Part shown: piece by piece, positions 1 to 64,000 of the stretch
Layout: each line of letters begins with the position of its first letter
Position numbering within the stretch: position 1 is the first letter of the stretch
Source: Pseudomonadota bacterium
GTDB lineage: Bacteria > Pseudomonadota > Alphaproteobacteria > Rickettsiales > RGZB01
Direction of reading: 5' to 3'
DNA: 64,000 nucleotides
NCBI GenBank assembly: GCA_010031735.1
Contig: RGZB01000002.1
Coordinates: 2,580-66,579, forward strand
Notes under the pieces: generated by a model
Told to the model about the DNA's origin: nothing
The model's input: the letters and a program-made list of their open reading frames with translations, nothing else
Database searches by the model: none
Translations under genes and position numbers: made by a program

Positions 1-1940
1 ATGAACAGCCGCGCCGTATCGGCGCCGTATTTGGCGATAATTCCCGCAGGGTCCACTACATTGAGCTTCGATTTGCTCATTTTCTCGGTACGGCCTACAG
101 TGACCTTCTCGCCGGTCTTGGCATGGACGAACTCGCCGCCCTTCTTCACCACGTCCGTGGGGTAAAGCCACTTACCCGAGGCGTCTTTATAGGTCTCGTG
201 GCACACCATACCCTGCGTGAGCAGACGCTCGAATGGCTCTTTGACGTTGATATAGCCGCATTTGGTGAGTGCGCGGGTGAAAAAACGCGAATAGAGGAGG
301 TGCAGCACCGCATGCTCTACACCACCGATATATTGGTTCACCGGCAACCAGCGTTTGATTTGTTCTGGATCAAACGGACGAGATTGTTCCGTAGGCGAAA
401 CATAGCGTAAAAAGTACCAGGACGATTCCCAGAAAGTATCAAAAGTATCTGTTTCTCGAGTAGCTTGCTTAGAACATTTCGGACACGGAACATATTTCCA
501 TGTGGGGTGACGATCGAGTGGGTTGCCCGGCTTATCGAACTCCACATCATCCGGCAACGTGACCGGCAATTGTTGTTCCGGCACCGGAACAACACCGCAT
601 GTTTCACAGTAGATAACCGGTATCGGGCAGCCCCAATAACGCTGGCGAGAGATACCCCAGTCGCGGAGGCGGTAGTTGGTGGAAGATTGCCCCACCCCGA
701 GGGACTTGAGTTTGTCGATCGCGCGTGATTTTGCCTCGGCAACGGGCAGACCGTTCAAAAAATCAGAGTTGTACAATGTTCCGTCCCCGGAATAAGCCTC
801 CTCACCGATGGTGTTTGTTGCTGGGTCGGCATCCTTCGGCAGAATCACCGGGACAACCGGCAGTTGATATTTACGTGCGAAGTCCAGATCGCGCTGGTCG
901 TGCGCCGGGCATCCGAAGATGGCTCCGGAGCCGTATTCCATCAAAACGAAATTGGCAATATATATTGGAAGAACAGACCCTTGCTTAAAGGGGTGCACTG
1001 CCTTCATTCCGGTATCGAAACCTTTTTTCTCGGCCTTTTCGATCGCCTCGGTGCTGACCCCCAGGCGCCCGCATTCTTCGATAAATGCGCCTACAGCGGG
1101 ATTCTTCGCCGCGAGCTGGGTCGATAGCGGATGGTACGGAGAGATGGCCACAAACGCCGCGCCATAGAGCGTGTCAGGCCGCGTGGTGTAGACTTCCAGC
1201 TTCTCTTTTTGGCCCTCCACGTCAAAGAAAATATCGGCACCGATGGATTTTCCGATCCATTTTTCCTGCATCGTGACCACACGTTCCGGCCATTTGCCCT
1301 TAAGCTGTTCGAGCCCCTGGATGAGGTCTTCGGCGAAATCCGTGATCTTCAGGAACCACTGGCGCAAGGTTTTCCGCTCCACGAGCGCACCGGAACGCCA
1401 GCCGCGTCCGTCGATCACCTGCTCATTGGCAAGCACGGTGTTATCCACCGGATCCCAGTTCACCATCGCCTCTTTCTGGTACGCGATGCCGTTCTTCAGA
1501 AAATCGAGGAAAAATTTCTGCTCATGCTTGTAATATTCCGGGAGGCACGTTGCGATCTCGCGGCTCCAATCATAGGAAAGCCCGATGGATTTCAGCTGCT
1601 CGCGCATCGTATCGATGTTCTTGAGCGTCCAGACCTTGGGATTCACGCCATTCGCGATCGCCGCATTCTCCGCCGGCAGGCCAAATGCGTCCCAGCCCAT
1701 GGGATAGAGCACGTCATAGCCCTGCGCACGGCGCGCGCGCGCCACCACATCGCCGATCGTGTAGTTACGCAGGTGTCCCATATGGATGCGACCTGACGGA
1801 TAAGGGAACATCTCGAGCACGTAGTAAGGCTTCGCCGAAGGCTTTTTACCCGCAGCAAACAGGTTGGCCTTGGCCCAATGGGCCTGCCACCTGCCTTCGG
1901 TCTCTTCGGCGTTATAACGTGGGATTTCCGGTGCGTTCAT
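1..1940 (-). CDS. leuS: Leucyl-tRNA synthetase, N-terminal ~646 codons (3' end lies beyond the window start)
   Basis: Absent from the ORF track because it is open at the window edge. My translation of the minus strand from the ATG at 1940 gives [22 protein letters not shown]...[22 protein letters not shown] (HIGH-type motif) ... [16 protein letters not shown] (KMSKS motif, ~nt 61-93). The short ORFs listed at 123-1942 are shadows of this gene. Confidence 0.93.
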
Positions 1941-1948
1941 AGCAGCGA

Positions 1949-2485
1949 TTAGCGTGCGGATGCCACTTTAAGCTGGCGTGCACGCGTCAAGATCTTGTCC
2001 TCGATGTCACGACCGACCTTCGGATCGACTTTCGCATCTTTCCAGCCGGTGCCGTTCTTCACCTGGCGGAACACGGAGGCACGCACCGCATCGGCACGGA
2101 GTTTCGTATCCAAAATCAGGACATTCATCTTGAAGCGCTCGCCCGGGGCTTCCGGGGACTCATACCAGTCGGTGATGATCACGCCGCCGCGCGGGTCTAC
2201 GGATGCCAGCGGGGCAAAAGAAAGCGTATCGAGCGTCGCACGCCACAGGAAGCTGTTTACGCCAAGCGTAGCGCCTTTGGAGGAGCCTGCGTCGTCATCG
2301 CCGCCCAGCAGCTGCACGCCATCGCCTGAAAGCTTGCCGTAACGCGCACGGCGCACATCGTCCGGATCGACCGGGTACGAGTTCTCGGTTTTAGCACCCT
2401 TGAACCAAGAGCTACAGCCGGTTACAGACATCGAAACCGCGAGCAGGGTCAGGGCTATAAAGGAAATGGAGCGGGTGTATTTCAT
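1949..2485 (-). CDS. DUF3576-type lipoprotein
   Basis: 178-aa ORF with the lipobox [23 protein letters not shown]|C. The sequence and its position directly upstream of leuS match, from memory, the DUF3576 lipoprotein conserved beside leuS in Alphaproteobacteria. Confidence 0.72.
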
Positions 2486-2591
2486 GACGGCACTTTCTCA
2501 TCATTTTGGTAAGAAGAGCGCCAATCTAATCCATAGCCCTCACTCCCGCAAGAAAAGAGTGCAGAGTGGCGGAAATACGCCTGAATACCGA

Positions 2592-2623
2592 CAAAAAGAA
2601 AGGGGCGGCACTAAGCCGCCCCT
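2592..2623 (-). terminator. Rho-independent terminator downstream of the porin gene
   Basis: Hairpin AGGGGCGGC-N5-GCCGCCCCT (2601-2623), followed on the minus strand by TTCTTTTT. It lies 28 nt after the porin stop. Confidence 0.6.
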
Positions 2624-2650
2624 TCCAAAGTACGCTAAACTTCTAAATGA

Positions 2651-3775
2651 TTAGAAGTTGAGTTGGGTACCAACGAGCACCGCGGTGCCCGTGTTGTCTA
2701 CCGTCGTACCAGCAGCGTCAGCGTCGAAGAAGTTAGCTTCTACGTACGGAACGAGGCCCGGAGCGAGTTGGTAGTCTGCACCGACGGACACGAGGTCCAG
2801 ATCGTTGTCAGAGCGTTCGCTGTTCAGGTAGGTTACGCTCACGCCGAACGGACCGGTTTCATAAGTCGCGCCGAGGGTGAAGTAATCTTGATCGTTGTTG
2901 CCAGTCGCAGCCGTCGGCAGCGTGCTGTCATCCCAATCGCCATAAGAACCAGCGATGCTGAAACCTTGGTAAGAAACCACTGCACCAACTTGGAATGCAG
3001 AGAGGTCTTCCGTACCAGCAATTTCAGAAGAACCGAATTCGCCCGTTGCAGATGCTTGGATACCGACTTGGTCGAATTGACCACGGTAGTTAGCACCAAC
3101 GGAGAATACGTTCTCTTGGTCGCCGTTCAGGTCACCGGTGTGAGACAGGTACGTACCAGCGTCACCAGAATCCGGAGTGAAGCTTACGCCCACTTGGAAG
3201 CCAGAGAAGCGCGGAGAGTAGTACGTGATTTTGTTCGCATCTTCGGTCGTGCCACGGTTAGCATCGAGCGGCAGATCCGGACGGGTGATGAACGTTGCAG
3301 AAGCTGCAGACGGGTTCGTTTGACCCGGGAGAGTCACGAAACGGTACCAGTCGCCATCAATGCCACCGGTCGCGCGAGCGATCGTAGCAGCATCAACTTT
3401 CATGTTGTTAGCAGCAGAGAGGTTAGAACCTGCTTCTACGCGGCCAGCATTGCTTTCCACGAAGAGGTAGGTACGCTCAGCATTGAGACCGTTGTTGTCA
3501 GCAGACGCATTGAGGTCAGCTTGCAGACGGATCACAGAGCCGTAACGCAGACCGTTGTCAGAAGTACCTTCAACGTTTACGTCAACTTTGGTGTCGTTTG
3601 CAAATTTCGCGTCGCGGCTAGATGCGCCGGTAGCGTCGAATGGAGAGTCTTGATCTGCAAAGCCGGCTTGGAAGTCAAAATAACCACCGAGCGATACAGT
3701 CGGCTCAGCATGTGCGCCAGCTGCAAATGCAGCAACGCCTACGAGAGCGGTCGTGCCAAGTAAAAACTTTTTCAT
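2651..3775 (-). CDS. Outer-membrane porin (Gram-negative beta-barrel porin family)
   Basis: 374-aa ORF with signal peptide MKKFLLGTTALVGVAAFAAGAHA|EP. Composition is G/S/T/N/D/Y/F-rich and alternating. The C-terminus ...LVGTQLNF ends in Phe, as in OM beta-barrels. Confidence 0.8.
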   Translation of the reverse strand: MKKFLLGTTALVGVAAFAAGAHAEPTVSLGGYFDFQAGFADQDSPFDATGASSRDAKFANDTKVDVNVEGTSDNGLRYGSVIRLQADLNASADNNGLNAERTYLFVESNAGRVEAGSNLSAANNMKVDAATIARATGGIDGDWYRFVTLPGQTNPSAASATFITRPDLPLDANRGTTEDANKITYYSPRFSGFQVGVSFTPDSGDAGTYLSHTGDLNGDQENVFSVGANYRGQFDQVGIQASATGEFGSSEIAGTEDLSAFQVGAVVSYQGFSIAGSYGDWDDSTLPTAATGNNDQDYFTLGATYETGPFGVSVTYLNSERSDNDLDLVSVGADYQLAPGLVPYVEANFFDADAAGTTVDNTGTAVLVGTQLNF

Positions 3776-4066
3776 ATGTATATCCTGTTAGTTGATCCTA
3801 GTTGTTAAAACCCACACACGATTACCTACAATATTCGCGTAGGTCGCCATGTGTTCGCATAACGCAAGGGCATTGAAACCAAATTTCAGCTCGCCGCGCA
3901 AGCGTGACCCAGTGTTTATTTAGGGGTCGGGGGCATTTTAGACCTCACTGTTGCAAAGAAGGCACAGTTTGTTGCCCCCCTGCATCACCCAGTCGTTAAT
4001 TTTTGGCGGTTTTTCGGGCTCTTATTCCATCTGGTATTCCACCCGTACCCACGCTATAAATGCCAC

Positions 4067-4750
4067 ATGACCGCACCCCATTCACCCGTATCTGCCCTCG
4101 CGCAGATAAAAGAAGCCCTTTGCGATGCCGCCGTCCGGCATGGCCGGGTGCATTATGTGCCACCGGGCATCGTGGCGGTGAGTAAAACCCACCCTGCCGA
4201 GCGGATAGAACCCCTGCTTAAGGCCGGCCACCGCCTGTTCGGGGAAAACCGGGTACAGGAAGCCGAAGCGAAGTGGCCCGACCTGAAAGCCCGTTATCCC
4301 GGGGTCGAACTGCACCTGATCGGCCCGCTGCAGACCAATAAAACGGCCGATGCCCTTGCCCTTTTCGATGTCATCGAGACGCTCGACCGCCCCAAACTCG
4401 CCGACCAGCTTGCCAAGGAGCTCGCGAAAACGCCCAAGAAGGATCTGAAGCTCTTTGTCCAGGTGAATACCGGTGAGGAGGAACAGAAAGCCGGTGTCGG
4501 CCCGAAAGAGGCCGACGGCTTCATCCGTTACTGCCGGGAAAAGAACCTGCCGGTGGTGGGGCTGATGTGCATCCCGCCGGTCGCGGAGGACCCCGCACCA
4601 CACTTCGCTTTGCTACGCACCATCGCTGAACGAAATGGTTTAACAGCGCTCAGTATGGGCATGAGCGGCGATTTTGGTATTGCGGCGGCCCTGGGTGCCA
4701 CCCATGTACGGATCGGCAGCGCCCTCTTCGGCGAAAGGGCAAAGCCATGA
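4067..4750 (+). CDS. yggS: YggS-family pyridoxal-phosphate homeostasis protein
   Basis: 227-aa ORF. AVSKTHPAERIEPLLKAGHRLFGENRVQEA and LSMGMSGDF...GATHVRIGSALFG are characteristic of YggS/PROSC. Confidence 0.88.
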   Translation: MTAPHSPVSALAQIKEALCDAAVRHGRVHYVPPGIVAVSKTHPAERIEPLLKAGHRLFGENRVQEAEAKWPDLKARYPGVELHLIGPLQTNKTADALALFDVIETLDRPKLADQLAKELAKTPKKDLKLFVQVNTGEEEQKAGVGPKEADGFIRYCREKNLPVVGLMCIPPVAEDPAPHFALLRTIAERNGLTALSMGMSGDFGIAAALGATHVRIGSALFGERAKP

Positions 4751-5487
4751 TCCGCCCGCTCGCCCATGACCTCAAAGGTTTCTACAGTTCCCCCTTGGGC
4801 GCACTTGCCTGCCGCACGCTCCGCCGGCGCATCCGGGAGTTCTGGCCGGATGTGGTGATGAACAAGCAGCAGCACATCGAAGAGGTGCTGGTGGGTTTCG
4901 GTTATGCAACACCGTATCTGATCCCCTTCATGACGACGCCGGACCATGTCGCACGAAGCCGCGCCATCGCCCTGATGCCGACCTTGCAAGGCGTGACACC
5001 TTGGCCGGTCGCAGCGAAGAACCGCACGGCCGAGATCGCTACGAACGAATTGCCGCTTGCGGATTGCTCCGTCGACCGCCTGCTCGTGGTGCATGCGCTG
5101 GAGGCGAGCGAACGCCCCTCGCAGATGCTCCGTGAGCTCTGGCGCGTTTTAAAGCCGGGTGGGCGCATGCTGGTGATCGTGCCGAACCGCGCCAGCCTGT
5201 GGGCACAACGCGATAATACGCCGTTTGGGTACGGCAGGCCGTTCTCGAAAGGACAATTGCTTGGGCTGCTCGACAGCGCGATGTTCACAACCCTCAATGT
5301 CGGCCACGGGCTTTACATGCTGCCGGTGAAGAACCGCCTGTTCTTGAAAACCGCGCCGTTATTCGAATATCTGGGATCGCGCACCGCCGATGCGCTCGGG
5401 GGCGTTACACTGTGTGAGGTGGAAAAACGTTTATATGCCACCCCGGCCACTGCCGAAGGCAAGACACAGAAATTAGCAGAAGCCTAA
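4747..5487 (+). CDS. Class I SAM-dependent methyltransferase
   Basis: 246-aa ORF whose start overlaps the yggS stop (ATGA). LRELWRVLKPGGRMLVIVPNRASLW is typical of the Methyltransf_11-like fold. Confidence 0.68.
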   Translation: MIRPLAHDLKGFYSSPLGALACRTLRRRIREFWPDVVMNKQQHIEEVLVGFGYATPYLIPFMTTPDHVARSRAIALMPTLQGVTPWPVAAKNRTAEIATNELPLADCSVDRLLVVHALEASERPSQMLRELWRVLKPGGRMLVIVPNRASLWAQRDNTPFGYGRPFSKGQLLGLLDSAMFTTLNVGHGLYMLPVKNRLFLKTAPLFEYLGSRTADALGGVTLCEVEKRLYATPATAEGKTQKLAEA

Positions 5488-6614
5488 GTGCGGTCGCGGT
5501 CCTCGCGCCTCTCACGGCCATCGGCCTTCGGATCGAGTGTGCGCCCCGCCTCCGTGACGTGATGAGCACCGCGGTCTTTTTCATCGAGCACTTTTCTCAG
5601 CACCTCTTCCACCACATTCAGCAGTACGCCTTGGGATTGATCCTCGATGCGTTTTACCGCATCCCGGAGCATAACGGAGACGGTCTCGACGACGCTCGTG
5701 GTGATGCGCCTTTCCATTTCCCCGAGCAATTGCTCGAGCACGATACTGGAAACGCCGGCACCCTGGTCGCCACCGATGCCCGTCGCAACCGCAGCGTTAT
5801 TATCGCCAAAACCGCGCTCTGCCAATTTACGCTGGCGCTCCTTCCAGCCGAGCTCGGTGTAGGACTGGCCTTTCGACCCCCCACCCCCGACGACACGGCG
5901 GTCATCGGTGATTTTGATCGGCGCATCGCGGTTCGATACCGTGACCACTTCGATCGGGGATACGACACCCTTATCCGTTGCAGTAAAATGTACGGAGAGT
6001 GCTTCACGCTCTTCTTTCGCACCGTACGCCTCGAGCAGGTCACGTATCCTTTCCGTGCGCGGCTCCACCATCTTGCTCGCATCCGGCTGGCGCACCCCAT
6101 AAGCCTCCGCATCCTCCCTGAAAGACAGTAGGATCGAGCGGCGTAGCGAAAGATTGCCGTCCTTGGCGCTCACCGAAGCGCCATTTCCCTTCGCACCGTA
6201 TTTGAGCAGGATGCCCACGGCCTCCGGATCGAGCGCGTGTGCCGCCACGCGGAGTATCGGGTGGGCTTCATCCATCGGCCTGATCCCCTGGCCGCTTAAC
6301 CCATCTGTCTCCGTGATGTGTGTGGACACATAGACATTGGGGTTCGCGCCCGCAAAAAGTGCCCGCTTCATCAGTTTATGGAGCGGCTTTAATCTATCCA
6401 TGTATTCTTTTTCACGCGCACGTGCATCTGCGCGCACGTCATAATCGATCTCGAGCGTATCGATCATCTCGCGCATGATCAGGCTGATCTCCGTCACCGC
6501 GTGAACGAGCGCGCGCTCCGGTTCGTTGTCCCATGAACCGAAGACCAGGCCAGGGACATACCGCAGCATCCGACGTGCAGCACCAATATTCCTGGGGATG
6601 AAATCAAGCACCAT
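5484..6614 (-). CDS. Hypothetical protein with possible ankyrin-like repeats (ORFan)
   Basis: The ORF runs to 6656. I prefer the ATG at 6614 because AAGGGAG lies 7 nt upstream. HPILRVAAHALDPEAVGILLKYGAKGNGASVSAKDGN and LFAGANPNV resemble the ankyrin consensus. There is a charged C-terminal tail. It sits 46 nt downstream of metW on the same strand. Confidence 0.55.
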   Translation of the reverse strand: MVLDFIPRNIGAARRMLRYVPGLVFGSWDNEPERALVHAVTEISLIMREMIDTLEIDYDVRADARAREKEYMDRLKPLHKLMKRALFAGANPNVYVSTHITETDGLSGQGIRPMDEAHPILRVAAHALDPEAVGILLKYGAKGNGASVSAKDGNLSLRRSILLSFREDAEAYGVRQPDASKMVEPRTERIRDLLEAYGAKEEREALSVHFTATDKGVVSPIEVVTVSNRDAPIKITDDRRVVGGGGSKGQSYTELGWKERQRKLAERGFGDNNAAVATGIGGDQGAGVSSIVLEQLLGEMERRITTSVVETVSVMLRDAVKRIEDQSQGVLLNVVEEVLRKVLDEKDRGAHHVTEAGRTLDPKADGRERREDRDRT

Positions 6615-6660
6615 AGAACACTCCCTTATCGTTACAGGGATATAGTCTATCAGCAAGAGC

Positions 6661-7257
6661 TTACTTTTTGGTTAATACGAAAAGCGCGGATTCGCCGAGC
6701 AGGTTCGCACGCGGGCTCGCACCCAAAAACGGGTGAACCTTACCGGCACTGTCGATATAGGCGCGTGATTCGATCACCGCGCCGATCTCGCCGACTAGCG
6801 TTACGAAATCGCGCAGCGTGCAGAAATGGATGTTCGGGGTTTCGTACCATTGATAGGAAAGCGTGCTGGTGACGGGCATGCGGCCTTTCGTGAGGAGATA
6901 AAGGCGGTTCTTCCAGTAACCGAAGTTCGGGATCACCACCACCACATGTTTTGCCACGCGCAATAAATCGACCAACACCTGTTTGGGCTGCTTCGTCGCC
7001 TGCAGGGTTTTGGCCAGAATCGCATAATCAAACGCCGCGTCCGGATAGTGTTTGAGGTCGTGATCGGCATCCCCCTGCACCACCGAAAGACCGTGCGAGA
7101 TTGCCGCAGAAACCTTGGCCGCATCAATCTCTAATCCTTTGACTTTAATAGATTTATTTTCAAGAAGGTGTATCAACTCCCCCTCACCGCAACCGATATC
7201 GATAGCAGACGAGCCGGAGGGGATGAGGGCGGCAATGGGGGCATTATACGAGGCCAT
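6661..7257 (-). CDS. metW: Methionine biosynthesis protein MetW
   Basis: 198-aa ORF. IDIGCGEGELIHLL...LEID...VVQGDAD...FDYAILAKTLQATKQP...IPNFGYWKNR...GRMPVT...YQWYETPNIHFCTLRDF matches the MetW family. Confidence 0.88.
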   Translation of the reverse strand: MASYNAPIAALIPSGSSAIDIGCGEGELIHLLENKSIKVKGLEIDAAKVSAAISHGLSVVQGDADHDLKHYPDAAFDYAILAKTLQATKQPKQVLVDLLRVAKHVVVVIPNFGYWKNRLYLLTKGRMPVTSTLSYQWYETPNIHFCTLRDFVTLVGEIGAVIESRAYIDSAGKVHPFLGASPRANLLGESALFVLTKK

Positions 7258-7267
7258 AGAGAACTGC

Positions 7268-7282
7268 TTAACGTTAAATTAA
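7268..7282. promoter_or_regulatory. Perfect TTAA-N7-TTAA (CtrA-type) box
   Basis: TTAACGTTAAATTAA(C). It lies in the divergent metW/ORFan intergenic region, 56 nt upstream of the GTG at 7339. Confidence 0.55.
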
Positions 7283-7338
7283 CCGGAGCGGGCTACACTT
7301 ATACGGTGGAATAAGCGAAATAAAAAGGGCGGAATAGA

Positions 7339-8316
7339 GTGACAGAGAAAGAGACCAGGTATTACGGCATCCCCGCGCAGCATGATGCGGCCGTACAGAT
7401 ATTGAAAGAAGCCGTGCTCCTGGAGCCGGATGCCCATGGCCTTTACCCGTTGATCGTGGTGGTGGGCCCGATGCAGGTGGGAAAATCCACCTTCATGAAA
7501 CGCGCTGCCGGGCTGACCGATGATACGCCGGTCGGTGTCGATTACACCGTGAGCGGAAGGCCTTTCGTCAATGTCAGCACCGCCGATATGGAAGAGGTGC
7601 GCGCACGCAACCCGGAAGAATTCAAAGGAAAGGTCATCAGCTTCCAGGAAGAAGGCGGGGAACGCCTGCTCCTGATTGCCGAGCGCACACGCGACGCTGA
7701 AGAAAAAACAACGCCGGAAGGCATGAACAGGCTGTTGGCGGATCTCGCTGAGCTTCGCAAATCCGCACCTGTACTGCTTGATATCAGCCACTCCAAACAC
7801 CTCATGTTCCCGACCGACTGGGGCCCGGATGAAGATCGGCTGAAAGAGATCGCCGTCAATAACCTGAACGTGCGTAACGATCAGCTCGCCGCGCTCGAAG
7901 CCGCAGGCGGCATGATGATCACGCTCGACCGCGACCAGACACGGGTGATGGATACGCTCCGCACCCTCGCGCAGAGCGATCGCTACCGGAACGCCGCTGA
8001 AGTACCGGCACCCGATCCGATTCTCGAATACACCGATAAGGAGACATACGATGCCCAGTGTGCGGCCGCCAAAGGCTCACGGCGCGATATCCGCGGCGAG
8101 CTGGCGCGCGGACTCATGATGAATGCGGACGGCCCTGTCGTGATCGAAGTCATGGAGCGTTTAATGCGCGGTGGCGTCTCGAACGAAATCATCGCCGGAC
8201 AGATGTTCCGCATGTCTTATGAGCAGCCGGAGGTTCAGAATCCTGCAGCAGTGCCGAGTTTGCAGCTTCCGGGCCAGATTCAGGGCAAAGGCGGTGGCGG
8301 GCGTAGCGATCGCTGA
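7339..8316 (+). CDS. Hypothetical P-loop NTPase-like protein (ORFan)
   Basis: 325-aa ORF with a GTG start. Walker-A-like VVVGPMQVGKST (GxxxxGKST). I recognise no other family feature. There is a glycine-rich C-terminus. It is inserted on the opposite strand between metX and metW. Confidence 0.62.
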   Translation: MTEKETRYYGIPAQHDAAVQILKEAVLLEPDAHGLYPLIVVVGPMQVGKSTFMKRAAGLTDDTPVGVDYTVSGRPFVNVSTADMEEVRARNPEEFKGKVISFQEEGGERLLLIAERTRDAEEKTTPEGMNRLLADLAELRKSAPVLLDISHSKHLMFPTDWGPDEDRLKEIAVNNLNVRNDQLAALEAAGGMMITLDRDQTRVMDTLRTLAQSDRYRNAAEVPAPDPILEYTDKETYDAQCAAAKGSRRDIRGELARGLMMNADGPVVIEVMERLMRGGVSNEIIAGQMFRMSYEQPEVQNPAAVPSLQLPGQIQGKGGGGRSDR

Positions 8317-8321
8317 TAGCC

Positions 8322-9530
8322 TTAGTTCGCATCCGCAGATTTACCCACACGCCGGATGAAGCCCGCGAGCGCTTCGAGGAAGCGCGGCTCATCGAGGAGG
8401 AAGGCATCGTGGCCTTTATCGGTTGGGATCTCGACGAAACTCACATTCGCCCCGACGCCATTCAAGGCATGCACGATCTCGCGCGTTTCGCTGGTGGGGA
8501 ACAGCCAGTCGCTCGAGAACGACATCAGGCAGTATTCCGCTCTCGTGCCCTTGAATACATCGCTCAAGCGGCCACCGTTATCGGCAGCCAGATCGAAATA
8601 ATCCATCGCACGGGTGATGTAGAGATACGAGTTCGCATCGAACCGCTCGACGAAATTCGTGCCCTGGCGGCGGAGGTAGCTCTCCACCCTGAAATCTGCC
8701 TCGAACCCATAGGAGATACGCTCGCGGTCCTGCAGGTTACGACCGAATTTACGCGAAAGCGCTTCCTGTGACAGATAGGTGACGTGCGCCGTCATCCGCG
8801 CGACCGCCAGGCCGCCTGCGGGGAATCTCTTCTCATTGATGTAGTTACCCTCTTTCCACTCCGGATCCGCCATGATCGCCTGCCTTCCCACTTCATGGAA
8901 GGCGATGTTCTGTGCCATGTGGCGCGGAGCGGTCGCGATGCCGACCACAGACCGCACATGATCTTTGTACAGCGAGCCCCATACGAGCGCCTGCATGCCG
9001 CCCATCGACGCACCGATGACGGAAAAGAGCTTCGTGACACCCAGTTGCTCGACCAGCAGCTTCTGCGCACGCACCATATCGGCGATGGTCAGGACCGGAA
9101 ACTCGAGATTGTAAGGTTTCTTCGTTTTTGGATTAATGGCCTTGGGCCCGTAAGAACCCATGCACCCACCAAGCACGTTCGGGCAAATGACGAAATAACG
9201 ATCCGTATCGATGATCTTGCCCGCACCCACGACGCTCTCCCACCAACCCGGCTTTCCGGTGACGGGATGGGTGCTTGCGACATACTGATCGCCTGTCAAC
9301 CCGTGGCAGATTAAGATCGCATTGGAAGCATCGGCATTCAGACGGCCATAGGTCTGGTACGCGAGCGGGAAGGCAGCGATCTCTGCACCCGAGTCGAGTT
9401 TGAGCGGCGCATCCTGTGCTAAAATCGCAATCGCTCCCACTTCCACCTTGCGGTAGGAAGGGCCGAATTCCAGTGTGACAGTCGTCTGTTCCATGGGGAT
9501 GGTTTTACCCGCGCGGGGTATGAATGCCAA
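8322..9530 (-). CDS. metX: Homoserine O-acetyltransferase
   Basis: 402-aa [14 protein letters not shown]..., the nucleophile elbow [12 protein letters not shown], and ...GHDAFLLD are typical of MetX (alpha/beta hydrolase). The true start may be the internal MEQTT at 9494. Confidence 0.92.
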
Positions 9531-9536
9531 GCAAAA

Positions 9537-12149
9537 CTACGCGTCGGAGTCTGGGTTCTTCTTTTTACGTGTCGTTTTCTTCGCTGACGCCTTGCGTGCC
9601 GGCTTCTTCTTGCCGCCGCCCTCTTTGGCCTGGATGAGAGCGATCGCCTCTTCAAGCGTGAAGGTTTCGGTAGACGCATCCTTCGGGAGCGTCGCGTTGG
9701 TCTTTCCGTGTTTCACATACGGTCCGTATTTACCGGAATAGAGCCCGATATCCTCGCCCGAATCCGGATGCTTGCCGAGAATTTTGAGCGGCGCCGCACT
9801 ACCGCGACCGCCCTTAGCGCCCCGTGCACCGGCACGGGCTGCCGCTTCCGCGATCACCGTGACCGCACGGTTGATGCCGATCGTCAGCACATCATCGCCG
9901 GCTTTGATCGAAGTGTATTTACCGTCATGGAACAGGTACGGACCGAAACGGCCGACACCGGCCTTGATCATCTCACCCGTCTCCGGATGGAGGCCCACTT
10001 CGCGCGGTAATTGCAGGAGCGAGAGCGCCTCCTCGAGCGTCACCGTATCGGGTTTTAAATGCTTGAGCAGCGGCGCACGTTTCGGCTTCTTCTCTTCACC
10101 GAGCTGTACGTAGAAACCATACGGGCCTTGGCGCACGGAGACTTCCTGGCCATCCGGATGATTGCCGAGCACACGCGGATAGCTGCCGCCGACATTCTGT
10201 ACCGGCGTACCGTCTTCATTCTTGTTGCCGATCTCGACATCCAGCTGGCGGGTGTAGCGGCATTCCGGATAGTTCGAGCAACCGATGAAGGCACCGAATT
10301 TACCGACCTTCAACCCAAGCACGCCTTCACCGCAGGTCGGGCATTTGCGGCGCTCTTCCAGGCTACCCTTGCCCGGGAATAAGAAGTCGGCGAGCGTTTG
10401 ATTGAGTGCGTCGATCACGTCGGTGATTTTCAAATCCTTTGCACCTGCGACGTTGTTCGAAAAATCACCCCAGAACGCACGAAGCACCTGTTTCCAATCT
10501 GCTTCGCCAGCAGAGATACGGTCTAGATCTTCTTCCAGATTCGCCGTGAAATCGTATTCGACGTACTTGGTAAAGAATTTGGCCAAGAAGCTTGTGACCA
10601 CGCGGCCGCGGGGTTCTGGCACGAAACGTTTTTTATCGAGCTTCACATACTCACGGTCCTGCAGCACGGCGATGATGCTCGCATAGGTCGACGGGCGGCC
10701 GATGCCGAGCTCTTCCATGCGCTTGACCAAACTTGCTTCCGAGAAACGCGGCGGCGGTTCGGTGAAATGCTGCGCCGGCGTTACTTCCATTTGTTTCAGC
10801 GGCTCGCCTTCATTAAGCGGCGGCAAGATGCGGCCTTCATCGTCGTCATCATCCGGATCGTCGCGGTCTTCGTTATAGAGCGAGAAGAAGCCCGGGAATT
10901 TGATGGTGGACCCGCTCGCACGCAGCATGTTCTTATCTGCGGCGATATCGACCGAGACGACATCCAGCACCGCGCTTTCCATCTGGCTTGCGACCATGCG
11001 CTTCCAGATGAGGTCGTAGAGCGCACGCTGGTCCTCATCAAGATATTTCGCCACACTCGCCGGATCGCGGCGCACATCCGTCGGGCGGATCGCTTCATGC
11101 GCTTCCTGCGCGTTCGCGGCTTTCGACTGGTACATACGCGGGGATTTCGGAACGAAGCTCGTGCCGAAACGCTTCTCGATCAGGTCGCGCGTCGCCATCA
11201 CTGCTTCGGGCGCGACTTCGACACCGTCGGTACGCATGTAGGTGATTAAACCCACGGTTTCCTTGCCGATCTCGACACCTTCGTACAGACGCTGCGCGAG
11301 CTGCATCGTGCGCTTGGCACCGAAGCCGAGCTTGCGGAAGGCTTCCTGTTGCAGGGTAGAGGTAGTGAATGGCGCATACGGATTCCTGCGCGCCTGCTTC
11401 TTCTCGACGGAAGCGACTTTATACGACGCCGAACGGAGCGCGGTTGCGACCGCCTCCGCCTTCGCTTCGTTGTTTAAACTGAATTTCTCGAGCTTCTCGC
11501 CGTTCACATGGGTGAGACGCGCCGTGAAATGTTCTTTGCTGCTCTTCTCGAGCGCAACTTTGATATCCCAGTATTCTTCCGCGATGAATTTTTCGATCTC
11601 TTCCTCCCGGTCGCAGATCAGGCGGAGTGCGACCGACTGCACACGCCCTGCCGAACGCGAGCCCGGCAGCTTGCGCCAGAGAACGGGCGATAGATTGAAA
11701 CCGACGAGATAATCAAGGGCGCGGCGTGCCTGCTGCGCATTCACCAGATCCATATCGATCGCACGTGGTGCGGCCATCGCCGCCTCGACCGCCGTGCGGG
11801 TGATGGAGTTGAACACCACGCGTTCGATCTTGATGTCTTTGGGTAAGGCTTTTTTCTCGCGCAGCGCTTCCACCAGGTGCCATGAAATGGCTTCCCCTTC
11901 ACGGTCCGGGTCCGTCGCCAGGATGAGGGAATCTGCCTTTTTCACCGCATCGGCGATCGCTTTCATATTCTTGGAAGCATCATCCGGCACTTCATAGTGC
12001 ATGAGGAAGTCTTTATCGGGCTCGACCGATCCATCCGCCGAAGGAAGATCGCGGACATGGCCGAAGGAAGCCAGCACTTTATAGTCTGAACCGAGGTATT
12101 TATTAATGGTTTTACTTTTTGCCGGTGATTCGACGATAACTACGCGCAT
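9537..12149 (-). CDS. topA: DNA topoisomerase I
   Basis: 870-aa ORF. It has the Toprim N-terminus MRVVIVESPAKSKTINKYLG, then ...ATDPDREGEAISWH, the active-site region ITYMRTDG, C-terminal Zn-ribbon CPTCG/C..YPEC repeats and a lysine-rich tail. Confidence 0.96.
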   Translation of the reverse strand: MRVVIVESPAKSKTINKYLGSDYKVLASFGHVRDLPSADGSVEPDKDFLMHYEVPDDASKNMKAIADAVKKADSLILATDPDREGEAISWHLVEALREKKALPKDIKIERVVFNSITRTAVEAAMAAPRAIDMDLVNAQQARRALDYLVGFNLSPVLWRKLPGSRSAGRVQSVALRLICDREEEIEKFIAEEYWDIKVALEKSSKEHFTARLTHVNGEKLEKFSLNNEAKAEAVATALRSASYKVASVEKKQARRNPYAPFTTSTLQQEAFRKLGFGAKRTMQLAQRLYEGVEIGKETVGLITYMRTDGVEVAPEAVMATRDLIEKRFGTSFVPKSPRMYQSKAANAQEAHEAIRPTDVRRDPASVAKYLDEDQRALYDLIWKRMVASQMESAVLDVVSVDIAADKNMLRASGSTIKFPGFFSLYNEDRDDPDDDDDEGRILPPLNEGEPLKQMEVTPAQHFTEPPPRFSEASLVKRMEELGIGRPSTYASIIAVLQDREYVKLDKKRFVPEPRGRVVTSFLAKFFTKYVEYDFTANLEEDLDRISAGEADWKQVLRAFWGDFSNNVAGAKDLKITDVIDALNQTLADFLFPGKGSLEERRKCPTCGEGVLGLKVGKFGAFIGCSNYPECRYTRQLDVEIGNKNEDGTPVQNVGGSYPRVLGNHPDGQEVSVRQGPYGFYVQLGEEKKPKRAPLLKHLKPDTVTLEEALSLLQLPREVGLHPETGEMIKAGVGRFGPYLFHDGKYTSIKAGDDVLTIGINRAVTVIAEAAARAGARGAKGGRGSAAPLKILGKHPDSGEDIGLYSGKYGPYVKHGKTNATLPKDASTETFTLEEAIALIQAKEGGGKKKPARKASAKKTTRKKKNPDSDA

Positions 12150-12257
12150 TACTGTCCTGTTATAGAGACTTACAAGGGGCGGAAAAACGACCCTTTAAAG
12201 CAGGGAGGTGTACTAAATGTTGGCGCGTTTGGAAAGTAAAATCGGCGTAAAATCCCA

Positions 12258-12272
12258 TTAACCCTTTGTTAA
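12258..12272. promoter_or_regulatory. Perfect TTAA-N7-TTAA (CtrA-type) box
   Basis: TTAACCCTTTGTTAA(C). It ends 39 nt upstream of the ATG at 12312. TAGAAT (12289-12294) lies 16 nt downstream of the distal half-site, and AAGGAG is at 12301. Confidence 0.6.
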
Positions 12273-12311
12273 CAATAGGTTGTTAGTGTAGAATAGCACG
12301 AAGGAGAAACC

Positions 12312-13157
12312 ATGTCACCCACGACTAGCCACTGGACGGCAGAACAAGTCGCCGGTCTTGCGACCGCGCTCGGCTTCCTTGCCGAGGGCGTGAACAAGGC
12401 CGTTACACTGGTCGGCAAGCATGCGGGGCAGGAGAATGCCGATGCCATGATCAAACCGATCAGCGACGACATGACCGCACTTATTCTCGCGGTGGCGAGT
12501 GCCGATAAAGCCTCCTTGGGCAGCATACTCGAAGACCATTCAGGGGTTCTTTCTGACGCGATCTACGTCTGCCAGAAGCTAAAACTCAAATACAGTGACC
12601 GTTATGCACAAGCCCTTGCTGCAGGCGGCATCGCTGCGCATGAAATCCCACTCCAACCGCCGCCGCGGAAATCCCAAGTCGATACCTTGGAGCGCGCGAC
12701 CACAAAAATCGCGAACGAACAGGAAATGCTCTTGATCGGCTCCCGCTTCGCAGCCGCGGCCGTACAAGCACTCGGCGTCCTTAAGAAAGCCCGGCGTGAA
12801 ACCGTGAATGGCATGAAACTGGAATATGTGGCGGGGCTTACCGTAAAGATACAGAACTGCGATACCGCGTCCGAACTCAAAGAGCTGGTGACCTCCGAAC
12901 GGATGGCGAAATCGCTCTCGACCTCCATGGCCGTGATCAAAGCGCTCGGCGAGCGCAGCATGAACCAGGCGCTCGAGGAATTCTTATCGGCTGCGGAAAA
13001 AGCGAACATCCGCATGATTCCCGCTTCAGCGGAAACCATCCGGGAACTCGGTGGTGCGATCAGCGAAATACGGAAACAACTCAGCGTGAAAACGCCGGAG
13101 ATGGCACCGGCTGCAAAACCGACACCGAAGGATACATCCTCGAACAGCGGTTGGTAG
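12312..13157 (+). CDS. Hypothetical protein (ORFan, predicted helical)
   Basis: 281-aa ORF with an AAGGAG RBS 5 nt upstream of the ATG. No recognisable motif. It is inserted on the opposite strand between dprA and topA. Confidence 0.65.
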   Translation: MSPTTSHWTAEQVAGLATALGFLAEGVNKAVTLVGKHAGQENADAMIKPISDDMTALILAVASADKASLGSILEDHSGVLSDAIYVCQKLKLKYSDRYAQALAAGGIAAHEIPLQPPPRKSQVDTLERATTKIANEQEMLLIGSRFAAAAVQALGVLKKARRETVNGMKLEYVAGLTVKIQNCDTASELKELVTSERMAKSLSTSMAVIKALGERSMNQALEEFLSAAEKANIRMIPASAETIRELGGAISEIRKQLSVKTPEMAPAAKPTPKDTSSNSGW

Positions 13158-13159
13158 TT

Positions 13160-14311
13160 TTACGCGATCAATGCGACACGGCCACCCGGCAGATGCTCGA
13201 TGCGGCCCGCAAGTTCAAGCTCCAACAGAACGATCTGAATCACGGATGCAGAAAACCCACTGTGCTGGACAAGCGCATCGATCGTGATCGGCACGCTCGA
13301 TAGCATGGAGACGATCTCGCCGCGCGCACGCTCCAATTCCTCTTTCGCCGGCGGATTGAAACGACCGAAACCGTACTGCGTATCTTTCTCTTTTTCGAAA
13401 AGACCGGTATCCGCGCTACGGAAACCGCTGCGGAGCGCCTGCACGATATCGCTCACACCGGTAACGAGTGTCGCCCCTTGTTTGAGCAGGTGGTTAGGGC
13501 CCTCCGAACGCGGATCCGCGGGCGAACCCGGAACCGCGAATACATCCCTTCCCTGTTCGAGCGCCAACCGTGCGGTGATGAGAGAGCCGGAGCGAAGCGT
13601 TGCCTCCACCACCACGGTACCACGCGCCAAACCCGCAATGATGCGGTTACGCTGCGGGAAATGCTGTGCACGGGGCACCGCGCCATACGGAAGTTCGGCG
13701 ACGATCGCGCCCTTCTCCGCGATTTCCTGGTAAAGTCTGGCATTCTCGGGGGGATAGATATTGTCGATACCGCCCGCGAGCACCGCAACCGTGCCACTCG
13801 CGACCGAACCACGATGCGCCGCCGTATCGATCCCGCGTGCCATACCGGAGGCTACAATAAACCCTTCACGGCCCAGTTCTGCAGCTAGGGATTCGGCCAG
13901 GCGAAGACCCGCGAGGGAGGCATTACGCGCACCCACCATGGCCACCGTTTCTGCAGAGAGTGATTTGACATTGCCACGCACCGTGATGACCGGCGGGGCA
14001 TCATGGATCTCTGCAAGCAAGCGCGGATACGCCGCATCGGAACGGATGATGACATGGGCGCCGATACGCGTTGCCGCGGCCATCTCGCGCTCGGCTTCTG
14101 CGCGCGGAGCGATCTTGATCGGACGCTTTTTGCCGCCGCGCAGGGATATCTCCCCCGCCTGCTGGAGCGCGGCATCGACCGAACCGCATAGTTGCGTGAG
14201 CGCATAAAATGCACGCACGCCGACATTCTCGGAGCGATAAAGCTGCAGCCAGGAAATACGCTCTTCCTCGGTTGCGGAAAGAGAAAGGGATTTTTCTACC
14301 TGTGGTTTCAT
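13160..14311 (-). CDS. dprA: DNA-processing protein DprA (Smf)
   Basis: 383-aa ORF. VAMVGARNAS..G...A..LA..L...G..VASGMARGIDTAAH.G......TVAVLAGGID..YP.EN..L.. matches the DprA Rossmann core, and there is a C-terminal winged-helix-like tail. Confidence 0.9.
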   Translation of the reverse strand: MKPQVEKSLSLSATEEERISWLQLYRSENVGVRAFYALTQLCGSVDAALQQAGEISLRGGKKRPIKIAPRAEAEREMAAATRIGAHVIIRSDAAYPRLLAEIHDAPPVITVRGNVKSLSAETVAMVGARNASLAGLRLAESLAAELGREGFIVASGMARGIDTAAHRGSVASGTVAVLAGGIDNIYPPENARLYQEIAEKGAIVAELPYGAVPRAQHFPQRNRIIAGLARGTVVVEATLRSGSLITARLALEQGRDVFAVPGSPADPRSEGPNHLLKQGATLVTGVSDIVQALRSGFRSADTGLFEKEKDTQYGFGRFNPPAKEELERARGEIVSMLSSVPITIDALVQHSGFSASVIQIVLLELELAGRIEHLPGGRVALIA

Positions 14312-14387
14312 AGCTACCAGAAAAAACAGCTTTGGCGATAAGTTGCAAGTGCTTTAAGAACGGATTGACGGATTGTCGCCGGACGCC

Positions 14388-14402
14388 TTAATATTTCTTT
14401 AA
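14388..14402. promoter_or_regulatory. Perfect TTAA-N7-TTAA (CtrA-type) box
   Basis: TTAATATTTCTTTAA(C). It lies in the divergent dprA/14458 intergenic region, 55 nt upstream of the ATG at 14458. Confidence 0.55.
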
Positions 14403-14457
14403 CAATTTTACGTTATTGTTCAGTGAAACACGAAAATCATGCACATCGGGGGAATTT

Positions 14458-15690
14458 ATGGCTAAAAGGCTGATCGTTTATACCGCTGCTACCGGTTCAC
14501 GTTTCCACCGCGGCCAGAATCCTCACCTTCCCTTCACGATCGACGAAGTGATTGAGGATATCCAAGGCTGTTATGATGCCGGCTCACGCTATTACCATTA
14601 CCATTCCCTCACCGATGATGGCCGCCATATCTCGCTGCCGGATAAATACGAAGCCATCGGCAACTGGGTTGCCCAGAATCTGCCCGACATGCGTCTAAGC
14701 TTCGCCACCTCTCGTGGCGGGCAAGTGAACAACCAGGTCATGGAATTCCTGAACCGACAATACGGCGTCCCACTCAAAGGCAGCAACATCAACAATATCC
14801 CGGATGAACAGTTCCTGGCGGCCGAACTCGTGCGCGCCGGCTGTCTGACCCTTCCATCGGGTGCGCTTCCTTACGCCTGCACCACGATGACGGGTGCAGA
14901 GATCCGCATGGCCAAAGAAAATGAAACCGGTAACGCCGGCTATATCGACCCGCGCGGGACCTCCCGTGTGCAACTGGGATTCGAATATATCACCCGACTC
15001 GCCGCCGCACGGGGCGTGGTGGGTGAGGTGGAGATGACGACCTATACCACCAACGGCAAACGCGGTATTGAGAAAGAGGAGCGCGATTTCGACTCCCTCG
15101 GCCCGACGGCACCGGCGAGCAGCTTCAAAGTGCTGATGGACCTCGTGAAGAAAGATATGGTTGGAAGCCCACTCAGCATCGTACTGCTGCCGGGTTTCTC
15201 GGACGGCCTTCCGCTCAAAAGTCTATTCATCCATAAAGCGATCGACGATGCGGCGGCGATACTCACGGAGTTACGCAAACGCGGCGGTGATGGTTGGATC
15301 ACACTCGGCGGCGTCATCACACCGAACAAATACGAAGAACCACTCGAAGAACGTCATTTAACCGCACAAAACCTGAATCCTGCCCGTCAGAAAATCTTGA
15401 AAATCGCACTCGATCGCCCGGAAGTCAGTGCGACCCGCGTCGGTATGGAGGATGCGCCGTGGTGGCGTAACAGCGACGGTTCCATCGAACCGAAAAGCAA
15501 CACTTTCTACGTTCAGAAAACCGTGACACGCATCCGGGAACTCGGCGGCGAGATCATCACCGATCCGAAAGAAATGGATGCCATTATAGGTCGCGGCAAC
15601 CGCGCACAGGATCCCATCCTTAACGGCGGTTCGCTCGGTGAACTCTCTGCCAGGATACGAGGGGAATTACAGACCGTACGCGGCGCCTAA
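14458..15690 (+). CDS. Putative BKACE/DUF849-like (3-keto-5-aminohexanoate cleavage family) enzyme, divergent
   Basis: The ORF track starts at 14416. I prefer the ATG at 14458 because GGGGGA lies 5 nt upstream. The N-terminus RLIVYTAATGSRFHRGQNPHLPFTIDEVIEDIQGCYDAGSRYYHYHS resembles the DUF849 pattern (..itcA.tG........P.tp.Eia......y.aGA...HlH.R). Assignment is from memory only. Confidence 0.5.
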   Translation: MAKRLIVYTAATGSRFHRGQNPHLPFTIDEVIEDIQGCYDAGSRYYHYHSLTDDGRHISLPDKYEAIGNWVAQNLPDMRLSFATSRGGQVNNQVMEFLNRQYGVPLKGSNINNIPDEQFLAAELVRAGCLTLPSGALPYACTTMTGAEIRMAKENETGNAGYIDPRGTSRVQLGFEYITRLAAARGVVGEVEMTTYTTNGKRGIEKEERDFDSLGPTAPASSFKVLMDLVKKDMVGSPLSIVLLPGFSDGLPLKSLFIHKAIDDAAAILTELRKRGGDGWITLGGVITPNKYEEPLEERHLTAQNLNPARQKILKIALDRPEVSATRVGMEDAPWWRNSDGSIEPKSNTFYVQKTVTRIRELGGEIITDPKEMDAIIGRGNRAQDPILNGGSLGELSARIRGELQTVRGA

Positions 15691-16331
15691 AGCTTTTTCT
15701 CCTCGCCCATGATGAGGCGCTTGATATTGGCGTGGTGGCGGATCACCACCAGCATGGATAAGAACATCGTGACATAGAGCAGGCTGTATCCCGCCTTATC
15801 GGAAAAGAACAATGCGAAGGTCGGTGCGATGATCATCGCGAATAGAGAAGAGAGCGAGGAGATGCGCGTCACCAAAAACACCGAAATCCACGCGATCGCC
15901 GTGACCAAACCCAGCGGCCAGTAGAGTGCCGCAAGCACCGCGAGTGTCGTTGCGACGCCTTTGCCACCCTTGAATTTCAGATAGACCGGGAACACGTGGC
16001 CAAGCACCACAAACGCCGCTGCGAGCGCTGCCACCTCGCGGTCCGCCATCAGTTTGGCGAGGATGACGACCAACACGCCTTTGCCCGCATCGAGCAGCAG
16101 CGTGAAGATACCGACCATTTTACCGCCGACGCGGTAGGCATTCGTCGCTCCGATATTACCCGAACCCTGCGCACGGATATCGCCATGGCCGGAGAATTGC
16201 AGGAGCACCCACCCAAACGGCACCGAGCCGATAAGGTAGGCAAAAAGCAATATCCCGTAATCATTTAAACAAAGCTGCGGCAGCATAATTCTGCTTATCG
16301 TTATCCCAAGGAGTTCGGGTATTGCTAACAT
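15687..16331 (-). CDS. plsY: Glycerol-3-phosphate acyltransferase PlsY
   Basis: 214-aa ORF, multi-TM. AYLIGSVPFGW...GSGNIGATNAYRVGGK...FKGGKGVAT is diagnostic of PlsY. The start is uncertain (16331 or the internal ATG at 16286). Confidence 0.9.
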   Translation of the reverse strand: MLAIPELLGITISRIMLPQLCLNDYGILLFAYLIGSVPFGWVLLQFSGHGDIRAQGSGNIGATNAYRVGGKMVGIFTLLLDAGKGVLVVILAKLMADREVAALAAAFVVLGHVFPVYLKFKGGKGVATTLAVLAALYWPLGLVTAIAWISVFLVTRISSLSSLFAMIIAPTFALFFSDKAGYSLLYVTMFLSMLVVIRHHANIKRLIMGEEKKL

Positions 16332-16444
16332 ACCGTCGGGGTTTTTGCACTAACGATTATCCCGAAAAACCGCCACTCCGAATTGACAAACGTACTTGCT
16401 CTTCCTATGCTCCGGCCGCTTGTTTTTTTGAGAACGGAGTGCTT

Positions 16445-17557
16445 ATGCTGAAGTTCGGTGAATCTGCCCCTTTATTCATTTCGCAAACCACGCGTAACCC
16501 GAACTATGACTTCTCCACGATCGGTGGCGTATACCTCGTGCTCTGCTTCTTCGGCAGTACGAGCAATCCTTTTGCTGCGCGCGTCTTATCCCTGTTCCAC
16601 AAACGGGAAGATCTCTTTAATGCCGTCGATGCGGGATTCTTCGGCATCTGTACCGACCCGCAAGACCGCTCGAAGGATCGTGTCAAGGATGTGGGCTTTG
16701 GCATCATCCACCTTTGGGATTTCGACAAGATAGTGACCAAAGGCTACGGCGCATGCACAGCAGACGGCGCCACCAAACCCTACACCGTCGTGCTGGACCC
16801 CGCGCTTCGCACCATCAAGAGCTTTGCCTTCGCCGATAGCGATACGCCCGAGGGACATGTGGAACAAGTCCTCGCTTTGGTGGAGTCTTTTCCAAAAACC
16901 AAAGATAGCACAAACGAAGAACCAAAGAGTATGGTGGCGCCCGTGCTTTCTGTACCGCGCGTATTCACCCCGGAGTTCTGCGATCACCTTATCGAATATT
17001 ACAAGACGCATGAGCATGCCGATTCCGGCTTCATGCGCGATGTGGGCGGCAAGACCATAGGTGTCGTCGATTACACGATCAAAAAACGTGACGATTGCAT
17101 GGTCGAGGATGCAGAACTACGTGCGGAGATCCGTGGATATTTGAGTTCACGCCTGCTACCCTCGATCCGTAAGGCCTTCTGTTACCGGGCGACCGCCATC
17201 GAACGCTATATGATCGGTTGCTATGAGGCTAAAAGCGGCGGGCATTTCCGCCCGCATCGCGACAACACCACGCGCGCAACGGCACACCGTCGCTTCGCGG
17301 TCACCATCAACCTGAATCCGGAGGAATATGAAGGTGGCAACCTGCGTTTCCCCGAGTTCGGCCCGCAGCAATACCGCGCTGAGAAAGGCGGTGCGGTGGT
17401 GTTCTCCTGCTCGCTCCTGCATGCGGCCTTGCCCGTCACGAAAGGTACGCGCTTTGCCTTCCTGCCCTTCCTGTATGATGCCGAGGCCGCAAAGATACGC
17501 GATGAAAACCAGAAGTATCTCGATACCTCTGCGTCATTATCTAGCGCTGCGCAGTAA
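16445..17557 (+). CDS. Redoxin-like domain fused to 2OG-Fe(II) oxygenase (prolyl-hydroxylase-like)
   Basis: The ORF track starts at 16322. I prefer the ATG at 16445 because GGAG lies 6 nt upstream. The C-terminal half has HFRPHRDN...RRFAVTINLN..YEGGNLRFPEF...GGAVVFSCSLLHAALPVTKGTRFAFL (HxD...H, R). The N-terminal half is AhpC/TSA-like (GESAPLF...VYLVLCFFGS). Confidence 0.72.
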   Translation: MLKFGESAPLFISQTTRNPNYDFSTIGGVYLVLCFFGSTSNPFAARVLSLFHKREDLFNAVDAGFFGICTDPQDRSKDRVKDVGFGIIHLWDFDKIVTKGYGACTADGATKPYTVVLDPALRTIKSFAFADSDTPEGHVEQVLALVESFPKTKDSTNEEPKSMVAPVLSVPRVFTPEFCDHLIEYYKTHEHADSGFMRDVGGKTIGVVDYTIKKRDDCMVEDAELRAEIRGYLSSRLLPSIRKAFCYRATAIERYMIGCYEAKSGGHFRPHRDNTTRATAHRRFAVTINLNPEEYEGGNLRFPEFGPQQYRAEKGGAVVFSCSLLHAALPVTKGTRFAFLPFLYDAEAAKIRDENQKYLDTSASLSSAAQ

Positions 17558-17560
17558 TGC

Positions 17561-18079
17561 CTAGAGTTTAGAATCCTGGTTCTGCAGCACGATACCGTAG
17601 CGCTTGTTCATCTGGCCGACCTGACCGATGATGCGCATACCGATACGCCCGATCTCTTCGAGCAGGTCTGCCATGTCATTGTATTGTTTTTTCGGATTCA
17701 GGAACTCGTGTTTTTCCAAGCTGCAGTAGGTGTCCGTATCGTCGATGAAGGCTTTGGCATAGATATAGAACTTCGCGATCTCCACCGTCAGATCCGGAGG
17801 AAGAAGCCCGAGCTTCTCGCAGTTGCGCTCATACACCGCAAAGTAATTTTGTTTCGCATCGAGCAGCACACGTCTGCCCTTCTTAGCTGCATCGCGCAAT
17901 TCTTGCACATACTTACGCTGCTCGACCTTGGTGAGGAGCGCAACCACTTCGCCATAAAAGGCATTGGCCAGGCCCATCATCTCGTTATTACGCCGGCGCG
18001 CTTCAAGCCACATGTTGGCGACCCCGCCGGCAAGTGCACCCAGGATCGCACTCAGTAATACTGCAATATTGCTTTCCAT
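17561..18079 (-). CDS. Hypothetical membrane-anchored protein
   Basis: 172-aa ORF with one N-terminal TM (IAVLLSAILGALAGGVANMWL) followed by a helical soluble part. It lies 56 nt downstream of the pyruvyl-transferase gene. Confidence 0.5.
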   Translation of the reverse strand: MESNIAVLLSAILGALAGGVANMWLEARRRNNEMMGLANAFYGEVVALLTKVEQRKYVQELRDAAKKGRRVLLDAKQNYFAVYERNCEKLGLLPPDLTVEIAKFYIYAKAFIDDTDTYCSLEKHEFLNPKKQYNDMADLLEEIGRIGMRIIGQVGQMNKRYGIVLQNQDSKL

Positions 18080-18135
18080 ACTAACCCTCTACCCGCAGCT
18101 TAGCGTTTTGTTTGCACATTGCAATGGCGACCACC

Positions 18136-18960
18136 TTAACGGAAGGGAAAGGATGCCTGCAATTGCTGTTTTACTTTCTCGATACCCGGTCGGGCGTATC
18201 CTGAGAGATGCGCTTCAGGATTCTGCACCAGACCCAGTGAATTCGCGGAGATCCGCTGGGGTGCCTGCTCTGCCAAGCCCTCAAAAACGCTGTAGTAATC
18301 ATGGAATTTATAGAGGCCGAATTTATTCTTCAAGCCATCCAGCTCAATCCACTGATTCGGGATCCCGAGACTATCCGCCACCACCAGCCCATGGAGACTC
18401 GAAGAGAGTATGGAGTCACACTCCATGATCCGGCGCAGAACCCCGAGGGGCTCACGCTCGACATCGATAACGGTCGCACCCGGGACCTGTTCTTCTATCA
18501 CACTGAGGAGCGGGCTTCGCTTATCCTCATGGTGCGGAATGATGCCCACGCGGTATTGCTTCGGGGGCGCGCAGTCCATGATCCGGTCTGCAAGAAGCCC
18601 GGGATCGCCGAGCGGCACCGCTTTATCGGGCGAAAAGAATTGTTGCGTTATATGTCCGCGGAGCGCTCGGATATCCAAGCTGCGGAAGGGCTTTGAGGTC
18701 ACCCGCTCGTGCAGGGCACCCGAGCCCCAGATGACGAGCGGCGAGAATCTCCGCATAAGCATTTTATATTTTTTGCGCTGACAGATGATACGCGTGTTTT
18801 TGTCATAGAAAATAAATTGCAGCAGACTTCCGATGCTGGCGACATCCGCTCTGTCTAACGACGCATATTCCGTCGGTGTGGAAAAAACCCGCTCGAACAA
18901 CAGGGGGGCCAGCGCATCCCCAAAATTGATCCTATCGTTCCAGTAATAGAGCTTGAGCAT
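18136..18960 (-). CDS. Polysaccharide pyruvyl transferase family protein
   Basis: 274-aa ORF. The N-terminus YYWNDRINFGDALAPLL and the C-terminus ILSSSLHGLVVADSLGIPNQWI are characteristic of PS_pyruv_trans. Confidence 0.75.
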   Translation of the reverse strand: MLKLYYWNDRINFGDALAPLLFERVFSTPTEYASLDRADVASIGSLLQFIFYDKNTRIICQRKKYKMLMRRFSPLVIWGSGALHERVTSKPFRSLDIRALRGHITQQFFSPDKAVPLGDPGLLADRIMDCAPPKQYRVGIIPHHEDKRSPLLSVIEEQVPGATVIDVEREPLGVLRRIMECDSILSSSLHGLVVADSLGIPNQWIELDGLKNKFGLYKFHDYYSVFEGLAEQAPQRISANSLGLVQNPEAHLSGYARPGIEKVKQQLQASFPFR

Positions 18961-19220
18961 TCCCTCAGGTTTCTGTTGTCAGGTTACCGAACCTATTACC
19001 CAGGGACTCTACTTCATAATGTTTTGGAATGACAAGCATCTTTATATGCAGGAGCGGCACAAGAAACGGGTTGCTTGCGCCGTGAACGACGCGAAAAGCA
19101 TGGGCCTGCGCCGCCCTCTCTGCTCTCTGCTTCGCCGTCCAACCCCTTCTATCGTTTTGCCGAACGCGGTTCATCCGTTACGTCAATACCACTCTCTAAA
19201 CGGCCTTGTGCTGTTTAGAA

Positions 19221-19309
19221 TGGTGCTCGCGGTCGGAATCGAACCGACATGAGGTGTGAACCCCGAGGGATTTTAAGTCCCTTGCGTCTACCAGTTCCGC
19301 CACGCGAGC
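19221..19309 (-). tRNA. tRNA-Leu (anticodon UAA), CCA encoded
   Basis: Reverse complement GCTCGCG-TG-GCGGAACTGGTAGACGC-A-AGGGA-CTTAAAA-TCCCT-long variable arm-GTCGGTTCGATTCCGAC-CGCGAGC-A-CCA. The acceptor and anticodon stems pair, and the anticodon is TAA. Confidence 0.93.
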
Positions 19310-19418
19310 TTTCGTACTTCTGGTAATGTCCCTGTTTGATACCACTTGGGTGTGCAAAATCAACAACGATAAGCATTTATTTGCCCCAAAATGAAGGTTT
19401 TAGGGCGGTTTTTGGCAC

Positions 19419-19433
19419 TTAATCTTTTATTAA
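19419..19433. promoter_or_regulatory. Perfect TTAA-N7-TTAA (CtrA-type) box
   Basis: TTAATCTTTTATTAA(C). It lies 53 nt upstream of the ATG at 19487. Confidence 0.55.
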
Positions 19434-19486
19434 CCGTTATCGTGTACTCTTAAAGCGTGTACCTGTAATTACAACGCGAGTCAACG

Positions 19487-20197
19487 ATGGCATATTCGCA
19501 GGAAAATTGCATACTGCCCCGAGAGGTGCCCCGCTTAAAAACGGGAGACGCCCGCGCGACGCTGAAACGCGTGATGGGCAAACGCGTGATTTTACATACG
19601 CGCGGTGCGGATATCGCCACCACCCGTATCCTGACACTCGAGGAAGCCGCTGCCCAAGGCATCAAAGAAAAAAGCATCCTGGAACAGTACCGTGCCGGCG
19701 AACATTCCGGCTTCATCTCGTATGTGACCTGGAAGATCAACCCGCTCTGGCTTGATCGCGGTCAGCAGGATTTCGGCAAATGGCTGCAGGATGTACCGAT
19801 CCCGAGCCACCATATGCGCACCATCGCCGATGCGGTCCGCATGAACGCCATCGAGCGCATGGAATTCTTCATCGCCGGCTGTGTGAGCGATGAAGCGGTG
19901 ACACAAACCGATCTTAAGAAATATATCGCAGGACAATCGCCTTCCTTCCAGCAACTCTTCGCTGCGATTACGGCGTCGTGCTGCGTGCAGGAAACGGCAG
20001 AAGGCGGCCCGGAGAAAGTATTGTTCTGGGATACGGTCATCAACAAAGCGAAAGCGGAGGGCGCGCCGGATGAAATCGCCGCTTCGCGCCCGCTGCTGCA
20101 ACAAGACATTTCCCGCCTTGCCGGTGTCACCCCCGAATTTGTGCATCAACTGTTCAGGAAAGATCATGAGCTATATACGCCTCGCCAGGGTGATTAA
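19487..20197 (+). CDS. Hypothetical protein (ORFan), possible C-terminal HTH
   Basis: 236-aa ORF. The C-terminal QQDISRLAGVTPEFVHQLFRKD looks like a helix-turn-helix. No other recognisable family. Confidence 0.58.
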   Translation: MAYSQENCILPREVPRLKTGDARATLKRVMGKRVILHTRGADIATTRILTLEEAAAQGIKEKSILEQYRAGEHSGFISYVTWKINPLWLDRGQQDFGKWLQDVPIPSHHMRTIADAVRMNAIERMEFFIAGCVSDEAVTQTDLKKYIAGQSPSFQQLFAAITASCCVQETAEGGPEKVLFWDTVINKAKAEGAPDEIAASRPLLQQDISRLAGVTPEFVHQLFRKDHELYTPRQGD

Positions 20198-20687
20198 TAT
20201 TTTGCCGCTCGACGACGAATTGCTCGAGGCGATATATCAATCCTATCTCTCGACGTACCGTCTGAAACTGACGATGGAACAGATTTTTACGCCCGGGAAA
20301 ACCACCGGCACCATGGTCGATGAGCTGATCCGCTCGCGCGGCATGGCGGCCGACGGCAGCCTGGTTTCCTGGAGCGACGTGAGCCGTGCGCTCACTGAGT
20401 CTCCACCAAGACTGCTCGAGGTCGAGCCGCTTACCTACCGTCTGCTCGGAACCTTGATCGACAAGGCGATGGGCCGTGAGGTGGCAGAGGGCGAAGAACC
20501 GAGTATCTCGCGCCAGCGTGTCTCTGCATGGGTGACTCAAGGTGTCAGACCCGATGAGCGCATGCGCGCCGTGCTGTGGGACATCTTCAACGTGTTGCCG
20601 GAAGAACAGGCCGTGTACGACCAGGCACGCCCAGGCCCTTCGCAATACCGTTCGCAGGCCAAATCAACCGACTTTCCGAACCGCTAA
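20166..20687 (+). CDS. Hypothetical protein (ORFan), possible HTH
   Basis: The ORF track starts at 20070. I prefer the ATG at 20166 because AGGAAA lies 5 nt upstream. It overlaps the end of the previous ORF by 32 nt. SISRQRVSAWVTQGVRPDERM is HTH-like. Confidence 0.52.
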   Translation: MSYIRLARVINILPLDDELLEAIYQSYLSTYRLKLTMEQIFTPGKTTGTMVDELIRSRGMAADGSLVSWSDVSRALTESPPRLLEVEPLTYRLLGTLIDKAMGREVAEGEEPSISRQRVSAWVTQGVRPDERMRAVLWDIFNVLPEEQAVYDQARPGPSQYRSQAKSTDFPNR

Positions 20688-20689
20688 TC

Positions 20690-21133
20690 CTAAAACGGCT
20701 TCAAGACCACCAGAAGTACGATGCCGATCATCAGCACCGTCGGCACTTCGTTGAGGATGCGGTAGAAGCGCTCGGAGTGCGTATTCATGTCCTTCGCGAA
20801 ATAACGCCTGCTCCTTGCCATGATGCCATGGGAGGCGAACATCGCCACCAGCAGCGTGAGTTTTGCATGGAACCAGCCGAACTGCATCGCTCCCGTCGCG
20901 ATGATGAGTAATATGCCGGTAATCAGTGAAAGAACCATCGCAGGGTTGATGATGATGCGCAGCAACCGGCGCTCCATCACCTTGAAGGTCTCCGACATCT
21001 CCGAGCCTTTCTTGGTGCGGGTGTGGTACACGAACAGGCGCGGCAGATAGAACATGCCTGCCATCCACGCGATGACACAGATGAGATGGAGCGCTTTCAA
21101 AAGCAGATAGTGGTGTGCCAGAATCTCTTTCAT
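20690..21133 (-). CDS. hemJ: Protoporphyrinogen IX oxidase HemJ
   Basis: 147-aa, 4-TM ORF. LKALHLICVIAWMAGMFYLPRLFVYH...MERRL...INPAM...G.....G......W...KL.LV matches the HemJ (UPF0093) family. It lies downstream of hemH. Confidence 0.85.
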   Translation of the reverse strand: MKEILAHHYLLLKALHLICVIAWMAGMFYLPRLFVYHTRTKKGSEMSETFKVMERRLLRIIINPAMVLSLITGILLIIATGAMQFGWFHAKLTLLVAMFASHGIMARSRRYFAKDMNTHSERFYRILNEVPTVLMIGIVLLVVLKPF

Positions 21134-21191
21134 AGATACCTTCTTTTTCGTGAGGGTACTCTATCCTGACTTCGCGGCTTATGCCATCGCT

Positions 21192-22274
21192 TTATCGCGC
21201 GCGCATCGCACAGGCAGAAGCGGCGGCAGGGCAGGGCTTACCCCCGCAAGCATTCGCACACGTAGCGCGGCAGTCCTTTACACTTTGTACCAGGTGGGCA
21301 AGCGCGCCGATGAACGCTTTATCCGCGCCCAAGGCGGGTACGCGGAAGTAGTGTGCTGCCCCGTTCGCCTCGGCAAGCTCACGGTATTCGATATCGAGCT
21401 CGACCAGGGTTTCGCTGTGTTCGGAAACAAATGCGATCGGCACCACGACGATCGGCCGCTTTTCTTCGGCGGCACGGATGATCTCGGTGTCCGTCGCAGG
21501 TCCGATCCATTCCAGACGACCCACTTTGCTTTGATACGTCACGCGGTGATCAAGCCCCTTGATCGAAAGCGCGTCTACAACGGACTGCACGGTTTGTTCG
21601 ACCTGCCACTGGTACGGATCGCCGGCTTCGATTACCTTTTTCGGCAGGCCATGCGCCGAAAACAGGATGCGCGGGTTGCCGTAGCGCCGCGCCTTTTGGT
21701 ACACCGTGCGGATCGTTTCCGCATGGGCGTGCACGAAGGCCTTATCCGCATAATAACAACAGAGGCGCGTGGTCGGCACGGCAAGAGCGAGCTCGGCTGC
21801 AGCCTTATCCCATGCATCAAACGACGAACCCGTCGTGGTGGTCGAGAACTGGGGATAGAGCGGCAAAAGAACCACCCTGTCCGGTTGGTAGGCCTTCACC
21901 GCCTCGGCCGCTTCTTTCACAAACGGGTGCCAATAACGCATGCCGATGAACACCTCGAAACCGGCGCCCAATTTCTTCTGAAGCGCGGAGGCCTGTTTCT
22001 CGGTCAGCGGAAGAATGGGAGAGCCTCCACCCAGATGCGCATAGATGGCTTGCGCCTTTTTATCGCGCCCGCTTGAAATCAGTTTTGCGAGCATATACCG
22101 TAAGGGATTGGGTAGCGTAATGATCGCGGGGTCGTTGAATAAATTGAATAAAAAAGGCCTTACGCTTGAAGGCGAGTCGGGACCACCGAGATTGAAAAGC
22201 ACGACTGCGGTTTTACCTGAAGCCTTTACCGCTCGCATCGTTGGCGGTGGTGTTTTCTTCTGCTTCCTAGCCAC
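21192..22274 (-). CDS. hemH: Ferrochelatase
   Basis: 360-aa ORF. AVVLFNLGGPDSPSSVRPFLFNLFNDP, LLPLYPQFSTTTTGS, FSAHGLP and AFVSEHSETLVELD are ferrochelatase signatures. The start may be the internal ATG at 22238. Confidence 0.93.
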   Translation of the reverse strand: MARKQKKTPPPTMRAVKASGKTAVVLFNLGGPDSPSSVRPFLFNLFNDPAIITLPNPLRYMLAKLISSGRDKKAQAIYAHLGGGSPILPLTEKQASALQKKLGAGFEVFIGMRYWHPFVKEAAEAVKAYQPDRVVLLPLYPQFSTTTTGSSFDAWDKAAAELALAVPTTRLCCYYADKAFVHAHAETIRTVYQKARRYGNPRILFSAHGLPKKVIEAGDPYQWQVEQTVQSVVDALSIKGLDHRVTYQSKVGRLEWIGPATDTEIIRAAEEKRPIVVVPIAFVSEHSETLVELDIEYRELAEANGAAHYFRVPALGADKAFIGALAHLVQSVKDCRATCANACGGKPCPAAASACAMRAR

Positions 22275-23301
22275 GGATCGCCTTGATCATCGCTTCGACG
22301 TTCTCGATCGGCGTAGCGGGTAAAATGCCATGCCCCAGATTGAACACATGGGGGCCTTTCTTGAAATCCGTGAGTACTTTCACTGTTTCTTTGGCCACCG
22401 TTTTTTTATCGGTGAGCAAAATACACGGATCGAGATTGCCCTGCACCGGCAGGCGTGTCTGCAGCTTCTCCGCCGCCCATTGGCGTGGCACGGTGTAGTC
22501 GAGCCCGACCGCATCCGGTGCTACTTCTTTCACGAAATCCTTGTAGTATAATCCGGCACCGCGGGGGAAGCCGATGAACGGAACCTGCGGATAGATTTTT
22601 TTCACACGTTTCCTGATTTCCTTTGCGGGTTTTATCACCCATTCTTCAAAGGATTCTTCGGGTAAGACACCCGCCCATGAATCAAATAACTGCACCGCTT
22701 CGGCTCCAGCATCGATCTGCGCGATCAGATAGTCGCTTGTGACATCCACTAATAATTGCATCAGTTTCGAAAACAGTGCTTTATCCCCAAACATCATTTG
22801 TTTGGTATGCTCGTATTGCTTACTGGTTTTACCTTCGATCATATAGGTCGCGACCGTCCACGGGGCACCTGCAAATCCAATAAGCGCCGTATGCTTTGGT
22901 AAGCGGGATTTGGTCAGTTCGAGTGCTTCATACACCGGATTCAGATGCGCATGGAATCTCTTCGCTGACAGTGATTCGATGGCTTTCCTGGTGCGTACCG
23001 GATCTAGCACGGGACCTGTTTTTTCCAGATACTCCAGTTTCATCCCCAGCGCATGCGGTATCACCAGAATATCGGAGAATATAATCGCGGCATCGAAACC
23101 AAAGCGATCAATCGGCTGGAGTGTGACTTCGGATGCCAATTTCGGATTGTAACACAGATCGAGAAACTCACCTGCTTTTGCACGTACCTTACGGTATTCC
23201 GGCAAATATCTCCCGGCCTGACGCATCATCCATACCGGCGGTGTTTTCACTTTCTCACCTGCCAGCACTTTTAAAAACGGTTTATTCGAAGCTGTTTTCA
23301 T
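22267..23301 (-). CDS. hemE: Uroporphyrinogen decarboxylase
   Basis: The ORF runs to 23325. I prefer the ATG at 23301 because AAAGG lies 5 nt upstream. PPVWMMRQAGRYLPEYR, ...FDAAIIFSDILV... and ...NLGHGILP are HemE signatures. Confidence 0.94.
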   Translation of the reverse strand: MKTASNKPFLKVLAGEKVKTPPVWMMRQAGRYLPEYRKVRAKAGEFLDLCYNPKLASEVTLQPIDRFGFDAAIIFSDILVIPHALGMKLEYLEKTGPVLDPVRTRKAIESLSAKRFHAHLNPVYEALELTKSRLPKHTALIGFAGAPWTVATYMIEGKTSKQYEHTKQMMFGDKALFSKLMQLLVDVTSDYLIAQIDAGAEAVQLFDSWAGVLPEESFEEWVIKPAKEIRKRVKKIYPQVPFIGFPRGAGLYYKDFVKEVAPDAVGLDYTVPRQWAAEKLQTRLPVQGNLDPCILLTDKKTVAKETVKVLTDFKKGPHVFNLGHGILPATPIENVEAMIKAIRG

Positions 23302-23558
23302 GTGCCTTTTTCTTTCGTCAGGCAATCAACCATAAAACAGTGAGAGCGGCTACTACTAAATCAAATAAAAATAATTAATCTTTAAGACTAAGAGAGATTA
23401 TATTTGTAGATAGTCATTCCGAAAACGGTAATTCTTTTATCTTTCACAGTATGTCTGTAGGAAAAAGCCTGTGTATATTTTCTTGGGATGATTTGTAATA
23501 GAAATCCATATCATTGAAAAGCCGATACTAAATCCTGCAGGAAAATCCTACACAAGCC

Positions 23559-23581
23559 TGTGGACAACTATCTTATCCACC
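23559..23581. promoter_or_regulatory. Pair of one-mismatch DnaA boxes
   Basis: TGTGGACAA (reverse complement TTGTCCACA) and TTATCCACC, 5 nt apart, in inverted orientation. Confidence 0.55.
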
Positions 23582-23664
23582 GCTTTCACAGGTAGGGGAA
23601 AAAAGCGTGCACTTGGGGAAAAGGTATGTGACAAGTTTCGTAAACTATGGAATAACTATAACGC

Positions 23665-23691
23665 TGTGGAAAACCAATGCTTTTATCCACA
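23665..23691. promoter_or_regulatory. Pair of DnaA boxes including a perfect consensus TTATCCACA
   Basis: TGTGGAAAA (reverse complement TTTTCCACA) at 23665-23673 and TTATCCACA at 23683-23691. Confidence 0.65.
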
Positions 23692-23755
23692 GTATTTAAA
23701 TAAAGATACACAGCGAATCCACAACAACCTGTGTATAAAAAACCGCATAAACGAC

Positions 23756-24586
23756 ATGGAAAAGAAGCAATTTCACGTACATCTGGTATCAGACTCAACA
23801 GGTGAGACCGTGAGCAGCACCGCACGTTCGGTCTTTGCCCTTTTCGAAGACACGGAGCCGCAAGAACACCTCTGGTCACTTGTCCGTACCAAAGGACAGA
23901 TGGAACGCGTGGTCGAAGAGATCCGCGATAATCCCGGTATCGTACTCTATACTGTTGTAGAGGAAAAACTGCAGCAGATACTAAAAGACAGTTGCCGCGA
24001 GATGGGTATTCCCTGCGTTTCCGTTTTGACGCATGTGATCCAAGAGGTCGCTTCGTACCTTGGCATCAAGGAAAAAGCGAAAGCCGGCAAGCAGCACCAA
24101 CTCACCGAAGAATATTTCTCGCGCGTGGAAGCGATCAACTTCGCGCTCGAACATGATGATGGCATGAATACGGAAAATCTGGAACAAGCGGATATCGTGC
24201 TTGTCGGCCCGTCGCGCACGTCGAAAACGCCGACCTGCGTCTATCTCTCCTATCGCGGCTATTATGTCGCGAACGTGCCGCTGGTGAAAGACTGCCCGCT
24301 TCCGGACAACCTGTTCACGCTCAAAAAACCACTGGTGGTTGGGCTTATCATCAGCCCTGAACGTCTGGTGCTGATCCGCAAATCGCGTCTCGTCTCACTC
24401 AATGAAACACGCGAGACGGATTATGTGGATATGGCAGTGATCAAAGACGAGGTCGCCGATGCGCGTAAGATGTATGCCAAATACGAATGGCCGGTGATCG
24501 ATGTCACGCGCCGCTCAATCGAGGAGACGGTCGCGAACATTATCAATCTATACAATGAACGTAAGGGGAAAAAAGAGGGCGTATGA
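23756..24586 (+). CDS. Pyruvate,phosphate dikinase / PEP synthase regulatory protein-like (DUF299, RP001 homologue)
   Basis: The ORF track starts at 23666, which would run through the DnaA boxes. I prefer the ATG at 23756 (MEKKQFHVHLVSDSTGETV...). ADIVLVGPSRTSKTPTCVYLSYRGYYVANVPLV is the P-loop signature of the family. Confidence 0.85.
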   Translation: MEKKQFHVHLVSDSTGETVSSTARSVFALFEDTEPQEHLWSLVRTKGQMERVVEEIRDNPGIVLYTVVEEKLQQILKDSCREMGIPCVSVLTHVIQEVASYLGIKEKAKAGKQHQLTEEYFSRVEAINFALEHDDGMNTENLEQADIVLVGPSRTSKTPTCVYLSYRGYYVANVPLVKDCPLPDNLFTLKKPLVVGLIISPERLVLIRKSRLVSLNETRETDYVDMAVIKDEVADARKMYAKYEWPVIDVTRRSIEETVANIINLYNERKGKKEGV

Positions 24587-25458
24587 AAAAAGCCGCCGTC
24601 ATCGGCTCCCCCATCAGCCACTCGCTCTCGCCGCGCATCCATGGATTCTGGCTCGAGCAATACGGCATCGAAGGCAGCTATGATGCCGTTGAAGTGAAAC
24701 CAGAGCACCTGCAATCCTTCCTGCGCGCGCTCCCCGAGCAAGGATATGCCGGTGTCAACATCACCTTGCCGCATAAAGAAGAGGCAATGCGGTACGTCGA
24801 TGAAATCGAGCCGCTCTCGCGGCTACTCGGAGCGGTAAATACCGTCGTCGTGAAAGATGGCAAGCTGCTTGCCAGCAATACGGACCTGGGCGGCTTCTTC
24901 GAAAACATACACCAGCATGCACCGCTATTTCCCATGCATGGGGGTAAGGCAGTGGTGATCGGTGCCGGCGGCGCGGCGCGTGCGATCGTGATGGGTCTCC
25001 TCATATACGGTGTGCCGCAAGTGGTGATCGTGAACCGCACGGAAGAGCGCGCAGGCGCCATCAAACAAAGTATCGCCGCTGCGGCAAGCGACGGGCGTTT
25101 ATCCCGCATCGATTGGGAGAAGCTCGCCGAAAAAATCGTGATCAAGCCGTGGGCAGAGCGTGAATCGGTGCTCGTCGATGCGAACCTGCTCGTCAACACC
25201 ACGTCGCTTGGTATGAAAAACCAGCCGCCACTTGAGTTATCGCTCAAGAATCTCCCGATCACCGCGATGGTGACAGACATCGTCTACAACCCGCTCGAGA
25301 CCGAATTATTAAAGGCCGCGCGTACGCGCGGGAATACCGTTGTGGATGGGCTCGGGATGTTATTGCACCAGGCCGTGCCTGGCTTCGAGGCATGGTTTGG
25401 TGTCAAGCCCGAGGTGACCGAGAAACTCCGCATCCACGTGCTGAACGGCTATATATGA
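24583..25458 (+). CDS. aroE: Shikimate dehydrogenase
   Basis: 291-aa ORF. AVIGSPISHSLSPRIHGFW, GVNITLPHKE, GAVNT, NTD..G and VIGAGGAARA are AroE motifs. Confidence 0.92.
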   Translation: MKKAAVIGSPISHSLSPRIHGFWLEQYGIEGSYDAVEVKPEHLQSFLRALPEQGYAGVNITLPHKEEAMRYVDEIEPLSRLLGAVNTVVVKDGKLLASNTDLGGFFENIHQHAPLFPMHGGKAVVIGAGGAARAIVMGLLIYGVPQVVIVNRTEERAGAIKQSIAAAASDGRLSRIDWEKLAEKIVIKPWAERESVLVDANLLVNTTSLGMKNQPPLELSLKNLPITAMVTDIVYNPLETELLKAARTRGNTVVDGLGMLLHQAVPGFEAWFGVKPEVTEKLRIHVLNGYI

Positions 25459-26051
25459 TCACGATCGGGCTCACAGGGAATATCGGTACGGGCAAAAGCT
25501 TCACCGCGGCGATATTCGCCGAACTGGGGATCCCGGTGTTCAATGCCGATGATGCGGTGCATGCGCTCCTCAAAAAAGGCGGCGCCGGCGTGAAGCCGGT
25601 CGCAAAACTATTTCCAGACGTGGTGAAAGAAGGTGCGGTAGACCGAAAAGCTTTAGGCGCCATCGTGTTCAAAAACCCCACGAAGCGCAAGGCGCTCGAA
25701 ACCATCCTGCACCCACTGGTGCGTAAGGCAGAGGAAAAAGCGATCCGCGCTGCGCGGCTTAAAGGTAAACATATGATCGTGCTCGATATCCCGCTGCTAT
25801 TCGAGGCGGGTGGTTGGCGCAGGGTCGATGTCATTGTCGTGGTGAAGTCCTCCCCTTTCATCCAGAAGCGCCGTGTGCTCGCGCGAAAAGGTATGACCTT
25901 GAAACGCTTCCATGAGGTGCTCGAGACCCAATGGCCGAGCTATAAAAAAGAAAAGGGTGCGGACTTCGTGATCGACACGGGCGCGAGCAAGCGCGTGATC
26001 AAGGCGCAGATAAAAAAACTTATCGCTCATATGAAAGCGAAATATGTTTAA
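25455..26051 (+). CDS. coaE: Dephospho-CoA kinase
   Basis: The ATG at 25455 overlaps the aroE stop (ATATGA). MITIGLTGNIGTGKS (P-loop), ...FNADD...IVLDIPLLFE. The ORF-track start at 25392 is an upstream in-frame extension inside aroE. Confidence 0.9.
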   Translation: MITIGLTGNIGTGKSFTAAIFAELGIPVFNADDAVHALLKKGGAGVKPVAKLFPDVVKEGAVDRKALGAIVFKNPTKRKALETILHPLVRKAEEKAIRAARLKGKHMIVLDIPLLFEAGGWRRVDVIVVVKSSPFIQKRRVLARKGMTLKRFHEVLETQWPSYKKEKGADFVIDTGASKRVIKAQIKKLIAHMKAKYV

Positions 26052-27255
26052 AGACGGCATCACACTCAAAGAGCGTATCCCAGCGGAAGTGGTGACGATC
26101 GACATGGGCGATCAAACTCTGGAATGCTCTATGTTTCTGACCCAACAACTGCGTCCGGCAAAAGGTAAGCCGGAAAAGGTTGTGGGACATGAGATGGGCT
26201 ACGTATGGTTACTACATGCACATAGAGGTGATGAGAACACGATACCGGTGGCAGACGATGTCTATCTTATCCGAGCACTTGGATCGCGGCTTATCACCGC
26301 GCAGCGTGTTTTCAGATACTTAAGCGATGCGGCGACAGATATCGTTATCAATACCGATAGGGCACTCGATTACGGTGCGATCGACCTGGATGTGCATGTT
26401 GATACGTCCGTGCACATGGCGATGCTGGAGCGGTGCATGCCGAAGGTGAAGAATTCAACCTACAGTGCGGCAAGCCAGCAGATGCTCAAATGGAAACCCA
26501 TTGATCCGCGTGAGCACCAGCGTTACGTCTCTTCAGTGTTCCCAGATGCACAGAATCGTGCAAAAGTCATATTAAAAGGCGTGGTGCGCAGTCTAGATAA
26601 GGCAGAAAATCTCTGCGCAGAATCCATCCATGGGGATTTGAAGGATTGTATGTGGCGTATCCTGCAGGGACGGGGCAACAAGCACGCGATACCAGAACAT
26701 GCGCCCCATGACCCAGAAGGGCCGGAAGATGCTGAGAAGTATCTCGTTATGCACCGGAAGGGACTGAAGATCATCTTAAGGGATCTGGATAAACATCCAC
26801 TGATCAGTGCACTCGCCGCACTCAAGGCGCGAACGAGCGAGATCATAGAAAGCTTTGAAAAAATCGACGAGTTGGATCAGGATGTGCGCGCACAAATGCG
26901 TAGGCACCGACGCGCACTAGATACAGACGGCATGGCCTCGCATCTTGCAGGTGTACAACAGAAGCGGAGCCAAGGACTGAAGCGTGAAGCATATGATTTG
27001 ATCGTCTCTCTTACCACAGATGCGGTAAATCTTGAAGGGACGCTTGCCAGAGCGTATGAACTGCCTTACGTTCCTTTTACACCACCGGATACGGAGCGCA
27101 TGGATTATGGCGTTCGTAGAGCAGAGCACGGCGGGAAACTCGTGGTGGATTATCTGAAAGAGATATCTGCAGGATGTCTCTCTGCAGCGATGGTGCTATA
27201 CGATCAATTGGGGCCTGATTTGCCCCCCACAACCCCGCTTGGAGGCGGACGATGA
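26044..27255 (+). CDS. Hypothetical protein (ORFan) embedded between coaE and dnaQ
   Basis: 403-aa ORF. Its ATG overlaps the coaE stop by 8 nt (ATGTTTAA), and its stop overlaps the dnaQ ATG (ATGA). I recognise no family motif. Confidence 0.62.
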   Translation: MFKDGITLKERIPAEVVTIDMGDQTLECSMFLTQQLRPAKGKPEKVVGHEMGYVWLLHAHRGDENTIPVADDVYLIRALGSRLITAQRVFRYLSDAATDIVINTDRALDYGAIDLDVHVDTSVHMAMLERCMPKVKNSTYSAASQQMLKWKPIDPREHQRYVSSVFPDAQNRAKVILKGVVRSLDKAENLCAESIHGDLKDCMWRILQGRGNKHAIPEHAPHDPEGPEDAEKYLVMHRKGLKIILRDLDKHPLISALAALKARTSEIIESFEKIDELDQDVRAQMRRHRRALDTDGMASHLAGVQQKRSQGLKREAYDLIVSLTTDAVNLEGTLARAYELPYVPFTPPDTERMDYGVRRAEHGGKLVVDYLKEISAGCLSAAMVLYDQLGPDLPPTTPLGGGR

Positions 27256-27926
27256 GAGAAATAGCCCTCGATACCGAAACCACAGGATTAGACCCGCGCT
27301 CCGGCCACAAGATGATCGAGATCGGCTGCGTGGAGATGCACGGAAAAATCAAGACCGGGAAATTCTTCCATTGCTATTTGAATCCGGGCCGCGAGGTGCC
27401 GCTCGAGGCAACCGCCGTGCATGGCATCAAGACCGAGGATCTGTTGGATAAACCGACCTTCCTCGAGAAGGCGGATGAATTCCTCGCCTTCATCGGCGAC
27501 GCACCGCTCGTGATCCATAATGCGGCGTTCGATATGAAATTCATCAACCACGAACTGAAAAGCATCGGTAAAGCCGAACTGCCGATGCATACGGTGGTGG
27601 ATACGTTACTCATCGCCCGCGGCAAGTTCCCCGGCGCACCGGCAAGCCTGGACGCCCTCTGCAAGCGCTTCAATATCGATCTGTCGTCGCGCACCAAACA
27701 CGGCGCCCTCCTCGATGCGGGACTCCTTGCCGATATCTATCTGGAGCTGATGGGCGGAAGCCAGCAGGGCCTGAATCTCGCACCCGAAAATAAATCGACC
27801 GCGGATGCGGTAAACCAAGCGATGGCTGCGGTACTGGCACCCCGGACATACACCGTACCCGAAGACGAGCGTGCGACACACGAAGCGTTCCTGAAGCGCG
27901 TTAAAAACCCGCTCTGGACGGCGTAG
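27252..27926 (+). CDS. dnaQ: DNA polymerase III epsilon subunit (3'-5' exonuclease)
   Basis: 224-aa ORF. Exo I is REIALDTETTGLDP, Exo II is LVIHNAAFDMKFINHE, and Exo III is HGALLDAGLLADIYLEL. Confidence 0.93.
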   Translation: MREIALDTETTGLDPRSGHKMIEIGCVEMHGKIKTGKFFHCYLNPGREVPLEATAVHGIKTEDLLDKPTFLEKADEFLAFIGDAPLVIHNAAFDMKFINHELKSIGKAELPMHTVVDTLLIARGKFPGAPASLDALCKRFNIDLSSRTKHGALLDAGLLADIYLELMGGSQQGLNLAPENKSTADAVNQAMAAVLAPRTYTVPEDERATHEAFLKRVKNPLWTA

Positions 27927-27938
27927 AATCCTCGTGAT

Positions 27939-28562
27939 TTAAGCTTGCGGTGGTTGCTGCGCGCGCTTGCGTTGCAGATAGAGTGCACCGAAATCGATCG
28001 GCTCCAGCATGAGCGGCGGGAAGCCGCCATCACGCGTTGCGCCCGCGATCACCTGACGTGCGAACGGGAAGAGCAGGTTCGGGCAATATACCAAGAGCGT
28101 TGCTTCCAGATCCTTCTGCGGGATATTCATCAGTGCGAACACGCCCGCATAGGTGAGATCAACGAGGAATGCGGTGCCTTCCGGCTGGCTCGCCTTGGCG
28201 ACCAGTTTGATCACGATCTCGAAGGTCGGATGGCCTTGTTGCGACTGGATCGGCTGTGCACGCAGATCCACGTTAATGTCCATTTTCGGTGAATTGCGCG
28301 AAGCGATGGTGCGCGGTGCATTCGGATTCTCGAAGGAAAGGTCCTTTACGTATTGTGCCAGGATGGAAACGCGGGGCAGGGCGGCGGCTTGCGGATCGCG
28401 CGGCGGGGTGGCGACGAACTTCGGTTGCGGAACCGGGGCGACCTTCGGTGCGGAAGGCTTTGAAGAGACCTTGGAAGGGGCTTTGGGAGCGGACTTCGCA
28501 GCAGGTTTCTTGTTACCTGACGAGGAGGATTTCGAGGATTTAGTGGGCTTTTTCTTCACCAT
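27939..28562 (-). CDS. secB: Protein-export chaperone SecB with a ~60-aa basic low-complexity N-terminal extension
   Basis: 207-aa ORF. The core ILAQYVKDLSFENPNAP...YCPNLLFPFARQVIAGATRDGGFPPLMLEPIDFGALY aligns with SecB. Residues 1-~60 (MVKKKPTKSSKSSSSGNKKPAAKSAPKAPSKVSSKPSAPKVAPVP...) are extra. Confidence 0.88.
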   Translation of the reverse strand: MVKKKPTKSSKSSSSGNKKPAAKSAPKAPSKVSSKPSAPKVAPVPQPKFVATPPRDPQAAALPRVSILAQYVKDLSFENPNAPRTIASRNSPKMDINVDLRAQPIQSQQGHPTFEIVIKLVAKASQPEGTAFLVDLTYAGVFALMNIPQKDLEATLLVYCPNLLFPFARQVIAGATRDGGFPPLMLEPIDFGALYLQRKRAQQPPQA

Positions 28563-28719
28563 GGTTGTATCCGGCTTTTGCTAAATTCATGTATGCCAGT
28601 AGCATAGCGTGCCGAAATCCAGATGCAACCGCCTCTTTTCCCTTTGCCTTTTTGGCGGACTTTCGCTATAAGGGGCACGCATATCCGGCTCCCAAGGAGC
28701 CATCTTTAGGAGATATGCC

Positions 28720-30159
28720 ATGTCGAAATCATCCAAGTCTTCCTCGAAATCCACCACGCCGAAATTCGCGCGCGCACTCACGTTCGATGACGTACTGTTG
28801 AAGCCGGCATATTCCGAAGTGCTCCCCGCGAGCGTGAAAACCGAGACCTACATCACCGATACGATCAAACTCGGCGTGCCGCTCATCTCAGCCGCGATGG
28901 ATACCAAAAATATGACACCGGAGCAACAGGCGGCGGAAGTACGGAAAGTCAAGAAATTCGAAAGCGGCATGGTCGTAGACCCGATCACCATCCGCCCGAA
29001 CGCGACGCTTGCAGAAGTGACGCGCCTGACGCGCGAACACAACATCTCCGGCATTCCCGTGACGGAAGCAAGCGGCAAGCTCGTTGGCATCATCACCAAC
29101 CGCGACGTGCGCTTTGCCTCCGACCCGAAACAGACGGTGCGTGAACTGATGACGAAAGACAAACTCGTCACCGTGAAAGAGAATGTCAGCCGCGAAGAAG
29201 CCAAGAAACTGCTCCATCACCACCGTATCGAGAAACTGCTGGTGGTGGACAATAAAGGCCGCTGCATCGGCCTCATCACCGTGAAGGACATCGAGAAATC
29301 GATCGCCTTCCCGCAGGCGGTGAAAGACGATAAAGGCAGGCTCCGCACGGCGGCGGCGGTGGGTACCGGTAAAGATGGTTTGAAGCGTGCAGAAGCGTTG
29401 ATCGATGCCGAAGTGGATATCGTGGTGGTGGATACGGCGCATGGCCATTCCAAGGGCGTGCTGGATGCAGTACGTGCGATCAAGCGTGCGTATCCGCATG
29501 TGCCGGTGATCGGCGGCAATATCGCAACGGCGGATGGCGCGAAAGCGCTGATCGATGCAGGCGCAGACGCGGTGAAGGTGGGCATCGGCCCGGGTTCGAT
29601 CTGCACCACGCGTATCGTGGCGGGTGTCGGCGTGCCGCAACTCTCCGCGATCATGGACGTGGCCACCGTGTGCCAGAAGAACAAAGTCAAACTGATCGCC
29701 GACGGTGGTATCAAATTCTCCGGCGACCTCGCAAAAGCGATCGCGGCCGGTGCAGACTGTGTGATGCTCGGCTCCCTCTTTGCCGGTACGAAAGAAAGTC
29801 CGGGCGAAGTGATCCTGTATCAGGGCCGTTCGTACAAATCCTACCGCGGCATGGGCTCGGTGGGCGCGATGGCGCGCGGCTCGGCGGATCGTTATTTCCA
29901 ACAGGAAATCAAAGACAACCTGAAACTCGTACCGGAAGGTGTCGAAGGCCGCGTGCCGTACAAAGGCTCGGTTTCGGGTGTGATCCACCAGCTGGTAGGC
30001 GGGCTTCGTGCTTCGATGGGGTATACCGGAAATGCGACACTTCCAGAAATGCAGCACGGTTGTGAATTCGTGCGCATCACTTCGGCGGGTCTCAGGGAAT
30101 CACACGCACATGACGTGACGATCACGAACGAAGCACCGAATTACCGAGTGCAGAGCTAG
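28720..30159 (+). CDS. guaB: IMP dehydrogenase (with CBS pair); carries an 11-aa K/S-rich N-terminal extension and lacks a conserved 20-aa segment
   Basis: 479-aa [21 protein letters not shown], the CBS region, [19 protein letters not shown] (catalytic Cys loop), GGIKFSGD and YRGMGS are all present. After SAAMDT the sequence jumps straight to [21 protein letters not shown] (see finding). Confidence 0.9.
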
Positions 30160-30421
30160 GTTTTTAAGGCTTAAATCTATTTGACAAGGCCCATAGGTGC
30201 TGGTAGGAAAGCCTTGTCAGGCCGGTTTCGCCTGAATCTTAAGACCTCGTTCAAGCAGGTTCTGATTTCCCTCCCTCGTTCGTAGTACGATCTGAATACA
30301 CACACGCGGGGCAAGGTTTCACAAACGCTTGTACGGCAAGTCACAAATACCCGCCTTTCTTTCTCGAAAGCACCTAAGCGGGCCCATTCCCAACCCTTAT
30401 CTAAAGGCTTTAGTTTTTTAT

Positions 30422-32050
<1,629 letters not shown>

Positions 32051-32100
32051 CTATTACCGGCACACTGGGTACACCCGTCGTGCTTAGCTAAAAACTCGAT

Positions 32101-32134
32101 AAAAAACCCGGCTGGTTAAACCAGCCGGGTTTTT
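32101..32134. terminator. Bidirectional rho-independent terminator between rho and the RTX gene
   Basis: AAAAAA-CCCGGCTGG-TTAAA-CCAGCCGGG-TTTTT. It is a perfect 9-bp stem flanked by an A-tract and a T-tract, between two convergent genes. Confidence 0.8.
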
Positions 32135-32153
32135 GTTGTGTTTGGAGTATGGT

Positions 32154-33866
32154 TTAGAACATCGCCGTAGAAAGGGCGGTGCCGAAATCTGCATGGCCGC
32201 TATCCATACCGATGGTAGTAATCGTCCCTGCATCTGCCACAAGCGTGGTGTTATTCGGGAGCGAACCCACGGCTTTTATTACCTGACTCATATCGACGAA
32301 CTTCATGTTGTTCTCTAAGTGGAAGGTCGCGATCGAATCTGCATCAAGCGTAATATCTTTTGCTGTCAGGTTGATATTGCCTTTCAGCAGGATGTCGATA
32401 TCCGAGGCTTTATCACCTCTTAGATCGGCCCTGACCACGGTGTAGTCATCTCCGTTGATCTTGATGTGCGTAAAGCCCACCTGAGCGACCTTATTGCCCG
32501 CTGTATCCATCAGGTTGTTTTTGAAACCTTCGTTGCCAAGCTCACCCACAAAGGTAACCTGCGTTGCACCGCCGCGGATGGGGTCGCAGAAGGTAAGTTT
32601 ATCGGTAGTGAGCGTGATGAGAGGATCGTTGCTGCCACGGAAATCGGTGATGACATCCAGCTTATCGAGCAAGCCTACATTTATGTTCTTCGCGTTGGTG
32701 AGATCTACCGTGCTACCATCAACCTTAGCAAAGTCGAAAATATCGCGGCCTGCGCCACCTGAGAGTAAATCTGCGCCAGCACCACCCACAATGTAATCGT
32801 TACCGCCACCACCGCTGAGCGTATCGCGGGCATTCGGGGAGTTGTAGGGGTCATCGCTGCCACCCATCAAGATGTCAGAGCCATCGCTGCCGACCAGTGA
32901 GTCGTTGCCTACGCCGCCATCGAGATAGTTACCCGAACCAGGCGCTTTAGAGGCTGCGATGATGGTGTCATTACCGGCATCACCGTAGAGAATATCAAAG
33001 TCTTTATCCGTGTTGTCGCCACCTAGGCCGTTAATGAGGTCGTTACCGTCACCACCATGGACGCTATCGGTGCCGAGACCGCCATTGATCGTATCGTTTC
33101 CTGTGCCGCCATCGAGTGAGTCGCGACCTTCGCCGCCGTCGATGAAGTCGTTGCCCGCATCGCCGGTGATCGTATCGAAATCCGCACCGCCGAAAAGGAA
33201 GATATCATCGCCGTCGCCGCCCTGGATGATGTCTTTACCTGCGCCGCCGGTGATATAATCCGCACCTTCGTCACCGTAAATGGTGTCATTGCCTGCACCG
33301 CCTGCTAAGCGGTCGGTTCCTTCGCCGCCTGCGATATTATCGTTACCATTGCCGCCATCGATATCGTCGTTACCGACGCCGCCGTTAAGGACGTCATCAC
33401 CATCCTCGCCGTAGATCGTATCTTTACCCGAACCGCCGAAGATGGTGTCGTTACCCGCACCGCCATGGAGCTCGTCGCTGCCATAGCCACCATAAATGAG
33501 GTCATTGCCGTCGCCACCGAAGATGCTATCGTCACCATCGCCACCATTCAGCGTATCGTCGCCCCCTAGGCCGGTGATCAGATCGTCGCCCGTGCCGCCG
33601 GTGATGGAGTCGTTACCTTCCGTACCGGTCAATACATAGCCTACCCCCAGTTTTGCATCCGCAGGTACCGTGAGGGTGATGCCACTTGTAGCGGTGGTAG
33701 GGCTTAGTACGTTACCCGGAACGACCGGCGCTACCGTTAATAATGGATCCGATGTGAAGGCTCCCATTACGGTATCGGCTGCTATGGGCGCCGAAAATGC
33801 TACCGGACCCACGGTATCCATGGTTATAGATGCGACAATCGAATCGTTGGTAAATGTATTTTGCAT
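32154..33866 (-). CDS. RTX (repeats-in-toxin) calcium-binding protein, probable T1SS substrate
   Basis: The ORF runs to 33902. I prefer the ATG at 33866 because GGGGAG lies 6 nt upstream. It has roughly 30 tandem GGxGxDxUx nonapeptides (GGTGDDLITGLGGDDTLNGGDGDDSIFGGDGNDLIYGG...). There is no N-terminal signal peptide, and the C-terminus is acidic and hydrophobic. Confidence 0.87.
   Translation of the reverse strand: MQNTFTNDSIVASITMDTVGPVAFSAPIAADTVMGAFTSDPLLTVAPVVPGNVLSPTTATSGITLTVPADAKLGVGYVLTGTEGNDSITGGTGDDLITGLGGDDTLNGGDGDDSIFGGDGNDLIYGGYGSDELHGGAGNDTIFGGSGKDTIYGEDGDDVLNGGVGNDDIDGGNGNDNIAGGEGTDRLAGGAGNDTIYGDEGADYITGGAGKDIIQGGDGDDIFLFGGADFDTITGDAGNDFIDGGEGRDSLDGGTGNDTINGGLGTDSVHGGDGNDLINGLGGDNTDKDFDILYGDAGNDTIIAASKAPGSGNYLDGGVGNDSLVGSDGSDILMGGSDDPYNSPNARDTLSGGGGNDYIVGGAGADLLSGGAGRDIFDFAKVDGSTVDLTNAKNINVGLLDKLDVITDFRGSNDPLITLTTDKLTFCDPIRGGATQVTFVGELGNEGFKNNLMDTAGNKVAQVGFTHIKINGDDYTVVRADLRGDKASDIDILLKGNINLTAKDITLDADSIATFHLENNMKFVDMSQVIKAVGSLPNNTTLVADAGTITTIGMDSGHADFGTALSTAMF
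32738..33627 (-). repeat. Tandem RTX nonapeptide-coding repeat region
   Basis: 27-nt periodic coding repeats encode GGxGxDxxx. They run from GTEGNDSITGGTGDD (about 33627) to GGAGRDIFDF (about 32738). Boundaries are approximate. Confidence 0.7.
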
Positions 33867-33910
33867 GGTATTCTCCCCTATTTCCTGCCTAGAGGCTAAC
33901 ACATGGCTGC

Positions 33911-33925
33911 TTAATAAGTCGTTAA
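33911..33925. promoter_or_regulatory. Perfect TTAA-N7-TTAA (CtrA-type) box
   Basis: TTAATAAGTCGTTAA, in the AT-rich divergent RTX/MCP intergenic region. It is 44 nt upstream of the RTX ATG (33866) and 193 nt upstream of the MCP start. Confidence 0.55.
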
Positions 33926-34118
33926 TTTATTAATAATCGTCTAAAATTTGAAATAAATTACTAATATCAGCTGTTTCCTAACCTAGCGCATTATGCATGT
34001 GGCTTTTTATGCACGGCTGTGGACGATTTATCTTAACCACATAAAAAAGAAGGGTTTTAAATTTTGTAGCCTATCGGATTGATGATAGCATCATCCTATC
34101 CATATCTAAGATCATGGG

Positions 34119-36224
34119 GTGAGCAGTATGATCAACAATATTAAAATCCGCTACCGTATGACCGCTATGGTCATCCCCTTCCTTGTCCCTGTCTTCTACC
34201 TGCTCTACAGTGTCGTCGCTGCCATCAATGCGAATATCGCTTTCACCGATGCAGAACTGATCGGCAACCGCTTTGAACGCCCGCTGATGCAGATGCTGGT
34301 CGATGTCACGGAATACCGTGACCTTATCCAGCGCGAATCGCTCGGCGACCATGCCGCAACGACACAAAAAGCGGAACTACAAAAGACGATCGATACCAAT
34401 ATGCAAACGCTCGGGGCGCTTTATACCGAACTGACGCCTGATTTGAAACTCGATGCCGACAATCTCGCAAAACGTAACCGCTCGAACCTGGAATGGCAGA
34501 AAGTGGCGGCGGTATGGGAAGCCGAAAAAGCCTCGAAAGCCTCGGATGCCGATAGCCCGGCAAGCCAGATGATCGCCAATATCCGCGGCCTCATCGGCCA
34601 TATGGGCGATACGTCGAACCTGATCCTGGATCCGGACCTCGATACCTACTACACGATGGATGCCACGCTCCTCGCACTCCCGCAGACGATCGGCCGTATC
34701 GCCGATATCGTGAATTACACCTATCCGAAATTGAGCGATACCAGCAAACTGGGCGCAAACGAGCGCCGCGAAATACTGATCTACAGCCGCGTGCTCAAGG
34801 AATTCGACCGCGACCGTACGGTCGCGAGTCTGGAGACCGCGCTCAATGAAGACCCGAACTTCTACGGCGTCAGCCCGACCTTCAAGGCGAAAGTGACACC
34901 GGCCAAAGAACGGTATGCGGCGGCGAACCAAAAGCTGATCGATGCCTTGGCAGCACTCGGCACGGAAGGGAGCTACTTGGGCTCCAAAGAATTCCTCGCC
35001 ATCGCAGCAGAGGCGAAAAAAGCCTCAGAGGATATGTTCACCACCGCGATCGATGAAATGGATATCATGCTGAAAACGCGCAACGATAAATACTACAGCG
35101 ACCAGTACCAGGTAGAGGCGGGTGCCGCGATCATCCTGCTGCTTGCTGCCGTATTCTGTATGGTTGTTACCCGCGGCATTACCCGCCCGCTGCACGGGCT
35201 CAAGTCGGTGATGGGCAACATCGCCGAAGGGAAACTCGAAACGCAAGTGCCGTCGCTCGATCAGAAAGACGAGATCGGCGAGATGGCGCAGGCCACCGAA
35301 CATCTGCGTAAAACCTCGCTACAGGCGCGCGAACTCGAAGCCGCGCAGCGCAGGGAAGAAGCGAAGAAAGGCGAACGCCAACGCAAGATCGATGAACTGA
35401 TCAAACAATTCGAAGCGCGTGCGATGGCGGCGACCAGTTCGGTTACGAATTCTTCGCGCCAACTGTGCTCGACCGCGCAATTCATGGCGCAGATCGTGAC
35501 GGATGCGAATAAAAAATCGACCACGATCGAAAAATCCTCTGCGAGCACGTCGGGTAACGTCGAAAGCGTCGCGGCGGCAGCAGAAGAGCTATCGGTTTCC
35601 GTGCAGGAGATCTCCGAACAGATCGGCAATTCCAGCAAAATCGTCGAGGAGACCGTGAGTAAAATGGCGGTGGCCGATAAAGCATCCTCGGCGCTTGCAA
35701 ACTCGGCACAATCGATCAATACCGTCGTGCAACTGATCGAAGAGATCGCAGGCCAGATCAATCTGCTTGCCCTCAACGCGACCATCGAATCGGCGCGCGC
35801 GGGTGAGGCTGGCAAAGGCTTCGCGGTGGTGGCAAGCGAAGTGAAGAACCTCGCACAACAAACGACCAAGGCAACCGAAGAAATTTCTGAGCAGATCGCA
35901 ACGCTACAGAGCATTTCAGGCGATGTGGTGGGTGCGCTTAACACGATCCGCGATTCCATCAATTCCGTGAGCCAATTCAGCGGCGGCATCGCCTCCGCGG
36001 TGGAAGAGCAGACGGCCGTCACCCGCGAGATCTCGAATAATATGGCCGGTGCTTCGAAAAGCGTCACCGAGATCAACAAGGACATCCGTGCCGTGACACA
36101 GGCATCCGATGATGCACGCATGTCGACGGACGAAGTGCTGGAATCGGCGAATGCCATGGCCAAACAGGCAGAAGTGCTGAACGAAGAGATCCGTGCCTTC
36201 TTGCAGGGTATCAACGCCGCCTAA
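34119..36224 (+). CDS. Methyl-accepting chemotaxis protein
   Basis: 701-aa ORF (GTG at 34119, alternative ATG at 34128). It has two TM segments around a ~300-aa periplasmic domain, a HAMP region, and a highly conserved signalling hairpin QINLLALNATIESARAGEAGKGFAVVASEVKNLAQQT. Confidence 0.92.
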   Translation: MSSMINNIKIRYRMTAMVIPFLVPVFYLLYSVVAAINANIAFTDAELIGNRFERPLMQMLVDVTEYRDLIQRESLGDHAATTQKAELQKTIDTNMQTLGALYTELTPDLKLDADNLAKRNRSNLEWQKVAAVWEAEKASKASDADSPASQMIANIRGLIGHMGDTSNLILDPDLDTYYTMDATLLALPQTIGRIADIVNYTYPKLSDTSKLGANERREILIYSRVLKEFDRDRTVASLETALNEDPNFYGVSPTFKAKVTPAKERYAAANQKLIDALAALGTEGSYLGSKEFLAIAAEAKKASEDMFTTAIDEMDIMLKTRNDKYYSDQYQVEAGAAIILLLAAVFCMVVTRGITRPLHGLKSVMGNIAEGKLETQVPSLDQKDEIGEMAQATEHLRKTSLQARELEAAQRREEAKKGERQRKIDELIKQFEARAMAATSSVTNSSRQLCSTAQFMAQIVTDANKKSTTIEKSSASTSGNVESVAAAAEELSVSVQEISEQIGNSSKIVEETVSKMAVADKASSALANSAQSINTVVQLIEEIAGQINLLALNATIESARAGEAGKGFAVVASEVKNLAQQTTKATEEISEQIATLQSISGDVVGALNTIRDSINSVSQFSGGIASAVEEQTAVTREISNNMAGASKSVTEINKDIRAVTQASDDARMSTDEVLESANAMAKQAEVLNEEIRAFLQGINAA

Positions 36225-36247
36225 CCTTTCAAACTAACACTTTCGCA

Positions 36248-36262
36248 TTAACGTTTTGTTAA
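36248..36262. promoter_or_regulatory. Perfect TTAA-N7-TTAA (CtrA-type) box
   Basis: TTAACGTTTTGTTAA(C). It lies 37 nt upstream of the GTG at 36300. TAGTAT is at 36274-36279 and AAGAGGAG at 36285. Confidence 0.6.
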
Positions 36263-36299
36263 CGCACTATCTTTAGTATGAAAATAAGAGGAGCAGTGT

Positions 36300-37985
36300 G
36301 TGGCAAAGAAAAGACGTGAAGACCATCTAGATACCGCAGATTTTTGGGGTCAGGTTCGACAACAATTTGATGGCGTGATCGCATTCAAGGCGGAAGAGGG
36401 CGACGCGATGATGTTGTTCTTCCCGGGCAATGAGCTGCACCGATCCTCTAAAGACCATCGGAACATGGCGCTTCGGAAGCTCGAGACCATCAAGGGCAGG
36501 CGTCTGCGCACCGAAACCATCCAGAACGACGAAGAAGCCGACGACCAGCCGCTACGAACTCAGGAGATGGGCGATTTCGATATCGAAGATTTCACCCTCA
36601 ACCCCGATCTGACGATCGAGCTGCAACTCGGTAACCGCGCAGGCAGTTTGAATATCATTTACGGCGTGCAAATCGGGAGTGAGCTGCCCGACAAGCAGGC
36701 GACCGCCACGCTGCTCGATTTTATGCACCGCAGGGGTATCGAAATAGAAGCGATCATCGCGAATCCGTTCGAGATCGAGACGATACGGGAAGTGATGCAG
36801 GAATATATGGAATTCCGCCGCAGCGGTGGTGTCGATTTCGAGATGCCGCAGCGTATTGATGTGGTGGAAGAAGAAGTTTCTGGCGGCGCAGCGCGACGCA
36901 CACGCCGCAGAAAGCGTTCTGCAAAAGAAGAATCAGGTTACCCAGAGCTTGGACAGATCGCAGAGGATGTCGAATCCCGTGCGTTCATCGCGCATCTGCC
37001 AGAAGAATATGGAGGCACATCGCTTTTCCTGCCGGTCGGCAAACGCAGCGACGATCAGATCGACAAAGCGGCCTATGACATTCTGGGACACGCACTTGGG
37101 ATGCGTATGTCACACCACCCCGGCACACCGAAAGGCTGGGACGATGCCGATGTTTTCCCGTGCCTCAATGAATACGACCCGCTGGTGGAAGGCTACCGCC
37201 AGTATCCCGTGACGGGCCCCGTGAAACAAGGGGTGAGTTCACTCATTGAACTCTACAATATCCGCCTTGCGGGCAAGGTAACGGATGATGACGGCTCGCT
37301 CCGTATGTCGCTACTGGAGCGCGAGGGCCGCATGGTGCGGTCATTGCGAAAACCACCCGCGACCGATGCCGGAGAGATACCTCCGGATGCAAAACCACCG
37401 GTCTCTTCTGCACAGCGCGTGCATACGAACGGGAAACATACGCTGAGTCACGCACCGGATCCGAACCGCCTTTCATTCAGCGAAGCGCTTAAGAACCCCG
37501 ATCTCTATAAAAGAGATGAGATCGAAGATACCTACCTGCGTCGGGTGCGTAAGCGGGCTTTCATCGTGCGCCTGCCCCTCGAACAAGGCGGGCTTTCGGT
37601 GTTCTTCCCTGCAGATCTCGAAAGCGTTGCGCGCGATGTGCTTGCTTTCGCCTGGGGTTTACCGGATAGGGAAGGGCTGAAGAAAATCCACGAACATCCA
37701 CCGCTCATGAGCGGTTTCATCCAGTTCCCGGTGCAGGCAACGAACAGAGAGATCGAACAACAGCTGGCAGACAGCCATCACTCCTTCAATCCGCTCGGCC
37801 CTACGGAGACGATCCGCCGCAAAATGCAGTCACGCCACGATATCGAACAGGCGATGATTCTGTCGCTCGGGACACACTATGACATACGGTTGCTGGCGGA
37901 TGGTGCAGAGGTGCCGATCAACGAGCTGAAAAGGGTTGAGCGTGAGACGCCCGTAATCCAGGGACCGGATCCGCGCCGCAGGTAG
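36300..37985 (+). CDS. Hypothetical protein (ORFan) with an internally repeated domain
   Basis: 561-aa ORF with a GTG start 7 nt after AAGAGGAG. The internal repeat is SRAFIAHLPEEYGGTSLFLPVG...YRQYPV...YNIRL (36975-37270) versus KRAFIVRLPLEQGGLSVFFPAD...FIQFPV...YDIRL (37551-37895). A related N-terminal strand is VIAFKAEEGDAMMLFFPGNE. Confidence 0.65.
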   Translation: MAKKRREDHLDTADFWGQVRQQFDGVIAFKAEEGDAMMLFFPGNELHRSSKDHRNMALRKLETIKGRRLRTETIQNDEEADDQPLRTQEMGDFDIEDFTLNPDLTIELQLGNRAGSLNIIYGVQIGSELPDKQATATLLDFMHRRGIEIEAIIANPFEIETIREVMQEYMEFRRSGGVDFEMPQRIDVVEEEVSGGAARRTRRRKRSAKEESGYPELGQIAEDVESRAFIAHLPEEYGGTSLFLPVGKRSDDQIDKAAYDILGHALGMRMSHHPGTPKGWDDADVFPCLNEYDPLVEGYRQYPVTGPVKQGVSSLIELYNIRLAGKVTDDDGSLRMSLLEREGRMVRSLRKPPATDAGEIPPDAKPPVSSAQRVHTNGKHTLSHAPDPNRLSFSEALKNPDLYKRDEIEDTYLRRVRKRAFIVRLPLEQGGLSVFFPADLESVARDVLAFAWGLPDREGLKKIHEHPPLMSGFIQFPVQATNREIEQQLADSHHSFNPLGPTETIRRKMQSRHDIEQAMILSLGTHYDIRLLADGAEVPINELKRVERETPVIQGPDPRRR

Positions 37986-38076
37986 TGTGGCGTTGCTGCA
38001 CATCTTACCGGCCGCCACCCCACCCACACATAAAAATCATTTCACAAGCCCGTGGAAGGGTCTATAACTTCCCTAG

Positions 38077-39048
<972 letters not shown>

Positions 39049-39072
39049 GCACAAAACCATGCACAAACAAAA

Positions 39073-39104
39073 ACACCCACCGCAGCGGCGGTGGGTGTTT
39101 TGTG
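39073..39104 (+). terminator. Rho-independent terminator after mdh
   Basis: ACACCCACCGC-AGCG-GCGGTGGGTGT followed by TTTGTGTTG. It lies 25 nt after the mdh stop. Confidence 0.78.
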
Positions 39105-39205
39105 TTGTTACGGACGTTTGCAGGCATGTAACAGATGGTAGCACGTGTGTAACAAAGACACGGGCATCGATCTGTCAGTGACCCCTGCATTCATCCTGGT
39201 GTTGG

Positions 39206-39403
39206 TTACTTGCTCTTGGTGTTCGTGGTGGGAGTGGTGGGCAGGTCCGCGATCGGCGGGGCCTCCACTTTCACCTTCGGAACGAGCGCATTCCAGACTG
39301 CCGGTCCGACCTCGACACCTTTCCAGATGGCGAGGCTGAGGATTACCAGCAGCCCGATCAGCGTGCACGTCCCTTTGAACACGTCGAGGACTTTCTGGGT
39401 CAT
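39206..39403 (-). CDS. Small hypothetical membrane protein (65 aa)
   Basis: The ATG at 39403 is preceded by GAGGG at 6 nt. It has one TM (CTLIGLLVILSLAIW) and a Pro/Thr-rich tail. Support is weak because it is short. Confidence 0.4.
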   Translation of the reverse strand: MTQKVLDVFKGTCTLIGLLVILSLAIWKGVEVGPAVWNALVPKVKVEAPPIADLPTTPTTNTKSK

Positions 39404-39656
39404 GTGTAGCCCTCACGGTTAGGGGAGTGATTCCGTTCACTGTGTGGGCTGTCCTAGGACGGGTATACACGAAAGTCTTTTGGTCTCCGCTGAAACCTTA
39501 GACTGTAAACTGGCAAATACTCTAACTCTGCATAGCTATGTTGACCCTTACACTATAGCGTAGGAATGTTACAAACGCGTGAAGCTTTTGCCGCATGCGC
39601 AATTTATAATATATTGTAATATAAGAGAAAATACGCGACCTGCGGTGCTTTTTATG

Positions 39657-41075
39657 CTAACTGCGGCCCGGATGACTGATGATGCCCTCGCTCATCAACT
39701 CGCGCGACTGCAGGGCTTTTTCGAGGTCCCGGATCAGGGCCGGGTCCACAAGCCCGGTGCGCTCCAGCGTGCGTACGAGTAGCGATACGGCGGCAGGGTA
39801 GGCGGTCTCGGGTGTCTTCGCCCCAAGCCCGGCCTTTGCGTGCGGTTGCAATAGCTGACCCAGCGGATACGGTTCGAAAGCAGGCGCGGGAAGGATGCCG
39901 GTCAGCACCGTCGCAGGACGTTCGATCCTATCCGACCAGGCGATCTTCCCGGTGCGGCCATCGACGATGCTCTGGCTGAAGAGGTCCTGCAGTTCACGCA
40001 GCACTACGGCCTGAGGGCGGTCACCGAACGGATAACCGAGCTCGTCACCCACACTTTCGATCGATTCGTTACGCTTGAAATACTCCAGTGGCGGCTTGAT
40101 GCGGTATTTACCCTCCCCGACCGGTACCAAATAACACATATCGAGCGTGCGCGCGGTCATGAAGAGCGATTCTTCGCTGTCGACGCTTTTGAACAACCCG
40201 CGTTCCGCGGGCTTTAAACGGTGGATATCCTCCTCGTATCCTTCTTTGGCGAGTTTACGGCCATACGCCATACCGAGTGCCATCAGGAAGGCAGTGAGTG
40301 TCGCATGTTCTTTCGGCGGGAAGGGGTTGCGGCGGAGTTCGCCGGTCTCGAGGGTGGCGCGGATCATATTGCCGGTGCCGCGCGCGATCGAGCAGTTGAT
40401 CTCTTCGGTTGAAACGAGCTGGTAGGGCTGGGACAACACCGCCATCGCATGTGCGACCATGAACAGCATGCCTTCGAATACACCGTTCGTGAGGTAGTTC
40501 GGCGCACGTGCCGAAAAGAGTTTCTCGCCCGTATGTGCATCGATCGCGCTTGCGTGTTTGTGGGTGTTGCGGAAGAAAAAGAATTCGTGGTGATCCCTGA
40601 AGACATGTGCGGGCTGGAAGTCATCGTTCCAGACGCCGAGATCCATCCCGTGCTCTTTCACCAGATCCACGAGGGTCATGATCAACATCTGGCGGTGTTT
40701 CAGCCACGTTTCCCAGTTCGTGTGCAGGGTTTGCGTTTCCATGACACCGATGGAATCAAAGATCGAGAGCGCAGGAATGGTGGAGCCGAATTTGCGGTGG
40801 ATGAGCAGACCCACCGGGCGGAAGAAATGCAGATCAAGCGCGAGCAATTCCGTCGGGCTGAAATCCTGCATCTCGTTTAGTTCATGCTGGTACTGGCCTT
40901 TGACCGCTTCATCGGCGGCCATTCTCAAGATTGTGGATATCTGCTGCACCCAGAATACGGTGGATTTCCTCGTGGAGTGCGCCGTCCAGATGGGCGGTGA
41001 CCGGCGGCGGCGTGATGTGCCCCGGGAAGGGATGCTGATAGATATTTCCGTAACCTCTTTTCGACATCCTTCCAT
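39657..41075 (-). CDS. Hypothetical protein (ORFan)
   Basis: 472-codon ORF. The first ~51 codons look non-protein-like (SRGTSRRRRSPP), so the true start may be the ATG at 40922 (MAADEAVKGQ...). I recognise no family motif. Confidence 0.58.
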   Translation of the reverse strand: MEGCRKEVTEISISIPSRGTSRRRRSPPIWTAHSTRKSTVFWVQQISTILRMAADEAVKGQYQHELNEMQDFSPTELLALDLHFFRPVGLLIHRKFGSTIPALSIFDSIGVMETQTLHTNWETWLKHRQMLIMTLVDLVKEHGMDLGVWNDDFQPAHVFRDHHEFFFFRNTHKHASAIDAHTGEKLFSARAPNYLTNGVFEGMLFMVAHAMAVLSQPYQLVSTEEINCSIARGTGNMIRATLETGELRRNPFPPKEHATLTAFLMALGMAYGRKLAKEGYEEDIHRLKPAERGLFKSVDSEESLFMTARTLDMCYLVPVGEGKYRIKPPLEYFKRNESIESVGDELGYPFGDRPQAVVLRELQDLFSQSIVDGRTGKIAWSDRIERPATVLTGILPAPAFEPYPLGQLLQPHAKAGLGAKTPETAYPAAVSLLVRTLERTGLVDPALIRDLEKALQSRELMSEGIISHPGRS

Positions 41076-41090
41076 TCTAGGAAGAAAAGC

Positions 41091-41105
41091 TTAAAAAACA
41101 CTTAA
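41091..41105. promoter_or_regulatory. Perfect TTAA-N7-TTAA (CtrA-type) box
   Basis: TTAAAAAACACTTAA, in the divergent region between the 472-codon ORFan and the FIST gene. It is 33 nt upstream of the ATG at 41139. Confidence 0.5.
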
Positions 41106-41138
41106 TGCAGGGCGGTTTAGCAGCTATACTCCCTCCCT

Positions 41139-42305
41139 ATGGATATCCAACAGCTTTTATGGAACGAAGAATATGGCTGGCGGCCCGTGGAAGCGGGCGA
41201 ACCGGTCGACTTCGTCGAAAAGCCGATCGATGCGCAGCTGGTGCTCTATTTCGGTGCGGCGAGCGTCTTCGAAAAAGTCCCGGTCTATGAGGAATTGAAA
41301 CGCCGCTACCCCTATGCCCACATCGTGGGGGCATCGAGTGCGCTACAGGTCTCTGGCCATTATCCGCTGACAGGCGCTATCACGGCGACGGCTATCCGCT
41401 TCCGCGATGCGGAAGTGCGTGTGGCATCGACGGAGCTGAAGCGCCCTGAACAATCCTATGGTGCCGGTGTGCAGATCGGTGAATCGCTGATATCGCCGGA
41501 CTTAAAAGCCGTGCTGCTCCTGTGCGACGGAACGGTGGCGGATGCGGGTGTGATCATTTCCGCGATGGTGGGCAAGATCGGCAAGAAGATCCCGATTTCG
41601 GGGATGGTCTCCTCGACGGGGCTCGGTGCGGTGCATACCTTTACCGGTGCCGATAGTGTGCCGGAACCCGGCAAGATCGCTGCGATCGGGTTCTATGGTA
41701 AGCACGTCGAACTCAATACCGCAGGTTTCCATAGCTGTGTACCCATGGGTGCACCGCACAAGATCACCCGTGCGAAAGGCCACATCGTCTATGAGATGGA
41801 CGGTGTCGATGCGCTCAGCGTTTATCGCAAATACGTGAAAGAGGATACGGCGGAAGGCGACCGCATGCGCCTCTTGTTCCCCTTCATGATGTCGCGCGAA
41901 GATATGCCCGCGCACGGTGTGCTCCGTTCCGTCGTGATGGTGGATGAAGGGGCGAAGGCCCTGGTGCTCGGCGGGAACGCACCGGAAGGCCGTATCCTGC
42001 AGATGATGATGTCGCGCCCCGAACATATCGTGATAGACGGCGAAGCGGCGGCGCTTGCCAAGGCGCGCTTGATCAAAAGTACTGCAAAAGGCGATGTGCT
42101 GGCGCTGCTTGCGGGCGATGTCTCGCGTGCCGCCGCGATGGACCGTAATATCTATCAGGAGACCGGCTATGTTGCGGAACTGCTGGGCTCAAAACCCTCG
42201 CTCATCGGCGGCTATGGGAACGGCATGTTCATGCCGGTGATGCCCGGTGAGGAAAGCAAGTTGCACAACTACACGACCGCGATCGCGGTGCTGCAGGAAG
42301 TCTAA
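41139..42305 (+). CDS. FIST-domain (FIST_N/FIST_C) signal-transduction protein, putative
   Basis: 388-aa ORF. The length, the early AQLVLYFGA motif (compare the 'pdlvllFas' pattern), ...VLLLCDG... and the two-lobed glycine-rich layout resemble FIST proteins. Assignment is from memory only. Confidence 0.5.
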   Translation: MDIQQLLWNEEYGWRPVEAGEPVDFVEKPIDAQLVLYFGAASVFEKVPVYEELKRRYPYAHIVGASSALQVSGHYPLTGAITATAIRFRDAEVRVASTELKRPEQSYGAGVQIGESLISPDLKAVLLLCDGTVADAGVIISAMVGKIGKKIPISGMVSSTGLGAVHTFTGADSVPEPGKIAAIGFYGKHVELNTAGFHSCVPMGAPHKITRAKGHIVYEMDGVDALSVYRKYVKEDTAEGDRMRLLFPFMMSREDMPAHGVLRSVVMVDEGAKALVLGGNAPEGRILQMMMSRPEHIVIDGEAAALAKARLIKSTAKGDVLALLAGDVSRAAAMDRNIYQETGYVAELLGSKPSLIGGYGNGMFMPVMPGEESKLHNYTTAIAVLQEV

Positions 42306-42320
42306 CTTCGTGAAATACGC

Positions 42321-42563
42321 CTATGCGGCTTGCTGTTTGATCCAATCGAGCGCGATCGGATCCGGGTTCTTTCCCGCGCCTTGGAACAAGACATACCCGA
42401 AGGTCGAAAGATCGAGCTCTTCCTGCGGATGTCCGACCTCTTTCTCGAAGATCGGTTGTTTGATCGCGGGGATATCCATGATGTACCAGCGCACACCGCT
42501 TGCGGTTTTCAGAACCACCGTCCAGATGCCGTTGCCGATCGATTTCTTTTTGCTATAGACCAT
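42321..42563 (-). CDS. Small hypothetical protein (80 aa), second gene of a bicistron
   Basis: The ATG at 42563 is preceded by TAGGAG at 6 nt, and that TAG is the stop of the upstream 229-aa ORF. No recognisable family. Confidence 0.55.
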   Translation of the reverse strand: MVYSKKKSIGNGIWTVVLKTASGVRWYIMDIPAIKQPIFEKEVGHPQEELDLSTFGYVLFQGAGKNPDPIALDWIKQQAA

Positions 42564-42572
42564 ACCGTGCTC

Positions 42573-43262
42573 CTAGCGTTCGATTCTACGATCAAGGCGA
42601 GCTGAGCGCTCGGCCGAAACCAATTCACCGACCGCCGGGCGCGACGCGCCGACCAACAGCTCATCGAGTTGGCGGATGCTGCCCTTCAGGCTTTTTACAG
42701 TATCCGGTGAAGAAACGGCACGCACGGCATTCGTTGCATCCGCACCGAGACTATTTGCCTCACGTTTAGATTTCTCAGTTGCACCACTCGTGCGACCGAT
42801 GAGGTCGCGCACTTCGCGGTCAAAGGCCTCTGTGACACCGAAACGCGCAGCATTATCCGTCGCCTGCGGGTTCGGTTGGCCCGTAAAGGTGGTATCGCGG
42901 AAAGTATCGAGTTGTTGGACAAGCGTGGTAAGCGTATTGCGGAAACCACGCAGGTCGTCCGTCAGTATCACATATCCTCCGTTTGCAAAATCCATCGTAC
43001 CGTCCGGATTGGAAGGGGTGTATCTCGCATCGATCTCTGCCAGCGTAGTTGCCACGTCAAGGGCAGGTTTGTAGCGGAGTTTCGGTGTGGTTTCCTCTCC
43101 ATAGCCTGGATGGACTGCACCGAGTGCAGCAAAGGCATTGTTTGCAACGACATCGCCACCACGCAGCTCATGCACGGCATAGGCCGGCTCTAGCGCATCG
43201 GCGACCTGGCGGTAAAAATCCACCGTGATCGTGCTGAATTTCGTATCGGTAGTTCCGGTCAT
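42573..43262 (-). CDS. Hypothetical protein (ORFan, 229 aa)
   Basis: The ATG at 43262 is preceded by AAGGAGG at 6 nt. No signal peptide or TM. No recognisable family. Confidence 0.65.
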   Translation of the reverse strand: MTGTTDTKFSTITVDFYRQVADALEPAYAVHELRGGDVVANNAFAALGAVHPGYGEETTPKLRYKPALDVATTLAEIDARYTPSNPDGTMDFANGGYVILTDDLRGFRNTLTTLVQQLDTFRDTTFTGQPNPQATDNAARFGVTEAFDREVRDLIGRTSGATEKSKREANSLGADATNAVRAVSSPDTVKSLKGSIRQLDELLVGASRPAVGELVSAERSARLDRRIER

Positions 43263-43302
43263 AAAGTCCTCCTTGTCACACCTTTAAAATAGCCTAAAAT
43301 CC

Positions 43303-43317
43303 TTAACAGACCGTTAA
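43303..43317. promoter_or_regulatory. Perfect TTAA-N7-TTAA (CtrA-type) box
   Basis: TTAACAGACCGTTAA. It lies 40 nt upstream of the minus-strand ATG at 43262. Confidence 0.55.
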
Positions 43318-43542
43318 AGCAGCGCAGGCAAAGACGCGAAACACATGGGTTTCTTATAAAACACCAAATTGGTGTATTGACAAATATTCTAGGATTTCTG
43401 CGGTTCCCTGGCATTCATATACAGGAATAAACGGTAAAATTGCCGAAAAAGCACAGGCTTTTCGCGCCGTTTTTATTGCTGCCCCTGTAGAACGGGTCTA
43501 TAAGCAGCCAAGATTTCACCACCAACGACAGAAGGTGTTCCC

Positions 43543-44715
43543 ATGAACATACATGAATATCAAGCAAAGCAAGTACTCGCGAAATACAAAGTCCCGACCC
43601 CAAAGGGCTTCCCCGCATTCACGGTCGAAGAAGCCGAAAAAGCGGCAAAGGACCTCGGCGGCTCCGTCTGGGTGGTGAAGGCGCAAATCCATGCGGGCGG
43701 TCGCGGTAAAGCGGGCGGCGTGAAAGTCGTGAAATCCTTGGACGATGTGAAAAAAGAAGCAAAACGCCTGCTCGGCTCGACGCTCGTGACGCACCAGACC
43801 GGCCCGGAAGGTAAAGTGGTGAACCGCCTCTATATCGAAGAAGCATCCAACATCGCGAAAGAATATTATCTCGGTGCCCTCGTGGACCGTGCGAACTCGC
43901 GCGTGACGTTCATGGCGTCTTCCGAAGGGGGTGTGGAAATCGAAGAGGTGGCACACAAACATCCGGAAAAAATCATCACGGTGTCGGTCGATCCGGCAAC
44001 GGGTATCCAGGGCTGCCACGCACGCAAACTGGCGTATGGCATCGGTCTGTCCGGCGATAAAGTGAAAGAATTCTCGAAATTCGTGTTTGCACTCTACAAT
44101 GCATTCGTTGGTACGGATTCCTCGATGTTCGAGATCAACCCGCTTGTTGAGACCAAAGAAGGCAATTTCATCGCCCTCGATGCGAAGATCAATTTCGACG
44201 ACAACGCACTCTTCCGCCATCCCGACCTGGAAGCACTGCGCGATGAGTCGGAAGAAGAGCCGCTCGAAGCACGTGCAGGCAAATCCGGCCTGTCCTACGT
44301 GAAGATGGACGGCACCATCGGCTGTATGGTGAATGGTGCGGGTCTTGCCATGGCAACCATGGACATCATCAAACTGTATGGCGCTGAACCGGCGAACTTC
44401 TTGGATGTCGGCGGTGGTGCGACGAAAGAGAAAGTCACCGAAGCGTTCAAGATCATCCTGTCCGATAAAAACGTGAAGGGCATCCTGGTCAACATCTTCG
44501 GCGGCATCATGCGCTGCGACATCATCGCAGAAGGTATCATCGCTGCGGCAAAAGAAGTCTCCATCAAAGTGCCGCTCGTGGTGCGCCTGGAGGGTACGAA
44601 CGTGGAGAAGGGTAAAGAAATTCTCGCGAAATCCGGCCTTGCGATCACGTCTGCTGACAATCTTGCAGATGCTGCGGACAAAGCAGTGAAGGCGATCAAG
44701 AAAAAGGCGGCGTAA
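43543..44715 (+). CDS. sucC: Succinyl-CoA synthetase beta subunit
   Basis: 390-aa [20 protein letters not shown]...[18 protein letters not shown]... and [15 protein letters not shown] are SucC signatures. Confidence 0.96.
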
Positions 44716-44717
44716 GG

Positions 44718-45011
44718 ATGCGTTTTTGCGGCTTTTTCCTGTTGGCGGCTTTGCTGGTAGTGGGCGCGAGCCCGGTGCTGGCAGAAGGATGCACACCGCT
44801 TGCAGAAAGAATCGCAAGAACATCGATGCTCCAAGCAACGTCGGATGTGGACGAGGCGACGGGCAGGCGGGTGCAGCGTGATTTGGACATGAGCTACAGC
44901 CAATATTACGCGCAAAACTGTGAATACGGCGTACTGGAGAAAGCGTTCGAGGGTATAAAGGATAGGGCACCCCTCCGCGCGCTTACGAAGGCGGAAGTAC
45001 AAAAGAAATAA
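44718..45011 (+). CDS. Small secreted hypothetical protein (97 aa), paralogue of the next ORF
   Basis: The ATG lies 2 nt after the sucC stop. It has signal peptide [22 protein letters not shown]|EG and two Cys 43 residues apart. The ...[10 protein letters not shown]...TKAEVQKK pattern is shared with 45035-45436. Confidence 0.55.
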
Positions 45012-45034
45012 CGTGAAGTAAACAGGAGAGTGGT

Positions 45035-45436
45035 ATGAAAAAGATTCTGATTTCCCTGATCGCGGTGACGGCGCTTGCTTCGGCTGCGCCTGTCGAAGCA
45101 GCAACCGCCAGCAAGAAAGCGGCGGCAAAACCCGCCGCGAGACAAGCGTCCGCCGTGTGTGAGGCGCTCGGGAAAAATATCGCGTATATGTCGAAAGAGC
45201 TCACCAATAAAAAAGCGGGCTACGATAAGGCGACCGTCACCAACCTGAAGCAGACGCTCGATACCGCCTATGTCTCCTATTATAAGAACGACTGCAAGGA
45301 AGAGCTGCTCACCAAGCAGCTGAAAGGCACGACGATCAAGCCGCGCAGCAAGGCCGAGGTATTCAAGAAGGTGTCAGAAGAAAACCAGGCGTTTATCAAG
45401 AAACAAGCGCAACATAAGAAATCGAATAAAAACTAA
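45035..45436 (+). CDS. Small secreted hypothetical protein (133 aa), paralogue of the previous ORF
   Basis: AGGAG lies 7 nt upstream of the ATG. It has signal peptide [22 protein letters not shown]|AT and two Cys 45 residues apart, with ...[10 protein letters not shown]...SKAEVFKK. Confidence 0.6.
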
Positions 45437-45482
45437 TCAACCCTACTAACGACTGATACATAATCAAAAAGGAATCGCTATC

Positions 45483-46358
45483 ATGGCTGTACTCGTCAAC
45501 AAAAACACCAAAGTGATCTGTCAGGGCTTCACCGGCTCTCAAGGCACGTTCCACTCCGAACAGGCCGTGGCTTACGGCACGAAAATGGTGGGTGGTGTAA
45601 CCCCAGGTAAGGGCGGCACGAAACATCTGAACCTGCCGGTATTCGACACCGTAGACGAAGCAGTGAAGAAAACGCAGGCCGATGCGAGCGTGATCTACGT
45701 TCCGCCGCCGTTCGCTGCCGACGCGATCATCGAAGCGATCGATGCGAAGGTGCCGCTCATCGTGTGCATCACCGAAGGTATCCCGGTGCTTGACATGGTG
45801 AAAGTGAAGAAAGCGCTTTCCGGCTCTAAAAGCCGCCTGATCGGGCCGAACTGCCCGGGCATCATCACACCGGGCGAATGCAAAATCGGCATCATGCCGG
45901 GCCATATCCACAAACGTGGCAACGTCGGCATCGTCTCGCGCTCTGGTACGCTGACGTATGAAGCGGTGAAACAAACGGCGGATGCGGGCCTTGGTCAATC
46001 CACCTGCATCGGTATCGGTGGCGATCCGGTGAACGGCACCAACTTCATCGACTGCCTCGACCTTTTCTTGAACGATCCGGAAACCCACTCGATCATCATG
46101 ATCGGGGAGATCGGTGGTTCGGCGGAAGAAGAAGCGGCGGAGTTCCTCAAAAAATCGAAGATCAAAAAACCGACGGTGGGCTTCATCGCGGGCCGTACGG
46201 CCCCGCCGGGACGCCGCATGGGTCACGCCGGTGCGATCGTCGCCGGTGGCAAAGGTGGCGCAGAAGACAAAATCGAAGCGATGAAATCCGCGGGTATCCG
46301 CGTATCGGATTCGCCGTCTGCGCTCGGTACCACGCTTAAAGAATTACTGGCCGCTTAA
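45483..46358 (+). CDS. sucD: Succinyl-CoA synthetase alpha subunit
   Basis: 291-aa [35 protein letters not shown] and SRSGTLTYE, plus the phosphohistidine loop MGHAGAI. Confidence 0.96.
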
Positions 46359-46394
46359 GCTAACACTTCATTTTTATCACTTTCGAGAGTTTTT

Positions 46395-49256
46395 ATGTCA
46401 GCATCGAACCTGAAGCAAACGACCTACGCCGCCTCCGGCAATAGCGTGTATATCGCGGAGCTGTATGAGCAATACCTGACCAATCCTGCGTCTGTCGATG
46501 CAAGCTGGCAGGAATTCTTCGGTGGTCTCGGTGATAATGCCGCGAACATCTCCAAAGATTTCATCGGGGCGGGCCGTCAGATCGTCGGCTACCGCGAAGA
46601 GATCGTCGAGAAGCGCCGCATCAAGGGTGGCCGACGTAAAGGTGACCAGCAGGCCGCAAAACAAGGTGAGGATGCAAGCTCGGCCTCGATCCGTGCGCAC
46701 ATGCTAATCCGTGCATTCCGCGTGCGTGGACACTTGCTTGCGAAACTCGATCCGCTAGGCCTGGAAGTGCGCGAGACACATCTCGAGCTCGATCCGAAGC
46801 ATTATGGTTTCAGCGATGCGGATTGGGATAAGCCGATCTATATCGGGGGCTGGCTCGGCATGGAGAATGCAACCCTCCGCCAAATCGTGGATGCGCTGAA
46901 GGCTACCTACTGCGGCAACATCGGTGCGGAATTCATCCATGTGGTACCGCTCGAGCAAAAAGAATGGCTCGAGAACCAGATGGAATCGACCTTCGGTAAG
47001 CCGGTGCTTTCCAAGGACGATAAAAAGAAAATCTTGGACCAGATCGTGAAGGTCGAAGGCTTCGAGCAATTCTTGCATGTGAAATTTCCGGGCACAAAAC
47101 GGTTCTCGATCGAAGGCGCGGAATCGCTGATCCCGGCGCTCGAGACGATGGTGGAAGTATCCGCTCGTCTCGGTGTGCAGGATGTGGTGGTCGGCATGCC
47201 GCACCGCGGCCGCCTGAACGTGCTCACCGCCTTCATGGGTAAACCGTACTACGCGATGCTCTCTGAATTCCAGGGTAACAAAGCGACCCCGGACGATATC
47301 GAATCCTCGGGCGACGTGAAATACCATCTGGGTACGTCTTCCGACCGCAATGTGAACGGCAAGGTCGTGCATATGTCGCTTACCGCGAACCCGTCGCACT
47401 TAGAGGCGGTGAACCCGGTCGTGATGGGTAAGGTGCGTGCGAAACAAGACCAGCTTGGCGATACCAACCGCGATAAAGTGATGGCCGTACTCCTGCACGG
47501 CGATGCGGCATTCGCAGGCCAGGGTGTGGTAGCGGAATCGCTCTCGCTCTCCGACCTTACGGCGTATGCAGTGGGCGGCGTGTTCCACATCATCGTGAAC
47601 AACCAGATCGGCTTCACGACGAGCCCTAAAAACGCACGTCTTTCCCCGTATCCGAGCGATGTCGCGAAAACAGTGCAGGCGCCGATCTTCCACGTCAACG
47701 GTGACGATCCGGAAGCGGTGATCCATGCGACCCGTATCATTTCGGAATACCGTCATAAATTCAAAAAAGACGTGGTACTCGACATCTTCTGTTACCGCCG
47801 CCATGGCCATAACGAAGGCGACGAACCGATGTTCACGCAGCCGGTGATGTATAACACGATCGGCGAACACATGACGCCGCGCGATGTGTACGCGAAGAAG
47901 CTGATGGATGAAGGTACCCTCTCGATGGAAGAATTCGAGAAGATGAAACGCAGCTGGCACGATTTCCTGGAGAAGGAATACGATGCGGCGAAGAAATACA
48001 AGCCGAACAAAGCCGACTGGCTCGAGGGCAAATGGAAAGGCTTCGAGAAACCGAAGAATTCCGGCCGTACGAACGTCGACACGGGCGTTGATATCAAAAC
48101 GCTCAAAAAACTTGGCAAGCATCTCTCCGCGAAACCGGAGGGCGTGGTGCTCAACAAAAAGATCGAACGCCTGCTCGAAGCAAAAGCGAAGATGTTCGAG
48201 ACCGGTGAAGGTTTTGACTGGGCAACCGGGGAGGCACTTGCGTTCGGTTCGCTGCTGCTCGAAGGTACCTCTGTGCGCCTAACGGGTCAAGACGTGGTGC
48301 GCGGCACGTTCTCGCATCGCCATTCGGGCTTGGTCGATCAGACCAACGACAACCGTTATTTCCCGCTCAAGAACCTTGATCCGAAACAGGCGCGCTTCGA
48401 AGTCTATGACTCGAATCTCTCCGAATTCGCGGTGCTTGGTTTCGAATACGGCTACTCGCTCGCGGAGCCGAACAGCCTGACGCTGTGGGAAGCACAGTTC
48501 GGCGATTTCGTGAACGGTGCGCAGGTCATCATCGACCAGTTCATTTCTTCAGGGGAATCGAAATGGCTGCGGATGAGCGGTCTTTGCATGCTGCTGCCGC
48601 ACGGTTATGAAGGCCAGGGCCCTGAGCACAGCTCGGCGCGCCTCGAGCGCTTCCTGCAATCGTGTGCAGAAGACAACATGCAAGTGGTGAATATCACCAC
48701 GCCGGCGAACTACTTCCATGCACTTCGCCGCCAGATCGTGCGGAAGTTCCGTAAACCGATGATCGTGATGAGTCCCAAATCGCTGCTGCGCCACAAGCTC
48801 GCGCAATCGACGCTCTCCGAGTTCGAAAAAGGCAACAGCTTCAAACGCATCATCGGTGAGACGCAGAAACTGGTCGCGGGTGATAAGGTGCGCAAAGTGA
48901 TCTACTGCTCCGGTAAGGTCTACTATGACCTATTCGAAGAACGTGAGAAGCGCGGCATCAACGATATCGCGATCGTGCGTATCGAGCAGCTCTACCCGTT
49001 CTCTGACGCCGAAGTGGCAGAAGAGGCGAAGAAATACAAGAACGCCGAAGTGATCTGGTGCCAGGAAGAGCCGAAGAATATGGGCGCCTGGACCTTCATC
49101 AACCCGCTCATCGAAGAAGCGCTTATCGAAGCGAAGCATAAGAATGCGCGTCCGCGCTATGTCGGTCGCCCAGCGGCGGCTTCACCGGCGGTGGGTTATA
49201 TGAAAATGCATACCGAACAACTCAATGCCTTCTTAAACGATGCACTCGGAAAGTAA
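46395..49256 (+). CDS. sucA: 2-oxoglutarate dehydrogenase E1 component
   Basis: 953-aa ORF. IRAHMLIRAFRVRGHLLAKLDPL, GMPHRGRLNVL, LHGDAAFAGQGVV and LPHGYEGQGPEHSSARLERFLQ are SucA signatures. Confidence 0.96.
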   Translation: MSASNLKQTTYAASGNSVYIAELYEQYLTNPASVDASWQEFFGGLGDNAANISKDFIGAGRQIVGYREEIVEKRRIKGGRRKGDQQAAKQGEDASSASIRAHMLIRAFRVRGHLLAKLDPLGLEVRETHLELDPKHYGFSDADWDKPIYIGGWLGMENATLRQIVDALKATYCGNIGAEFIHVVPLEQKEWLENQMESTFGKPVLSKDDKKKILDQIVKVEGFEQFLHVKFPGTKRFSIEGAESLIPALETMVEVSARLGVQDVVVGMPHRGRLNVLTAFMGKPYYAMLSEFQGNKATPDDIESSGDVKYHLGTSSDRNVNGKVVHMSLTANPSHLEAVNPVVMGKVRAKQDQLGDTNRDKVMAVLLHGDAAFAGQGVVAESLSLSDLTAYAVGGVFHIIVNNQIGFTTSPKNARLSPYPSDVAKTVQAPIFHVNGDDPEAVIHATRIISEYRHKFKKDVVLDIFCYRRHGHNEGDEPMFTQPVMYNTIGEHMTPRDVYAKKLMDEGTLSMEEFEKMKRSWHDFLEKEYDAAKKYKPNKADWLEGKWKGFEKPKNSGRTNVDTGVDIKTLKKLGKHLSAKPEGVVLNKKIERLLEAKAKMFETGEGFDWATGEALAFGSLLLEGTSVRLTGQDVVRGTFSHRHSGLVDQTNDNRYFPLKNLDPKQARFEVYDSNLSEFAVLGFEYGYSLAEPNSLTLWEAQFGDFVNGAQVIIDQFISSGESKWLRMSGLCMLLPHGYEGQGPEHSSARLERFLQSCAEDNMQVVNITTPANYFHALRRQIVRKFRKPMIVMSPKSLLRHKLAQSTLSEFEKGNSFKRIIGETQKLVAGDKVRKVIYCSGKVYYDLFEEREKRGINDIAIVRIEQLYPFSDAEVAEEAKKYKNAEVIWCQEEPKNMGAWTFINPLIEEALIEAKHKNARPRYVGRPAAASPAVGYMKMHTEQLNAFLNDALGK

Positions 49257-49257
49257 C

Positions 49258-49722
49258 ATGGACGAGAAGCAGCGCAAGAAAGTCGAACTGGATGACGCGC
49301 TCCTGCCGCTTACGCAGGCGCTGTTTGATGGGCCGGTAGTCACGCTTGCTGAGCGTGCGGGGCATCATGAGTTCCGCACCAGTGTGGGGTCGGAGGAATT
49401 TGCCGAAGGGCTTCAAGCGCTTCGGGCGGACTTAGGCAAGCTCGTGCCGCTCGAAGGCATCGACTTGCTGCCGATCCCTGGGTTCGCCGTGGCGCCACAA
49501 GTGCATGCACAGGTGGCAAAATTGGTAGTGATCCTTTCCGGCGATGCGGCGCTTGCGGAAGCAAAGGATCTGCCCTTGCTGCCGGATGATATGAAGACCG
49601 ACGCCATCACCAAAGGTGCGGTGCATGAAGTAAAACGACTGACCGGTGAGATCGCCAAGCTCCTGAAAGGTGCTGGCAGGAACGCCGACGAATTAGAACC
49701 CTCACGATTCATTAATTTATAA
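49258..49722 (+). CDS. Hypothetical protein (ORFan, 154 aa) between sucA and sucB
   Basis: The ATG at 49258 lies 1 nt after the sucA TAA. The ORF-track start at 49240 overlaps sucA. No recognisable family. Confidence 0.5.
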   Translation: MDEKQRKKVELDDALLPLTQALFDGPVVTLAERAGHHEFRTSVGSEEFAEGLQALRADLGKLVPLEGIDLLPIPGFAVAPQVHAQVAKLVVILSGDAALAEAKDLPLLPDDMKTDAITKGAVHEVKRLTGEIAKLLKGAGRNADELEPSRFINL

Positions 49723-49756
49723 AGACAACACTTAAGGATTTAACAAGGAGAGTACC

Positions 49757-50956
49757 ATGGCAGCAGAAATCATCACCCCCCAACTCGGCGAATCCGTATC
49801 GGAAGCAACCGTGGCGAAATGGTTCAAGAAACAAGGCGAGTTCGTGAACAAAGACGACCTCCTCGTGGAACTTGAGACCGATAAAGTGACGCTCGAAGTG
49901 AACGCGATTTCCGCCGGCGTCTTAAAAGAAATCAAAGTGAAAGAAGGCGATACCGTATCGGTTGGCGCACTCCTTGGCATCATCGATGAATCCGCCAAAG
50001 GCGCCGCGCCGGCGAATGCAAATGCACCGAAACCGGCGGCGGCACCCGCTCCGGCTCCTGCTGCTGCAAAACCGGCGGCCTCCGCCCCGGCAGCGACCAC
50101 GCTCGGCGAAATCGCGCGTAGCGGTCCTGCGGCACGCAAACTCGCGGAAGAAACCGGTGTCAGCACCTCTGGTATCGCGGGTTCAGGTAAAGACGGCCGC
50201 ATCACCAAAGGCGATATCATCAATGCACAGAGTGGTGGTTCTGAAGTCGCTTCCGGCCCACGCGAAGAACGCGTGAAGATGACGAAACTGCGCCAGGTGA
50301 TCGCACGCCGTCTCAAAGAATCGCAAAACACGGCCGCGATCCTGACCACATTCAACGAAGTCGATATGACGAACGTGTTCGCGCTGCGTAACGAATACAA
50401 AGATGCCTTCGAGAAGAAGCATGGCACGAAACTCGGTTTCATGTCCTTCTTCGTGAAAGCGGCGGTGAATGCGCTCAAAGAGATCCCGGCGGTGAATGCG
50501 GAAATCGATGGCGATGAGATCGTGTATAAACACTTCTACGATATCGGTGTGGCTGTCGGTACGCCGCAAGGCCTCGTGGTACCGGTGGTGCGCGATGCGG
50601 ACCGTAAATCCTACGCGGAGATCGAGAAAGACATCGCGAACTACGGTAAAAAAGCCCGCGATGGCAAACTCACCATGCAAGAACTGACCGGCGGTACCTT
50701 CACCGTATCGAACGGGGGTGTCTACGGCTCGCTGATGTCGACCCCGATCGTGAACCCGCCGCAATCGGCGATCCTCGGTATGCATAAGACGCAGGAGCGC
50801 CCGATGGTGGTGAACGGCAAGATCGAGATCCGTCCGATGATGTATCTGGCGCTCTCTTACGATCATCGCATCATCGATGGCAAAGAGGCCGTAACCTTCC
50901 TGGTCCGCATCAAAGATGCGATCGAAGATCCACGCCGCCTGCTGCTGGATATGTAA
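49757..50956 (+). CDS. sucB: Dihydrolipoyllysine-residue succinyltransferase (E2 of 2-oxoglutarate dehydrogenase)
   Basis: 399-aa ORF. It has a lipoyl domain ([12 protein letters not shown]), an Ala/Pro linker, an E3-binding domain, and a catalytic C-terminus [15 protein letters not shown]. Confidence 0.96.
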
Positions 50957-50988
50957 TAAAACAAGTACAAGAATAACGGAGTCTAACA

Positions 50989-52401
50989 ATGGCTGAGCAA
51001 TTTGATGTAGTGGTAATCGGTGGTGGTCCGGGTGGGTATGTCGCAGCCATTCGTGCGGCACAACTAGGTCTTAAAACCGCGTGCGTAGAAAAACGCGGTG
51101 CACTGGGCGGCACGTGCCTGAACGTCGGTTGCATCCCGTCGAAAGCGCTGCTGCACTCTTCCGAAATCTACGAAGAAGTGAAAGAGCATGGCAAAGCGCA
51201 CGGTATCACCGCGACGGGTCTGAAGGTCGACGTGAAAACCATGCTGTCGCATAAAAACGACGTGGTGAAGAACTTGACCCAAGGTATCGAAGGCCTGTTC
51301 AAGAAGAACAAGGTGACCTACTACAAAGGCCACGGCATCATCCTCGGTAAAGGCGAAGTCGCCGTGAAACCGGTGGATGGCAAAGGTACGCCGGAATCGA
51401 TCAAAACCAAGAACGTGATCATCGCGACGGGTTCGGATGTGGTACATCTGCCGAACGTGCCGATCGATGAAAAGCGCATCGTCTCTTCCACCGGCGCGCT
51501 CGACCTTCCGGAAGTGCCGAAAAGCATGATCGTGATCGGTGCGGGGGTGATTGGCCTCGAGATGGGTTCCGTATGGCGTCGCTTGGGTGCGGAAGTGACC
51601 GTGGTCGAATTCATGGACCACATCACGCCAGGGCAGGATATGGAAGTCTCCCGCCAGTTCCAGAAGATCCTCGAGAAGCAAGGCATGAAATTCAAGTTAG
51701 CTACCAAAGTCACGGGCGCGAAATCGGATGGCAAATCCGTGACGCTCACGGCCGAGCCGAAAGACGGTGGTAAGGCAGAGACCCTGAAAGCCGATGTGGT
51801 GTTGGTGGCGATCGGTCGCAAGCCCTATACGGATAACTTAGGCCTCAAAGAGGCCGGTGTCGCGGTGGATGAACGCGGGCGCATCCAGGTGGACGCACAC
51901 TTCGAGACCAACGTGAAGGGCATCTACGCGATCGGCGACGTGATCCCGGGTCCGATGCTGGCGCATAAAGCGGAAGAAGACGGCGTTGCGTGTGCCGAGA
52001 TCATCGCGGGCCAGAAAGGCCACGTGAACTACAATCTCGTGCCGGGCGTGATCTATACCAATCCGGAAGTGGCGGCGATCGGCAAGACCGAAGAGGCGCT
52101 GAAGAAAGAAGGCCGTGCGTACAACGTCGGCAAATTTCCGTTCCTGGCGAACTCGCGCGCACGTGCGACGGGCAAGACCGATGGCTTCGTGAAGATCCTG
52201 GCCGATCAGAAAACGGATGAAGTGCTCGGCGTGCATATCATCGGTGCGCAAGCCGGCACGATCATCGCGGAAGTAGCGGTGGCGATGGAATTCAAAGCAA
52301 GTGCGGAAGATATCGCACGCACCTGCCATTCGCACCCAGACTTAAACGAGGCGGTGAAAGAAGCCGCGCTCGCCGTCGCGAAACGTCCGATCCATATCTA
52401 G
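50989..52401 (+). CDS. lpdA: Dihydrolipoyl dehydrogenase (E3)
   Basis: 470-aa [24 protein letters not shown], redox-active [13 protein letters not shown], and C-terminal HSHPDLNEA. Confidence 0.96.
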
Positions 52402-52410
52402 TTAAGCCTA

Positions 52411-53328
52411 TCAGAAAGGATTATAGAACGGCTCGCGGCATAAGCGGCGCAAGGTATAACGCCCCAATTTTAAGGTCATATAGACCTTGAGATAGAGTGG
52501 GCCGTGCAAGAAGAAATAGCCGTACATCCGTAGTATATCACAGTAGGTAATGTTCTCTACAGGGATATAGCGATACAGCTTGATGTAGGCGAGTATCATA
52601 CGGTCATCGAGTTCCTTGCCGAAGAAGGATTTGAATCCATGCCGGAAGGATTGCACTTCGTTCATGACAGAAACGCTGTGGGTGCGTGATTTCGCATGCA
52701 CGCGGTATTTTACCAATGCGACAGGAAGATTATCCATGATCGCACCCTTCTCAAAACACAGCATGCGGAAATGAAAATCCTCCACCTTCTTGAGGTTCGG
52801 GAAGCGTAGATTATGGCGTTCTAAGAACGCCCTGCGATACATACAGGTAGCATGGTAGAAGCAGCCCTTGAAATAAATCCAGCGGGCAATGTTCTTCGTG
52901 CCGACGATGGCCACTCCGAGACCGCTGCTATTGCCGAAATGTTCCGTAAATGTACCGAGCACATCGAGCTCAGGGTGATTTTCCATATGGCCGACTTGCA
53001 TCGCAAGACGTTCAGGTAATGCAATATCGTCTGCATCGAGAAAAGCCAGGTATTTACCCTCCGCGATATCCATGCCGCGGTTGCGCGCCGCACCGGGCCC
53101 TGTGTTCTCCGGCTGTCGCAGGATTTGGATCCGCGGATCCTTTAATGTCGCGAGATACGCATGCGAACCGTCCGTGGAACAGTCATCCACGATGATCAGC
53201 TTCCAGTTGGTGTAGGTTTGCGCAAGGATGCTTTCCACAGCCTCCGGCAGGTAAGGCATCGCATTGTACGTAGGTAGGATGACCGTTACGAGGGGTGCAG
53301 ATCCCGGGGTTGTAGTGCTATTCGGCAT
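52411..53328 (-). CDS. Family 2 glycosyltransferase
   Basis: 305-aa ORF. VTVILPTYNAMPYLPEAVESILAQTY.NWKLIIVDDCSTDGS...FLDADD is the GT-A/GT2 signature. It overlaps the yejF end by 11 nt. Confidence 0.85.
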   Translation of the reverse strand: MPNSTTTPGSAPLVTVILPTYNAMPYLPEAVESILAQTYTNWKLIIVDDCSTDGSHAYLATLKDPRIQILRQPENTGPGAARNRGMDIAEGKYLAFLDADDIALPERLAMQVGHMENHPELDVLGTFTEHFGNSSGLGVAIVGTKNIARWIYFKGCFYHATCMYRRAFLERHNLRFPNLKKVEDFHFRMLCFEKGAIMDNLPVALVKYRVHAKSRTHSVSVMNEVQSFRHGFKSFFGKELDDRMILAYIKLYRYIPVENITYCDILRMYGYFFLHGPLYLKVYMTLKLGRYTLRRLCREPFYNPF

Positions 53329-54937
53329 CGATCAATGCGCTCTCGATGAGGCGTTTCGTGTAATCGGTTTTGGGTTTTGAGAATATCTGCGAATTGGTAC
53401 CGCTCTCCACAATCTTCCCTTCCTTCATCACGACGATATCATGTGCGATGGAGCGAATCACACGCAGGTCATGCGAGATGAAGATATACGAAAGCTTACG
53501 CTGCTTTTGTAGGGCCTTCAGCAGTTCGAGGATATCCGATTGTGTCGAGAGATCGAGTGCGCTCGTGGGTTCATCGAGCACGAGCAGGCTGGGATTGAGC
53601 ACCAACGCACGTGCAATAGCGATACGTTGGCGCTGGCCGCCCGAGAATTCATGCGGATAACGATGCTTAAGGCCGCCATCGAGCCCTACTTCTTTCAGGG
53701 CCGCGATGACCGTCTTTTCGATGGATTCGGGTGTAAGGTCTGCTTGGTGTGCACGAAGCCCTTCTGCCACAGTGTCGCGCACGGTGAGGCGTGGATTCAA
53801 ACTCGCGAACGGATCCTGGAATACGATCTGCATGCGGCTTCGAAGCGTCCGAAGTGCATCGCCATTCACACCCCGGAGATCTGTGCCCTCGAATTGGATC
53901 GAGCCCGTTGATTCCGTAAGACGAAGGACTGCATGCGCGAGCGTCGATTTTCCAGAACCCGACTCACCGACGATGCCCAGTGTACGTCCGGTTTTGAGCG
54001 TGAGCGTCACATCATTCACGGCGTCTAAGTGGCGCGTCGTCATACCAAAGAAATTCTTGGCGAGCGGGAAGCGCACCGTCAAGTGTGTGACTTCTGCGAT
54101 CGGGGCGCTGCTGCCTTTCATCATGACCGGCTTACCGTGCGGTGCGGACTCTAACAGGTGTTTGGTGTAGGGATGTTTGGGTTTCCTGAATACCTCCGCG
54201 ACCGCGCCGCTTTCAACGAGCACGCCTTTTTGCATAATGGCGACACGATCCGCCATCCGGCGAACCAGGGTCAGATCATGCGTAATCAGGAGTACGCCCA
54301 TACCCAGACTCTTCTGCAGATCTTTGAGTAAGGTGAGTATCTGTGCTTGTACTGTGACATCGAGCGCGGTGGTCGGTTCATCCGCGATCAAGATATCGGG
54401 TTTATTCGCAAGCGCCATCGCGATGCAAATGCGTTGGCGCTGGCCGCCCGAGAGTTCATGCGGATACGCCTTCAGGCGGCTCTCGAGTGCTTCGAGCCCG
54501 ACCATCGTCAATAGTTCGCTGGTGCGCTTCTTCAGTGCATCCGGCCAGAGGGCCTGGTGCAGCAAAATCGCTTCGTGTATCTGTTTCTCGATCGTATGCA
54601 GCGGGTTTAACGCGGACATCGGCTCTTGGAAGACCATGCTGATCTGTTTACCGCGAATGGCCTGCAGGCCGACATCGCTCCTGAGCGAAATATCCTGACC
54701 ACGGAACAAGGTATTTCCTTTGACCAGCCGCGCATTGGCGGGCAGCAGTTTCAACACCGAAAGCGCAGTGACCGTCTTGCCGGAGCCCGATTCGCCCACC
54801 AGGGCAACGAGCTCCCCGCGCCCGATCTGCAGCGAAAGGTTCTGGACGACGGGTTGGTCGTAGGCATTGCCATCCGCATCCACGTTACGGAAGCTGACCG
54901 AGAGGTCCTTGATCTCAAGTAAATGTGCCGAGCGCAT
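53318..54937 (-). CDS. yejF: Peptide/microcin-C-type ABC transporter, fused double ATPase (YejF-like)
   Basis: 539-aa ORF with two ABC cassettes. Walker A is GESGSGKT and GESGSGKS, the signature is LSGGQRQR and FSGGQRQR, and Walker B is ILIADEPTTALD and LLVLDEPTSALD. Confidence 0.82.
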   Translation of the reverse strand: MRSAHLLEIKDLSVSFRNVDADGNAYDQPVVQNLSLQIGRGELVALVGESGSGKTVTALSVLKLLPANARLVKGNTLFRGQDISLRSDVGLQAIRGKQISMVFQEPMSALNPLHTIEKQIHEAILLHQALWPDALKKRTSELLTMVGLEALESRLKAYPHELSGGQRQRICIAMALANKPDILIADEPTTALDVTVQAQILTLLKDLQKSLGMGVLLITHDLTLVRRMADRVAIMQKGVLVESGAVAEVFRKPKHPYTKHLLESAPHGKPVMMKGSSAPIAEVTHLTVRFPLAKNFFGMTTRHLDAVNDVTLTLKTGRTLGIVGESGSGKSTLAHAVLRLTESTGSIQFEGTDLRGVNGDALRTLRSRMQIVFQDPFASLNPRLTVRDTVAEGLRAHQADLTPESIEKTVIAALKEVGLDGGLKHRYPHEFSGGQRQRIAIARALVLNPSLLVLDEPTSALDLSTQSDILELLKALQKQRKLSYIFISHDLRVIRSIAHDIVVMKEGKIVESGTNSQIFSKPKTDYTKRLIESALIDAE

Positions 54938-55145
54938 AAGCGGTTACTATGTCGCGGTTTGAACGAATAATCAACCGTGAATCACACCCTTGTAAAAGCA
55001 GAAAATCCTGCTTTTCTGGCCTTTTAAGCGGCCTGGGGCGGGTTGATACCCAGTATAGACTTGCAAGATAGGATAAGTTGGGCTATAAGCAGCGCTCTTT
55101 CAAGCCCTTTCCGCGTCCGGAGAGCCCTTGAACTGTCCCTTTCGG

Positions 55146-55221
55146 GAGCGCGTAGCTCAGTCGGTAGAGCACCTGACTTTTAATCAGGTTGTCGTTGGTT
55201 CGATTCCAACCGCGCTCACCA
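55146..55221 (+). tRNA. tRNA-Lys (anticodon UUU), CCA encoded
   Basis: GAGCGCG-TA-GCTC-AGTCGGTA-GAGC-A-CCTGA-CTTTTAA-TCAGG-TTGTC-GTTGG-TTCGATT-CCAAC-CGCGCTC-A-CCA. All four stems pair, and the anticodon is TTT. Confidence 0.94.
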
Positions 55222-55326
55222 CTTTTCCCTCGAACACCCTCCGGAATCGTACCAACCAACGCTGGCTCTGTTTTGTGCATAAGGAATGATGCGGCTTTTG
55301 ACACACCCAAAGGTTGAAACCCAGAA

Positions 55327-55341
55327 TTAACCAAATTTTAA
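55327..55341. promoter_or_regulatory. Perfect TTAA-N7-TTAA (CtrA-type) box
   Basis: TTAACCAAATTTTAA(C). It lies 48 nt upstream of the GTG at 55390 (57 nt from the ATG at 55399). Confidence 0.55.
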
Positions 55342-55389
55342 CATTTAAGTGCTACGTTAGCTGGGATTATTGTGCAGCATTAAGCTAAT

Positions 55390-56577
55390 GTGGGAACCAT
55401 GAGCATCGATCAAAAAGAATCCGTAGAAAAAGAAGAACTGGTTGTCGGTACCATCGATCTGGTGCTGGCAGATATCATCATCGATCTGGCAGCACTAGAG
55501 CCGGAAAAGGCTGCAGAGCTGCAAGCGCTCGTAGGGAGATTTACGCATAAGCGCGGTGATAAAGTCAGGGTCGAAAAAGATATATTTGAAGAGGTTTTGG
55601 TGCCGGCCATCGACAATGTGCCGGTCTCCATCACACCGGGTGGATCGTCCGCAAACGCACTCAGTACGGCGAATCTTTTAATGGCAAACAACAACCTTAG
55701 CACCCATTATCTCGGATTCATATCGCCGGGTGGCCTATACAGCAGCATGATCGCGCGGGGTTTCAGGGAGGCGAGGATCGAGCTCTTCCCCAAAATGCCT
55801 GCGCCGGCAGGGATCGAGACAGCGGTATCCTTCGTGTTCGTCTATCCGGATCGTCAGCGCAATATCATCACCTACCCAGGGAATGCCGATCAATTCATGA
55901 CTCCGGAGATGGTAACGGAAGCATTCATGGACGGCTGCGATACCTTCTTCATGCAAGGCTCGGCATGGAAGAAATTCGATCATCGTGTCGCAGACAAAAT
56001 GTACCACATGGCAGTCGAGAGGGGCAAGGACATCACGCTTGCACTTCCGACCAACGCCTTCAGTCCCGAAGAAAAAGATACGAGAGCACGCGTGCTCTTC
56101 GATGAAGCGCTGCACACCGCAAGGTTTGTGGTCGGGAATGAAGATGAGGTCCGCCGTATGTTCAAACTCAATGCCACACTCGGGATCGGCCAGGCAGCCA
56201 AGGAGCTGCAGCGCCAATTCAGAGAGCAACGGGATGCAACCGGTATCGAACGCGAAGCGATGATCACCTCCGGTTCACGCGGTGCGATGATCATCACCGC
56301 AGACCGGCTTGAGCACGTAAAAGCGGTTAAGCTCTCCAGTGAAGATCTGAAGAAGGGCAGCACACTCGGGGCAGGGGATGCTACGATCGGCTTCCGGCTC
56401 GCCGCGCATTTTGCCGGCATGGAATCCAGGGCCGCTACGGAATTCGCCATGAAAGGCGGTGCCGAATGCTGCAAAGTGCTGGGTGCGCGGATACCGAACC
56501 CCCGGGAACGCCTGAAAACGCTTCTGCCGTCTGCGGCAGAAGGGCTGACGCTCGCCGCTGGCGGTCGTGGCCGCTAA
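55390..56577 (+). CDS. PfkB-family carbohydrate/nucleoside kinase-like protein
   Basis: 395-aa ORF (GTG at 55390 or ATG at 55399). It has an N-terminal GGSSANAL and the C-terminal PfkB signature GSTLGAGDATIGF. It is longer and more divergent than typical ribokinase or adenosine kinase. Confidence 0.72.
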   Translation: MGTMSIDQKESVEKEELVVGTIDLVLADIIIDLAALEPEKAAELQALVGRFTHKRGDKVRVEKDIFEEVLVPAIDNVPVSITPGGSSANALSTANLLMANNNLSTHYLGFISPGGLYSSMIARGFREARIELFPKMPAPAGIETAVSFVFVYPDRQRNIITYPGNADQFMTPEMVTEAFMDGCDTFFMQGSAWKKFDHRVADKMYHMAVERGKDITLALPTNAFSPEEKDTRARVLFDEALHTARFVVGNEDEVRRMFKLNATLGIGQAAKELQRQFREQRDATGIEREAMITSGSRGAMIITADRLEHVKAVKLSSEDLKKGSTLGAGDATIGFRLAAHFAGMESRAATEFAMKGGAECCKVLGARIPNPRERLKTLLPSAAEGLTLAAGGRGR

Positions 56578-56621
56578 GAAATCACCTGACAGCCTAGCCC
56601 CAAGCCTGCTATAAGCAGGAC

Positions 56622-57353
56622 ATGGCACACAAGCAGAACACCACACGTAAGGCAGCACTCGTAACAGGCGCAGGCAAGCGTATGGGCAGTGCTATCGCGC
56701 GCATGCTCGCCGAAGAAGGTTACGATATCGCACTCCATTGCCATACCAGCATGAAAGAAGCGAAGGCAACGGCAGACGCGATCCGCAAATGCGGGGTGCG
56801 TTGCGAGGTGTTTACCGCCGATCTGCGCAAAGGGGGCTATCAGACACTCATGCAAAAGGTCTTCAAAACCTTCCCGAACCTTACGCTTCTGATTAACAAT
56901 GCGTCGCTTTTCGAACGCAAAGCGTTTATGGAGACTACAGAGGCGGATTACGATGCCAATATGGCAGTCCACCTAAAGGCGCCACTCTTCCTGACACAAG
57001 AATTTTCCAGGAAGGTTAAAAAAGGCCAGGTGCTTAACATTGTGGATACTTACGTCACCAAAACGACGCCGGCGTATTTCGCCTACCTGCTCTCCAAGAA
57101 AGCACTCTATGAATTCACGCGGATGGCGGCGCGCGCACTCTCCCCGAACATCCGGGTGAACGCGGTGGCGCCGGGTACGACCCTGCAATCGAAGGATATG
57201 AGCGCACAGCACCGGAAGAAGAAAGAAGCCACGCTACCGATGGCGGCACTCATAGAATTTAACGATGTGGTTGAGGCAGTGAGATTTATCATCAACCAGC
57301 CCAAAATCACCGGTGAATGCCTCTTCGTCGATAGCGGCGAACAATTACTATAG
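56622..57353 (+). CDS. SDR-family oxidoreductase (pteridine-reductase/FolM-like context)
   Basis: 243-aa ORF. ALVTGAGKRMGSAIARMLAEEGY, NNAS and Y..SK are SDR motifs. It lies directly upstream of folB. Confidence 0.84.
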   Translation: MAHKQNTTRKAALVTGAGKRMGSAIARMLAEEGYDIALHCHTSMKEAKATADAIRKCGVRCEVFTADLRKGGYQTLMQKVFKTFPNLTLLINNASLFERKAFMETTEADYDANMAVHLKAPLFLTQEFSRKVKKGQVLNIVDTYVTKTTPAYFAYLLSKKALYEFTRMAARALSPNIRVNAVAPGTTLQSKDMSAQHRKKKEATLPMAALIEFNDVVEAVRFIINQPKITGECLFVDSGEQLL

Positions 57354-57361
57354 GAGCGTAT

Positions 57362-57715
57362 ATGATCATTACCCTGAAAGGCATCAAGACCTCTGCCATC
57401 ATCGGCTTCTGGGAGTCCGAACGCCACGCGAAACAGCGTCTGATCATCCATATATCCTTTGAGGTGGATGAAAAAATGGCGGTGGCGAAAGATAACGTCG
57501 ACCATTCGGTCGATTATGCGAAACTCGAAGCGGAGATACTCGAAAAAGTGCCGAACACCACCTTCAATCTGCTCGAGAAGATGAACCAGTTCGTCACCGA
57601 CATCGTGATGAGCCGCCCGGCAGTCCAATGGGCAGAGGTGGAAGTGGTGAAGCCGGACGCGCCGCTGCAGGCAACGGACAGTGTCTCCGTGAAGCAGCGT
57701 ACGGTGCGTAAATAA
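57362..57715 (+). CDS. folB: Dihydroneopterin aldolase
   Basis: 117-aa ORF. IGFWESERHAKQRLIIHISFEVD...D.VDHSVDYAKL....LEKV....FNLLE is the FolB-like pattern. Confidence 0.78.
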   Translation: MIITLKGIKTSAIIGFWESERHAKQRLIIHISFEVDEKMAVAKDNVDHSVDYAKLEAEILEKVPNTTFNLLEKMNQFVTDIVMSRPAVQWAEVEVVKPDAPLQATDSVSVKQRTVRK

Positions 57716-57743
57716 TTTTATATCAGGATTTTAAACCGAAGGG

Positions 57744-58247
57744 TTAATAAGGCGAGCGGCCTTCTTGCGTCTTGCCTTGCAGCACGAGTTCCGGGTGCTG
57801 GGTCTCGCCGATTTTCTGTGCCACCTGTTTGATGACCTTGAGCGCCGTCGGGCCTGGATCCTTGATGCCAGCGGCGGTGGCGATGGCTTTGGCCTCGTTA
57901 TCATCGATCTTGCCGTCATTGGTGATGGCATTATCAATAGCGCCCGCAGCGAAGAGCTGCAGTTTCGATTCTAAACTCAGTTCTTCTTCCGGCTCGTCTT
58001 TTTCCTTCTCCGGCGCAAAACGCTCGGTGAGGGCGGCCTCTAAGGCCTTGATCTGTTCCGGTGTCAGCTGGTCGAGGAAAGACTGTACATCGTCCTGCAT
58101 CACCGGGCCTGCCGGCACCTTCGCGGTGAGCGTGATATCCGGCTCACTTCCTTTGCCGGCATCGACTTCTGTTTTTTTATCTTCTGCTGTGCCGCTGAAC
58201 ATCGCAAGGCCCAGTGTCAGATTCTTAAATATGTCGAAAAATGCCAT
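57744..58247 (-). CDS. Hypothetical acidic protein (167 aa, ORFan)
   Basis: The ATG at 58247 is preceded by AGGGGGAA at 4 nt. The N-terminus is MAFFDIFKNLTLGLAMF. The rest is helical, acidic and E/K-rich. No recognisable family. Confidence 0.55.
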   Translation of the reverse strand: MAFFDIFKNLTLGLAMFSGTAEDKKTEVDAGKGSEPDITLTAKVPAGPVMQDDVQSFLDQLTPEQIKALEAALTERFAPEKEKDEPEEELSLESKLQLFAAGAIDNAITNDGKIDDNEAKAIATAAGIKDPGPTALKVIKQVAQKIGETQHPELVLQGKTQEGRSPY

Positions 58248-58257
58248 AATTCCCCCT

Positions 58258-58457
58258 CTAGAATTTCAATACGGCGCCGATATCTTTTGCTACACCACCG
58301 AATACTTTGTTTGCGGTTTCGACACCGCTCGTATCTTTTACGCCGCCCTCTTTGAGCGCTTTACTGTCTTTAAACACCTCGCTTGGGGTGATGTCGCCGT
58401 GGGTGCCGCTTAAGACGCCTTCCAGCAAGCCACCGCCTGCGCCTTCGGAACCGTGTT
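58258..58457 (-). other. Coding-looking stretch with no ATG start (possible frameshifted continuation of the upstream ORF, or a TTG/GTG-initiated small ORF)
   Basis: My translation of the minus strand in the -1 frame relative to 58458-58844 gives ...GKGKEEEKSSHKGGVEHGSEGAGGGLLEGVLSGTHGDITPSEVFKDSKALKEGGVKDTSGVETANKVFGGVAKDIGAVLKF*. The stop (TAG, 58258-58260) is immediately followed by the SD of the next gene. Confidence 0.3.
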
Positions 58458-58844
58458 CTACGCCGCCTTTATGGCTACTTTTTTCTTCTTCTTTGCCCTT
58501 GCCGTGTTTTTGTCGCCGTGATGGCGCGCTTCCACACGCTCTGCCGCGGATTTGATATGGTCATAGGTCTTCGGTTTGATGTTGGCATCACCGCCGACGC
58601 GGGCTGCAATGGCCGCGATATCGGACGGGGAAAGATTGTCGTCTTCTGCGAGGGAGGCGATCAGGTCATCGAGCTGTTCTACTTTTTCATCGAGCTCCGG
58701 GTTATCCTCGCCGAGTTCGCCAGCTTCGAGCTGTGTATCCGCATCCGGTGCGATGGCATCGATCTCTTTGAGCGTCTCGATGACCGCTTCTTTGGTATCC
58801 GGATTTGCTTCTATCGCTTCTACAATTTGATCGACATCTGCCAC
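58458..58844 (-). CDS. Hypothetical acidic protein (128 aa, ORFan)
   Basis: The GTG at 58844 is preceded by AAGAGG at 7 nt. The body is very acidic and the C-terminus is basic (ARAKKKKKVAIKAA). The ORF ends just after an A6 tract. Confidence 0.55.
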   Translation of the reverse strand: MADVDQIVEAIEANPDTKEAVIETLKEIDAIAPDADTQLEAGELGEDNPELDEKVEQLDDLIASLAEDDNLSPSDIAAIAARVGGDANIKPKTYDHIKSAAERVEARHHGDKNTARAKKKKKVAIKAA

Positions 58845-58886
58845 GAGGCACCTCTTTCGTTACCCTATTAATCTAGCACACATATA

Positions 58887-58901
58887 TTAACAAATGGTTA
58901 C
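58887..58901. promoter_or_regulatory. One-mismatch CtrA-type box (TTAA-N7-TTAC)
   Basis: TTAACAAATGGTTAC. It lies 42 nt upstream of the minus-strand GTG at 58844. In gene orientation it reads GTAA-N7-TTAA. Confidence 0.3.
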
Positions 58902-58926
58902 AATGCGCCTAAAAATAACCGTTTTA

Positions 58927-59949
58927 TTACAGCGACTTACGCGGATTGAACGCATCGCGCACCGCTTCGCCGATAAAAATGAGCAAGGTCAGGGTGATGG
59001 CAAGCAGGAAGAATCCCGAGATGCCAAGCCATGGCGCCTGCAGGTTCGATTTTCCCTGTGCGAGGAGTTCGCCGAGCGAAGCAGAGCCCGGAGGAAGCCC
59101 CAGCCCTAAGAAATCGAGCGAGGTGAGGGTGGTGATGGCGCCATTCAGGATGAACGGCAGGAACGTGAGCGAAGCGACGAAGGCATTCGGCAGGATATGG
59201 CGGAAGATGATGGTGCGTTCTTTGACGCCGAGGGCACGCGCGGCCTTCACATATTCGAGTTTACGCACTTTCAGGAACTCCGCACGCACGACACCAACGA
59301 GTGCCATCCACGAGAACAGCAGCATGATGAGGAGCAGCCAACCGACATTGGGCTCGACGAAACTGGCCAGGATAATCAGCATATAGAGAATCGGAAGTCC
59401 GCTCCAGACCTCGATCACACGCTGCAACACCAGGTCCACCCAACCGCCGAAATACCCTTGCAGTGCACCGGCAAAGATACCGATCACCGAACTGATGATG
59501 GTGAGCACGAGCCCGAATATCACCGACAGGCGGAAGCCGTAGATCAGGCGTGCCACTACATCGCGGCCCTGATCGTCGGTGCCGAGGATATTGGTGTGTG
59601 TGGGCGCGGAAGGTGCCACGGAGGGAAGATCGTAATTGATGGTGTTATAACTGAATTCGATGAGCGGCATCACCATCCAGCCCTTCTTCTGGATGAGTGC
59701 TTTGACGTACGGGTCGCGGTAGTCCGCTTCGGTCTCGAAATCGCCGCCGAACGTCGTTTCGGGATAGAACTTCCAGACCGGCATGTAAAGCCCGCCATCG
59801 TAGGAAACCAGAATCGGCTTATCGTTCGCGATGAATTCCGCGAAGAGGGAGAGGGTGAATACCAGGGTGAAGAAAACAAAGCTATAGAACCCGCGGCGAT
59901 TGGCGCGGAAAAGATGCAGGCGGCGGCGGGTAAGCGGCGATAGGGTCAA
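58927..59949 (-). CDS. yejE: Peptide ABC transporter permease (YejE-like)
   Basis: 340-aa, 6-TM ORF. It has the BPD-transporter EAA loop KLEYVKAARALGVKERTIIFRHILPN and the N-terminus RLHLFRANRRGFYSF typical of YejE. Confidence 0.86.
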   Translation of the reverse strand: MTLSPLTRRRLHLFRANRRGFYSFVFFTLVFTLSLFAEFIANDKPILVSYDGGLYMPVWKFYPETTFGGDFETEADYRDPYVKALIQKKGWMVMPLIEFSYNTINYDLPSVAPSAPTHTNILGTDDQGRDVVARLIYGFRLSVIFGLVLTIISSVIGIFAGALQGYFGGWVDLVLQRVIEVWSGLPILYMLIILASFVEPNVGWLLLIMLLFSWMALVGVVRAEFLKVRKLEYVKAARALGVKERTIIFRHILPNAFVASLTFLPFILNGAITTLTSLDFLGLGLPPGSASLGELLAQGKSNLQAPWLGISGFFLLAITLTLLIFIGEAVRDAFNPRKSL

Positions 59950-59951
59950 GG

Positions 59952-59966
59952 TTAACCAAATGTAAA
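59952..59966. promoter_or_regulatory. One-mismatch CtrA-type box (TTAA-N7-TAAA)
   Basis: TTAACCAAATGTAAA. It lies 60 nt upstream of the ATG at 60027. Confidence 0.25.
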
Positions 59967-60026
59967 TGTTTTGAGTATAAGATTAGATGTAGACGAATTG
60001 TTGCGTTGAACAAAGGAATTTTTGAC

Positions 60027-60878
60027 ATGGGCGGCCACAAGAAGCTCAAACAACAGATACTCGACATATTGGAGCGCACCACGGGCATCGAGTGGAGCGT
60101 GAAGAAGGATTATGTCCGTGTGGATGATGAATGGAAAAAAGAATTCGTCTTCACTCCTTCGAAAGCGTGTCGCTTTAAAGAGCCGTGGTTCGTGAACGGC
60201 TCGCCGGGCCTAGACAGCGTGACCGCAGAATCACAAACCTTCCACGACCAGCTTGCCGCAGTGCGGCAACCGCAATTCCATGCCAAAAAACCGGAAGGAT
60301 TACGCTGGCGACTCGATTTTACCTTCGAACACCCGGACGGGAATTATTTCGTGCCGCAGCTCTTGATACGTAAGGCAGAGCTATTCCGCCCCGATCAATC
60401 GACCATCGAAGGGCAGGCGTACCGTTACGGCAAGATCATCGCGCCGGTAGTGGCTGCCCTTTCGCCGATTAGCGTGAAGCGCAAACTCGAGAAAATGGCA
60501 TTGCCGGAAGGTGAGCGTCCGAACCATATGCTGACACTCGAAGAATTTGCAGAGGTGCTGGGCGTAAAGACAGGCAAAAAGATCGCACCGGAGCTGGAAG
60601 CACTCTGGGAAGAGATCGGGAGGGCCTACGCACTGGATGCGGATAACCCGCTCCTTCGGGAACAACCGATCGATTGTGAACCCTACAAACTCAAGAAACA
60701 TATGCATGAGATATGCGTATCGGAAGATGAGGTGGCACTGCTCCGGGGGATGTTAGGACAGGTGGCTACAGAGGCACCGGGTGCAAATGGTACCGGGAAT
60801 GGCAACAGCTATGTCGTTGATCTATTTGGCGATCCTGTGGATTCAGCGCCCAAGAAGAAGGGTAAGCGCAAACGCTGA
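60027..60878 (+). CDS. Hypothetical protein (ORFan) with a basic C-terminal tail
   Basis: The ORF track starts at the TTG at 60006. I prefer the ATG at 60027 (MGGHKKLKQQ...). It ends ...VDLFGDPVDSAPKKKGKRKR. No recognisable family. Confidence 0.58.
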   Translation: MGGHKKLKQQILDILERTTGIEWSVKKDYVRVDDEWKKEFVFTPSKACRFKEPWFVNGSPGLDSVTAESQTFHDQLAAVRQPQFHAKKPEGLRWRLDFTFEHPDGNYFVPQLLIRKAELFRPDQSTIEGQAYRYGKIIAPVVAALSPISVKRKLEKMALPEGERPNHMLTLEEFAEVLGVKTGKKIAPELEALWEEIGRAYALDADNPLLREQPIDCEPYKLKKHMHEICVSEDEVALLRGMLGQVATEAPGANGTGNGNSYVVDLFGDPVDSAPKKKGKRKR

Positions 60879-60947
60879 ATGACGGCCGTTTGTCATCAAA
60901 TTTTAACCTTGTTTCACTATCATTAGTTCTAGCCGTCCCAAGGGGCA

Positions 60948-61945
60948 TGGCATGTAAAAACGGTCAGAGACAAGGGATGACACCGGACAAAAAACCCATA
61001 CCCTGGAATGAGCGTCTGTTTTCCGATTGGAAAAAGAAGCATGTCTCTGCGGAAGCGAAAGATTACACGGTGCAGTATAAAGATGTCCCGGTAAGCGAAA
61101 CGCTCGCCGGATTCTCCGGACCCGTGCTGACCGGACCGTTACCAGAAGAACTTCCCATCCTATCCAAACGTCAGGTGCGCGAAGGAAGAATCAAACTGCC
61201 GCGCGATATCTGTACCCATGCGATGTCAGAGAGCGCGCGCGAGGTCGTGTTCATCTACCCGGTAAGCTTCCGCAATTTCGAACGTCTGAGCGCCCTTGAT
61301 CCAGAAAACCGCACCGAGGCAGAGCTGATGGGGCTGGATATCGGCGGCGGGTTGTTCTCGATGTATGAGGATACACGCGTGTTCGCAGAAAAACGCGGTC
61401 TTGTGGTTTCGACGATGCCGGTTTTCAAACTGACCGAGAATTCGAGCGTTGCAGCACAGATCGCACCCGTGCGGTTCTGGAGCCCGAAAGCGCCGTCCAA
61501 AGACGGACTCTTCGTCATCATGGATGATATCGTCGAGAAGGGTCGTACGGTCGCAGCTATCCATGCGCTCCTGAAAGAACACGGCATTCCCGACACTCAC
61601 ATATGCTGTATCTACACACGGCAGAAAGAAGAATACCAGCCGATCCACCTGACCGATGGCCAGAAACAGCAGATCGCGGAACTGAGAGCCGATGATCCAG
61701 AGGTTGCAGAACGTACCGATGTGGTGCTCGCACGCATAGGCATCAGTGGGATGGAAGCACTTTTCTGCAAGGAAGCGCGTTATCTCGGCATCGATGGTAA
61801 GGGCGCACCGGCAGCAGTCGATGCGGCCTTAGAGAGGGCGTATACCGAATCGATCGGCGCCATGCCTGCGATCCCGCATGTGAGCGAAGCCTACCTCGCA
61901 CGGATCGAACGTGCAGGCTATCTGCGCGGTAGCCGCAGCCGTTAG
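60948..61945 (+). CDS. Hypothetical protein with a type-I phosphoribosyltransferase-like PRPP-binding motif
   Basis: The ORF begins at 60890 and the start is uncertain (ATG at 60948 or 60977). [23 protein letters not shown] (about 61504-61570) has the same spacing as the PRTase loop (compare HGPRT VLIVEDIIDTGKT). It is preceded by ~200 aa that I cannot assign. Confidence 0.5.
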
Positions 61946-63066
61946 GCTTTTCCTAATTTCGCGAAATCGATACGCGGATCGACGATCGTGTAAAGGATGT
62001 CGCCGATCAGATTGAAGATCAGCCCCAAGAGCGTGAAGAAGAAGAGTGTGCCGAACATCACGGGATAGTCGCGGTTCATTGCTGCTTCAAAGCCGAGAAG
62101 CCCCAGACCATCGAGTGAGAAAATCACTTCGATCAGAAGAGAGCCGGTAAAAAGAATAGAGAGGAATGCTGCCGGGAAACCCGCGATCACGATCAGCATG
62201 GCGTTACGGAAGACATGGCCATAGAGCACCTGGCGCTCCGAACATCCTTTTGCGCGCGCGGTCAGCACATATTGTTTACCGATCTCCTCGATGAACGAAT
62301 TCTTCGTGAGCATCGTGAGCGAGGCGAAACCCCCGATCACCATGGCCACTATGGGCAGCACCAAGTGCCAGAAATAATCCGCGACCTTCATGAAGAGGCT
62401 CATCTCCGACCAGCCATCGGACGTGAGGCCGCGCAGCGGGAAGATGCTCACATAACTTCCACCCGCAAAGAGGATGATGAGCAGCACGGCAAAAAGGAAA
62501 CTCGGTATCGCGTAGCCGATGGTGATCGCGGTCGAGGTCCATACATCGAACGGCGTGCCATCGCGCACGGCTTTCTTGATGCCGAGCGGTATCGAGATGA
62601 TATAGATGAGGAGCGTGGTCCAAAGCCCCAGCGAGATCGACACCGGCATCTTCTCGAGCACCAGGCTCACGACGCTACGGCCTTTAAAAAAACTGTCGCC
62701 GAAATGGAAGGTCGCGTAATCCTTCATCATGATCCAGAAACGCTCATGCGCGGGTTTATCGAAGCCGTACATCTTCTCGATGGATTTGATCACATCCGGT
62801 TCCAAACCCTGCGCGCCACGGTATTTGCTGGGCGCATTGGAAGTGCTGTGTTGTTGGGGTTTCGGCGCCGCGAGCATGTCGCCGCCGCCACCCGCGAAGC
62901 GCTCGGTCGCACCCACGCCGGTGCCGGTGATCTGCGAGATCGCCTGCTCCACAGGGCCGCCAGGCGCGGCTTGCACGATGATGAAATTCACCAGCATGAT
63001 GCCGAACAGTGTCGGGATGATAAGCAATAAACGTTTGAGGATGTAGGCGAACATGCCTACAGGCAT
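61942..63066 (-). CDS. yejB: Peptide ABC transporter permease (YejB-like)
   Basis: 374-aa ORF. The N-terminus is [34 protein letters not shown]. It has a long periplasmic loop and the EAA loop [25 protein letters not shown]. Confidence 0.86.
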
Positions 63067-63125
63067 AAAAGAATTTTTAGGAGTTAGCTAGAGGGAATAT
63101 GGAAATGCAGTAACGCAGTGCCGCG

Positions 63126-63314
63126 CTACATCGCAACGCCATTTTTGCTGGTGAGCATGCCAAGCGCACTGACGCTTTTGTGCCATGTACCTTCACCAAG
63201 GTTGCCATACAGCTGGCCCGAACCACGCGTCGCGGTATCACCCAGCATCTGCGACATGCGCATTGCTTCTAAACCGAGATTACTCGCGCCTTTATCTGCA
63301 TCGAACATTGCCAT
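63126..63314 (-). CDS. Small hypothetical protein (62 aa)
   Basis: The ATG at 63314 is preceded by AGGAG at 6 nt. The ORF-track start at 63320 is 2 codons upstream. The N-terminus MAMFDADKGASNLGL resembles that of the 57744-58247 protein. Confidence 0.4.
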   Translation of the reverse strand: MAMFDADKGASNLGLEAMRMSQMLGDTATRGSGQLYGNLGEGTWHKSVSALGMLTSKNGVAM

Positions 63315-63615
63315 AAGCACTCCTGTTATGCTTCTAATATACCAAATCTACGGGATACATGCAAGCGGGCCTCCGGAAAGGCACTGCCATTAAATATAGA
63401 TATATCAATGACTTACAAAGCTTAACCGGATTGTCATATTTGTTGGCGGAGATTCGATAGGGAAAAAGGCCATAAAAAAAGCGCTCCTGAAAAGCGCGTT
63501 CGAAAAAGTCATATAGAAAAATCGTCTTTAAGGGGAAGGACCACCACCCCAGGCGGGAATGGGGTGGTTTCCTTTTCATGACCTGCACGCCAAAAGCGCG
63601 TGCAGATCGCGATCA

Positions 63616-63996
63616 TCACTCTTTCGAGGCCTTCGTGATCGTCAGAATGGTATCACGTTCGGCGCGCCACTCCTTGAGGTACTCCTGCGCGCTGCGGTCC
63701 ACGGTTCCTTCTCGGTCTTCCCAACTCCACTGAATCGACAGGGGCTGGGACGAGCTGAAACTGCTTCCCTTCGGCATGCTGAGCACCACCACGGTGACGG
63801 TGTCCTTGACCACCACGGCTTCCACCGCGATGTCTCCACCCTTCTTGGGGCTGGAGAACGTGATCTTCGCACCACGAATCTTCGTCTCTCCGTCGTCCTC
63901 GATTTCCTTCTTGATCTTCGCGGCCGCGCCACCCTTCTTCGGGGCGGCCTTCGGCTCTTCGTCGTCGGCCTTCTTGTCCTTGGCCTTCGGCGTCAC
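63616..63996 (-). CDS. Hypothetical protein, basic low-complexity N-terminus; possibly 5'-truncated by the window edge
   Basis: 126-codon ORF starting at a GTG 4 nt from the window end, so the frame may continue upstream. It looks locally more GC-rich than its neighbours by eye. No recognisable family. Confidence 0.45.
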   Translation of the reverse strand: MTPKAKDKKADDEEPKAAPKKGGAAAKIKKEIEDDGETKIRGAKITFSSPKKGGDIAVEAVVVKDTVTVVVLSMPKGSSFSSSQPLSIQWSWEDREGTVDRSAQEYLKEWRAERDTILTITKASKE

Positions 63997-64000
63997 GTCC

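Follow-up and report, generated by a model that had tools for sequence, protein, structure and literature searches.

Promoters with a CtrA-like TTAA-N7-TTAA box at a fixed distance from the -10 hexamer precede orphan and accessory genes in an alphaproteobacterial MAG

Introduction

In the pho-box of PhoB, an 11-bp-periodic direct repeat stands in place of the -35 element, ~10 nt upstream of the -10. The PmrA box, according to work attributed to Zusman et al. in 2007, reportedly also lies at a fixed distance upstream of the -10. PmrA regulons, known from Legionella pneumophila and Coxiella burnetii, are marked by TTAA-containing repeats in tandem at 11-bp spacing. The enterobacterial PmrA/BasR box, CTTAAT-N5-CTTAAT, has a core identical to TTAA-N7-TTAA (PMC3973317). 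The winged-helix regulator PmrA of Legionella switches on ~40 scattered Dot/Icm effector genes (PMC6989116, PMC2701608).

CtrA is the known binder of TTAA-N7-TTAA across alphaproteobacterial orders, and ctrA is absent from some Alphaproteobacteria (PMC2877005). In Caulobacter, CtrA-activated promoters mostly have one near-consensus site at -35, and at ctrA P2 the activating full motif starts at -39 (PMC4287350, PMC11264516). In the 4 Mb of the Caulobacter genome, 52 transcription start sites (TSSs) are associated with a full motif (PMC4287350).

Results

The window, i.e. the whole stretch of DNA analysed, comprises 64 kb of a 70.8-kb MAG contig. It contains a hemJ-hemH-hemE, DUF299-aroE-coaE-dnaQ, secB gene cluster with clustered DnaA boxes, and the order hemE, DUF299-aroE-coaE-dnaQ, secB is what we take to be the conserved alphaproteobacterial origin cluster. 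The closest SucC loci and best matches were mostly alphaproteobacterial, and three loci (L082, L085, and L005) were syntenic with the window. Judged by gene order and these matches, the host is an alphaproteobacterial MAG and belongs to the group in which CtrA occurs.

Nine exact TTAA-N7-TTAA sites were found in the window, all of them intergenic on the gene map and all with the positions and sequences listed in an earlier note on this DNA. Whole-window dinucleotide shuffles yielded an expectation of 0.24 exact boxes (none of 100 reached nine), while shuffles of the ~5 kb of AT-rich intergenic DNA, a comparison which that note had proposed, yielded 0.37 (no more than 4 in any of 2000). A spacing scan of TTAA-Nk-TTAA (k=0-30) returned nine pairs at k=7 and 0-4 at each other k, and none of the 72 TTAA occurrences within coding sequence had an N7 partner, as a visual skim had suggested. 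The observation is confirmed and is stronger than originally reported. Furthermore, one-mismatch boxes are present at 6661, 58887, and 59952, the first being an addition to the two already described, for a total of 12 promoters with the composite motif (Table 1). The composite pattern of box and -10 hexamer, with at most one mismatch, had 15 matches where 0.19 were expected. Sites occurred once per 5-7 kb, and the 12 promoters represent about half of the local promoter regions.

The bases flanking the half-sites were also conserved. The first TTAA is followed by C in 9 of the 12 sites and preceded by C in three, and the second is followed by C or G in ten. TTAACCA(A/T) could be read in five sites, resembling the Caulobacter half-motif TTAACCAT (PMC6180460). 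The nine exact sites, and with one mismatch the other three, thus have the full TTAA-N7-TTAA, usually with TTAAC, of a CtrA box.

Alignment of the sites by gene direction revealed a common architecture of TTAAC-N6-TTAA(C/G), 11 nt, and TAnnnT. With genes assigned as in the earlier note, TAnnnT lies exactly 11 nt past the box in seven of the nine exact sites (binomial p ~5e-11), in agreement with the proposal that the box occupies the place of a -35 element; in the 12-site matrix, its T, A, and final T are present in 12, 11, and 11 sites, respectively. The TTGACA-like -35 hexamer of housekeeping sigma-70 promoters, 16-18 nt from the -10, is absent in most sites, as expected of activator-dependent promoters, and a generic sigma-70 match (TTGTTA-17-TAGAAT) was found at 12258 only. 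Distances from box to start codon are 33-56 nt for the nine exact sites, as previously given. Based upon the position of TAnnnT alone, the TSS is predicted ~7 nt past the hexamer, which would place the 5' nucleotide of the box at ~-38, compared to -39 at Caulobacter ctrA P2. At some sites, another -10-like hexamer lies 5-6 nt past the first, which makes the exact TSS uncertain.

Table 1. Composite promoters in the window and the genes downstream of them.
Promoter	Strand	Box	-10	Downstream gene(s)	Context
6644..6675	-	TTAACCAAAAAGTAA-N11-TAGACT; one mismatch, in proximal half-site	TAGACT	5484-6656; true start likely ATG at 6614	No Pfam, NCBIfam, or PHROGs match for product
7268..7299	+	TTAACGTTAAATTAA	TACACT	P-loop orphan gene 7339-8316	Antisense between metX (8322-9530) and metW (6661-7257)
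12258..12289	+	TTAACCCTTTGTTAA	TAGTGT; alternative TAGAAT at 12289-12294	Orphan gene 12312-13157	Antisense between dprA and topA
14388..14419	+	TTAATATTTCTTTAA	TATTGT	BKACE-like gene 14458-15690	Antisense between plsY and dprA
19419..19450	+	TTAATCTTTTATTAA	TACTCT	Orphan genes 19487-20197 and 20070-20687	Antisense between hemJ and tRNA-Leu
33894..33925	-	TTAACGACTTATTAA	TTAGCC (weak)	RTX gene 32154-33866	33911 box; 44 nt upstream of gene
36248..36279	+	TTAACGTTTTGTTAA	TAGTAT	Orphan gene 36300-37985	
41074..41105	-	TTAAGTGTTTTTTAA	TAGAAT (perfect)	No-family gene 39657-41075 (start uncertain), faced by the -10	41091 box
43286..43317	-	TTAACGGTCTGTTAA	TATTTT	Orphan gene 42573-43262 and 80-aa ORF 42321-42563	Both antisense between FIST and sucC
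55327..55358	+	TTAACCAAATTTTAA	TACGTT	PfkB-like kinase gene 55390-56577	Product divergent in sequence
58870..58901	-	GTAACCATTTGTTAA; one mismatch	TAGATT	Orphan gene 58458-58844	Acidic 128-aa product
59952..59983	+	TTAACCAAATGTAAA; one mismatch	TAAGAT	Orphan gene 60006-60878 and PRTase-like gene 60890-61945	Antisense between oppB-like (61942-63066) and oppC-like (58927-59949)

The box was present at 12 of 14 no-family or accessory transcription units and at none of 19 housekeeping units (Fisher p=2.6e-7), consistent with the link to lineage-specific genes drawn in the earlier note. The promoter regions of porin, yggS, hemE, secB, guaB, rho, and mdh were box-free, as it had stated, as was that of DUF299. 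Seven targets, either single genes or gene pairs, are located within conserved gene pairs in antisense orientation, and comparison with relatives corroborated that the orphan genes break conserved synteny. Protein searches supported the orphan status of two ORFs, the products of which matched only themselves (ORF 36300 among 5.8 billion proteins and ORF 12312 among 1.84 billion representatives). The nearest homologues of the PfkB-like kinase are at most 34% identical. The target proteins are soluble, hydrophilic, and family-less, many with Arg/Lys-rich C-termini.

Three sites have additional features. Neither direction offers a good -10 at the 33911 box, and extra overlapping one-mismatch sites are found next to it at 33922 and 33930. 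The MCP gene, the sole classical CtrA target in the window, had been listed as such a target; its start at 34119 is 193 nt from this box, only a TTAACCAC half-site lies near that start, and MCP is not a clear target. At 36248, a mirror-image TAGTTT lies on the opposite strand (36231-36236), and the sequence of this site recurs in an independent assembly (L081). The 41091 box was assigned to the FIST gene (41139-42305, +), but towards FIST there is just TTAGCA, or TATACT 7 nt further on, whereas the perfect -10 faces the divergent minus-strand orphan gene. The box suits the latter better, and FIST is probably not its main target. An ATG at 41067, 6 nt past this -10, opens a 52-codon ORF. In lying between divergent genes, this box resembles the CtrA sites that the divergent fla2 promoters of Rhodobacter share (PMC6180460). 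Furthermore, since the order mdh-FIST-sucC is conserved in relatives, FIST is not an orphan insertion.

No N7 excess was observed around sucC in 1.32 Mb from 80 other genomes and MAGs, mostly alphaproteobacterial (8 matches versus 2-14 for other spacings), or around dprA in 0.74 Mb of metagenome loci (12 versus 5-21). Three related MAG loci (L007, L005, and L089) each contain a single box with identical promoter geometry. In L007 and L005 the box precedes inserted, lineage-specific ORFs by 51 nt; in L089 a full box precedes an MCP gene by 58 nt, a likeness to CtrA-activated promoters.

Discussion

The pattern is probably best explained by about 12 activator-dependent promoters of a single architecture, driven by CtrA or a closely similar response regulator with a winged helix. 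As a dimer, such a protein of the OmpR/PhoB family would bind both half-sites, which are 11 bp or one helical turn apart, occupy the region from about -38 to -24 where a -35 element would otherwise lie, and bring the sigma-70 housekeeping holoenzyme to the -10 hexamer. The most likely candidate in an alphaproteobacterium is phosphorylated CtrA; when active, the regulator would switch on jointly a scattered set of lineage-specific genes, including the orphan genes and those for the RTX protein, the BKACE-like protein, and the PfkB-like kinase. Both the identity of the binding protein and activation, rather than repression, are inferred here. CtrA-activated promoters of Caulobacter and other Alphaproteobacteria are similar to those of the window in core motif, N7 spacing, and TTAAC flank, and also in having one near-consensus site per promoter and no canonical -35. 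Counted against CtrA is the density of 12 sites in 64 kb, ~10x higher than in Caulobacter and not what is usual in CtrA regulons. Nearly all targets are orphan or accessory genes, in contrast to the flagellar, pilus, division, and methylase genes of CtrA regulons, and the replication origin within the window, unlike that of Caulobacter, has no full box. Classical CtrA targets are few in the window, and MCP, the one present, has just a half-site. The lack of a box at orthologous FIST genes of the nearest relatives found also counts against the explanation, as phylogenetic footprinting thus gave no evidence of conservation. No OmpR-family regulator gene was found in the 64-kb window or in any compared locus.

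A different OmpR/PhoB-family regulator, either PmrA/QseB-like or a lineage-specific CtrA paralogue, may instead drive a regulon devoted to accessory or effector genes, which we regard as possible but rather unlikely. PmrA-type boxes, too, have TTAA-N7-TTAA as their core (PMC3973317), so the motif alone cannot identify CtrA; the CtrA-type identity proposed in the earlier note is favored by host and TTAAC flanks. The site density and box-free origin, atypical of CtrA, are consistent with another regulator, as are family-less, hydrophilic targets with basic C-termini. PmrA is a winged-helix response regulator that binds a tandem repeat, as proposed here for the regulator of the boxes, and it turns on dozens of dispersed, rapidly evolving genes without known function, a likeness to the predicted targets here. 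However, tandem CTTAAT hexamers 5 bp apart were not found; the flanks are TTAAC rather than CTTAAT, with T after the first TTAA in 2 of the 12 sites. PmrA hosts are gammaproteobacterial, with targets demonstrated to be type IV effectors. The window has no sign of secretion, and neither a secretion system nor a pmrAB-like gene was seen in it. In Alphaproteobacteria, the class of the host, CtrA is known to bind this motif across orders (PMC2877005). PhoB promoters share the 11-bp direct repeat in place of the -35 but differ in half-site (CTGTCAT), signal, and regulon.

Recognition of all three parts by an alternative sigma factor, or by sigma plus a UP-like element with no activator site, is very unlikely. 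The rigid, invariant geometry between box and TAnnnT and the similarity of TTAAC to the TTGAC of a -35 element would fit, but the half-sites are 9 and 20 nt from TAnnnT, neither workable as a -35 distance, TAnnnT is the sigma-70 -10 core, and a pair of identical half-sites spaced by 11 bp is the hallmark of a protein that binds DNA as a dimer. Less probable still is common ancestry without regulation, with the motif carried by a mobile cassette or miniature repeat along with the orphan genes. Although boxes accompany genes seemingly inserted into conserved synteny, a repeat-family search detected no dispersed repeat or MITE containing them, and the sites are conserved at motif positions only, with no extended similarity between copies. 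The orphan proteins are unrelated to one another and without phage-family matches, and their genes have native codon-usage scores. Lastly, a chance or compositional artefact, suggested by the ~8x higher density of TTAA in intergenic than in coding DNA of the window, is effectively refuted by the intergenic-only shuffles, the sole enrichment of N7, and the fixed -10.

Control by CtrA or a very similar regulator remains the favored explanation, and the interpretation given in the earlier note is partly supported, its developmental or attack-phase module being speculative. The regulon of the window is unusually dense and focused on orphan genes, suggesting one regulator that turns on a private gene set of the lineage.

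Distribution of the TTAA-N7-TTAA box

The nine TTAA-N7-TTAA boxes (CtrA-type; 7268, 12258, 14388, 19419, 33911, 36248, 41091, 43303, and 55327) were all found in the window with the positions and sequences given in the earlier note, and the box observation is confirmed. On a gene map derived from ORFs, codon-usage scores, and Pfam matches, 9/9 boxes were intergenic and none of the 72 coding TTAAs had an N7 partner, both in agreement with what had been claimed. Whole-window dinucleotide shuffles yielded an expected 0.24 boxes by chance versus nine observed. Since the density of TTAA between genes was approximately 8-fold that within coding sequence of the window, the shuffle test was repeated on intergenic sequence alone (~5 kb), a comparison proposed in the earlier note, and gave a mean of 0.37 boxes and no more than 4 in any of 2000 shuffles. 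Among TTAA pairs with spacers of 0-30 nt, N7 alone was enriched, with nine pairs versus 0-4 at each other spacing. The N7 excess was absent in 1.32 Mb around sucC from 80 other, mostly alphaproteobacterial genomes and MAGs among the matches listed, and in 0.74 Mb of metagenome loci around dprA. Two of the nine boxes were reproduced with identical sequence in an ENA assembly built independently from this sample, ruling out an assembly artefact for these two sites.

Promoter architecture

Alignment of the sites along the direction of the nearest gene revealed a second element, absent from the earlier description: an invariant T lies 12 nt past the box, followed by an A and, five positions on, a second T, i.e. 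a TAnnnT hexamer exactly 11 nt downstream. A perfect TAnnnT at this spacing was present in seven of nine sites in the orientation originally assigned (chance ~5e-11), and the composite TTAA-N7-TTAA-N11-TAnnnT, allowing at most one mismatch, had 15 matches in comparison to 0.19 expected. The composite adds three one-mismatch boxes with perfect hexamers, each facing a gene (6675, minus strand; 58901, minus strand; 59952, plus strand), and the matrix of the resulting 12 sites reads TTAAC(C/G)nTTTn-TTAA(C/G)-N10-TAnnnT. The half-sites are separated from the hexamer by 9 and 20 nt, neither of which is usable as a -35 distance, and a generic sigma-70 scan matched 12258 alone. Together these results rule out an ordinary sigma-70 promoter, and the sites look like activator-dependent promoters without a -35 element. 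It is very probable that they are functional regulator-dependent promoters. If transcription began ~7 nt past the hexamer, the box would span approximately -38 to -24, and there is space downstream of the hexamers for short leaders with Shine-Dalgarno sequences. Several sites offer another -10-like hexamer 5-6 nt downstream of the first, which leaves the exact start uncertain. The 36248 box is symmetrically flanked: on the opposite strand a TAGTTT lies 11 nt away (36231-36262, minus strand), from which an antisense transcript would run into the MCP gene at its 3' end.

The hexamer also altered the assignment of two boxes. The box at 41091 had been attributed to the FIST gene; its perfect TAGAAT faces the minus-strand no-family gene 39657-41075, while the FIST side has TTAGCA only. 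An ATG 6 nt past this TAGAAT opens a 52-codon ORF (40909-41067, minus strand; MSKRGYGNIYQHPFPGH...), the stop of which overlaps, in another frame, the first plausible start of the long no-family ORF (ATG 40922, MAADEAV...); the short ORF could be a leaderless upstream ORF or reflect a MAG-assembly frameshift. The 608 nt that separate mdh from the no-family gene's 3' end (39049-39656; GC 0.51, an ordinary value) have no confident gene call and contain only one ORF, of 120 aa on the minus strand (39108-39470). The MCP gene, previously listed as a target, is not a clear one: the 33911 box lies 193 nt from the MCP start with no good hexamer in either direction, and is 44 nt from the RTX start. Nearer the MCP start there is only the half-site TTAACCAC. 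At 34033-34041, 78 nt upstream of the MCP start, TTAACCACA combines a CtrA-type half-site (TTAACCA-) with a one-mismatch DnaA box. A 27-nt (nonapeptide) unit is repeated at least 19 times in the RTX gene (32776-33632).

Genes downstream of the composite promoter

Genes behind composite promoters are mostly without a family. Taking the gene that leads a transcription unit as the unit of analysis, and counting the composite in that gene's own orientation, the promoter was found in 12/14 accessory or no-family units and in 0/19 housekeeping units (Fisher p=2.6e-7), in line with the earlier statement that the housekeeping promoters inspected lack the motif. The composite type accounts for about half of the promoter-bearing intergenic regions in the window, which lies on a 70,838-nt contig of a MAG with the locus tags EB060_01005, EB060_01025, and EB060_01095. 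Nine orphan products had no match in Pfam, NCBIfam, or PHROGs; the product of ORF 36300-37985 was itself the single match among 5.8 billion proteins, as was that of ORF 12312-13157 among 1.84 billion representatives. An AlphaFold single-sequence model of the latter contained a confident N-terminal helical bundle (residues 10-130, pLDDT ~85-92) with no significant match in the PDB (Foldseek best E=0.39). Other targets are the RTX protein, a BKACE-like protein, and a divergent PfkB-like kinase; FIST is doubtful. A pattern scan of JGI metagenomes detected no relatives of the BKACE-like gene, and the homologues of the PfkB-like kinase, the nearest 34% identical and all at or below this value, are without a box.

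Seven orphan products (5484-6656, 7339-8316, 36300-37985, 42573-43262, 58458-58844, 60006-60878, and 60890-61945) are hydrophilic and lack predicted membrane segments; inspection by eye found no signal-peptide-like N-terminus among them. Many have Arg/Lys-rich C-terminal tails (e.g. ...PDPRRR, ...KKKGKRKR, ...RERREDRDRT), which we take to be reminiscent of some type IV secretion substrates. One orphan gene falls outside the box set: the no-family gene 26044-27255 (403 aa), a same-strand insertion that separates coaE from dnaQ. Start and stop codons overlap there, and the gene possesses neither a box nor intergenic DNA of its own.

Antisense insertions in conserved gene pairs

As had been proposed, orphan genes interrupt conserved synteny. 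The order mdh-FIST-sucC is contiguous in two syntenic relatives (L082 and L085). In metagenome loci plsY, dprA, and topA lie on one strand, with a plsY-dprA gap mostly under ~80 nt (n=56) and a dprA-topA gap of <160 nt in 23 of 39. The corresponding gaps in the window measure 1.0-1.4 kb, and in each the space is taken up by an antisense gene preceded by a box. At five of the seven antisense units, all of which lie inside conserved pairs of co-oriented genes, the 3' end is 2-5 nt from the stop codon of the converging neighbour or overlaps it by 4 nt, which leaves no space for a terminator. Such an arrangement may permit convergent transcription or interference.

Antisense units of the window and single boxes in loci of related MAGs
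Sequence	Coordinates	Element	Context
Window	7339-8316	Antisense unit	Opposite strand within metX/metW
Window	12312-13157	Antisense unit	Opposite strand within dprA/topA
Window	14458-15690	Antisense unit	Opposite strand within plsY/dprA
Window	19487-20687	Antisense unit	Opposite strand within hemJ/tRNA-Leu
Window	39657-41075	Antisense unit	Opposite strand within mdh/FIST
Window	42321-43262	Antisense unit	Opposite strand within FIST/sucC
Window	60006-61945	Antisense unit	Opposite strand within oppB/oppC
L007	3200-3231	Box, 11 nt, TATAAT	51 nt upstream of a two-ORF insertion between sucC and sucD
L005	7482-7513	Box	51 nt upstream of an inserted membrane-protein gene that separates rho from mdh
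L089	16502-16533	Box and TAAATG at same spacing	58 nt upstream of MCP gene

Occurrence in related genomes

No close relatives of the MAG were detected in the collections searched, and ORFs 36300 and 12312 had no homologue for footprinting in any of them. The relatives of dprA are at most 55% identical, and the FIST orthologues, 36-40% identical, are without a box, those of L082 and L085 lying directly behind mdh. Three loci from related MAGs (L005, L007, and L089) each contain exactly one TTAA-N7-TTAA, in promoter position and followed, at the spacing of the window sites, by T(A/T)nnn(T/G). The inserted ORFs of L005 and L007 are lineage-specific. With T[AT]nnnT as its hexamer, the composite matched only twice, in L005 and L007, across the first 1.37 Mb of comparison sequence (L001-L085).

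Host and replication origin

The host is alphaproteobacterial, on the grounds of its closest SucC loci, which among the matches listed are mostly from Alphaproteobacteria at ~70% identity, and of a hemJ-hemH-hemE / DUF299-aroE-coaE-dnaQ / secB cluster carried in the window, which we take to be a marker of alphaproteobacterial origins. The region 23326-23760 is likely the chromosomal replication origin. This AT-rich gap (35% GC) lies at the minimum of cumulative GC skew, between hemE and the DUF299 kinase/pyrophosphorylase gene, with five DnaA boxes within 180 nt (23559-23738), including the window's only perfect TTATCCACA (23683). Instead of a full TTAA-N7-TTAA it contains only an ATAA-N7-TTAA (23371). 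Since the DUF299 Pfam match does not begin until residue 38, the called start of the gene (23666) is probably too early. Rho (30329-32050) comprises 573 aa with Pfam Rho_N from residue 159, i.e. an N-terminal extension of ~158 aa, and the Rho proteins of relatives have 474-544 aa.

Candidate regulators

Two identical half-sites one helical turn apart would be bound by a dimeric winged-helix response regulator which, located at the -35 position with constant spacing to a sigma-70-type -10, would activate transcription in lieu of -35 recognition. This regulator would most likely be CtrA, the known alphaproteobacterial binder of TTAA-N7-TTAA(C). In Caulobacter the full motif lies near -35 in activated promoters, beginning at -39 in ctrA P2 (PMC4287350), and conservation of the motif extends across alphaproteobacterial orders (PMC2877005). 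In their TTAAC flanks and five TTAACCA(A/T) variants, the window sites resemble the CtrA half-motif (PMC6180460). Because the motif, the Caulobacter position, the cross-order conservation, and the TTAAC flanks all fit, CtrA-dependent activation is the most likely mechanism and, to judge from these features, a probable one.

The window nevertheless departs from a typical CtrA regulon: the origin is without a full box, classical targets are nearly absent, and the density of sites is ~10x that of Caulobacter, where 52 full-motif transcription start sites occur in 4 Mb (PMC4287350). Some Alphaproteobacteria are without ctrA (PMC2877005). A tblastn search with an approximate Caulobacter CtrA query found no OmpR-family gene in the window or the comparison loci, and the literature yielded nothing useful on CtrA in Micavibrio. 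Less probably, a PmrA-type regulator or a non-CtrA paralogue binds the boxes instead. The PmrA/BasR box CTTAAT-N5-CTTAAT shares the TTAA-N7-TTAA core, which is thus not unique to CtrA (PMC3973317). In Legionella, PmrA is the activator of ~40 effector genes scattered over the genome (PMC6989116); however, CTTAAT does not match the window flanks, nor is the host a gammaproteobacterium. An origin of the boxes in chance, a mobile repeat, or an alternative-sigma promoter is poorly supported, with chance and composition ruled out by the shuffle counts and the N7-only enrichment and a dispersed repeat by the occurrence of the boxes in none of the window's repeats.

Implications for orphan genes

CtrA-box promoters are already known; what is unusual here is their density and near-exclusive link to orphan genes, many of which sit antisense within conserved gene pairs. 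A further reading, in which CtrA or a derivative acts as a lineage master switch for private, possibly effector-like genes and also damps the interrupted housekeeping pairs by convergent transcription, appears unlikely. If true, the window regulon would parallel, in an alphaproteobacterium, the PmrA-effector regulon of Legionella, and a life-stage switch would couple a gain of accessory functions to a loss of housekeeping expression. The finding is solid and TTAA-N7-TTAA-N11-TAnnnT is directly usable for the cheap prediction of both lineage-specific regulons and the true start codons of genes in related MAGs, while we infer the identity of the regulator and any biology. If the CtrA assignment holds, one well-understood regulator would provide a handle on homologue-less genes of an uncultured bacterium: the orphan genes would form a defined co-regulated module, findable genome-wide with one composite pattern, and their timing would be predictable (the CtrA-active, typically dispersal or non-replicating stage). 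Furthermore, it would show how new genes are wired into an existing global circuit, e.g. at FIST, which is box-less behind mdh in relatives and adjoins a box in the window, where an orphan gene has been inserted ahead of it.

Follow-up and report, generated by a model that had tools for sequence, protein, structure and literature searches.

A candidate DnaA-dependent replication origin between hemE and the DUF299 gene of an uncultured alphaproteobacterium

Introduction

Does replication of the chromosome start, in an uncultured alphaproteobacterium, in the short AT-rich gap that separates hemE from a gene of the DUF299 family? The question is raised by a stretch of 64,000 nucleotides of its DNA (hereafter, the window, in whose coordinates all positions are given), as a preliminary description of this stretch read the gap as the chromosomal origin. 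The position is a suggestive one. In Caulobacter crescentus, the origin (Cori) has been mapped between hemE and the duf299 gene, CCNA_00001 (PMC6393856), and the Rickettsia origin has also been placed at the hemE position (PMC1914354, PMC6393856). In fact, hemE and COG1806 flanks have been used for predicting the origins of other alphaproteobacteria, for which four criteria have been published (PMC1914354, after Brassinga et al.). Here we examine the genes around the gap, the elements that it contains, the replication polarity of the window and the conservation of the locus in relatives, and weigh the origin reading against its rivals.

Gene order around the gap

The gap (23302-23755, 454 nt) is intergenic, and hemE and the DUF299 gene diverge from it. 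On the minus strand, hemE (22267-23301) codes for uroporphyrinogen decarboxylase, a protein of 344 aa that matches PF01208 (URO-D) over residues 5-343 (E = 9e-125); its start is the ATG at 23301, and the proteins of relatives align from residue 1. On the plus strand, the gene at 23756-24586 codes for a DUF299/Kinase-PPPase protein, a PpsR-like kinase-pyrophosphorylase of COG1806 that is homologous to RP001 and CC0001 (PF03618, E = 3e-92; NCBIfam NF003742, PRK05339), and homologues of 266-282 aa cover it at full length from the ATG at 23756. It is followed by the origin-proximal operon (24583-27926, plus strand), in which Pfam identifies aroE (24583-25458), coaE (25392-26051) and dnaQ (27252-27926), all on the plus strand. 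Between coaE and dnaQ lies a plus-strand open reading frame of 403 codons that belongs to no family (26044-27255; ORF403). Farther to the right of dnaQ are secB, on the minus strand, and then guaB and rho, while hemH and hemJ, both on the minus strand, lie to the left of hemE. The gap is, consequently, an intergenic region beside hemE and a COG1806 gene, and those of the relatives described below are alike in this respect.

Most of what the preliminary description said about this neighbourhood agrees with our assignments. The order hemE, gap, RP001 homologue, aroE, coaE and dnaQ is recovered with Pfam, the extra frame of 403 aa is found between coaE and dnaQ, and, as had also been pointed out, no maf gene follows the RP001-like gene, because the stop of the DUF299 gene overlaps the start of aroE. 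The description also has transcription leading away from the gap on both sides, which holds in part. To the right, the orientation is strongly plus (21 of 29 genes, with eight on the minus strand); to the left, it holds for the three nearest genes only and fails for the side as a whole, which is weakly minus (11 of 19, with eight on the plus strand).

ORF403 overlaps both coaE and dnaQ and is missing from every relative in which these two genes are adjacent. It has coding periodicity in its own frame over its full length, and its codon-usage score is nearly the lowest in the window. No Pfam, NCBIfam or PADLOC family was assigned to it, a comparison with PHROG gave two weak matches (E = 0.017 and 0.036), and a search of 5.8 billion proteins returned no homologue; in an exhaustive search of 1.84 billion representatives, the sole match was a protein of 168 aa, identical at 100% to the C-terminal part of ORF403 itself. 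A single-sequence AlphaFold model has a helical C-terminal half and a mean pLDDT of 49, which is too low for a fold search. ORF403 is a lineage-specific orphan inserted in the origin-proximal operon, and it is the sole unusual item of the locus.

DnaA boxes in the gap

The gap contains nine DnaA boxes, of which one is perfect, four have one mismatch and four have two. The perfect box, TTATCCACA (23683-23691, plus strand), is 73 nt upstream of the DUF299 start and is the sole perfect copy within the 64 kb. The boxes with one mismatch are TTGTCCACA (23559-23567, minus strand), which is the left half of an inverted pair; TTATCCACC (23573-23581, plus strand), directly followed by the conserved motif TTTCACA; TTTTCCACA (23665-23673, minus strand), the left half of a conserved inverted pair and 9 bp from the perfect box; and TTATACACA (23730-23738, minus strand), 26 nt upstream of the DUF299 start. 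The perfect box and these four had all been listed in the preliminary description, and so had one of the weak boxes with two mismatches, GAATCCACA (23715-23723, plus strand), which overlaps the only GANTC site of the gap; each of the six was found again where it had been placed. Three more weak boxes with two mismatches, all on the minus strand, are new with respect to that description: CTATCTACA (23405-23413), which stands at the edge of the AT-rich core and faces it; ATATACACA (23470-23478), which carries the variant GTGTATAA (= TTATACAC); and TTTTCCCCA (23614-23622), which contains TCCCCA.

This density is not what the base composition of the gap would give. Compared with 5,000 dinucleotide-preserving shuffles of the AT-rich gap itself, in which boxes at up to one mismatch numbered 0.15 on average and three at most, the gap has five, a count that none of the shuffles reached. 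Considering the window as a whole, 5 of its 23 boxes at up to one mismatch fall in the 0.7% of its length that the gap represents. Additionally, of the window's 15 intergenic regions that measure 200 nt or more, this one alone has more than one such box, and the other 14 have no comparable number of sites. The gap holds, in short, the cluster of DnaA boxes expected of an alphaproteobacterial origin of the hemE/COG1806 type (PMC1914354).

The AT-rich core

The GC content of the gap is 36%, compared with about 55% in the window, and falls to 17-30% across 23342-23441. Of all 51-bp duplexes in the 64 kb, the one that starts at 23354 is the least stable (-50.4 kcal/mol, against a mean of -74.2), and the least stable 81-bp duplex of the whole window starts at 23363; the AT-rich stretch that had been noticed at about 23355-23420 coincides with both minima. 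Thus, the AT content of the gap exceeds the average, taking the window as the term of comparison, and the gap includes an AT-rich region suited to unwinding. The hemE-proximal core at 23354-23404 is, on grounds of duplex stability and GC content, the candidate DNA-unwinding element and would be the site of unwinding.

We also scanned the gap for DnaA-trio elements, using a strand-orientation rule derived from the sequence of E. coli oriC. The rule for the basal unwinding system (BUS) asks for a DnaA box with up to two mismatches, a spacer of 0-16 bp and three or more correctly oriented NAN trios that lead into the unwinding region (PMC8287927). Box 23405, on the minus strand, gives a formal match, with a spacer of 10 or 13 nt and three or four NAN trios that run into the core, but this match cannot be told from those of shuffled gaps, 52% of which also pass; a number of GAT/AAT trios equal to that of the match at box 23405 is reached by 7% of the shuffles.

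The core is bracketed by the run CTACTACTA (23349-23357), which represents three 3'-GAT-5' on the minus strand, and by an inverted TAGATAG (23407-23413). No box lies within 16 nt of the CTACTACTA run on the correct side. It might be that this inverted arrangement of CTACTACTA and TAGATAG around the core is a lineage-specific element for loading on the two strands. Motifs like these are seen in some relatives, but not robustly. The flank motif CTACTA/TAGTAG fell below the 5-of-7 threshold for listing in the k-mer test of the seven clade gaps that is described below; by eye, it can be recognized in about four of the seven.

CtrA, IHF and other elements

The window is rich in CtrA boxes, the gap is not. 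Nine perfect CtrA boxes (TTAA-N7-TTAA) are found in the window, where 0.42 would be expected, and all of them are intergenic and lie at most 57 nt from a start codon; none is found in the gap, just as the preliminary description had stated when it contrasted the origin with the many boxes elsewhere. A CtrA-like site with one mismatch, ATAATTAATCTTTAA, is present at 23371, within the AT core, and could easily be due to chance in a sequence of 17% GC. A consensus scan of the gap for IHF sites (WATCAANNNNTTR), allowing one mismatch, gave no match. Two classic elements of Cori, a perfect CtrA site and an IHF consensus site, are thus missing here, and a single GANTC site, the one overlapped by weak box 23715, is present.

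The same trend can be seen in other loci. The gaps of the clade relatives have no CtrA box, and, in the Rhodobacteraceae loci compared, boxes for DnaA are present in this gap and CtrA boxes are not. Among the loci compared, gaps with CtrA boxes have few consensus DnaA boxes, whereas gaps free of CtrA boxes have many. As there is neither a perfect CtrA site nor an IHF consensus site, CtrA is probably not a direct silencer of this origin. A broader proposal would be that, despite a large CtrA regulon in this organism, the origin has escaped direct control by CtrA and IHF and makes use of DnaA boxes of consensus strength instead. We regard this as rather unlikely; if it were true, the escape from CtrA would fit an evolutionary trade-off between the strength of the boxes and silencing by CtrA.

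Other kinds of elements were also sought. Rfam gave nothing in the gap at gathering thresholds, and a noncoding RNA or riboswitch was discarded as an explanation of the gap, as the only product of a permissive Rfam scan was a chance-level match to Hatchet (18 bits, with 51 required). In 23200-23850, neither a terminator nor a promoter of the sigma-70 consensus was detected, in a scan that leaves aside alphaproteobacterial promoter variants.

Replication polarity

The raw cumulative GC skew of the window has its minimum at 23-25 kb. As gene orientation can mimic such a skew, the plus-strand GC skew of 48 genes was regressed on the side of the gap and, alongside it, on the coding strand. In the resulting equation (plus-strand skew = -0.002 + 0.002 x coding strand + 0.0345 x side), the term for side is far larger than the term for strand. 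To the left of the gap, the mean skew is -0.034 in plus-strand genes and -0.039 in minus-strand genes; to the right, it is +0.035 and +0.030, respectively. Over the whole window, the switch fits best at 23.0-24.0 kb (F about 19, df 1 and 45), with a value that was not reached in any of 5,000 permutations. A change from negative on the left to positive on the right is the polarity of an origin, not that of a terminus, and it is observed, within the window, at the gap. GC skew had been named in the preliminary description as a check of its reading, and, at the local scale of these 64 kb, both the raw minimum and the strand-corrected switch fall where that reading placed the origin.

Oriented oligomers behave in the same way. 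GNAGGG is present 15 times on the plus strand and 26 times on the minus strand to the left of the gap, against 49 and 29 times to the right (p = 0.007), and GGTGCCG passes from 1 and 10 copies to 17 and 4. The E. coli KOPS octamer, with too few copies to count as evidence, is found once on each strand to the left, and six times on the plus strand and once on the minus strand to the right. The skew itself is of modest amplitude and dips locally at 32-35 kb.

Conservation of the locus in relatives

Relatives were collected by exact look-ups of DUF299 homologues, which led to independent contigs whose DUF299 proteins are 100, 92, 73, 73, 67, 66 and 64% identical to that of the window. A scan of a genome collection with hemE gave relatives at 54% identity or less, and a metagenome scan with DUF299 gave relatives at about 50%. 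As for the host itself, the best match of its TopA reaches 68% identity, and those in Rickettsiales, Hyphomicrobiales, Alphaproteobacteria bins and Caenispirillum reach 65% at most. In general, the identity of its conserved proteins to their counterparts in the other lineages found does not exceed about 68-73%, with the exception of the small contig L025 (92% for DUF299). Judging from these protein comparisons, the host belongs to a deep alphaproteobacterial lineage.

The arrangement of hemE, gap and DUF299 gene is kept in every relative contig that spans both sides, and most of those contigs keep the longer order hemJ-hemH-hemE|DUF299-aroE-coaE-dnaQ-secB. An AT-rich gap is found at the same position in seven independent relatives, with a GC content of 23-40% in those whose DUF299 proteins are 64-92% identical. 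Six of the seven clade gaps have four to eight boxes at up to one mismatch, which represents 8-17 per kb, compared with 0.3-0.8 per kb elsewhere in each locus; the gap of L061 has one. In L026, L027, L061 and L064, where the gene order is intact and the sequence extends for over 3 kb to either side, the skew is negative before the gap and positive after it. L063, whose right side is rearranged, has no skew switch.

In a five-way alignment, the gap has mostly diverged, and the invariant columns fall mainly on DnaA boxes and box-like motifs. For instance, seven of the nine columns of box 23573 are invariant in the five sequences, and the adjacent TTTCACA adds five more; at the position of this box, L027 has two abutting boxes. 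L026 has the one-mismatch box TTTTCCACA at the position of 23614. In L025, the inverted pair TGTGGAAAA-N9-TTATCCACA (23665/23683) recurs without a change in spacing, and neither of its boxes has a mismatch. Boxes with one mismatch or none also lie 63-83 nt before the DUF299 start in relatives, and in L026 and L027 there is a box 18-25 nt before it. A test that makes no use of alignments led to the same motifs, since the k-mers shared in greatest excess by the seven gaps are fragments of the DnaA box: ATCCACA is present in all seven gaps (null mean 0.44), GTGGATAA in six (0.11), GTGTATAA (= TTATACAC) in five (0.26) and TCCCCA in five (0.74).

Additionally, some genes have changed sides. In L027, rho and mdh are found to the left of the gap and on the minus strand, as rho is in L064, whereas in the window both are to the right and on the plus strand. 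Having changed replichore, these genes have changed strand too and are thus co-oriented with forks leaving the gap.

Identity of the gap and rival explanations

Taken together, these results make it very probable that the gap at 23302-23755 serves the main chromosome as its DnaA-dependent origin, of the type flanked by hemE and DUF299. The origin reading of the preliminary description is supported by the skew switch, by a box cluster that is unique in the window, by the least stable duplex, by the conservation in relatives and by the position, which is that of the Caulobacter and Rickettsia origins (PMC1914354, PMC6393856). Points that weigh against it are the modest skew with its local dip, the lack of a sigma-70-type promoter, of a perfect CtrA site and of an IHF consensus site, and the behaviour of L063.

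It may be argued that a cluster of DnaA boxes does not make an origin, and that this one is a promoter region controlled by DnaA, or a titration site of the datA/DARS kind, that serves hemE and DUF299, with the origin elsewhere, for example beside dnaA. Three boxes are, in fact, located less than 100 nt from the DUF299 start (26, 73 and 91 nt upstream), and a transcriptional effect is likely for this reason: the box-rich right half of the gap probably overlaps the DUF299 promoter and also affects its transcription. Besides, dnaA and its surroundings are outside the 64-kb window, and a stronger box cluster, or the global minimum of the skew, could be found there or at some other place. However, neither a promoter nor a titration site would explain why the strand-corrected skew and the oligomers flip at the gap or why the least stable duplex of the window is within it; the same locus is the mapped origin of Caulobacter (PMC6393856), and one and the same gap can be both promoter and origin. 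We therefore consider it improbable that the gap is a promoter or titration region in place of an origin.

Two other proposals accept an origin-like locus and question what it means today. That the gap could be a relic that no longer fires, or the product of an assembly that fused regions of opposite skew, is suggested by the fact that metagenome bins can hold chimeric contigs and that origins have moved in some lineages, as in Wolbachia, where hemE and COG1806 are apart (PMC1914354). An artefact is difficult to reconcile with the finding of the same gene order from hemJ to secB in independent assemblies from other samples, and a relic would not keep a present-day skew switch; the conservation of the boxes in a gap that has otherwise diverged points, moreover, to ongoing selection. 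Both are, in our opinion, very improbable. The sequence being a metagenome-bin contig of about 70 kb, one may also think of the origin of a secondary replicon (a chromid or megaplasmid), although the window holds single-copy housekeeping genes (topA, rho, dnaQ, secB, guaB, hemE, hemH, hemJ, mdh, sucABCD and lpdA), no plasmid replication genes, such as those of the repABC type, were seen among the open reading frames scanned, up to 52.4 kb, and the gene order is the one known around main-chromosome origins (PMC1914354). There is hardly any probability left for a secondary replicon.

If the gap is the chromosomal origin, initiation may be envisaged as follows. DnaA would bind in the DUF299-proximal half (23559-23738), at the perfect box (23683) and at those with one mismatch (23559, 23573, 23665 and 23730). 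ATP-DnaA would next fill the weaker boxes leftward, at 23614, 23470 and 23405, and the resulting oligomer would open the AT-rich core at about 23354-23404, beside the hemE promoter region. Two forks would then depart from the gap in opposite directions.

Significance

The result provides a well-supported origin annotation for an uncultured alphaproteobacterium. The type of origin is well known, and we consider the result sound but ordinary. In practical terms, the origin call fixes the replichore orientation of the contig and allows growth rates to be estimated from coverage, as a peak-to-trough ratio. The gap is, moreover, one more case in the known variability of CtrA control at origins, while the understanding of replication initiation is left unchanged.

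Comparison with known origins

The candidate resembles E. coli oriC in having an array of strong and weak 9-mer boxes beside an AT-rich unwinding element (PMC10325909), and differs from it in its genomic neighbourhood and in having no GATC/SeqA features and no IHF consensus site. The BUS of Bacillus subtilis and many other bacteria (PMC8287927) finds a formal parallel in the core-facing box at the edge of the AT core, with its spacer and NAN trios, a parallel that 52% of shuffled gaps also offer; box 23405 has two mismatches, and just two of the trios are of the GAT/AAT type.

The comparison with Caulobacter is closer. In Cori, the DnaA boxes, seven in number, are of low or moderate affinity only, and they are accompanied by five sites each for CtrA and GANTC, by one IHF site and by an AT-rich region (PMC6393856). 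As in Cori, transcription of both flanking genes must start within the origin (PMC6393856, PMC1914354). The divergent hemE and DUF299 flanks, the downstream aroE, coaE and dnaQ, the multiple boxes and the AT-rich region on the hemE side are also common to both, and so is a GANTC site that overlaps a weak box. By contrast with Cori, the gap described here has a perfect box and four one-mismatch boxes, one GANTC site, no perfect CtrA site and no IHF consensus. Its surroundings differ from those of Caulobacter, where a maf gene presumably follows the DUF299 gene, in that there is no maf at that place and in the presence of the orphan frame between coaE and dnaQ.

In its poverty of CtrA boxes, the candidate is closer to the predicted origins of Rickettsiales and to the Brucella origin, which are likewise AT-rich and flanked by hemE, and which contain DnaA boxes but CtrA boxes in small numbers, if at all. 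In Ehrlichia ruminantium and one Wolbachia strain, the predicted origin has no CtrA boxes (PMC1914354), and the CtrA of B. abortus does not bind to the origin (PMC2877005). The Rickettsiales and Brucella origins have been reported with an IHF site, and many of them without a DUF299 flank (PMC1914354), while the gap described here keeps both flanks; moreover, unlike those bacteria, the present host has a dense CtrA-box signal elsewhere, with nine boxes in 64 kb. In any case, as origins free of CtrA boxes have already been reported, their lack in this gap is to be seen as part of a known variation, and not as the mark of a new kind of origin.

CtrA boxes in the window and in the candidate origin gaps of related loci

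Perfect CtrA-type boxes (TTAA-N7-TTAA) are far more abundant in the window than expected by chance, with nine occurrences against 0.42 expected (300 block shuffles, maximum 3). They are located at 7268, 12258, 14388, 19419, 33911, 36248, 41091, 43303 and 55327, and all nine are intergenic, each with a start codon no more than 57 nt away. Downstream of several of them are ORFs that match no family, as well as genes for an MCP, a FIST-domain protein and an RTX protein. Taken together, the nine boxes suggest the presence of a large CtrA regulon near the candidate chromosomal replication origin, that is, the gap between hemE and the DUF299 gene (23302-23755).

The presence of CtrA boxes was also compared between the corresponding gaps of related bacteria (L015 and L029-L060 versus the window, L002-L018, L025-L027, L061, L063 and L064), considering only loci with confirmed hemE|DUF299 synteny. 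In these loci, a CtrA box is present in six gaps, each with zero or one consensus-like DnaA box, while the 16 gaps that lack a CtrA box have an average of approximately 3.6, a contrast that comes from an informal comparison and is confounded by GC content and shared ancestry. Additionally, in several high-GC relatives, the CtrA box inside the gap is the sole one of the 20-kb locus.

Outside the origin gap, the interval between the RTX-repeat gene and the MCP gene (33903-34118; 33% GC) ranks second among the intergenic regions of the window in AT-richness and duplex instability. Allowing for up to two mismatches, it contains four DnaA-like boxes, in addition to a single CtrA box, and a local GC-skew dip at 32-35 kb coincides with it. 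The most likely reading is that this interval holds divergent promoters.

Genes flanking the candidate origin

Judging from their positions, rho and mdh have swapped replichores between the window and the L027 locus, retaining their co-orientation with replication. In the window, both genes (rho, 30329-32050; mdh, 38101-39048) are on the plus strand, to the right of the origin (the DUF299 side), while in L027 they are on the minus strand, to its left (1-2826). For rho, the same swap is seen with respect to L064, where the gene is on the minus strand, left of the origin (5358-6869). The rho ORF of the window has 573 codons when counted from the first TTG, with the Rho_N domain beginning at residue 159, and the Rho proteins of relatives have 474-503 residues. 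The encoded protein would either carry a long N-terminal extension or start further in.

Between coaE and dnaQ, and overlapping both, there is an orphan ORF of 403 codons (ORF403; 26044-27255, plus strand) that is missing in every relative having coaE next to dnaQ. It presents coding periodicity, but its codon usage is atypical, with a GC3 of 0.52 versus 0.61-0.72 for the neighbouring genes. Searches for families or homologues in Pfam, NCBIfam, PADLOC and protein collections returned nothing except a 168-aa predicted protein that corresponds to the C-terminal part of ORF403 itself. In its AlphaFold model (pLDDT 49), the C-terminal half is helical.

The best matches of TopA (9537-12149, minus strand) are mostly alphaproteobacterial, with three proteins from Tautonia (Planctomycetota) among them (61-62% identity). 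A possible explanation for these three is that a topA of alphaproteobacterial type was transferred horizontally.

Motifs bracketing the AT-rich core

The AT-rich core of the gap (23354-23404), a candidate unwinding element, is bracketed by CTACTACTA on one side (23349-23357) and by TAGATAG, inverted relative to it, on the other (23407-23413). Similarly, CTACT... is found to the left of the core and TAGTAG to its right in L026, L027, L064 and the Rhodobacteraceae loci L003 and L005; the sharing of the bracketing motif among gaps was not significant. A search for a DnaA box at the right distance from the left-side motif found none. The CTACTACTA/TAGATAG pair resembles DnaA-trio repeats, placed on opposite strands.

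Follow-up and report, generated by a model that had tools for sequence, protein, structure and literature searches.

Why should two genes for small, apparently exported proteins be located between sucC and sucD, which encode the two subunits of a cytoplasmic enzyme? In the window (the whole stretch of DNA analysed here, 64 kb in length), the genes for the beta and alpha subunits of succinyl-CoA synthetase are separated by two ORFs of 97 and 133 aa on the same strand. An earlier note on this DNA had reported this arrangement, and both the ORF listing and the sequence bear it out. The features of the locus are as follows.

38101-39048: mdh (Pfam scan)
41139-42305, + strand: FIST-domain gene (Pfam scan)
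43273-43300, + strand: sigma-70-like promoter match TTGTCA-16-TAAAAT, candidate operon promoter (consensus match only)
43543-44715, + strand: sucC, succinyl-CoA synthetase beta subunit (ORF listing; 56-83% identity to the sucC of relatives)
44718-45011, + strand: ORF1 (97 aa, NDF11391.1), orthologue of the single-copy member in relatives
44718-44783, + strand: predicted Sec-type signal peptide of ORF1, 22 aa (heuristic; predicted cut before EGC)
44784-45008, + strand: predicted mature domain of ORF1, 75 aa (AlphaFold2 model)
45024-45028, + strand: Shine-Dalgarno AGGAG, 6 nt 5' of the ORF2 ATG (read from the sequence)
45035-45436, + strand: ORF2 (133 aa, NDF11392.1), divergent tandem paralogue, seen only in the window's lineage
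45035-45100, + strand: predicted Sec-type signal peptide of ORF2, 22 aa (heuristic; predicted cut before ATAS)
45467-45473, + strand: Shine-Dalgarno-like AAAGGAA, 9 nt 5' of the sucD ATG (read from the sequence)
45483-46358, + strand: sucD, succinyl-CoA synthetase alpha subunit (76-88% identity to sucD in 80 genome loci)
46395-49256, + strand: sucA (ORF listing)
49757-50956: sucB (Pfam scan)
50989-52401: lpd (Pfam scan)

The spacers measure 2 nt from sucC to ORF1 (the stop of the former, the 2-nt gap and the start of the latter read TAAGGATG), 23 nt from ORF1 to ORF2 and 46 nt from ORF2 to sucD. The sucD of the window is 89% identical to that of loci L083, L086 and L087, and Pfam ATP-grasp_2 and Ligase_CoA were matched on the sucC orthologue. 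Two independent metagenome assemblies (L001 and L002) contain an identical (100%) sucC-ORF1-ORF2 junction, which rules out an assembly artefact. Two antisense ORFs, at 43516-44970 (- strand, 484 aa) and 44295-45128 (- strand, 277 aa), were judged to be shadows of sucC and ORF1, and an Rfam scan of the window found only two tRNAs, both away from the locus.

Three further observations concern the surroundings of the junction. The L001 contig (1013 nt, from another sample) is 100% identical to the window over nt 1-980, and its last 33 nt (981-1013), which correspond to the leader and the low-complexity start of ORF2, do not align; strain variation or an artefact at the contig end could account for this stretch. 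Between mdh and sucC, a gene for a FIST domain (a putative sensory domain) is found in the window (41139-42305, + strand), in L083 (1598-2761) and in L086 (157-1320), and it has apparently been added to the usual mdh-sucCDAB order in this clade only. Downstream, an ORF of 160 aa (49240-49722, + strand) fills the 500-bp gap between the end of sucA at 49256 and the start of sucB at 49757, a gap that is only 33 nt in L083 and L086. This ORF lacks a signal peptide and matches nothing in Pfam or PHROG, and its exact sequence is absent from the protein collection; the operon may have received another insertion here, or the region may be non-coding spacer.

A small family of resident genes

The earlier note had proposed that the two ORFs are paralogous, and the pairwise alignment is indeed significant: BLASTP gives E=4e-8 with 31% identity over 75 aa, and a Smith-Waterman alignment of the mature parts scores 83, against 25.5 +/- 4.4 in 2000 shuffles (z=13), none of which reaches 83. 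The shared motifs described in that note are present, but the motif at the first cysteine had been mis-spaced, and reads C-x2-L-[AG]-x2-I-A, not C-x3-L/G-x3-IA. The residues between the two cysteines number 42 in ORF1 and 44 in ORF2. We defined a family, here called X, by a leader, a cysteine, about 42 residues, a second cysteine, the motif Y-x2-YY-x2/3-C and a position directly after sucC; both ORFs in the window show this combination.

When ORF1 and ORF2 were searched singly, with a word index, against 5.8 billion protein clusters, the only matches were the ORFs themselves (NDF11391.1 and NDF11392.1, each named 'hypothetical protein'). A two-domain profile, searched with no word index against 1.84 billion representatives, gave five matches including three new ones, P0003-P0005 (89-102 aa), and a five-member profile searched against the 5.8 billion clusters gave six matches, adding P0006. 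The exhaustive search (1.84 billion) used the two-sequence profile only, and further members may exist beyond these six clusters. In JGI metagenome contigs, scans with each of two family alignments gave at least 600 matches by chance, with no member confirmed among the matches listed, and a scan of viral contigs returned no relative of X.

On all contigs that encode X, the gene lies directly after sucC and before sucD, in the order sucC-X-sucD or sucC-X-other ORFs-sucD. A scan of 185,579 species genomes with sucD led independently to P0004, between sucC and sucD in L003, the closest GTDB relative, which is labelled 'uncultured Rickettsiales' and whose sucD is 88% identical to that of the window. 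The hosts of X are a few related uncultured alphaproteobacteria that belong to one clade. In all six members, the leader, the two cysteines, I32, D45, T48, L56, Y60, Y63-Y64, L73, K91 and E93 (ORF1 numbering) are conserved.

Are these ORFs genuine genes, or chance open frames in an enlarged intergenic spacer? In L083 and L086, which carry the closest orthologue pair, the Nei-Gojobori estimates for X are dN 0.075 and dS 0.435 (omega 0.17), with a dS of 0.41 for the flanking sucC and 0.34 for sucD, and the off-frames of the same X DNA give dN/dS values of about 0.9 and about 2.3. In this pair X has about 14 times the dN of sucC and sucD, and the identity of X falls to 31-45% among lineages whose sucC proteins share 72-83%. 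Chance frames would suit the lack of any family annotation, with 'hypothetical protein' as the sole database name, and the codon adaptation of ORF1, which at 0.44 is below the 0.7 of the TCA genes. They are effectively refuted, however, by the significant paralogue, by orthologues in at least four other lineages, by purifying selection specific to the X reading frame, by the confident structure prediction described below and by the presence of ribosome-binding sites and of a GC1>GC2<GC3 pattern as in the neighbours. The earlier note would have been refuted had the ORFs not been conserved in any relative; these orthologues and their omega of 0.17 show conservation. A mobile-element or recent-transfer origin was also considered and rejected: no flanking repeats were found around ORF1 and ORF2, and their GC content, including GC3, and codon use are like those of neighbouring genes. 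X is a genuine resident protein-coding family under purifying selection.

Which of the two copies is ancestral?

We noted that ORF1 resembles the single-copy members more closely than ORF2 does, with similarity scores of 94-129 against 64-81 for ORF2, and that ORF1 scores highest against P0003, P0004 and P0006. The sequence DVDExTG is kept in ORF1 and replaced by GYDKATV in ORF2. The mature form of ORF1 is near-neutral, like the other members (-7 to +1), whereas that of ORF2 has a charge of +13.9 and a pI of 9.85. The nearest relatives, L083, L086 and L087 (sucC 83% and sucD 89% identical), have one X copy each. Judged by these comparisons, ORF1 is the orthologue of the clade-wide single-copy gene, and the insertion is not private to the window's genome. 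In the simplest history, ORF2 would be a tandem duplicate that arose in the window's lineage and then diverged asymmetrically; with sequences this short, an older duplication followed by later losses is also conceivable. After the duplication, ORF2 would have lost DVDExTG and gained Lys-rich tails and a net charge of +14. This charge and these tails suggest a new, probably anionic, partner, such as a membrane or lipopolysaccharide surface.

A short repeat was also observed at the two ends of the insert. The 15-nt sequence ATCAAGAAAAAGGCG, located just before the final two codons and stop of sucC (window 44695-44709) and encoding I-K-K-K-A, has a 13/15 match at 45395-45409, in the Lys-rich C-terminal tail of ORF2 just 5' of sucD. 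One other 13/15 match exists in the whole window, against 0.12 expected from shuffles. The repeat may be left over from the ancestral junction between sucC and sucD, or it may be due to a bias in lysine codons.

Predicted export and fold

Sec-type leaders had been proposed for both ORFs, and they hold up in a heuristic test of the N-termini based on n-region charge, a 10-residue Kyte-Doolittle core and small residues at -3/-1. All six N-termini contain one or two K/R and no D/E, and their cores have Kyte-Doolittle values of 2.5-3.3 over 10 residues (2.7-3.3 in ORF1 and ORF2). The candidate cleavage sites over the six members, with the cut marked by a slash, are VLA/E and VEA/A (the candidates in ORF1 and ORF2), ALA/N, AYA/N, ACA/N and LAN-type sites. 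In the family alignment, AxA followed by N or E and then by Cys is conserved; the first cysteine lies 3-5 residues past the AxA site, and 20 residues past it in ORF2. No lipobox (L-[AS]-[GA]-C) is present in any member, and no twin-arginine motif is present in the n-regions. By this heuristic, the leaders of X fit export by Sec and cleavage by signal peptidase I.

The AlphaFold2 model of mature ORF1, built with the six-sequence alignment, has four helices (residues 3-19, 24-43, 48-56 and 69-74 in mature numbering) with a pLDDT of 89.1 and a pTM of 0.79. In this model, helix 2 has DVDExTG as its loop and N-cap and the Y-x2-YY cluster at its end. That placement, together with a glycine misplaced for an EF-hand loop, led us to reject the idea that DVDExTG is an EF-hand or HAD motif. 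Cys3 opens helix 1 and Cys46 comes after helix 2, so that the antiparallel hairpin brings the two cysteines to the same open end, in a geometry compatible with a disulfide. The helix topology and the invariance of the two cysteines thus point to a probable Cys3-Cys46 disulfide. In the model of ORF2 the helices come in the same order; its N-terminal tail is disordered and rich in Ala and Lys, and its C-terminal helix is longer.

Does this fold belong to a known family? Pfam-A, NCBIfam, PHROGs and PADLOC gave no match above threshold, and no PHROG was common to more than one member. In Foldseek searches, in which E<=0.001 or a TM clearly above 0.5 across the whole domain was taken to mark fold membership, the ORF1 model stayed short of that mark in the PDB, where the best match was to Sgt2-N (E 0.53, TM about 0.5) and Tai4 ranked 50th (E=6.5), and in BFVD (best E 0.8). 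A profile of family X searched against PDB sequences gave nothing below E=0.17, and no Spackle or immunity protein at E<=10. Among the candidates rejected, T4 Spackle (PF25676) matched ORF2 at 10.6 bits (E=0.92, against a gathering threshold of 27 bits) and gave no match to ORF1; PepSY_2 (PF13670) matched ORF1 at 12.3 bits (E=0.17, against 24.3 bits) over residues 7-40, which are mostly leader; and the matches to PBP_dimer, SlpA and PetJ were weak. A literature search found no description of a gene between sucC and sucD. We conclude that X is a new, narrowly distributed family of small, apparently exported, helical proteins, rather than the demonstration of a new mechanism.

Probable coupling of X to sucC and sucD

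How is X tied to the genes on either side? In L083, L086, L088 and L003, the sequence TAATG is common to the sucC stop and the X start. At its other end, X overlaps sucD by 17 nt (L083 and L086) or by ATGA (L088), and the sucD ribosome-binding site (AAAGAGGAG or AAGGAA) is located inside the last X codons, K-E-E or K-K-E, in relatives. In alphaproteobacteria without X (L004-L081, ~3980-4003), sucC typically has GTGAAGGAGGCNGCG and then TAATG at its 3' end (V-K-E-A-A-stop); the last sucC codons therefore form the sucD ribosome-binding site, with the stop and the start overlapping. Because the 3' end of X carries the sucD ribosome-binding site, X occupies the place where sucD usually starts and rebuilds the coupling signal. 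The C-terminal K-[AE]-E coincides with this ribosome-binding site, so that its conservation may act partly at the RNA level. In the window the coupling is less tight: ORF2 and sucD each have a spacer and a ribosome-binding site of their own.

The promoter match at 43273-43300 is the only one on the + strand 5' of sucC, and the number of such matches is not above that in shuffled sequence. From sucC to sucD, no terminator-like or promoter-like sites were found on the + strand. Considering this, the tight spacers and the overlap of X with the sucC stop and the sucD start in relatives, it is a well-supported reading of the sequence that ORF1 and ORF2 are transcribed together with sucC and sucD.

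The sucC-sucD junction as a site for cargo

Is an insertion at this position peculiar to X? The earlier note had stated that sucC and sucD are almost always adjacent. We sampled 79 loci with both genes, nearly all of them alphaproteobacterial. The statement is true in general, with a spacing of -13 to +71 nt in 65 of the 79, but it is broken by inserts in the other 14, where the spacing is 344-2539 bp. Besides L003, the cargo loci are L009, L010, L022, L053, L054, L059, L061, L062, L063, L067, L069, L070 and L076, and nine of these 13 are from Rhodobacteraceae. All cargo is on the same strand and, except in L003, it is unrelated to X (BLAST, jackhmmer). It comprises sulfotransferases (L061 3295-3978, L076 3277-3990), methyltransferases (L070 1877-2695 and 3272-3940), a cupin (L069 3614-3991) and orphan proteins, about nine of which have signal-peptide-like or lipoprotein-like (lipobox) N-termini. 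Two cargo families recur in Rhodobacteraceae, one made up of L070a, L062a and L054 and the other of L059a and L070c. The sucC-sucD junction is a recurrent home for cargo in Alphaproteobacteria.

In L003, the X orthologue (2625-2918) is followed on the same strand by ORFs at 3024-3563 (179 aa) and 3567-3935 (122 aa), and then by sucD. These two ORFs have no signal peptide and no Pfam or PHROG family. Their presence after X indicates that the junction kept taking cargo with X already in place.

The cargo family of L070 (1461-1883), L062 (2343-2813) and L054 (3348-3926) deserves particular attention, in that it shares with X the junction, the strand, a signal-peptide-like N-terminus and two cysteines, with a Cys spacing of 42 residues and a central TG. 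In contrast to X, its proteins have double the length, with a second half that looks rich in strands. An hhalign comparison with X from the first to the second cysteine gave a weak match (P=0.019, probability 2.4%), with a score of 15.1 against 9.0 +/- 1.7 in a column-shuffle null (maximum 14.3; 0 of 300 reach it). No link between the two families was found by jackhmmer. The resemblance does not suffice to establish homology; a distant common origin and coincidence would both account for it.

What might X do?

We propose, with somewhat better than even confidence, that X is a non-enzymatic protein of the periplasm or envelope that uses its operon position as an expression site, not as a physical link to the enzyme. 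On this proposal, X would be carried on the sucC-sucD mRNA, and its translation would be coupled to that of sucC by termination and re-initiation at TAATG (TAAGGATG in the window). In the single-copy relatives with sucD directly 3', X would in turn hand ribosomes on to sucD, because its last codons hold the ribosome-binding site and start codon of sucD. The protein would be exported by Sec and cut by signal peptidase I after AxA, and a Cys3-Cys46 disulfide formed in the periplasm would staple its open end. It would most likely act by binding an envelope partner. Because X is too small and too poor in residues of catalytic type to be an enzyme, a binding role is the one that we infer; it is the default suggested by size, and the neighbouring genes point to no partner. 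The place in the operon would give X strong, constitutive, TCA-linked expression. Since unrelated cargo, including cytoplasmic enzymes, is found at the same junction, and since the neighbourhood (mdh, the FIST gene, sucCDAB and lpd) contains no transporter, sensor or respiratory gene, the position is best read as an expression site.

That the exact position is kept while X drifts could, however, equally mean a functional tie to the operon. X would then be a periplasmic partner tracking succinyl-CoA synthetase or TCA flux, for example in C4-dicarboxylate sensing or uptake, in respiratory-chain assembly, or in haem or cytochrome maturation via succinyl-CoA (the alphaproteobacterial ALA synthase route). 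The position is strict in all six members despite fast sequence change, the start/stop overlaps with both subunit genes are tight, and the invariant Cys pair and the Tyr cluster look like parts of a specific binding surface. We nevertheless consider such a tie unlikely, in that X and succinyl-CoA synthetase would be in different compartments, none of the linked genes just named is a transporter, sensor or respiratory gene, and X matches no known binding-protein family. Moreover, because unrelated enzymes and orphans occupy the same junction in other lineages, position alone implies no function. We give only a slight chance to a broader version, in which the junction is a selected site for exported proteins, and X and the two-Cys proteins of Rhodobacteraceae are remote relatives or analogues that matter to the operon. 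If this were true, the product in the periplasm might signal, or help to sustain, TCA or respiratory activity, or else export of the middle cistron during its translation might anchor the sucCDAB mRNA, and with it nascent succinyl-CoA synthetase, at the inner membrane beside succinate dehydrogenase.

Two other explanations place the benefit elsewhere. X might be a protective inhibitor or immunity-type periplasmic protein that has borrowed a housekeeping operon for constant expression, and its target would be a peptidoglycan hydrolase, a secreted effector or a phage lysozyme. In its small size, export, helical build, disulfide, rapid evolution and divergent tandem duplication, X would have the profile usual for immunity proteins, and the very weak matches of ORF2 to T4 Spackle (Pfam) and of the ORF1 model to Tai4 (Foldseek) point in the same direction. 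These matches are far below significance, however, and the X profile retrieves neither protein from the PDB at E<=10; the members have no PADLOC or PHROG family in common, no effector or secretion-system gene is adjacent, and the stable clade-wide position is unlike the variable islands in which immunity genes are usually found. We therefore regard this explanation as decidedly improbable. Alternatively, the act of translation might be what counts, X being a bridge that carries ribosomes over from sucC to sucD and determines the SucC:SucD ratio, with its product secondary. The TAATG overlap with sucC, the sucD ribosome-binding site and start inside the X 3' end (L083, L086 and L088), which copy the ancestral sucC-sucD junction, and the purine-rich, ribosome-binding-site-like codons of the conserved C-terminal K-[AE]-E would all be expected of such a bridge. 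Yet the omega of 0.17, the invariant Cys and Tyr residues and the conserved leader and fold show selection on the protein, and two further ORFs lie between X and sucD in L003. In the window, ORF2 and sucD have their own ribosome-binding sites, with spacers of 23 and 46 nt, so that a strict relay has not been kept. We regard such a bridge as very improbable.

Implications and comparison with known systems

The arrangement is real, conserved and odd, and its most likely reading is an ordinary one. X adds a new, very small protein family with a confident helical fold that lacks a match, and the threading of an apparently exported protein, via start/stop overlap, between the subunit genes of a core cytoplasmic enzyme is an unusual arrangement that has been kept clade-wide. 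The finding that sucC-sucD adjacency is broken by varied same-strand cargo in about one-sixth of the sampled loci, nearly all alphaproteobacterial, should be useful for operon-based annotation and for understanding how new genes gain expression. If the position of X were functional, and not merely convenient, central carbon metabolism would be linked to the cell envelope in an undescribed way.

With which known systems can X be compared? T4 Spackle, Tai4 and the Spy/CpxP-type chaperones have no sequence or fold relationship to X, and we know of none that is encoded inside sucCD. They are nevertheless like X in having about 70-110 aa in the mature form, a cleavable leader, an all-helical structure and a Cys pair, as well as in their lack of enzymatic motifs and their rapid divergence. 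The cargo genes of other Alphaproteobacteria, mainly Rhodobacteraceae, resemble X in junction and strand, and often in having two cysteines behind a signal-peptide-like N-terminus, but their sequences have no significant relationship to X, and some of this cargo is enzymatic (sulfotransferase, methyltransferase and cupin). The closest counterpart to the arrangement itself is the ordinary coupled sucC-sucD junction, in which the 3' end of sucC, with its TAATG and ribosome-binding site, does what X does in the relatives of the window's genome; what distinguishes the X-bearing operons is that a third, apparently exported, protein is threaded between the two subunits of a cytoplasmic enzyme.

Follow-up and report, generated by a model that had tools for sequence, protein, structure and literature searches.

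Our preferred reading, at a probability of about 0.55, is that the yejB|yejE junction carries a lineage-specific insert of two accessory genes, g1 and g2, that g2 encodes a rare protein of the phosphoribosyltransferase (PRTase) superfamily predicted to bind PRPP or a nucleotide, and that the insert does not act in defence. g2 is new as a very rare variant within a known superfamily, and g1 and g2 together are a lineage-specific, operon-splitting insert. The finding illustrates how, in these uncultured alphaproteobacteria, lineage-specific genes break up operons that are otherwise conserved. No long-standing question is opened by it, and a new defence system is unsupported by the evidence presented here.

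The insert and the yejB-yejE junction

In the window, by which we mean the whole stretch of 64,000 nt that was analysed, the gap between yejE and yejB, both on the minus strand, is filled by two plus-strand ORFs between 59950 and 61945. The locus comprises:

58927-59949, minus strand: yejE-type ABC permease gene (NCBIfam NF011596, 462.7 bits against a cut-off of 439; Pfam BPD_transp_1), divergent from g1
59952-59966, no strand assigned: CtrA-type box TTAA-N7-TAAA with one mismatch, 61 bp 5' of the g1 ATG
60013-60019, plus strand: Shine-Dalgarno-like AAAGGAA for g1, read from the sequence
60027-60878, plus strand: g1, encoding a 283-aa orphan protein; an ORF with coding-type codon usage
60977-61945, plus strand: g2, encoding a 322-aa PRTase-like protein (P0002), based on Pfam, the family alignment, an AlphaFold model and Foldseek
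61511-61552, plus strand: PRPP-loop motif, g2 residues 179-192, which aligns to the PRPP loops of HPRT and APRT
61942-63066, minus strand: yejB ABC permease gene (NCBIfam NF011712, 554.6 bits against a cut-off of 445), convergent with g2

Both permease models exceed their NCBIfam cut-offs, which identifies the flanking genes as those of a yejABEF-type transporter. The stop codons of g2 and yejB overlap by 4 bp. The starts of yejE and g1 are 77 bp apart, and a 98-bp spacer lies between g1 and g2. Codon usage was of the coding type in frame 0 only (+0.08 and +0.15 for the two ORFs; −0.2 to −0.4 in the other frames), and the strand opposite g1 and g2 holds no competing long ORF. Together, the codon usage and the NCBIfam-identified flanks bear out the original prediction of a two-gene, plus-strand insert between yej genes, both ORFs being real coding sequences.

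The GC, GC1, GC2 and GC3 values of g1 and g2 lie within the spread seen for the window's other genes and are thus host-like. Repeat and GC checks detected no direct or inverted repeats flanking the insert and no GC anomaly. The window itself is a piece of chromosome: it contains topA, dprA, plsY, hemH, hemE, aroE, coaE, dnaQ, secB, guaB, rho and mdh, together with 2-oxoacid dehydrogenase E2 and E3 genes (candidate sucB and lpdA), an RTX protein gene and a chemoreceptor gene. Many of its ORFs carry no Pfam domain. On our preferred reading, therefore, g1 and g2 are ordinary accessory genes of the chromosome, host-like in composition, and do not make up a defence module.

Normally, yejE lies at most 154 bp after yejB and is followed by yejF, and this gap size holds in 68 of the 72 related loci that contain both yejB and yejE. 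In 4 of the 72, close relatives among them, the gap measures 392-1003 bp and, where it was read (L001, in which YejB identity is 74%, L009 and L065), contains unrelated ORFs of ~1 kb on the same strand as the pair. At L002, L070 and L017, yejE is absent downstream of yejB. The yej genes of the window are dispersed: yejF (53318-54937), whose product is a YejF-like double ABC ATPase, is found 4 kb beyond yejE, and the interval is occupied by two acidic orphan ORFs, folB, an SDR gene, a pfkB-family kinase gene and tRNA-Lys. yejA was not found adjacent to the window's yej genes. Since splitting also occurs in the nearest genomes, lineage-specific genes recur at the yejB|yejE junction across this clade. 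The g1-g2 insert exemplifies such splitting, and only its antisense orientation is unusual. With g1 and g2 running antisense, yejB and yejE have to be transcribed as separate units, and a candidate promoter for yejE lies inside g1, on the minus strand at 60137-60109.

g2, a probable divergent member of the PRTase superfamily

The best start of g2 is the ATG at 60977, which is also the start assigned by NCBI and fits the N-termini of the family; the ORF opens at 60890. A gene with a PRPP loop had been predicted here at ~330 aa: the loop stands, and the length is corrected to 322 aa. The PRPP loop of g2 aligns with the HPRT segments VLIVEDIIDSGNT and VLIVEDIIDTGKT, and shows the pattern of four hydrophobic residues, two acidic residues, two hydrophobic residues and a loop of small residues with G and T. 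All 12 aligned family sequences share D183, G189 and T191, and at least 90% of them keep D184. The Pfam model PF00156 matched residues 169-232 of g2 with 22.8-22.9 bits and E = 6e-5, below the gathering threshold of 26.3, and matched 6 of the 12 family members. The predicted signature is therefore real.

The family comprises g2 and 11 relatives, which an exhaustive phmmer search retrieved from 1.84 billion representative proteins with E values of 9e-45 to 6e-9. The relatives are 248-347 aa long and 28-38% identical (25-37% in the 12-sequence alignment); ten of them align essentially end to end, the other, P0013, being cut short. G45, P148, K151, R166, W168, P173, D183, G189, T191 and L199 are invariant. 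The consensus motifs are GYxGPRERLPIPE, KKIVIxYPT, LPMVKLT, PVRFWT, DDxxExGxT, LRxxHPxxAxRAD and LIGIxxxEALT, the YPT stretch standing after strand 1. A profile search of a word-indexed database with the family alignment (A1) returned only two family members, and pattern scans of IMG/VR and JGI metagenome contigs yielded no further ones. No relative of g2 was found among phages, plasmids, IMG/VR contigs or the JGI contig collection.

Against characterized families, g2 scored poorly. The NCBIfam models for Hpt (18.8 bits, cut-off 181), Prs (16.9, cut-off 296), Apt (14.4, cut-off 146), Xpt (13.2, cut-off 138) and GntX/ComF cover the loop only, with scores of 11-19 bits against cut-offs of 113-304. 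Aligning A1 with approximate single sequences of E. coli Hpt and Apt in hhalign gave PRPP-loop-centred matches with probabilities below 3%. Scores so far below the NCBIfam cut-offs rule out both ComF and the ordinary salvage PRTases. We conclude that g2 is most likely a real, very divergent member of the PRTase superfamily that lies outside every characterized family there.

An AlphaFold (AF2) model of g2, built from the 12-sequence alignment, had a pLDDT of 81.7 and a pTM of 0.84. In order, it contains a strand (residues 89-96), helices, a strand (143-151), a loop with a short strand (167-169), a strand that ends in DD (177-183), a helix (190-201), a strand (209-214) and five helices extending to residue 312. 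This strand order resembles that of the type I PRTase core, with equivalents of the PPi loop, the flexible loop and the PRPP loop. Since the PRTase-type core starts near residue 85 in the model, the true N-terminal extension is ~85 aa, of which residues 1-42 are modelled with low confidence; the ~200-aa unassigned region originally placed before the loop is not borne out. At the C-terminus, a helical domain of ~100 aa (residues 225-322) replaces the hood found in salvage enzymes. According to Foldseek, which had been proposed as a check, 49 of the top 50 PDB matches of the model were type I PRTases, PyrR or PurR, all matches being weak (E of at least 3.7e-3; query TM 0.21-0.29). PRTases also headed a search of BFVD structures.

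Comparison with known PRTases places these features in context. Like the salvage PRTases (HPRT, APRT, XPRT and UPRT; PF00156), which make up nearly all the top Foldseek matches, g2 possesses the sequence of four hydrophobic residues, DD, two hydrophobic residues and x-x-G-x-T, and in the model its core strands and helices follow a similar order. With APRT it further shares an 'F-L-P-x-V-K-L' stretch closing strand 2. By contrast, g2 is ~140 aa longer than the salvage enzymes, falls below the Pfam and all NCBIfam cut-offs, bears a G-[YF]-x-x-P motif in an N-terminal extension of its own, and carries its C-terminal helical domain where they carry a hood, with whole-protein TM-scores of 0.2-0.3. 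ComF/GntX proteins, whose role is non-metabolic, likewise have a PRTase-like domain, and their model matches g2 weakly over the PRPP loop. However, the match reaches 14.4 bits against a cut-off of 304, and g2 lacks the N-terminal four-cysteine zinc finger: its first 100 residues contain one Cys and no CxxC pair.

These features are consistent with g2 being a cytoplasmic protein of a very rare family within the type I PRTase superfamily. We infer that it binds PRPP or a 5-phosphoribosyl nucleotide via DD and G-x-T, and K151 and R166, in the flexible-loop region, may contact pyrophosphate or phosphate. The protein could transfer the phosphoribosyl group to an acceptor or could only sense the ligand, as PurR and PyrR do. 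Its specificity would be set by the G-[YF]-x-x-P motif and the C-terminal helical domain. Binding and catalysis are predictions, and PRTase similarity is weak everywhere. If g2 is an active enzyme, it represents a branch of the superfamily that is both new and very rare, and it would modestly extend the growing set of PRTase-fold proteins outside nucleotide salvage.

A variant in which g2 is exclusively a PRPP- or nucleotide-sensing, non-catalytic regulator of the PurR/PyrR type, with an HhH-like C-terminal domain (L-I-G-I-x-x-h-E-A-L) that binds nucleic acid, is rather improbable. The non-catalytic regulators PurR and PyrR keep a conserved PRPP loop, and they occupy ranks 5, 13, 14 and 31 of the Foldseek matches in the PDB. 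The LIGIxxxEALT motif is conserved in the C-terminal domain of the family, and g1 combines a helix-turn-helix-like stretch with a basic tail. However, the likeness of the motif to HhH was judged by eye alone, Pfam yielded no HhH or HTH match at E ≤ 1, and no target operon recurs beside the family members.

g1 and its promoter element

g1 (locus tag EB060_01125, on a 70.8-kb contig) starts best at the ATG at 60027, with the AAAGGAA sequence 8 nt upstream, within a longer ORF that opens at 60006. As had been read from the sequence, the product is 283 aa long and ends in KKKGKRKR; the full C-terminus is SAPKKKGKRKR and the basic residues are coded by 60852-60875. The protein is predicted to be soluble and near neutral (pI 7.7), with a tail charge of +4. 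In a word-indexed search of 5.8 billion proteins, the sole match of g1 was g1 itself. Pfam, NCBIfam, PADLOC and PDB sequences gave no match, and a single PHROGs match (13 bits, E = 0.15) was at chance level. Using tblastn, nothing was found in phages and plasmids at E ≤ 1, and no homologue was found in the 95 fetched loci or the window. A second contig containing g1 (L092) was discounted as an independent occurrence: it stems from the same sample and is the same DNA, 100% identical over 2002 bp.

The AF2 single-sequence model of g1 was unusable (pLDDT 38). By eye, the stretch LTLEEFAEVLGVKTGKKI resembles a helix-turn-helix, a likeness confirmed by no model. g1 may be a species-specific soluble protein with a Lys/Arg tail, for which nucleic-acid binding is possible. 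Basic C-terminal tails occur in g1 and in most of the g2 relatives. The idea that these tails mark secreted effectors was dropped because the window ORFs scanned included no secretion-system gene.

That g1 is a decaying or recently arisen, non-functional ORF, with selection acting on g2 only, is doubtful. The lack of a homologue anywhere searched is consistent with such an origin, as are the low-confidence model and a codon-usage score that is the lowest of the set bar that of one glycosyltransferase. However, the 283-codon ORF is uninterrupted and preceded by a good Shine-Dalgarno sequence, its codon signal is positive in frame 0 and negative in the other frames, and the other strand offers no better ORF.

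A one-mismatch CtrA-type box had been noted before the two genes, and we found it at 59952-59966: its sequence, TTAACCAAATGTAAA, is a TTAA-N7-TTAA site with one mismatch. Boxes with one mismatch are not enriched in the window (14 observed, about 10 expected). Perfect TTAA-N7-TTAA boxes are strongly enriched (9 observed, 0.24 expected), and all nine stand 10-60 bp before start codons. The g1 box shares 13 of 15 positions with the perfect box at 55327, before pfkB. These sequence data suggest that g1 uses a native promoter element, recognized by a CtrA-like or another TTAAC-N5-GTTAA-binding factor. The presence of a native-type box before g1 argues for long residence in this genome. Judging from their common strand and 98-bp spacer, g1 and g2 are probably co-transcribed from their own promoter with the CtrA-like box.

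Genomic context of g2 relatives and the conflict-system question

Genomic context was read for 10 of the 11 relatives of g2. The ten contigs look alphaproteobacterial (GapR, DciA, GTA genes, nuo, atp, lpt), and the genes stand in eight kinds of place:

P0003 (L081): follows a GT4 gene within a polysaccharide cluster
P0004 (L085): follows nuoB, nuoC and a gene for a 417-aa membrane protein, with a 6-bp overlap with the 3' end of lpxC
P0009 (L087): between the RNase HII gene and dciA, ~7 kb from a GTA g15-like gene
P0010 (L089): between a hemN-like gene and nadE
P0011 (L091): solitary, ahead of a transporter gene
P0005 (L093): antisense, with ftsY on one side and, on the other, a miaB-like gene that it overlaps by 21 bp
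P0007 (L095) and P0013 (L083/84): antisense, flanked by the genes for a prohead protease and an HK97 major capsid protein
P0008 (L094): divergent from a capsid gene, with no protease gene called beside it

Across these ten contexts, no neighbour recurs bar the head-module genes in one subfamily. No g1-like gene lies beside any of the ten relatives, and their neighbours include no reverse transcriptase (RT), nuclease, integrase or transposase. Given the varied contexts and the lack of a g1-like or other recurring partner, the g1-g2 pair is not a conserved unit. The proposal of a conserved cassette thus fails on both counts: g1 is without a homologue and 0 of 10 relatives have a g1-like partner. 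Of the two outcomes named in advance as telling against the original prediction, one was observed, the pair being unconserved, and the other, an ordinary PRTase or ComF-like g2, was not.

Conflict systems with PRTase-like components provide the relevant comparison. ShosT is a PRTase-fold toxin outside standard nucleotide metabolism that binds PRPP via its PPi, flexible and PRPP loops, carries an N-terminal pyrophosphatase domain and is partnered by a DprA-like antitoxin (PMC11961720, PMC12961424). The conserved PRPP loop is also found in toxins such as ShosT (PMC11961720). g2 resembles ShosT as a putative PRTase-fold protein outside standard nucleotide metabolism, but has neither the pyrophosphatase domain nor a DprA-like antitoxin partner: g1 contains no DprA domain, and the only dprA of the window is the housekeeping gene at 13160-14311. 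Type III retrons, such as Retron-Eco11, employ PRTase-like effectors whose extra domain is a winged helix, and the systems need an adjacent RT and ncRNA (PMC7736814, PMC12746101). Their effectors resemble g2 in the PRTase-like domain, sometimes with an extra C-terminal domain. By contrast, the g2 locus lacks these partners: no RT domain was detected either in the adjacent genes or among the remaining ORFs scanned across the window (most of those with at least 200 aa), no Rfam retron RNA was found in the window, and the PADLOC retron models gave no match. ShosTA and type III retrons illustrate what PRTase-fold proteins outside salvage are capable of, but by the features that define these systems, g2 belongs to neither.

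Consistent with these comparisons, PADLOC, which had been proposed as a check, called no defence system. Its one match to g2 was the ShosT model, at 13 bits (E = 0.016), and spanned just 43 PRPP-loop residues. The original prediction correctly recorded that no RT, nuclease or defence hallmark lies nearby; the speculative link to conflict systems that it nevertheless drew is not supported, given that isolated match, the lack of an RT, retron RNA or nuclease, and the lack of phage, plasmid or viral relatives. Nothing links the g2 family to known conflict systems.

It is accordingly unlikely that g2 is a toxic PRTase-like effector similar to those of ShosTA or type III retrons, with g1 as its antitoxin or sensor. 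Such effectors do exist (PMC11961720, PMC7736814, PMC12746101), and the weak ShosT match points the same way. The family is also scattered, non-syntenic and often found as antisense inserts, and three members adjoin an HK97 head-module capsid gene, as morons do. However, the ShosT match is confined to the PRPP loop, no DprA-like, RT, ncRNA, winged-HTH or nuclease partner is present, and g1 is absent from the ten relatives read, most of which are solitary, an arrangement unlikely for a toxin. The host-like composition and the lack of phage, plasmid and IMG/VR relatives also argue against this alternative.

A broader proposal takes the g2 family to be a hitherto unrecognized type of self-contained, insertion-prone PRTase-fold genes with a nucleic-acid-binding C-terminus that have repeatedly entered antisense (at yejB|yejE, prohead protease|capsid and ftsY|miaB-like), where each would either serve in conflict or exclusion as a one-gene factor or be a CtrA-controlled accessory of GTA particles; we regard it as a long shot.

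CtrA control of gene transfer agent (GTA) genes is established in Rhodobacter. The least probable of the alternatives ties the g2 family to GTA or prophage head modules as a moron or particle accessory, the window copy having been relocated under CtrA-type control; the positions of P0007 and P0013 between prohead protease and HK97 capsid genes, of P0008 next to a capsid gene and of P0009 near a GTA g15-like gene favour it, as does the box before g1, but the three head-module copies belong to one subfamily and may stem from one insertion in an ancestor, phage-like neighbours are lacking around six other members and the window copy, the CtrA-type box was not found upstream of the relatives, and no GTA gene was seen in the window.

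Our preferred reading of g1 and g2 as a lineage-specific accessory insert is accompanied by an observation on the family as a whole. Single g2-family genes sit within conserved gene pairs, often in antisense orientation and up against the 3' end of a housekeeping gene. Their placement looks like moron-type insertion, without a visible mobility gene.

Relatives of the PRTase-like gene in phage-type head modules

Three genes of the g2 family, whose member in the window encodes a PRTase-like protein, have head-module genes as neighbours.

Regions of g2-family genes with head-module neighbours
L095, 751-3701
L094, 860-3160
L083, 3-1898

At L095 and L083, a prohead protease gene (Peptidase_S78) and an HK97 major capsid gene enclose the g2-family gene, which is antisense; the head module that includes the protease and capsid genes is GTA-like or a prophage remnant. 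In L094, the g2-family gene and the capsid gene are divergent. The L083/84 relative, P0013, is a shortened copy of 248 aa and has a 55-bp overlap with the protease gene.

Another relative, P0004, is the last gene of a broken nuo cluster (L085 4316-8957), where the order is nuoB, histidine phosphatase, nuoC, hexapeptide-repeat protein, 417-aa membrane protein and P0004. At this locus, P0004 and the 3' end of lpxC overlap by 6 bp. According to the 12-sequence family alignment, most members finish with a short tail of positive charge in which Arg is the last residue or close to it, the ends being ...SRSR, ...SPQR, ...QHTR, ...TPTR, ...ATRR and ...PVER.

The yejB-yejE junction

In the nearest yejB relatives (L001, L009 and L065), too, yejB and yejE are separated by ORFs that are unrelated and lineage-specific.

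ORFs at the yej junctions of relatives
L001, 9119-10057
L009, 5651-6415
L065, 9186-10067
L065, 11161-12354

The yejB-yejE junction is a recurrent insertion point within the clade. Judged from sequence, an ORF between yejE and yejF in L065 resembles an M20-type hydrolase, and in L002 yejE has been lost downstream of yejB. In the window, the yej genes are dispersed across 53318-59949: yejF lies 4 kb beyond yejE, and no yejA adjoins yejB. The interval between yejF and yejE holds genes for tRNA-Lys (55146-55221), a pfkB-family kinase and an SDR protein, together with folB and two orphan ORFs.

Further ORFs in the window
57744-58247, minus strand, small orphan ORF
58458-58844, minus strand, small orphan ORF
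63616-63996, minus strand, small orphan ORF
59197-59943, plus strand, 248-aa ORF inside yejE
62215-63030, plus strand, 271-aa ORF inside yejB

All three small orphan ORFs have coding-type codon usage. None had a Pfam match above cut-off, orf128 yielding two sub-threshold matches only. Two of the three are acidic (pI about 4.5), and the third has a Lys-rich N-terminus. One acidic ORF ends in a lysine run, ARAKKKKKVAIKAA, that recalls the basic tail of g1, the orphan. The long antisense ORFs opposite yejE and yejB were rejected as genes, being by-products of codon bias.

TTAA-N7-TTAA boxes and lifestyle

Perfect copies of the CtrA-type box occur nine times in the window, versus 0.24 expected.

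Perfect TTAA-N7-TTAA boxes, 15 bp each
7268, 12258, 14388, 19419, 33911, 36248, 41091, 43303, 55327

Each is intergenic with a start codon 10-60 bp downstream, and several have the palindromic form TTAAC-N5-GTTAA. The perfect box looks like a widespread CtrA-like promoter or transcription-factor element of this organism. One copy separates two genes:

32154-33902, minus strand, RTX calcium-binding repeat protein
34119-36224, plus strand, methyl-accepting chemotaxis protein

Because these two proteins are encoded, the window suggests a motile, free-living or predatory organism rather than an obligate endosymbiont.
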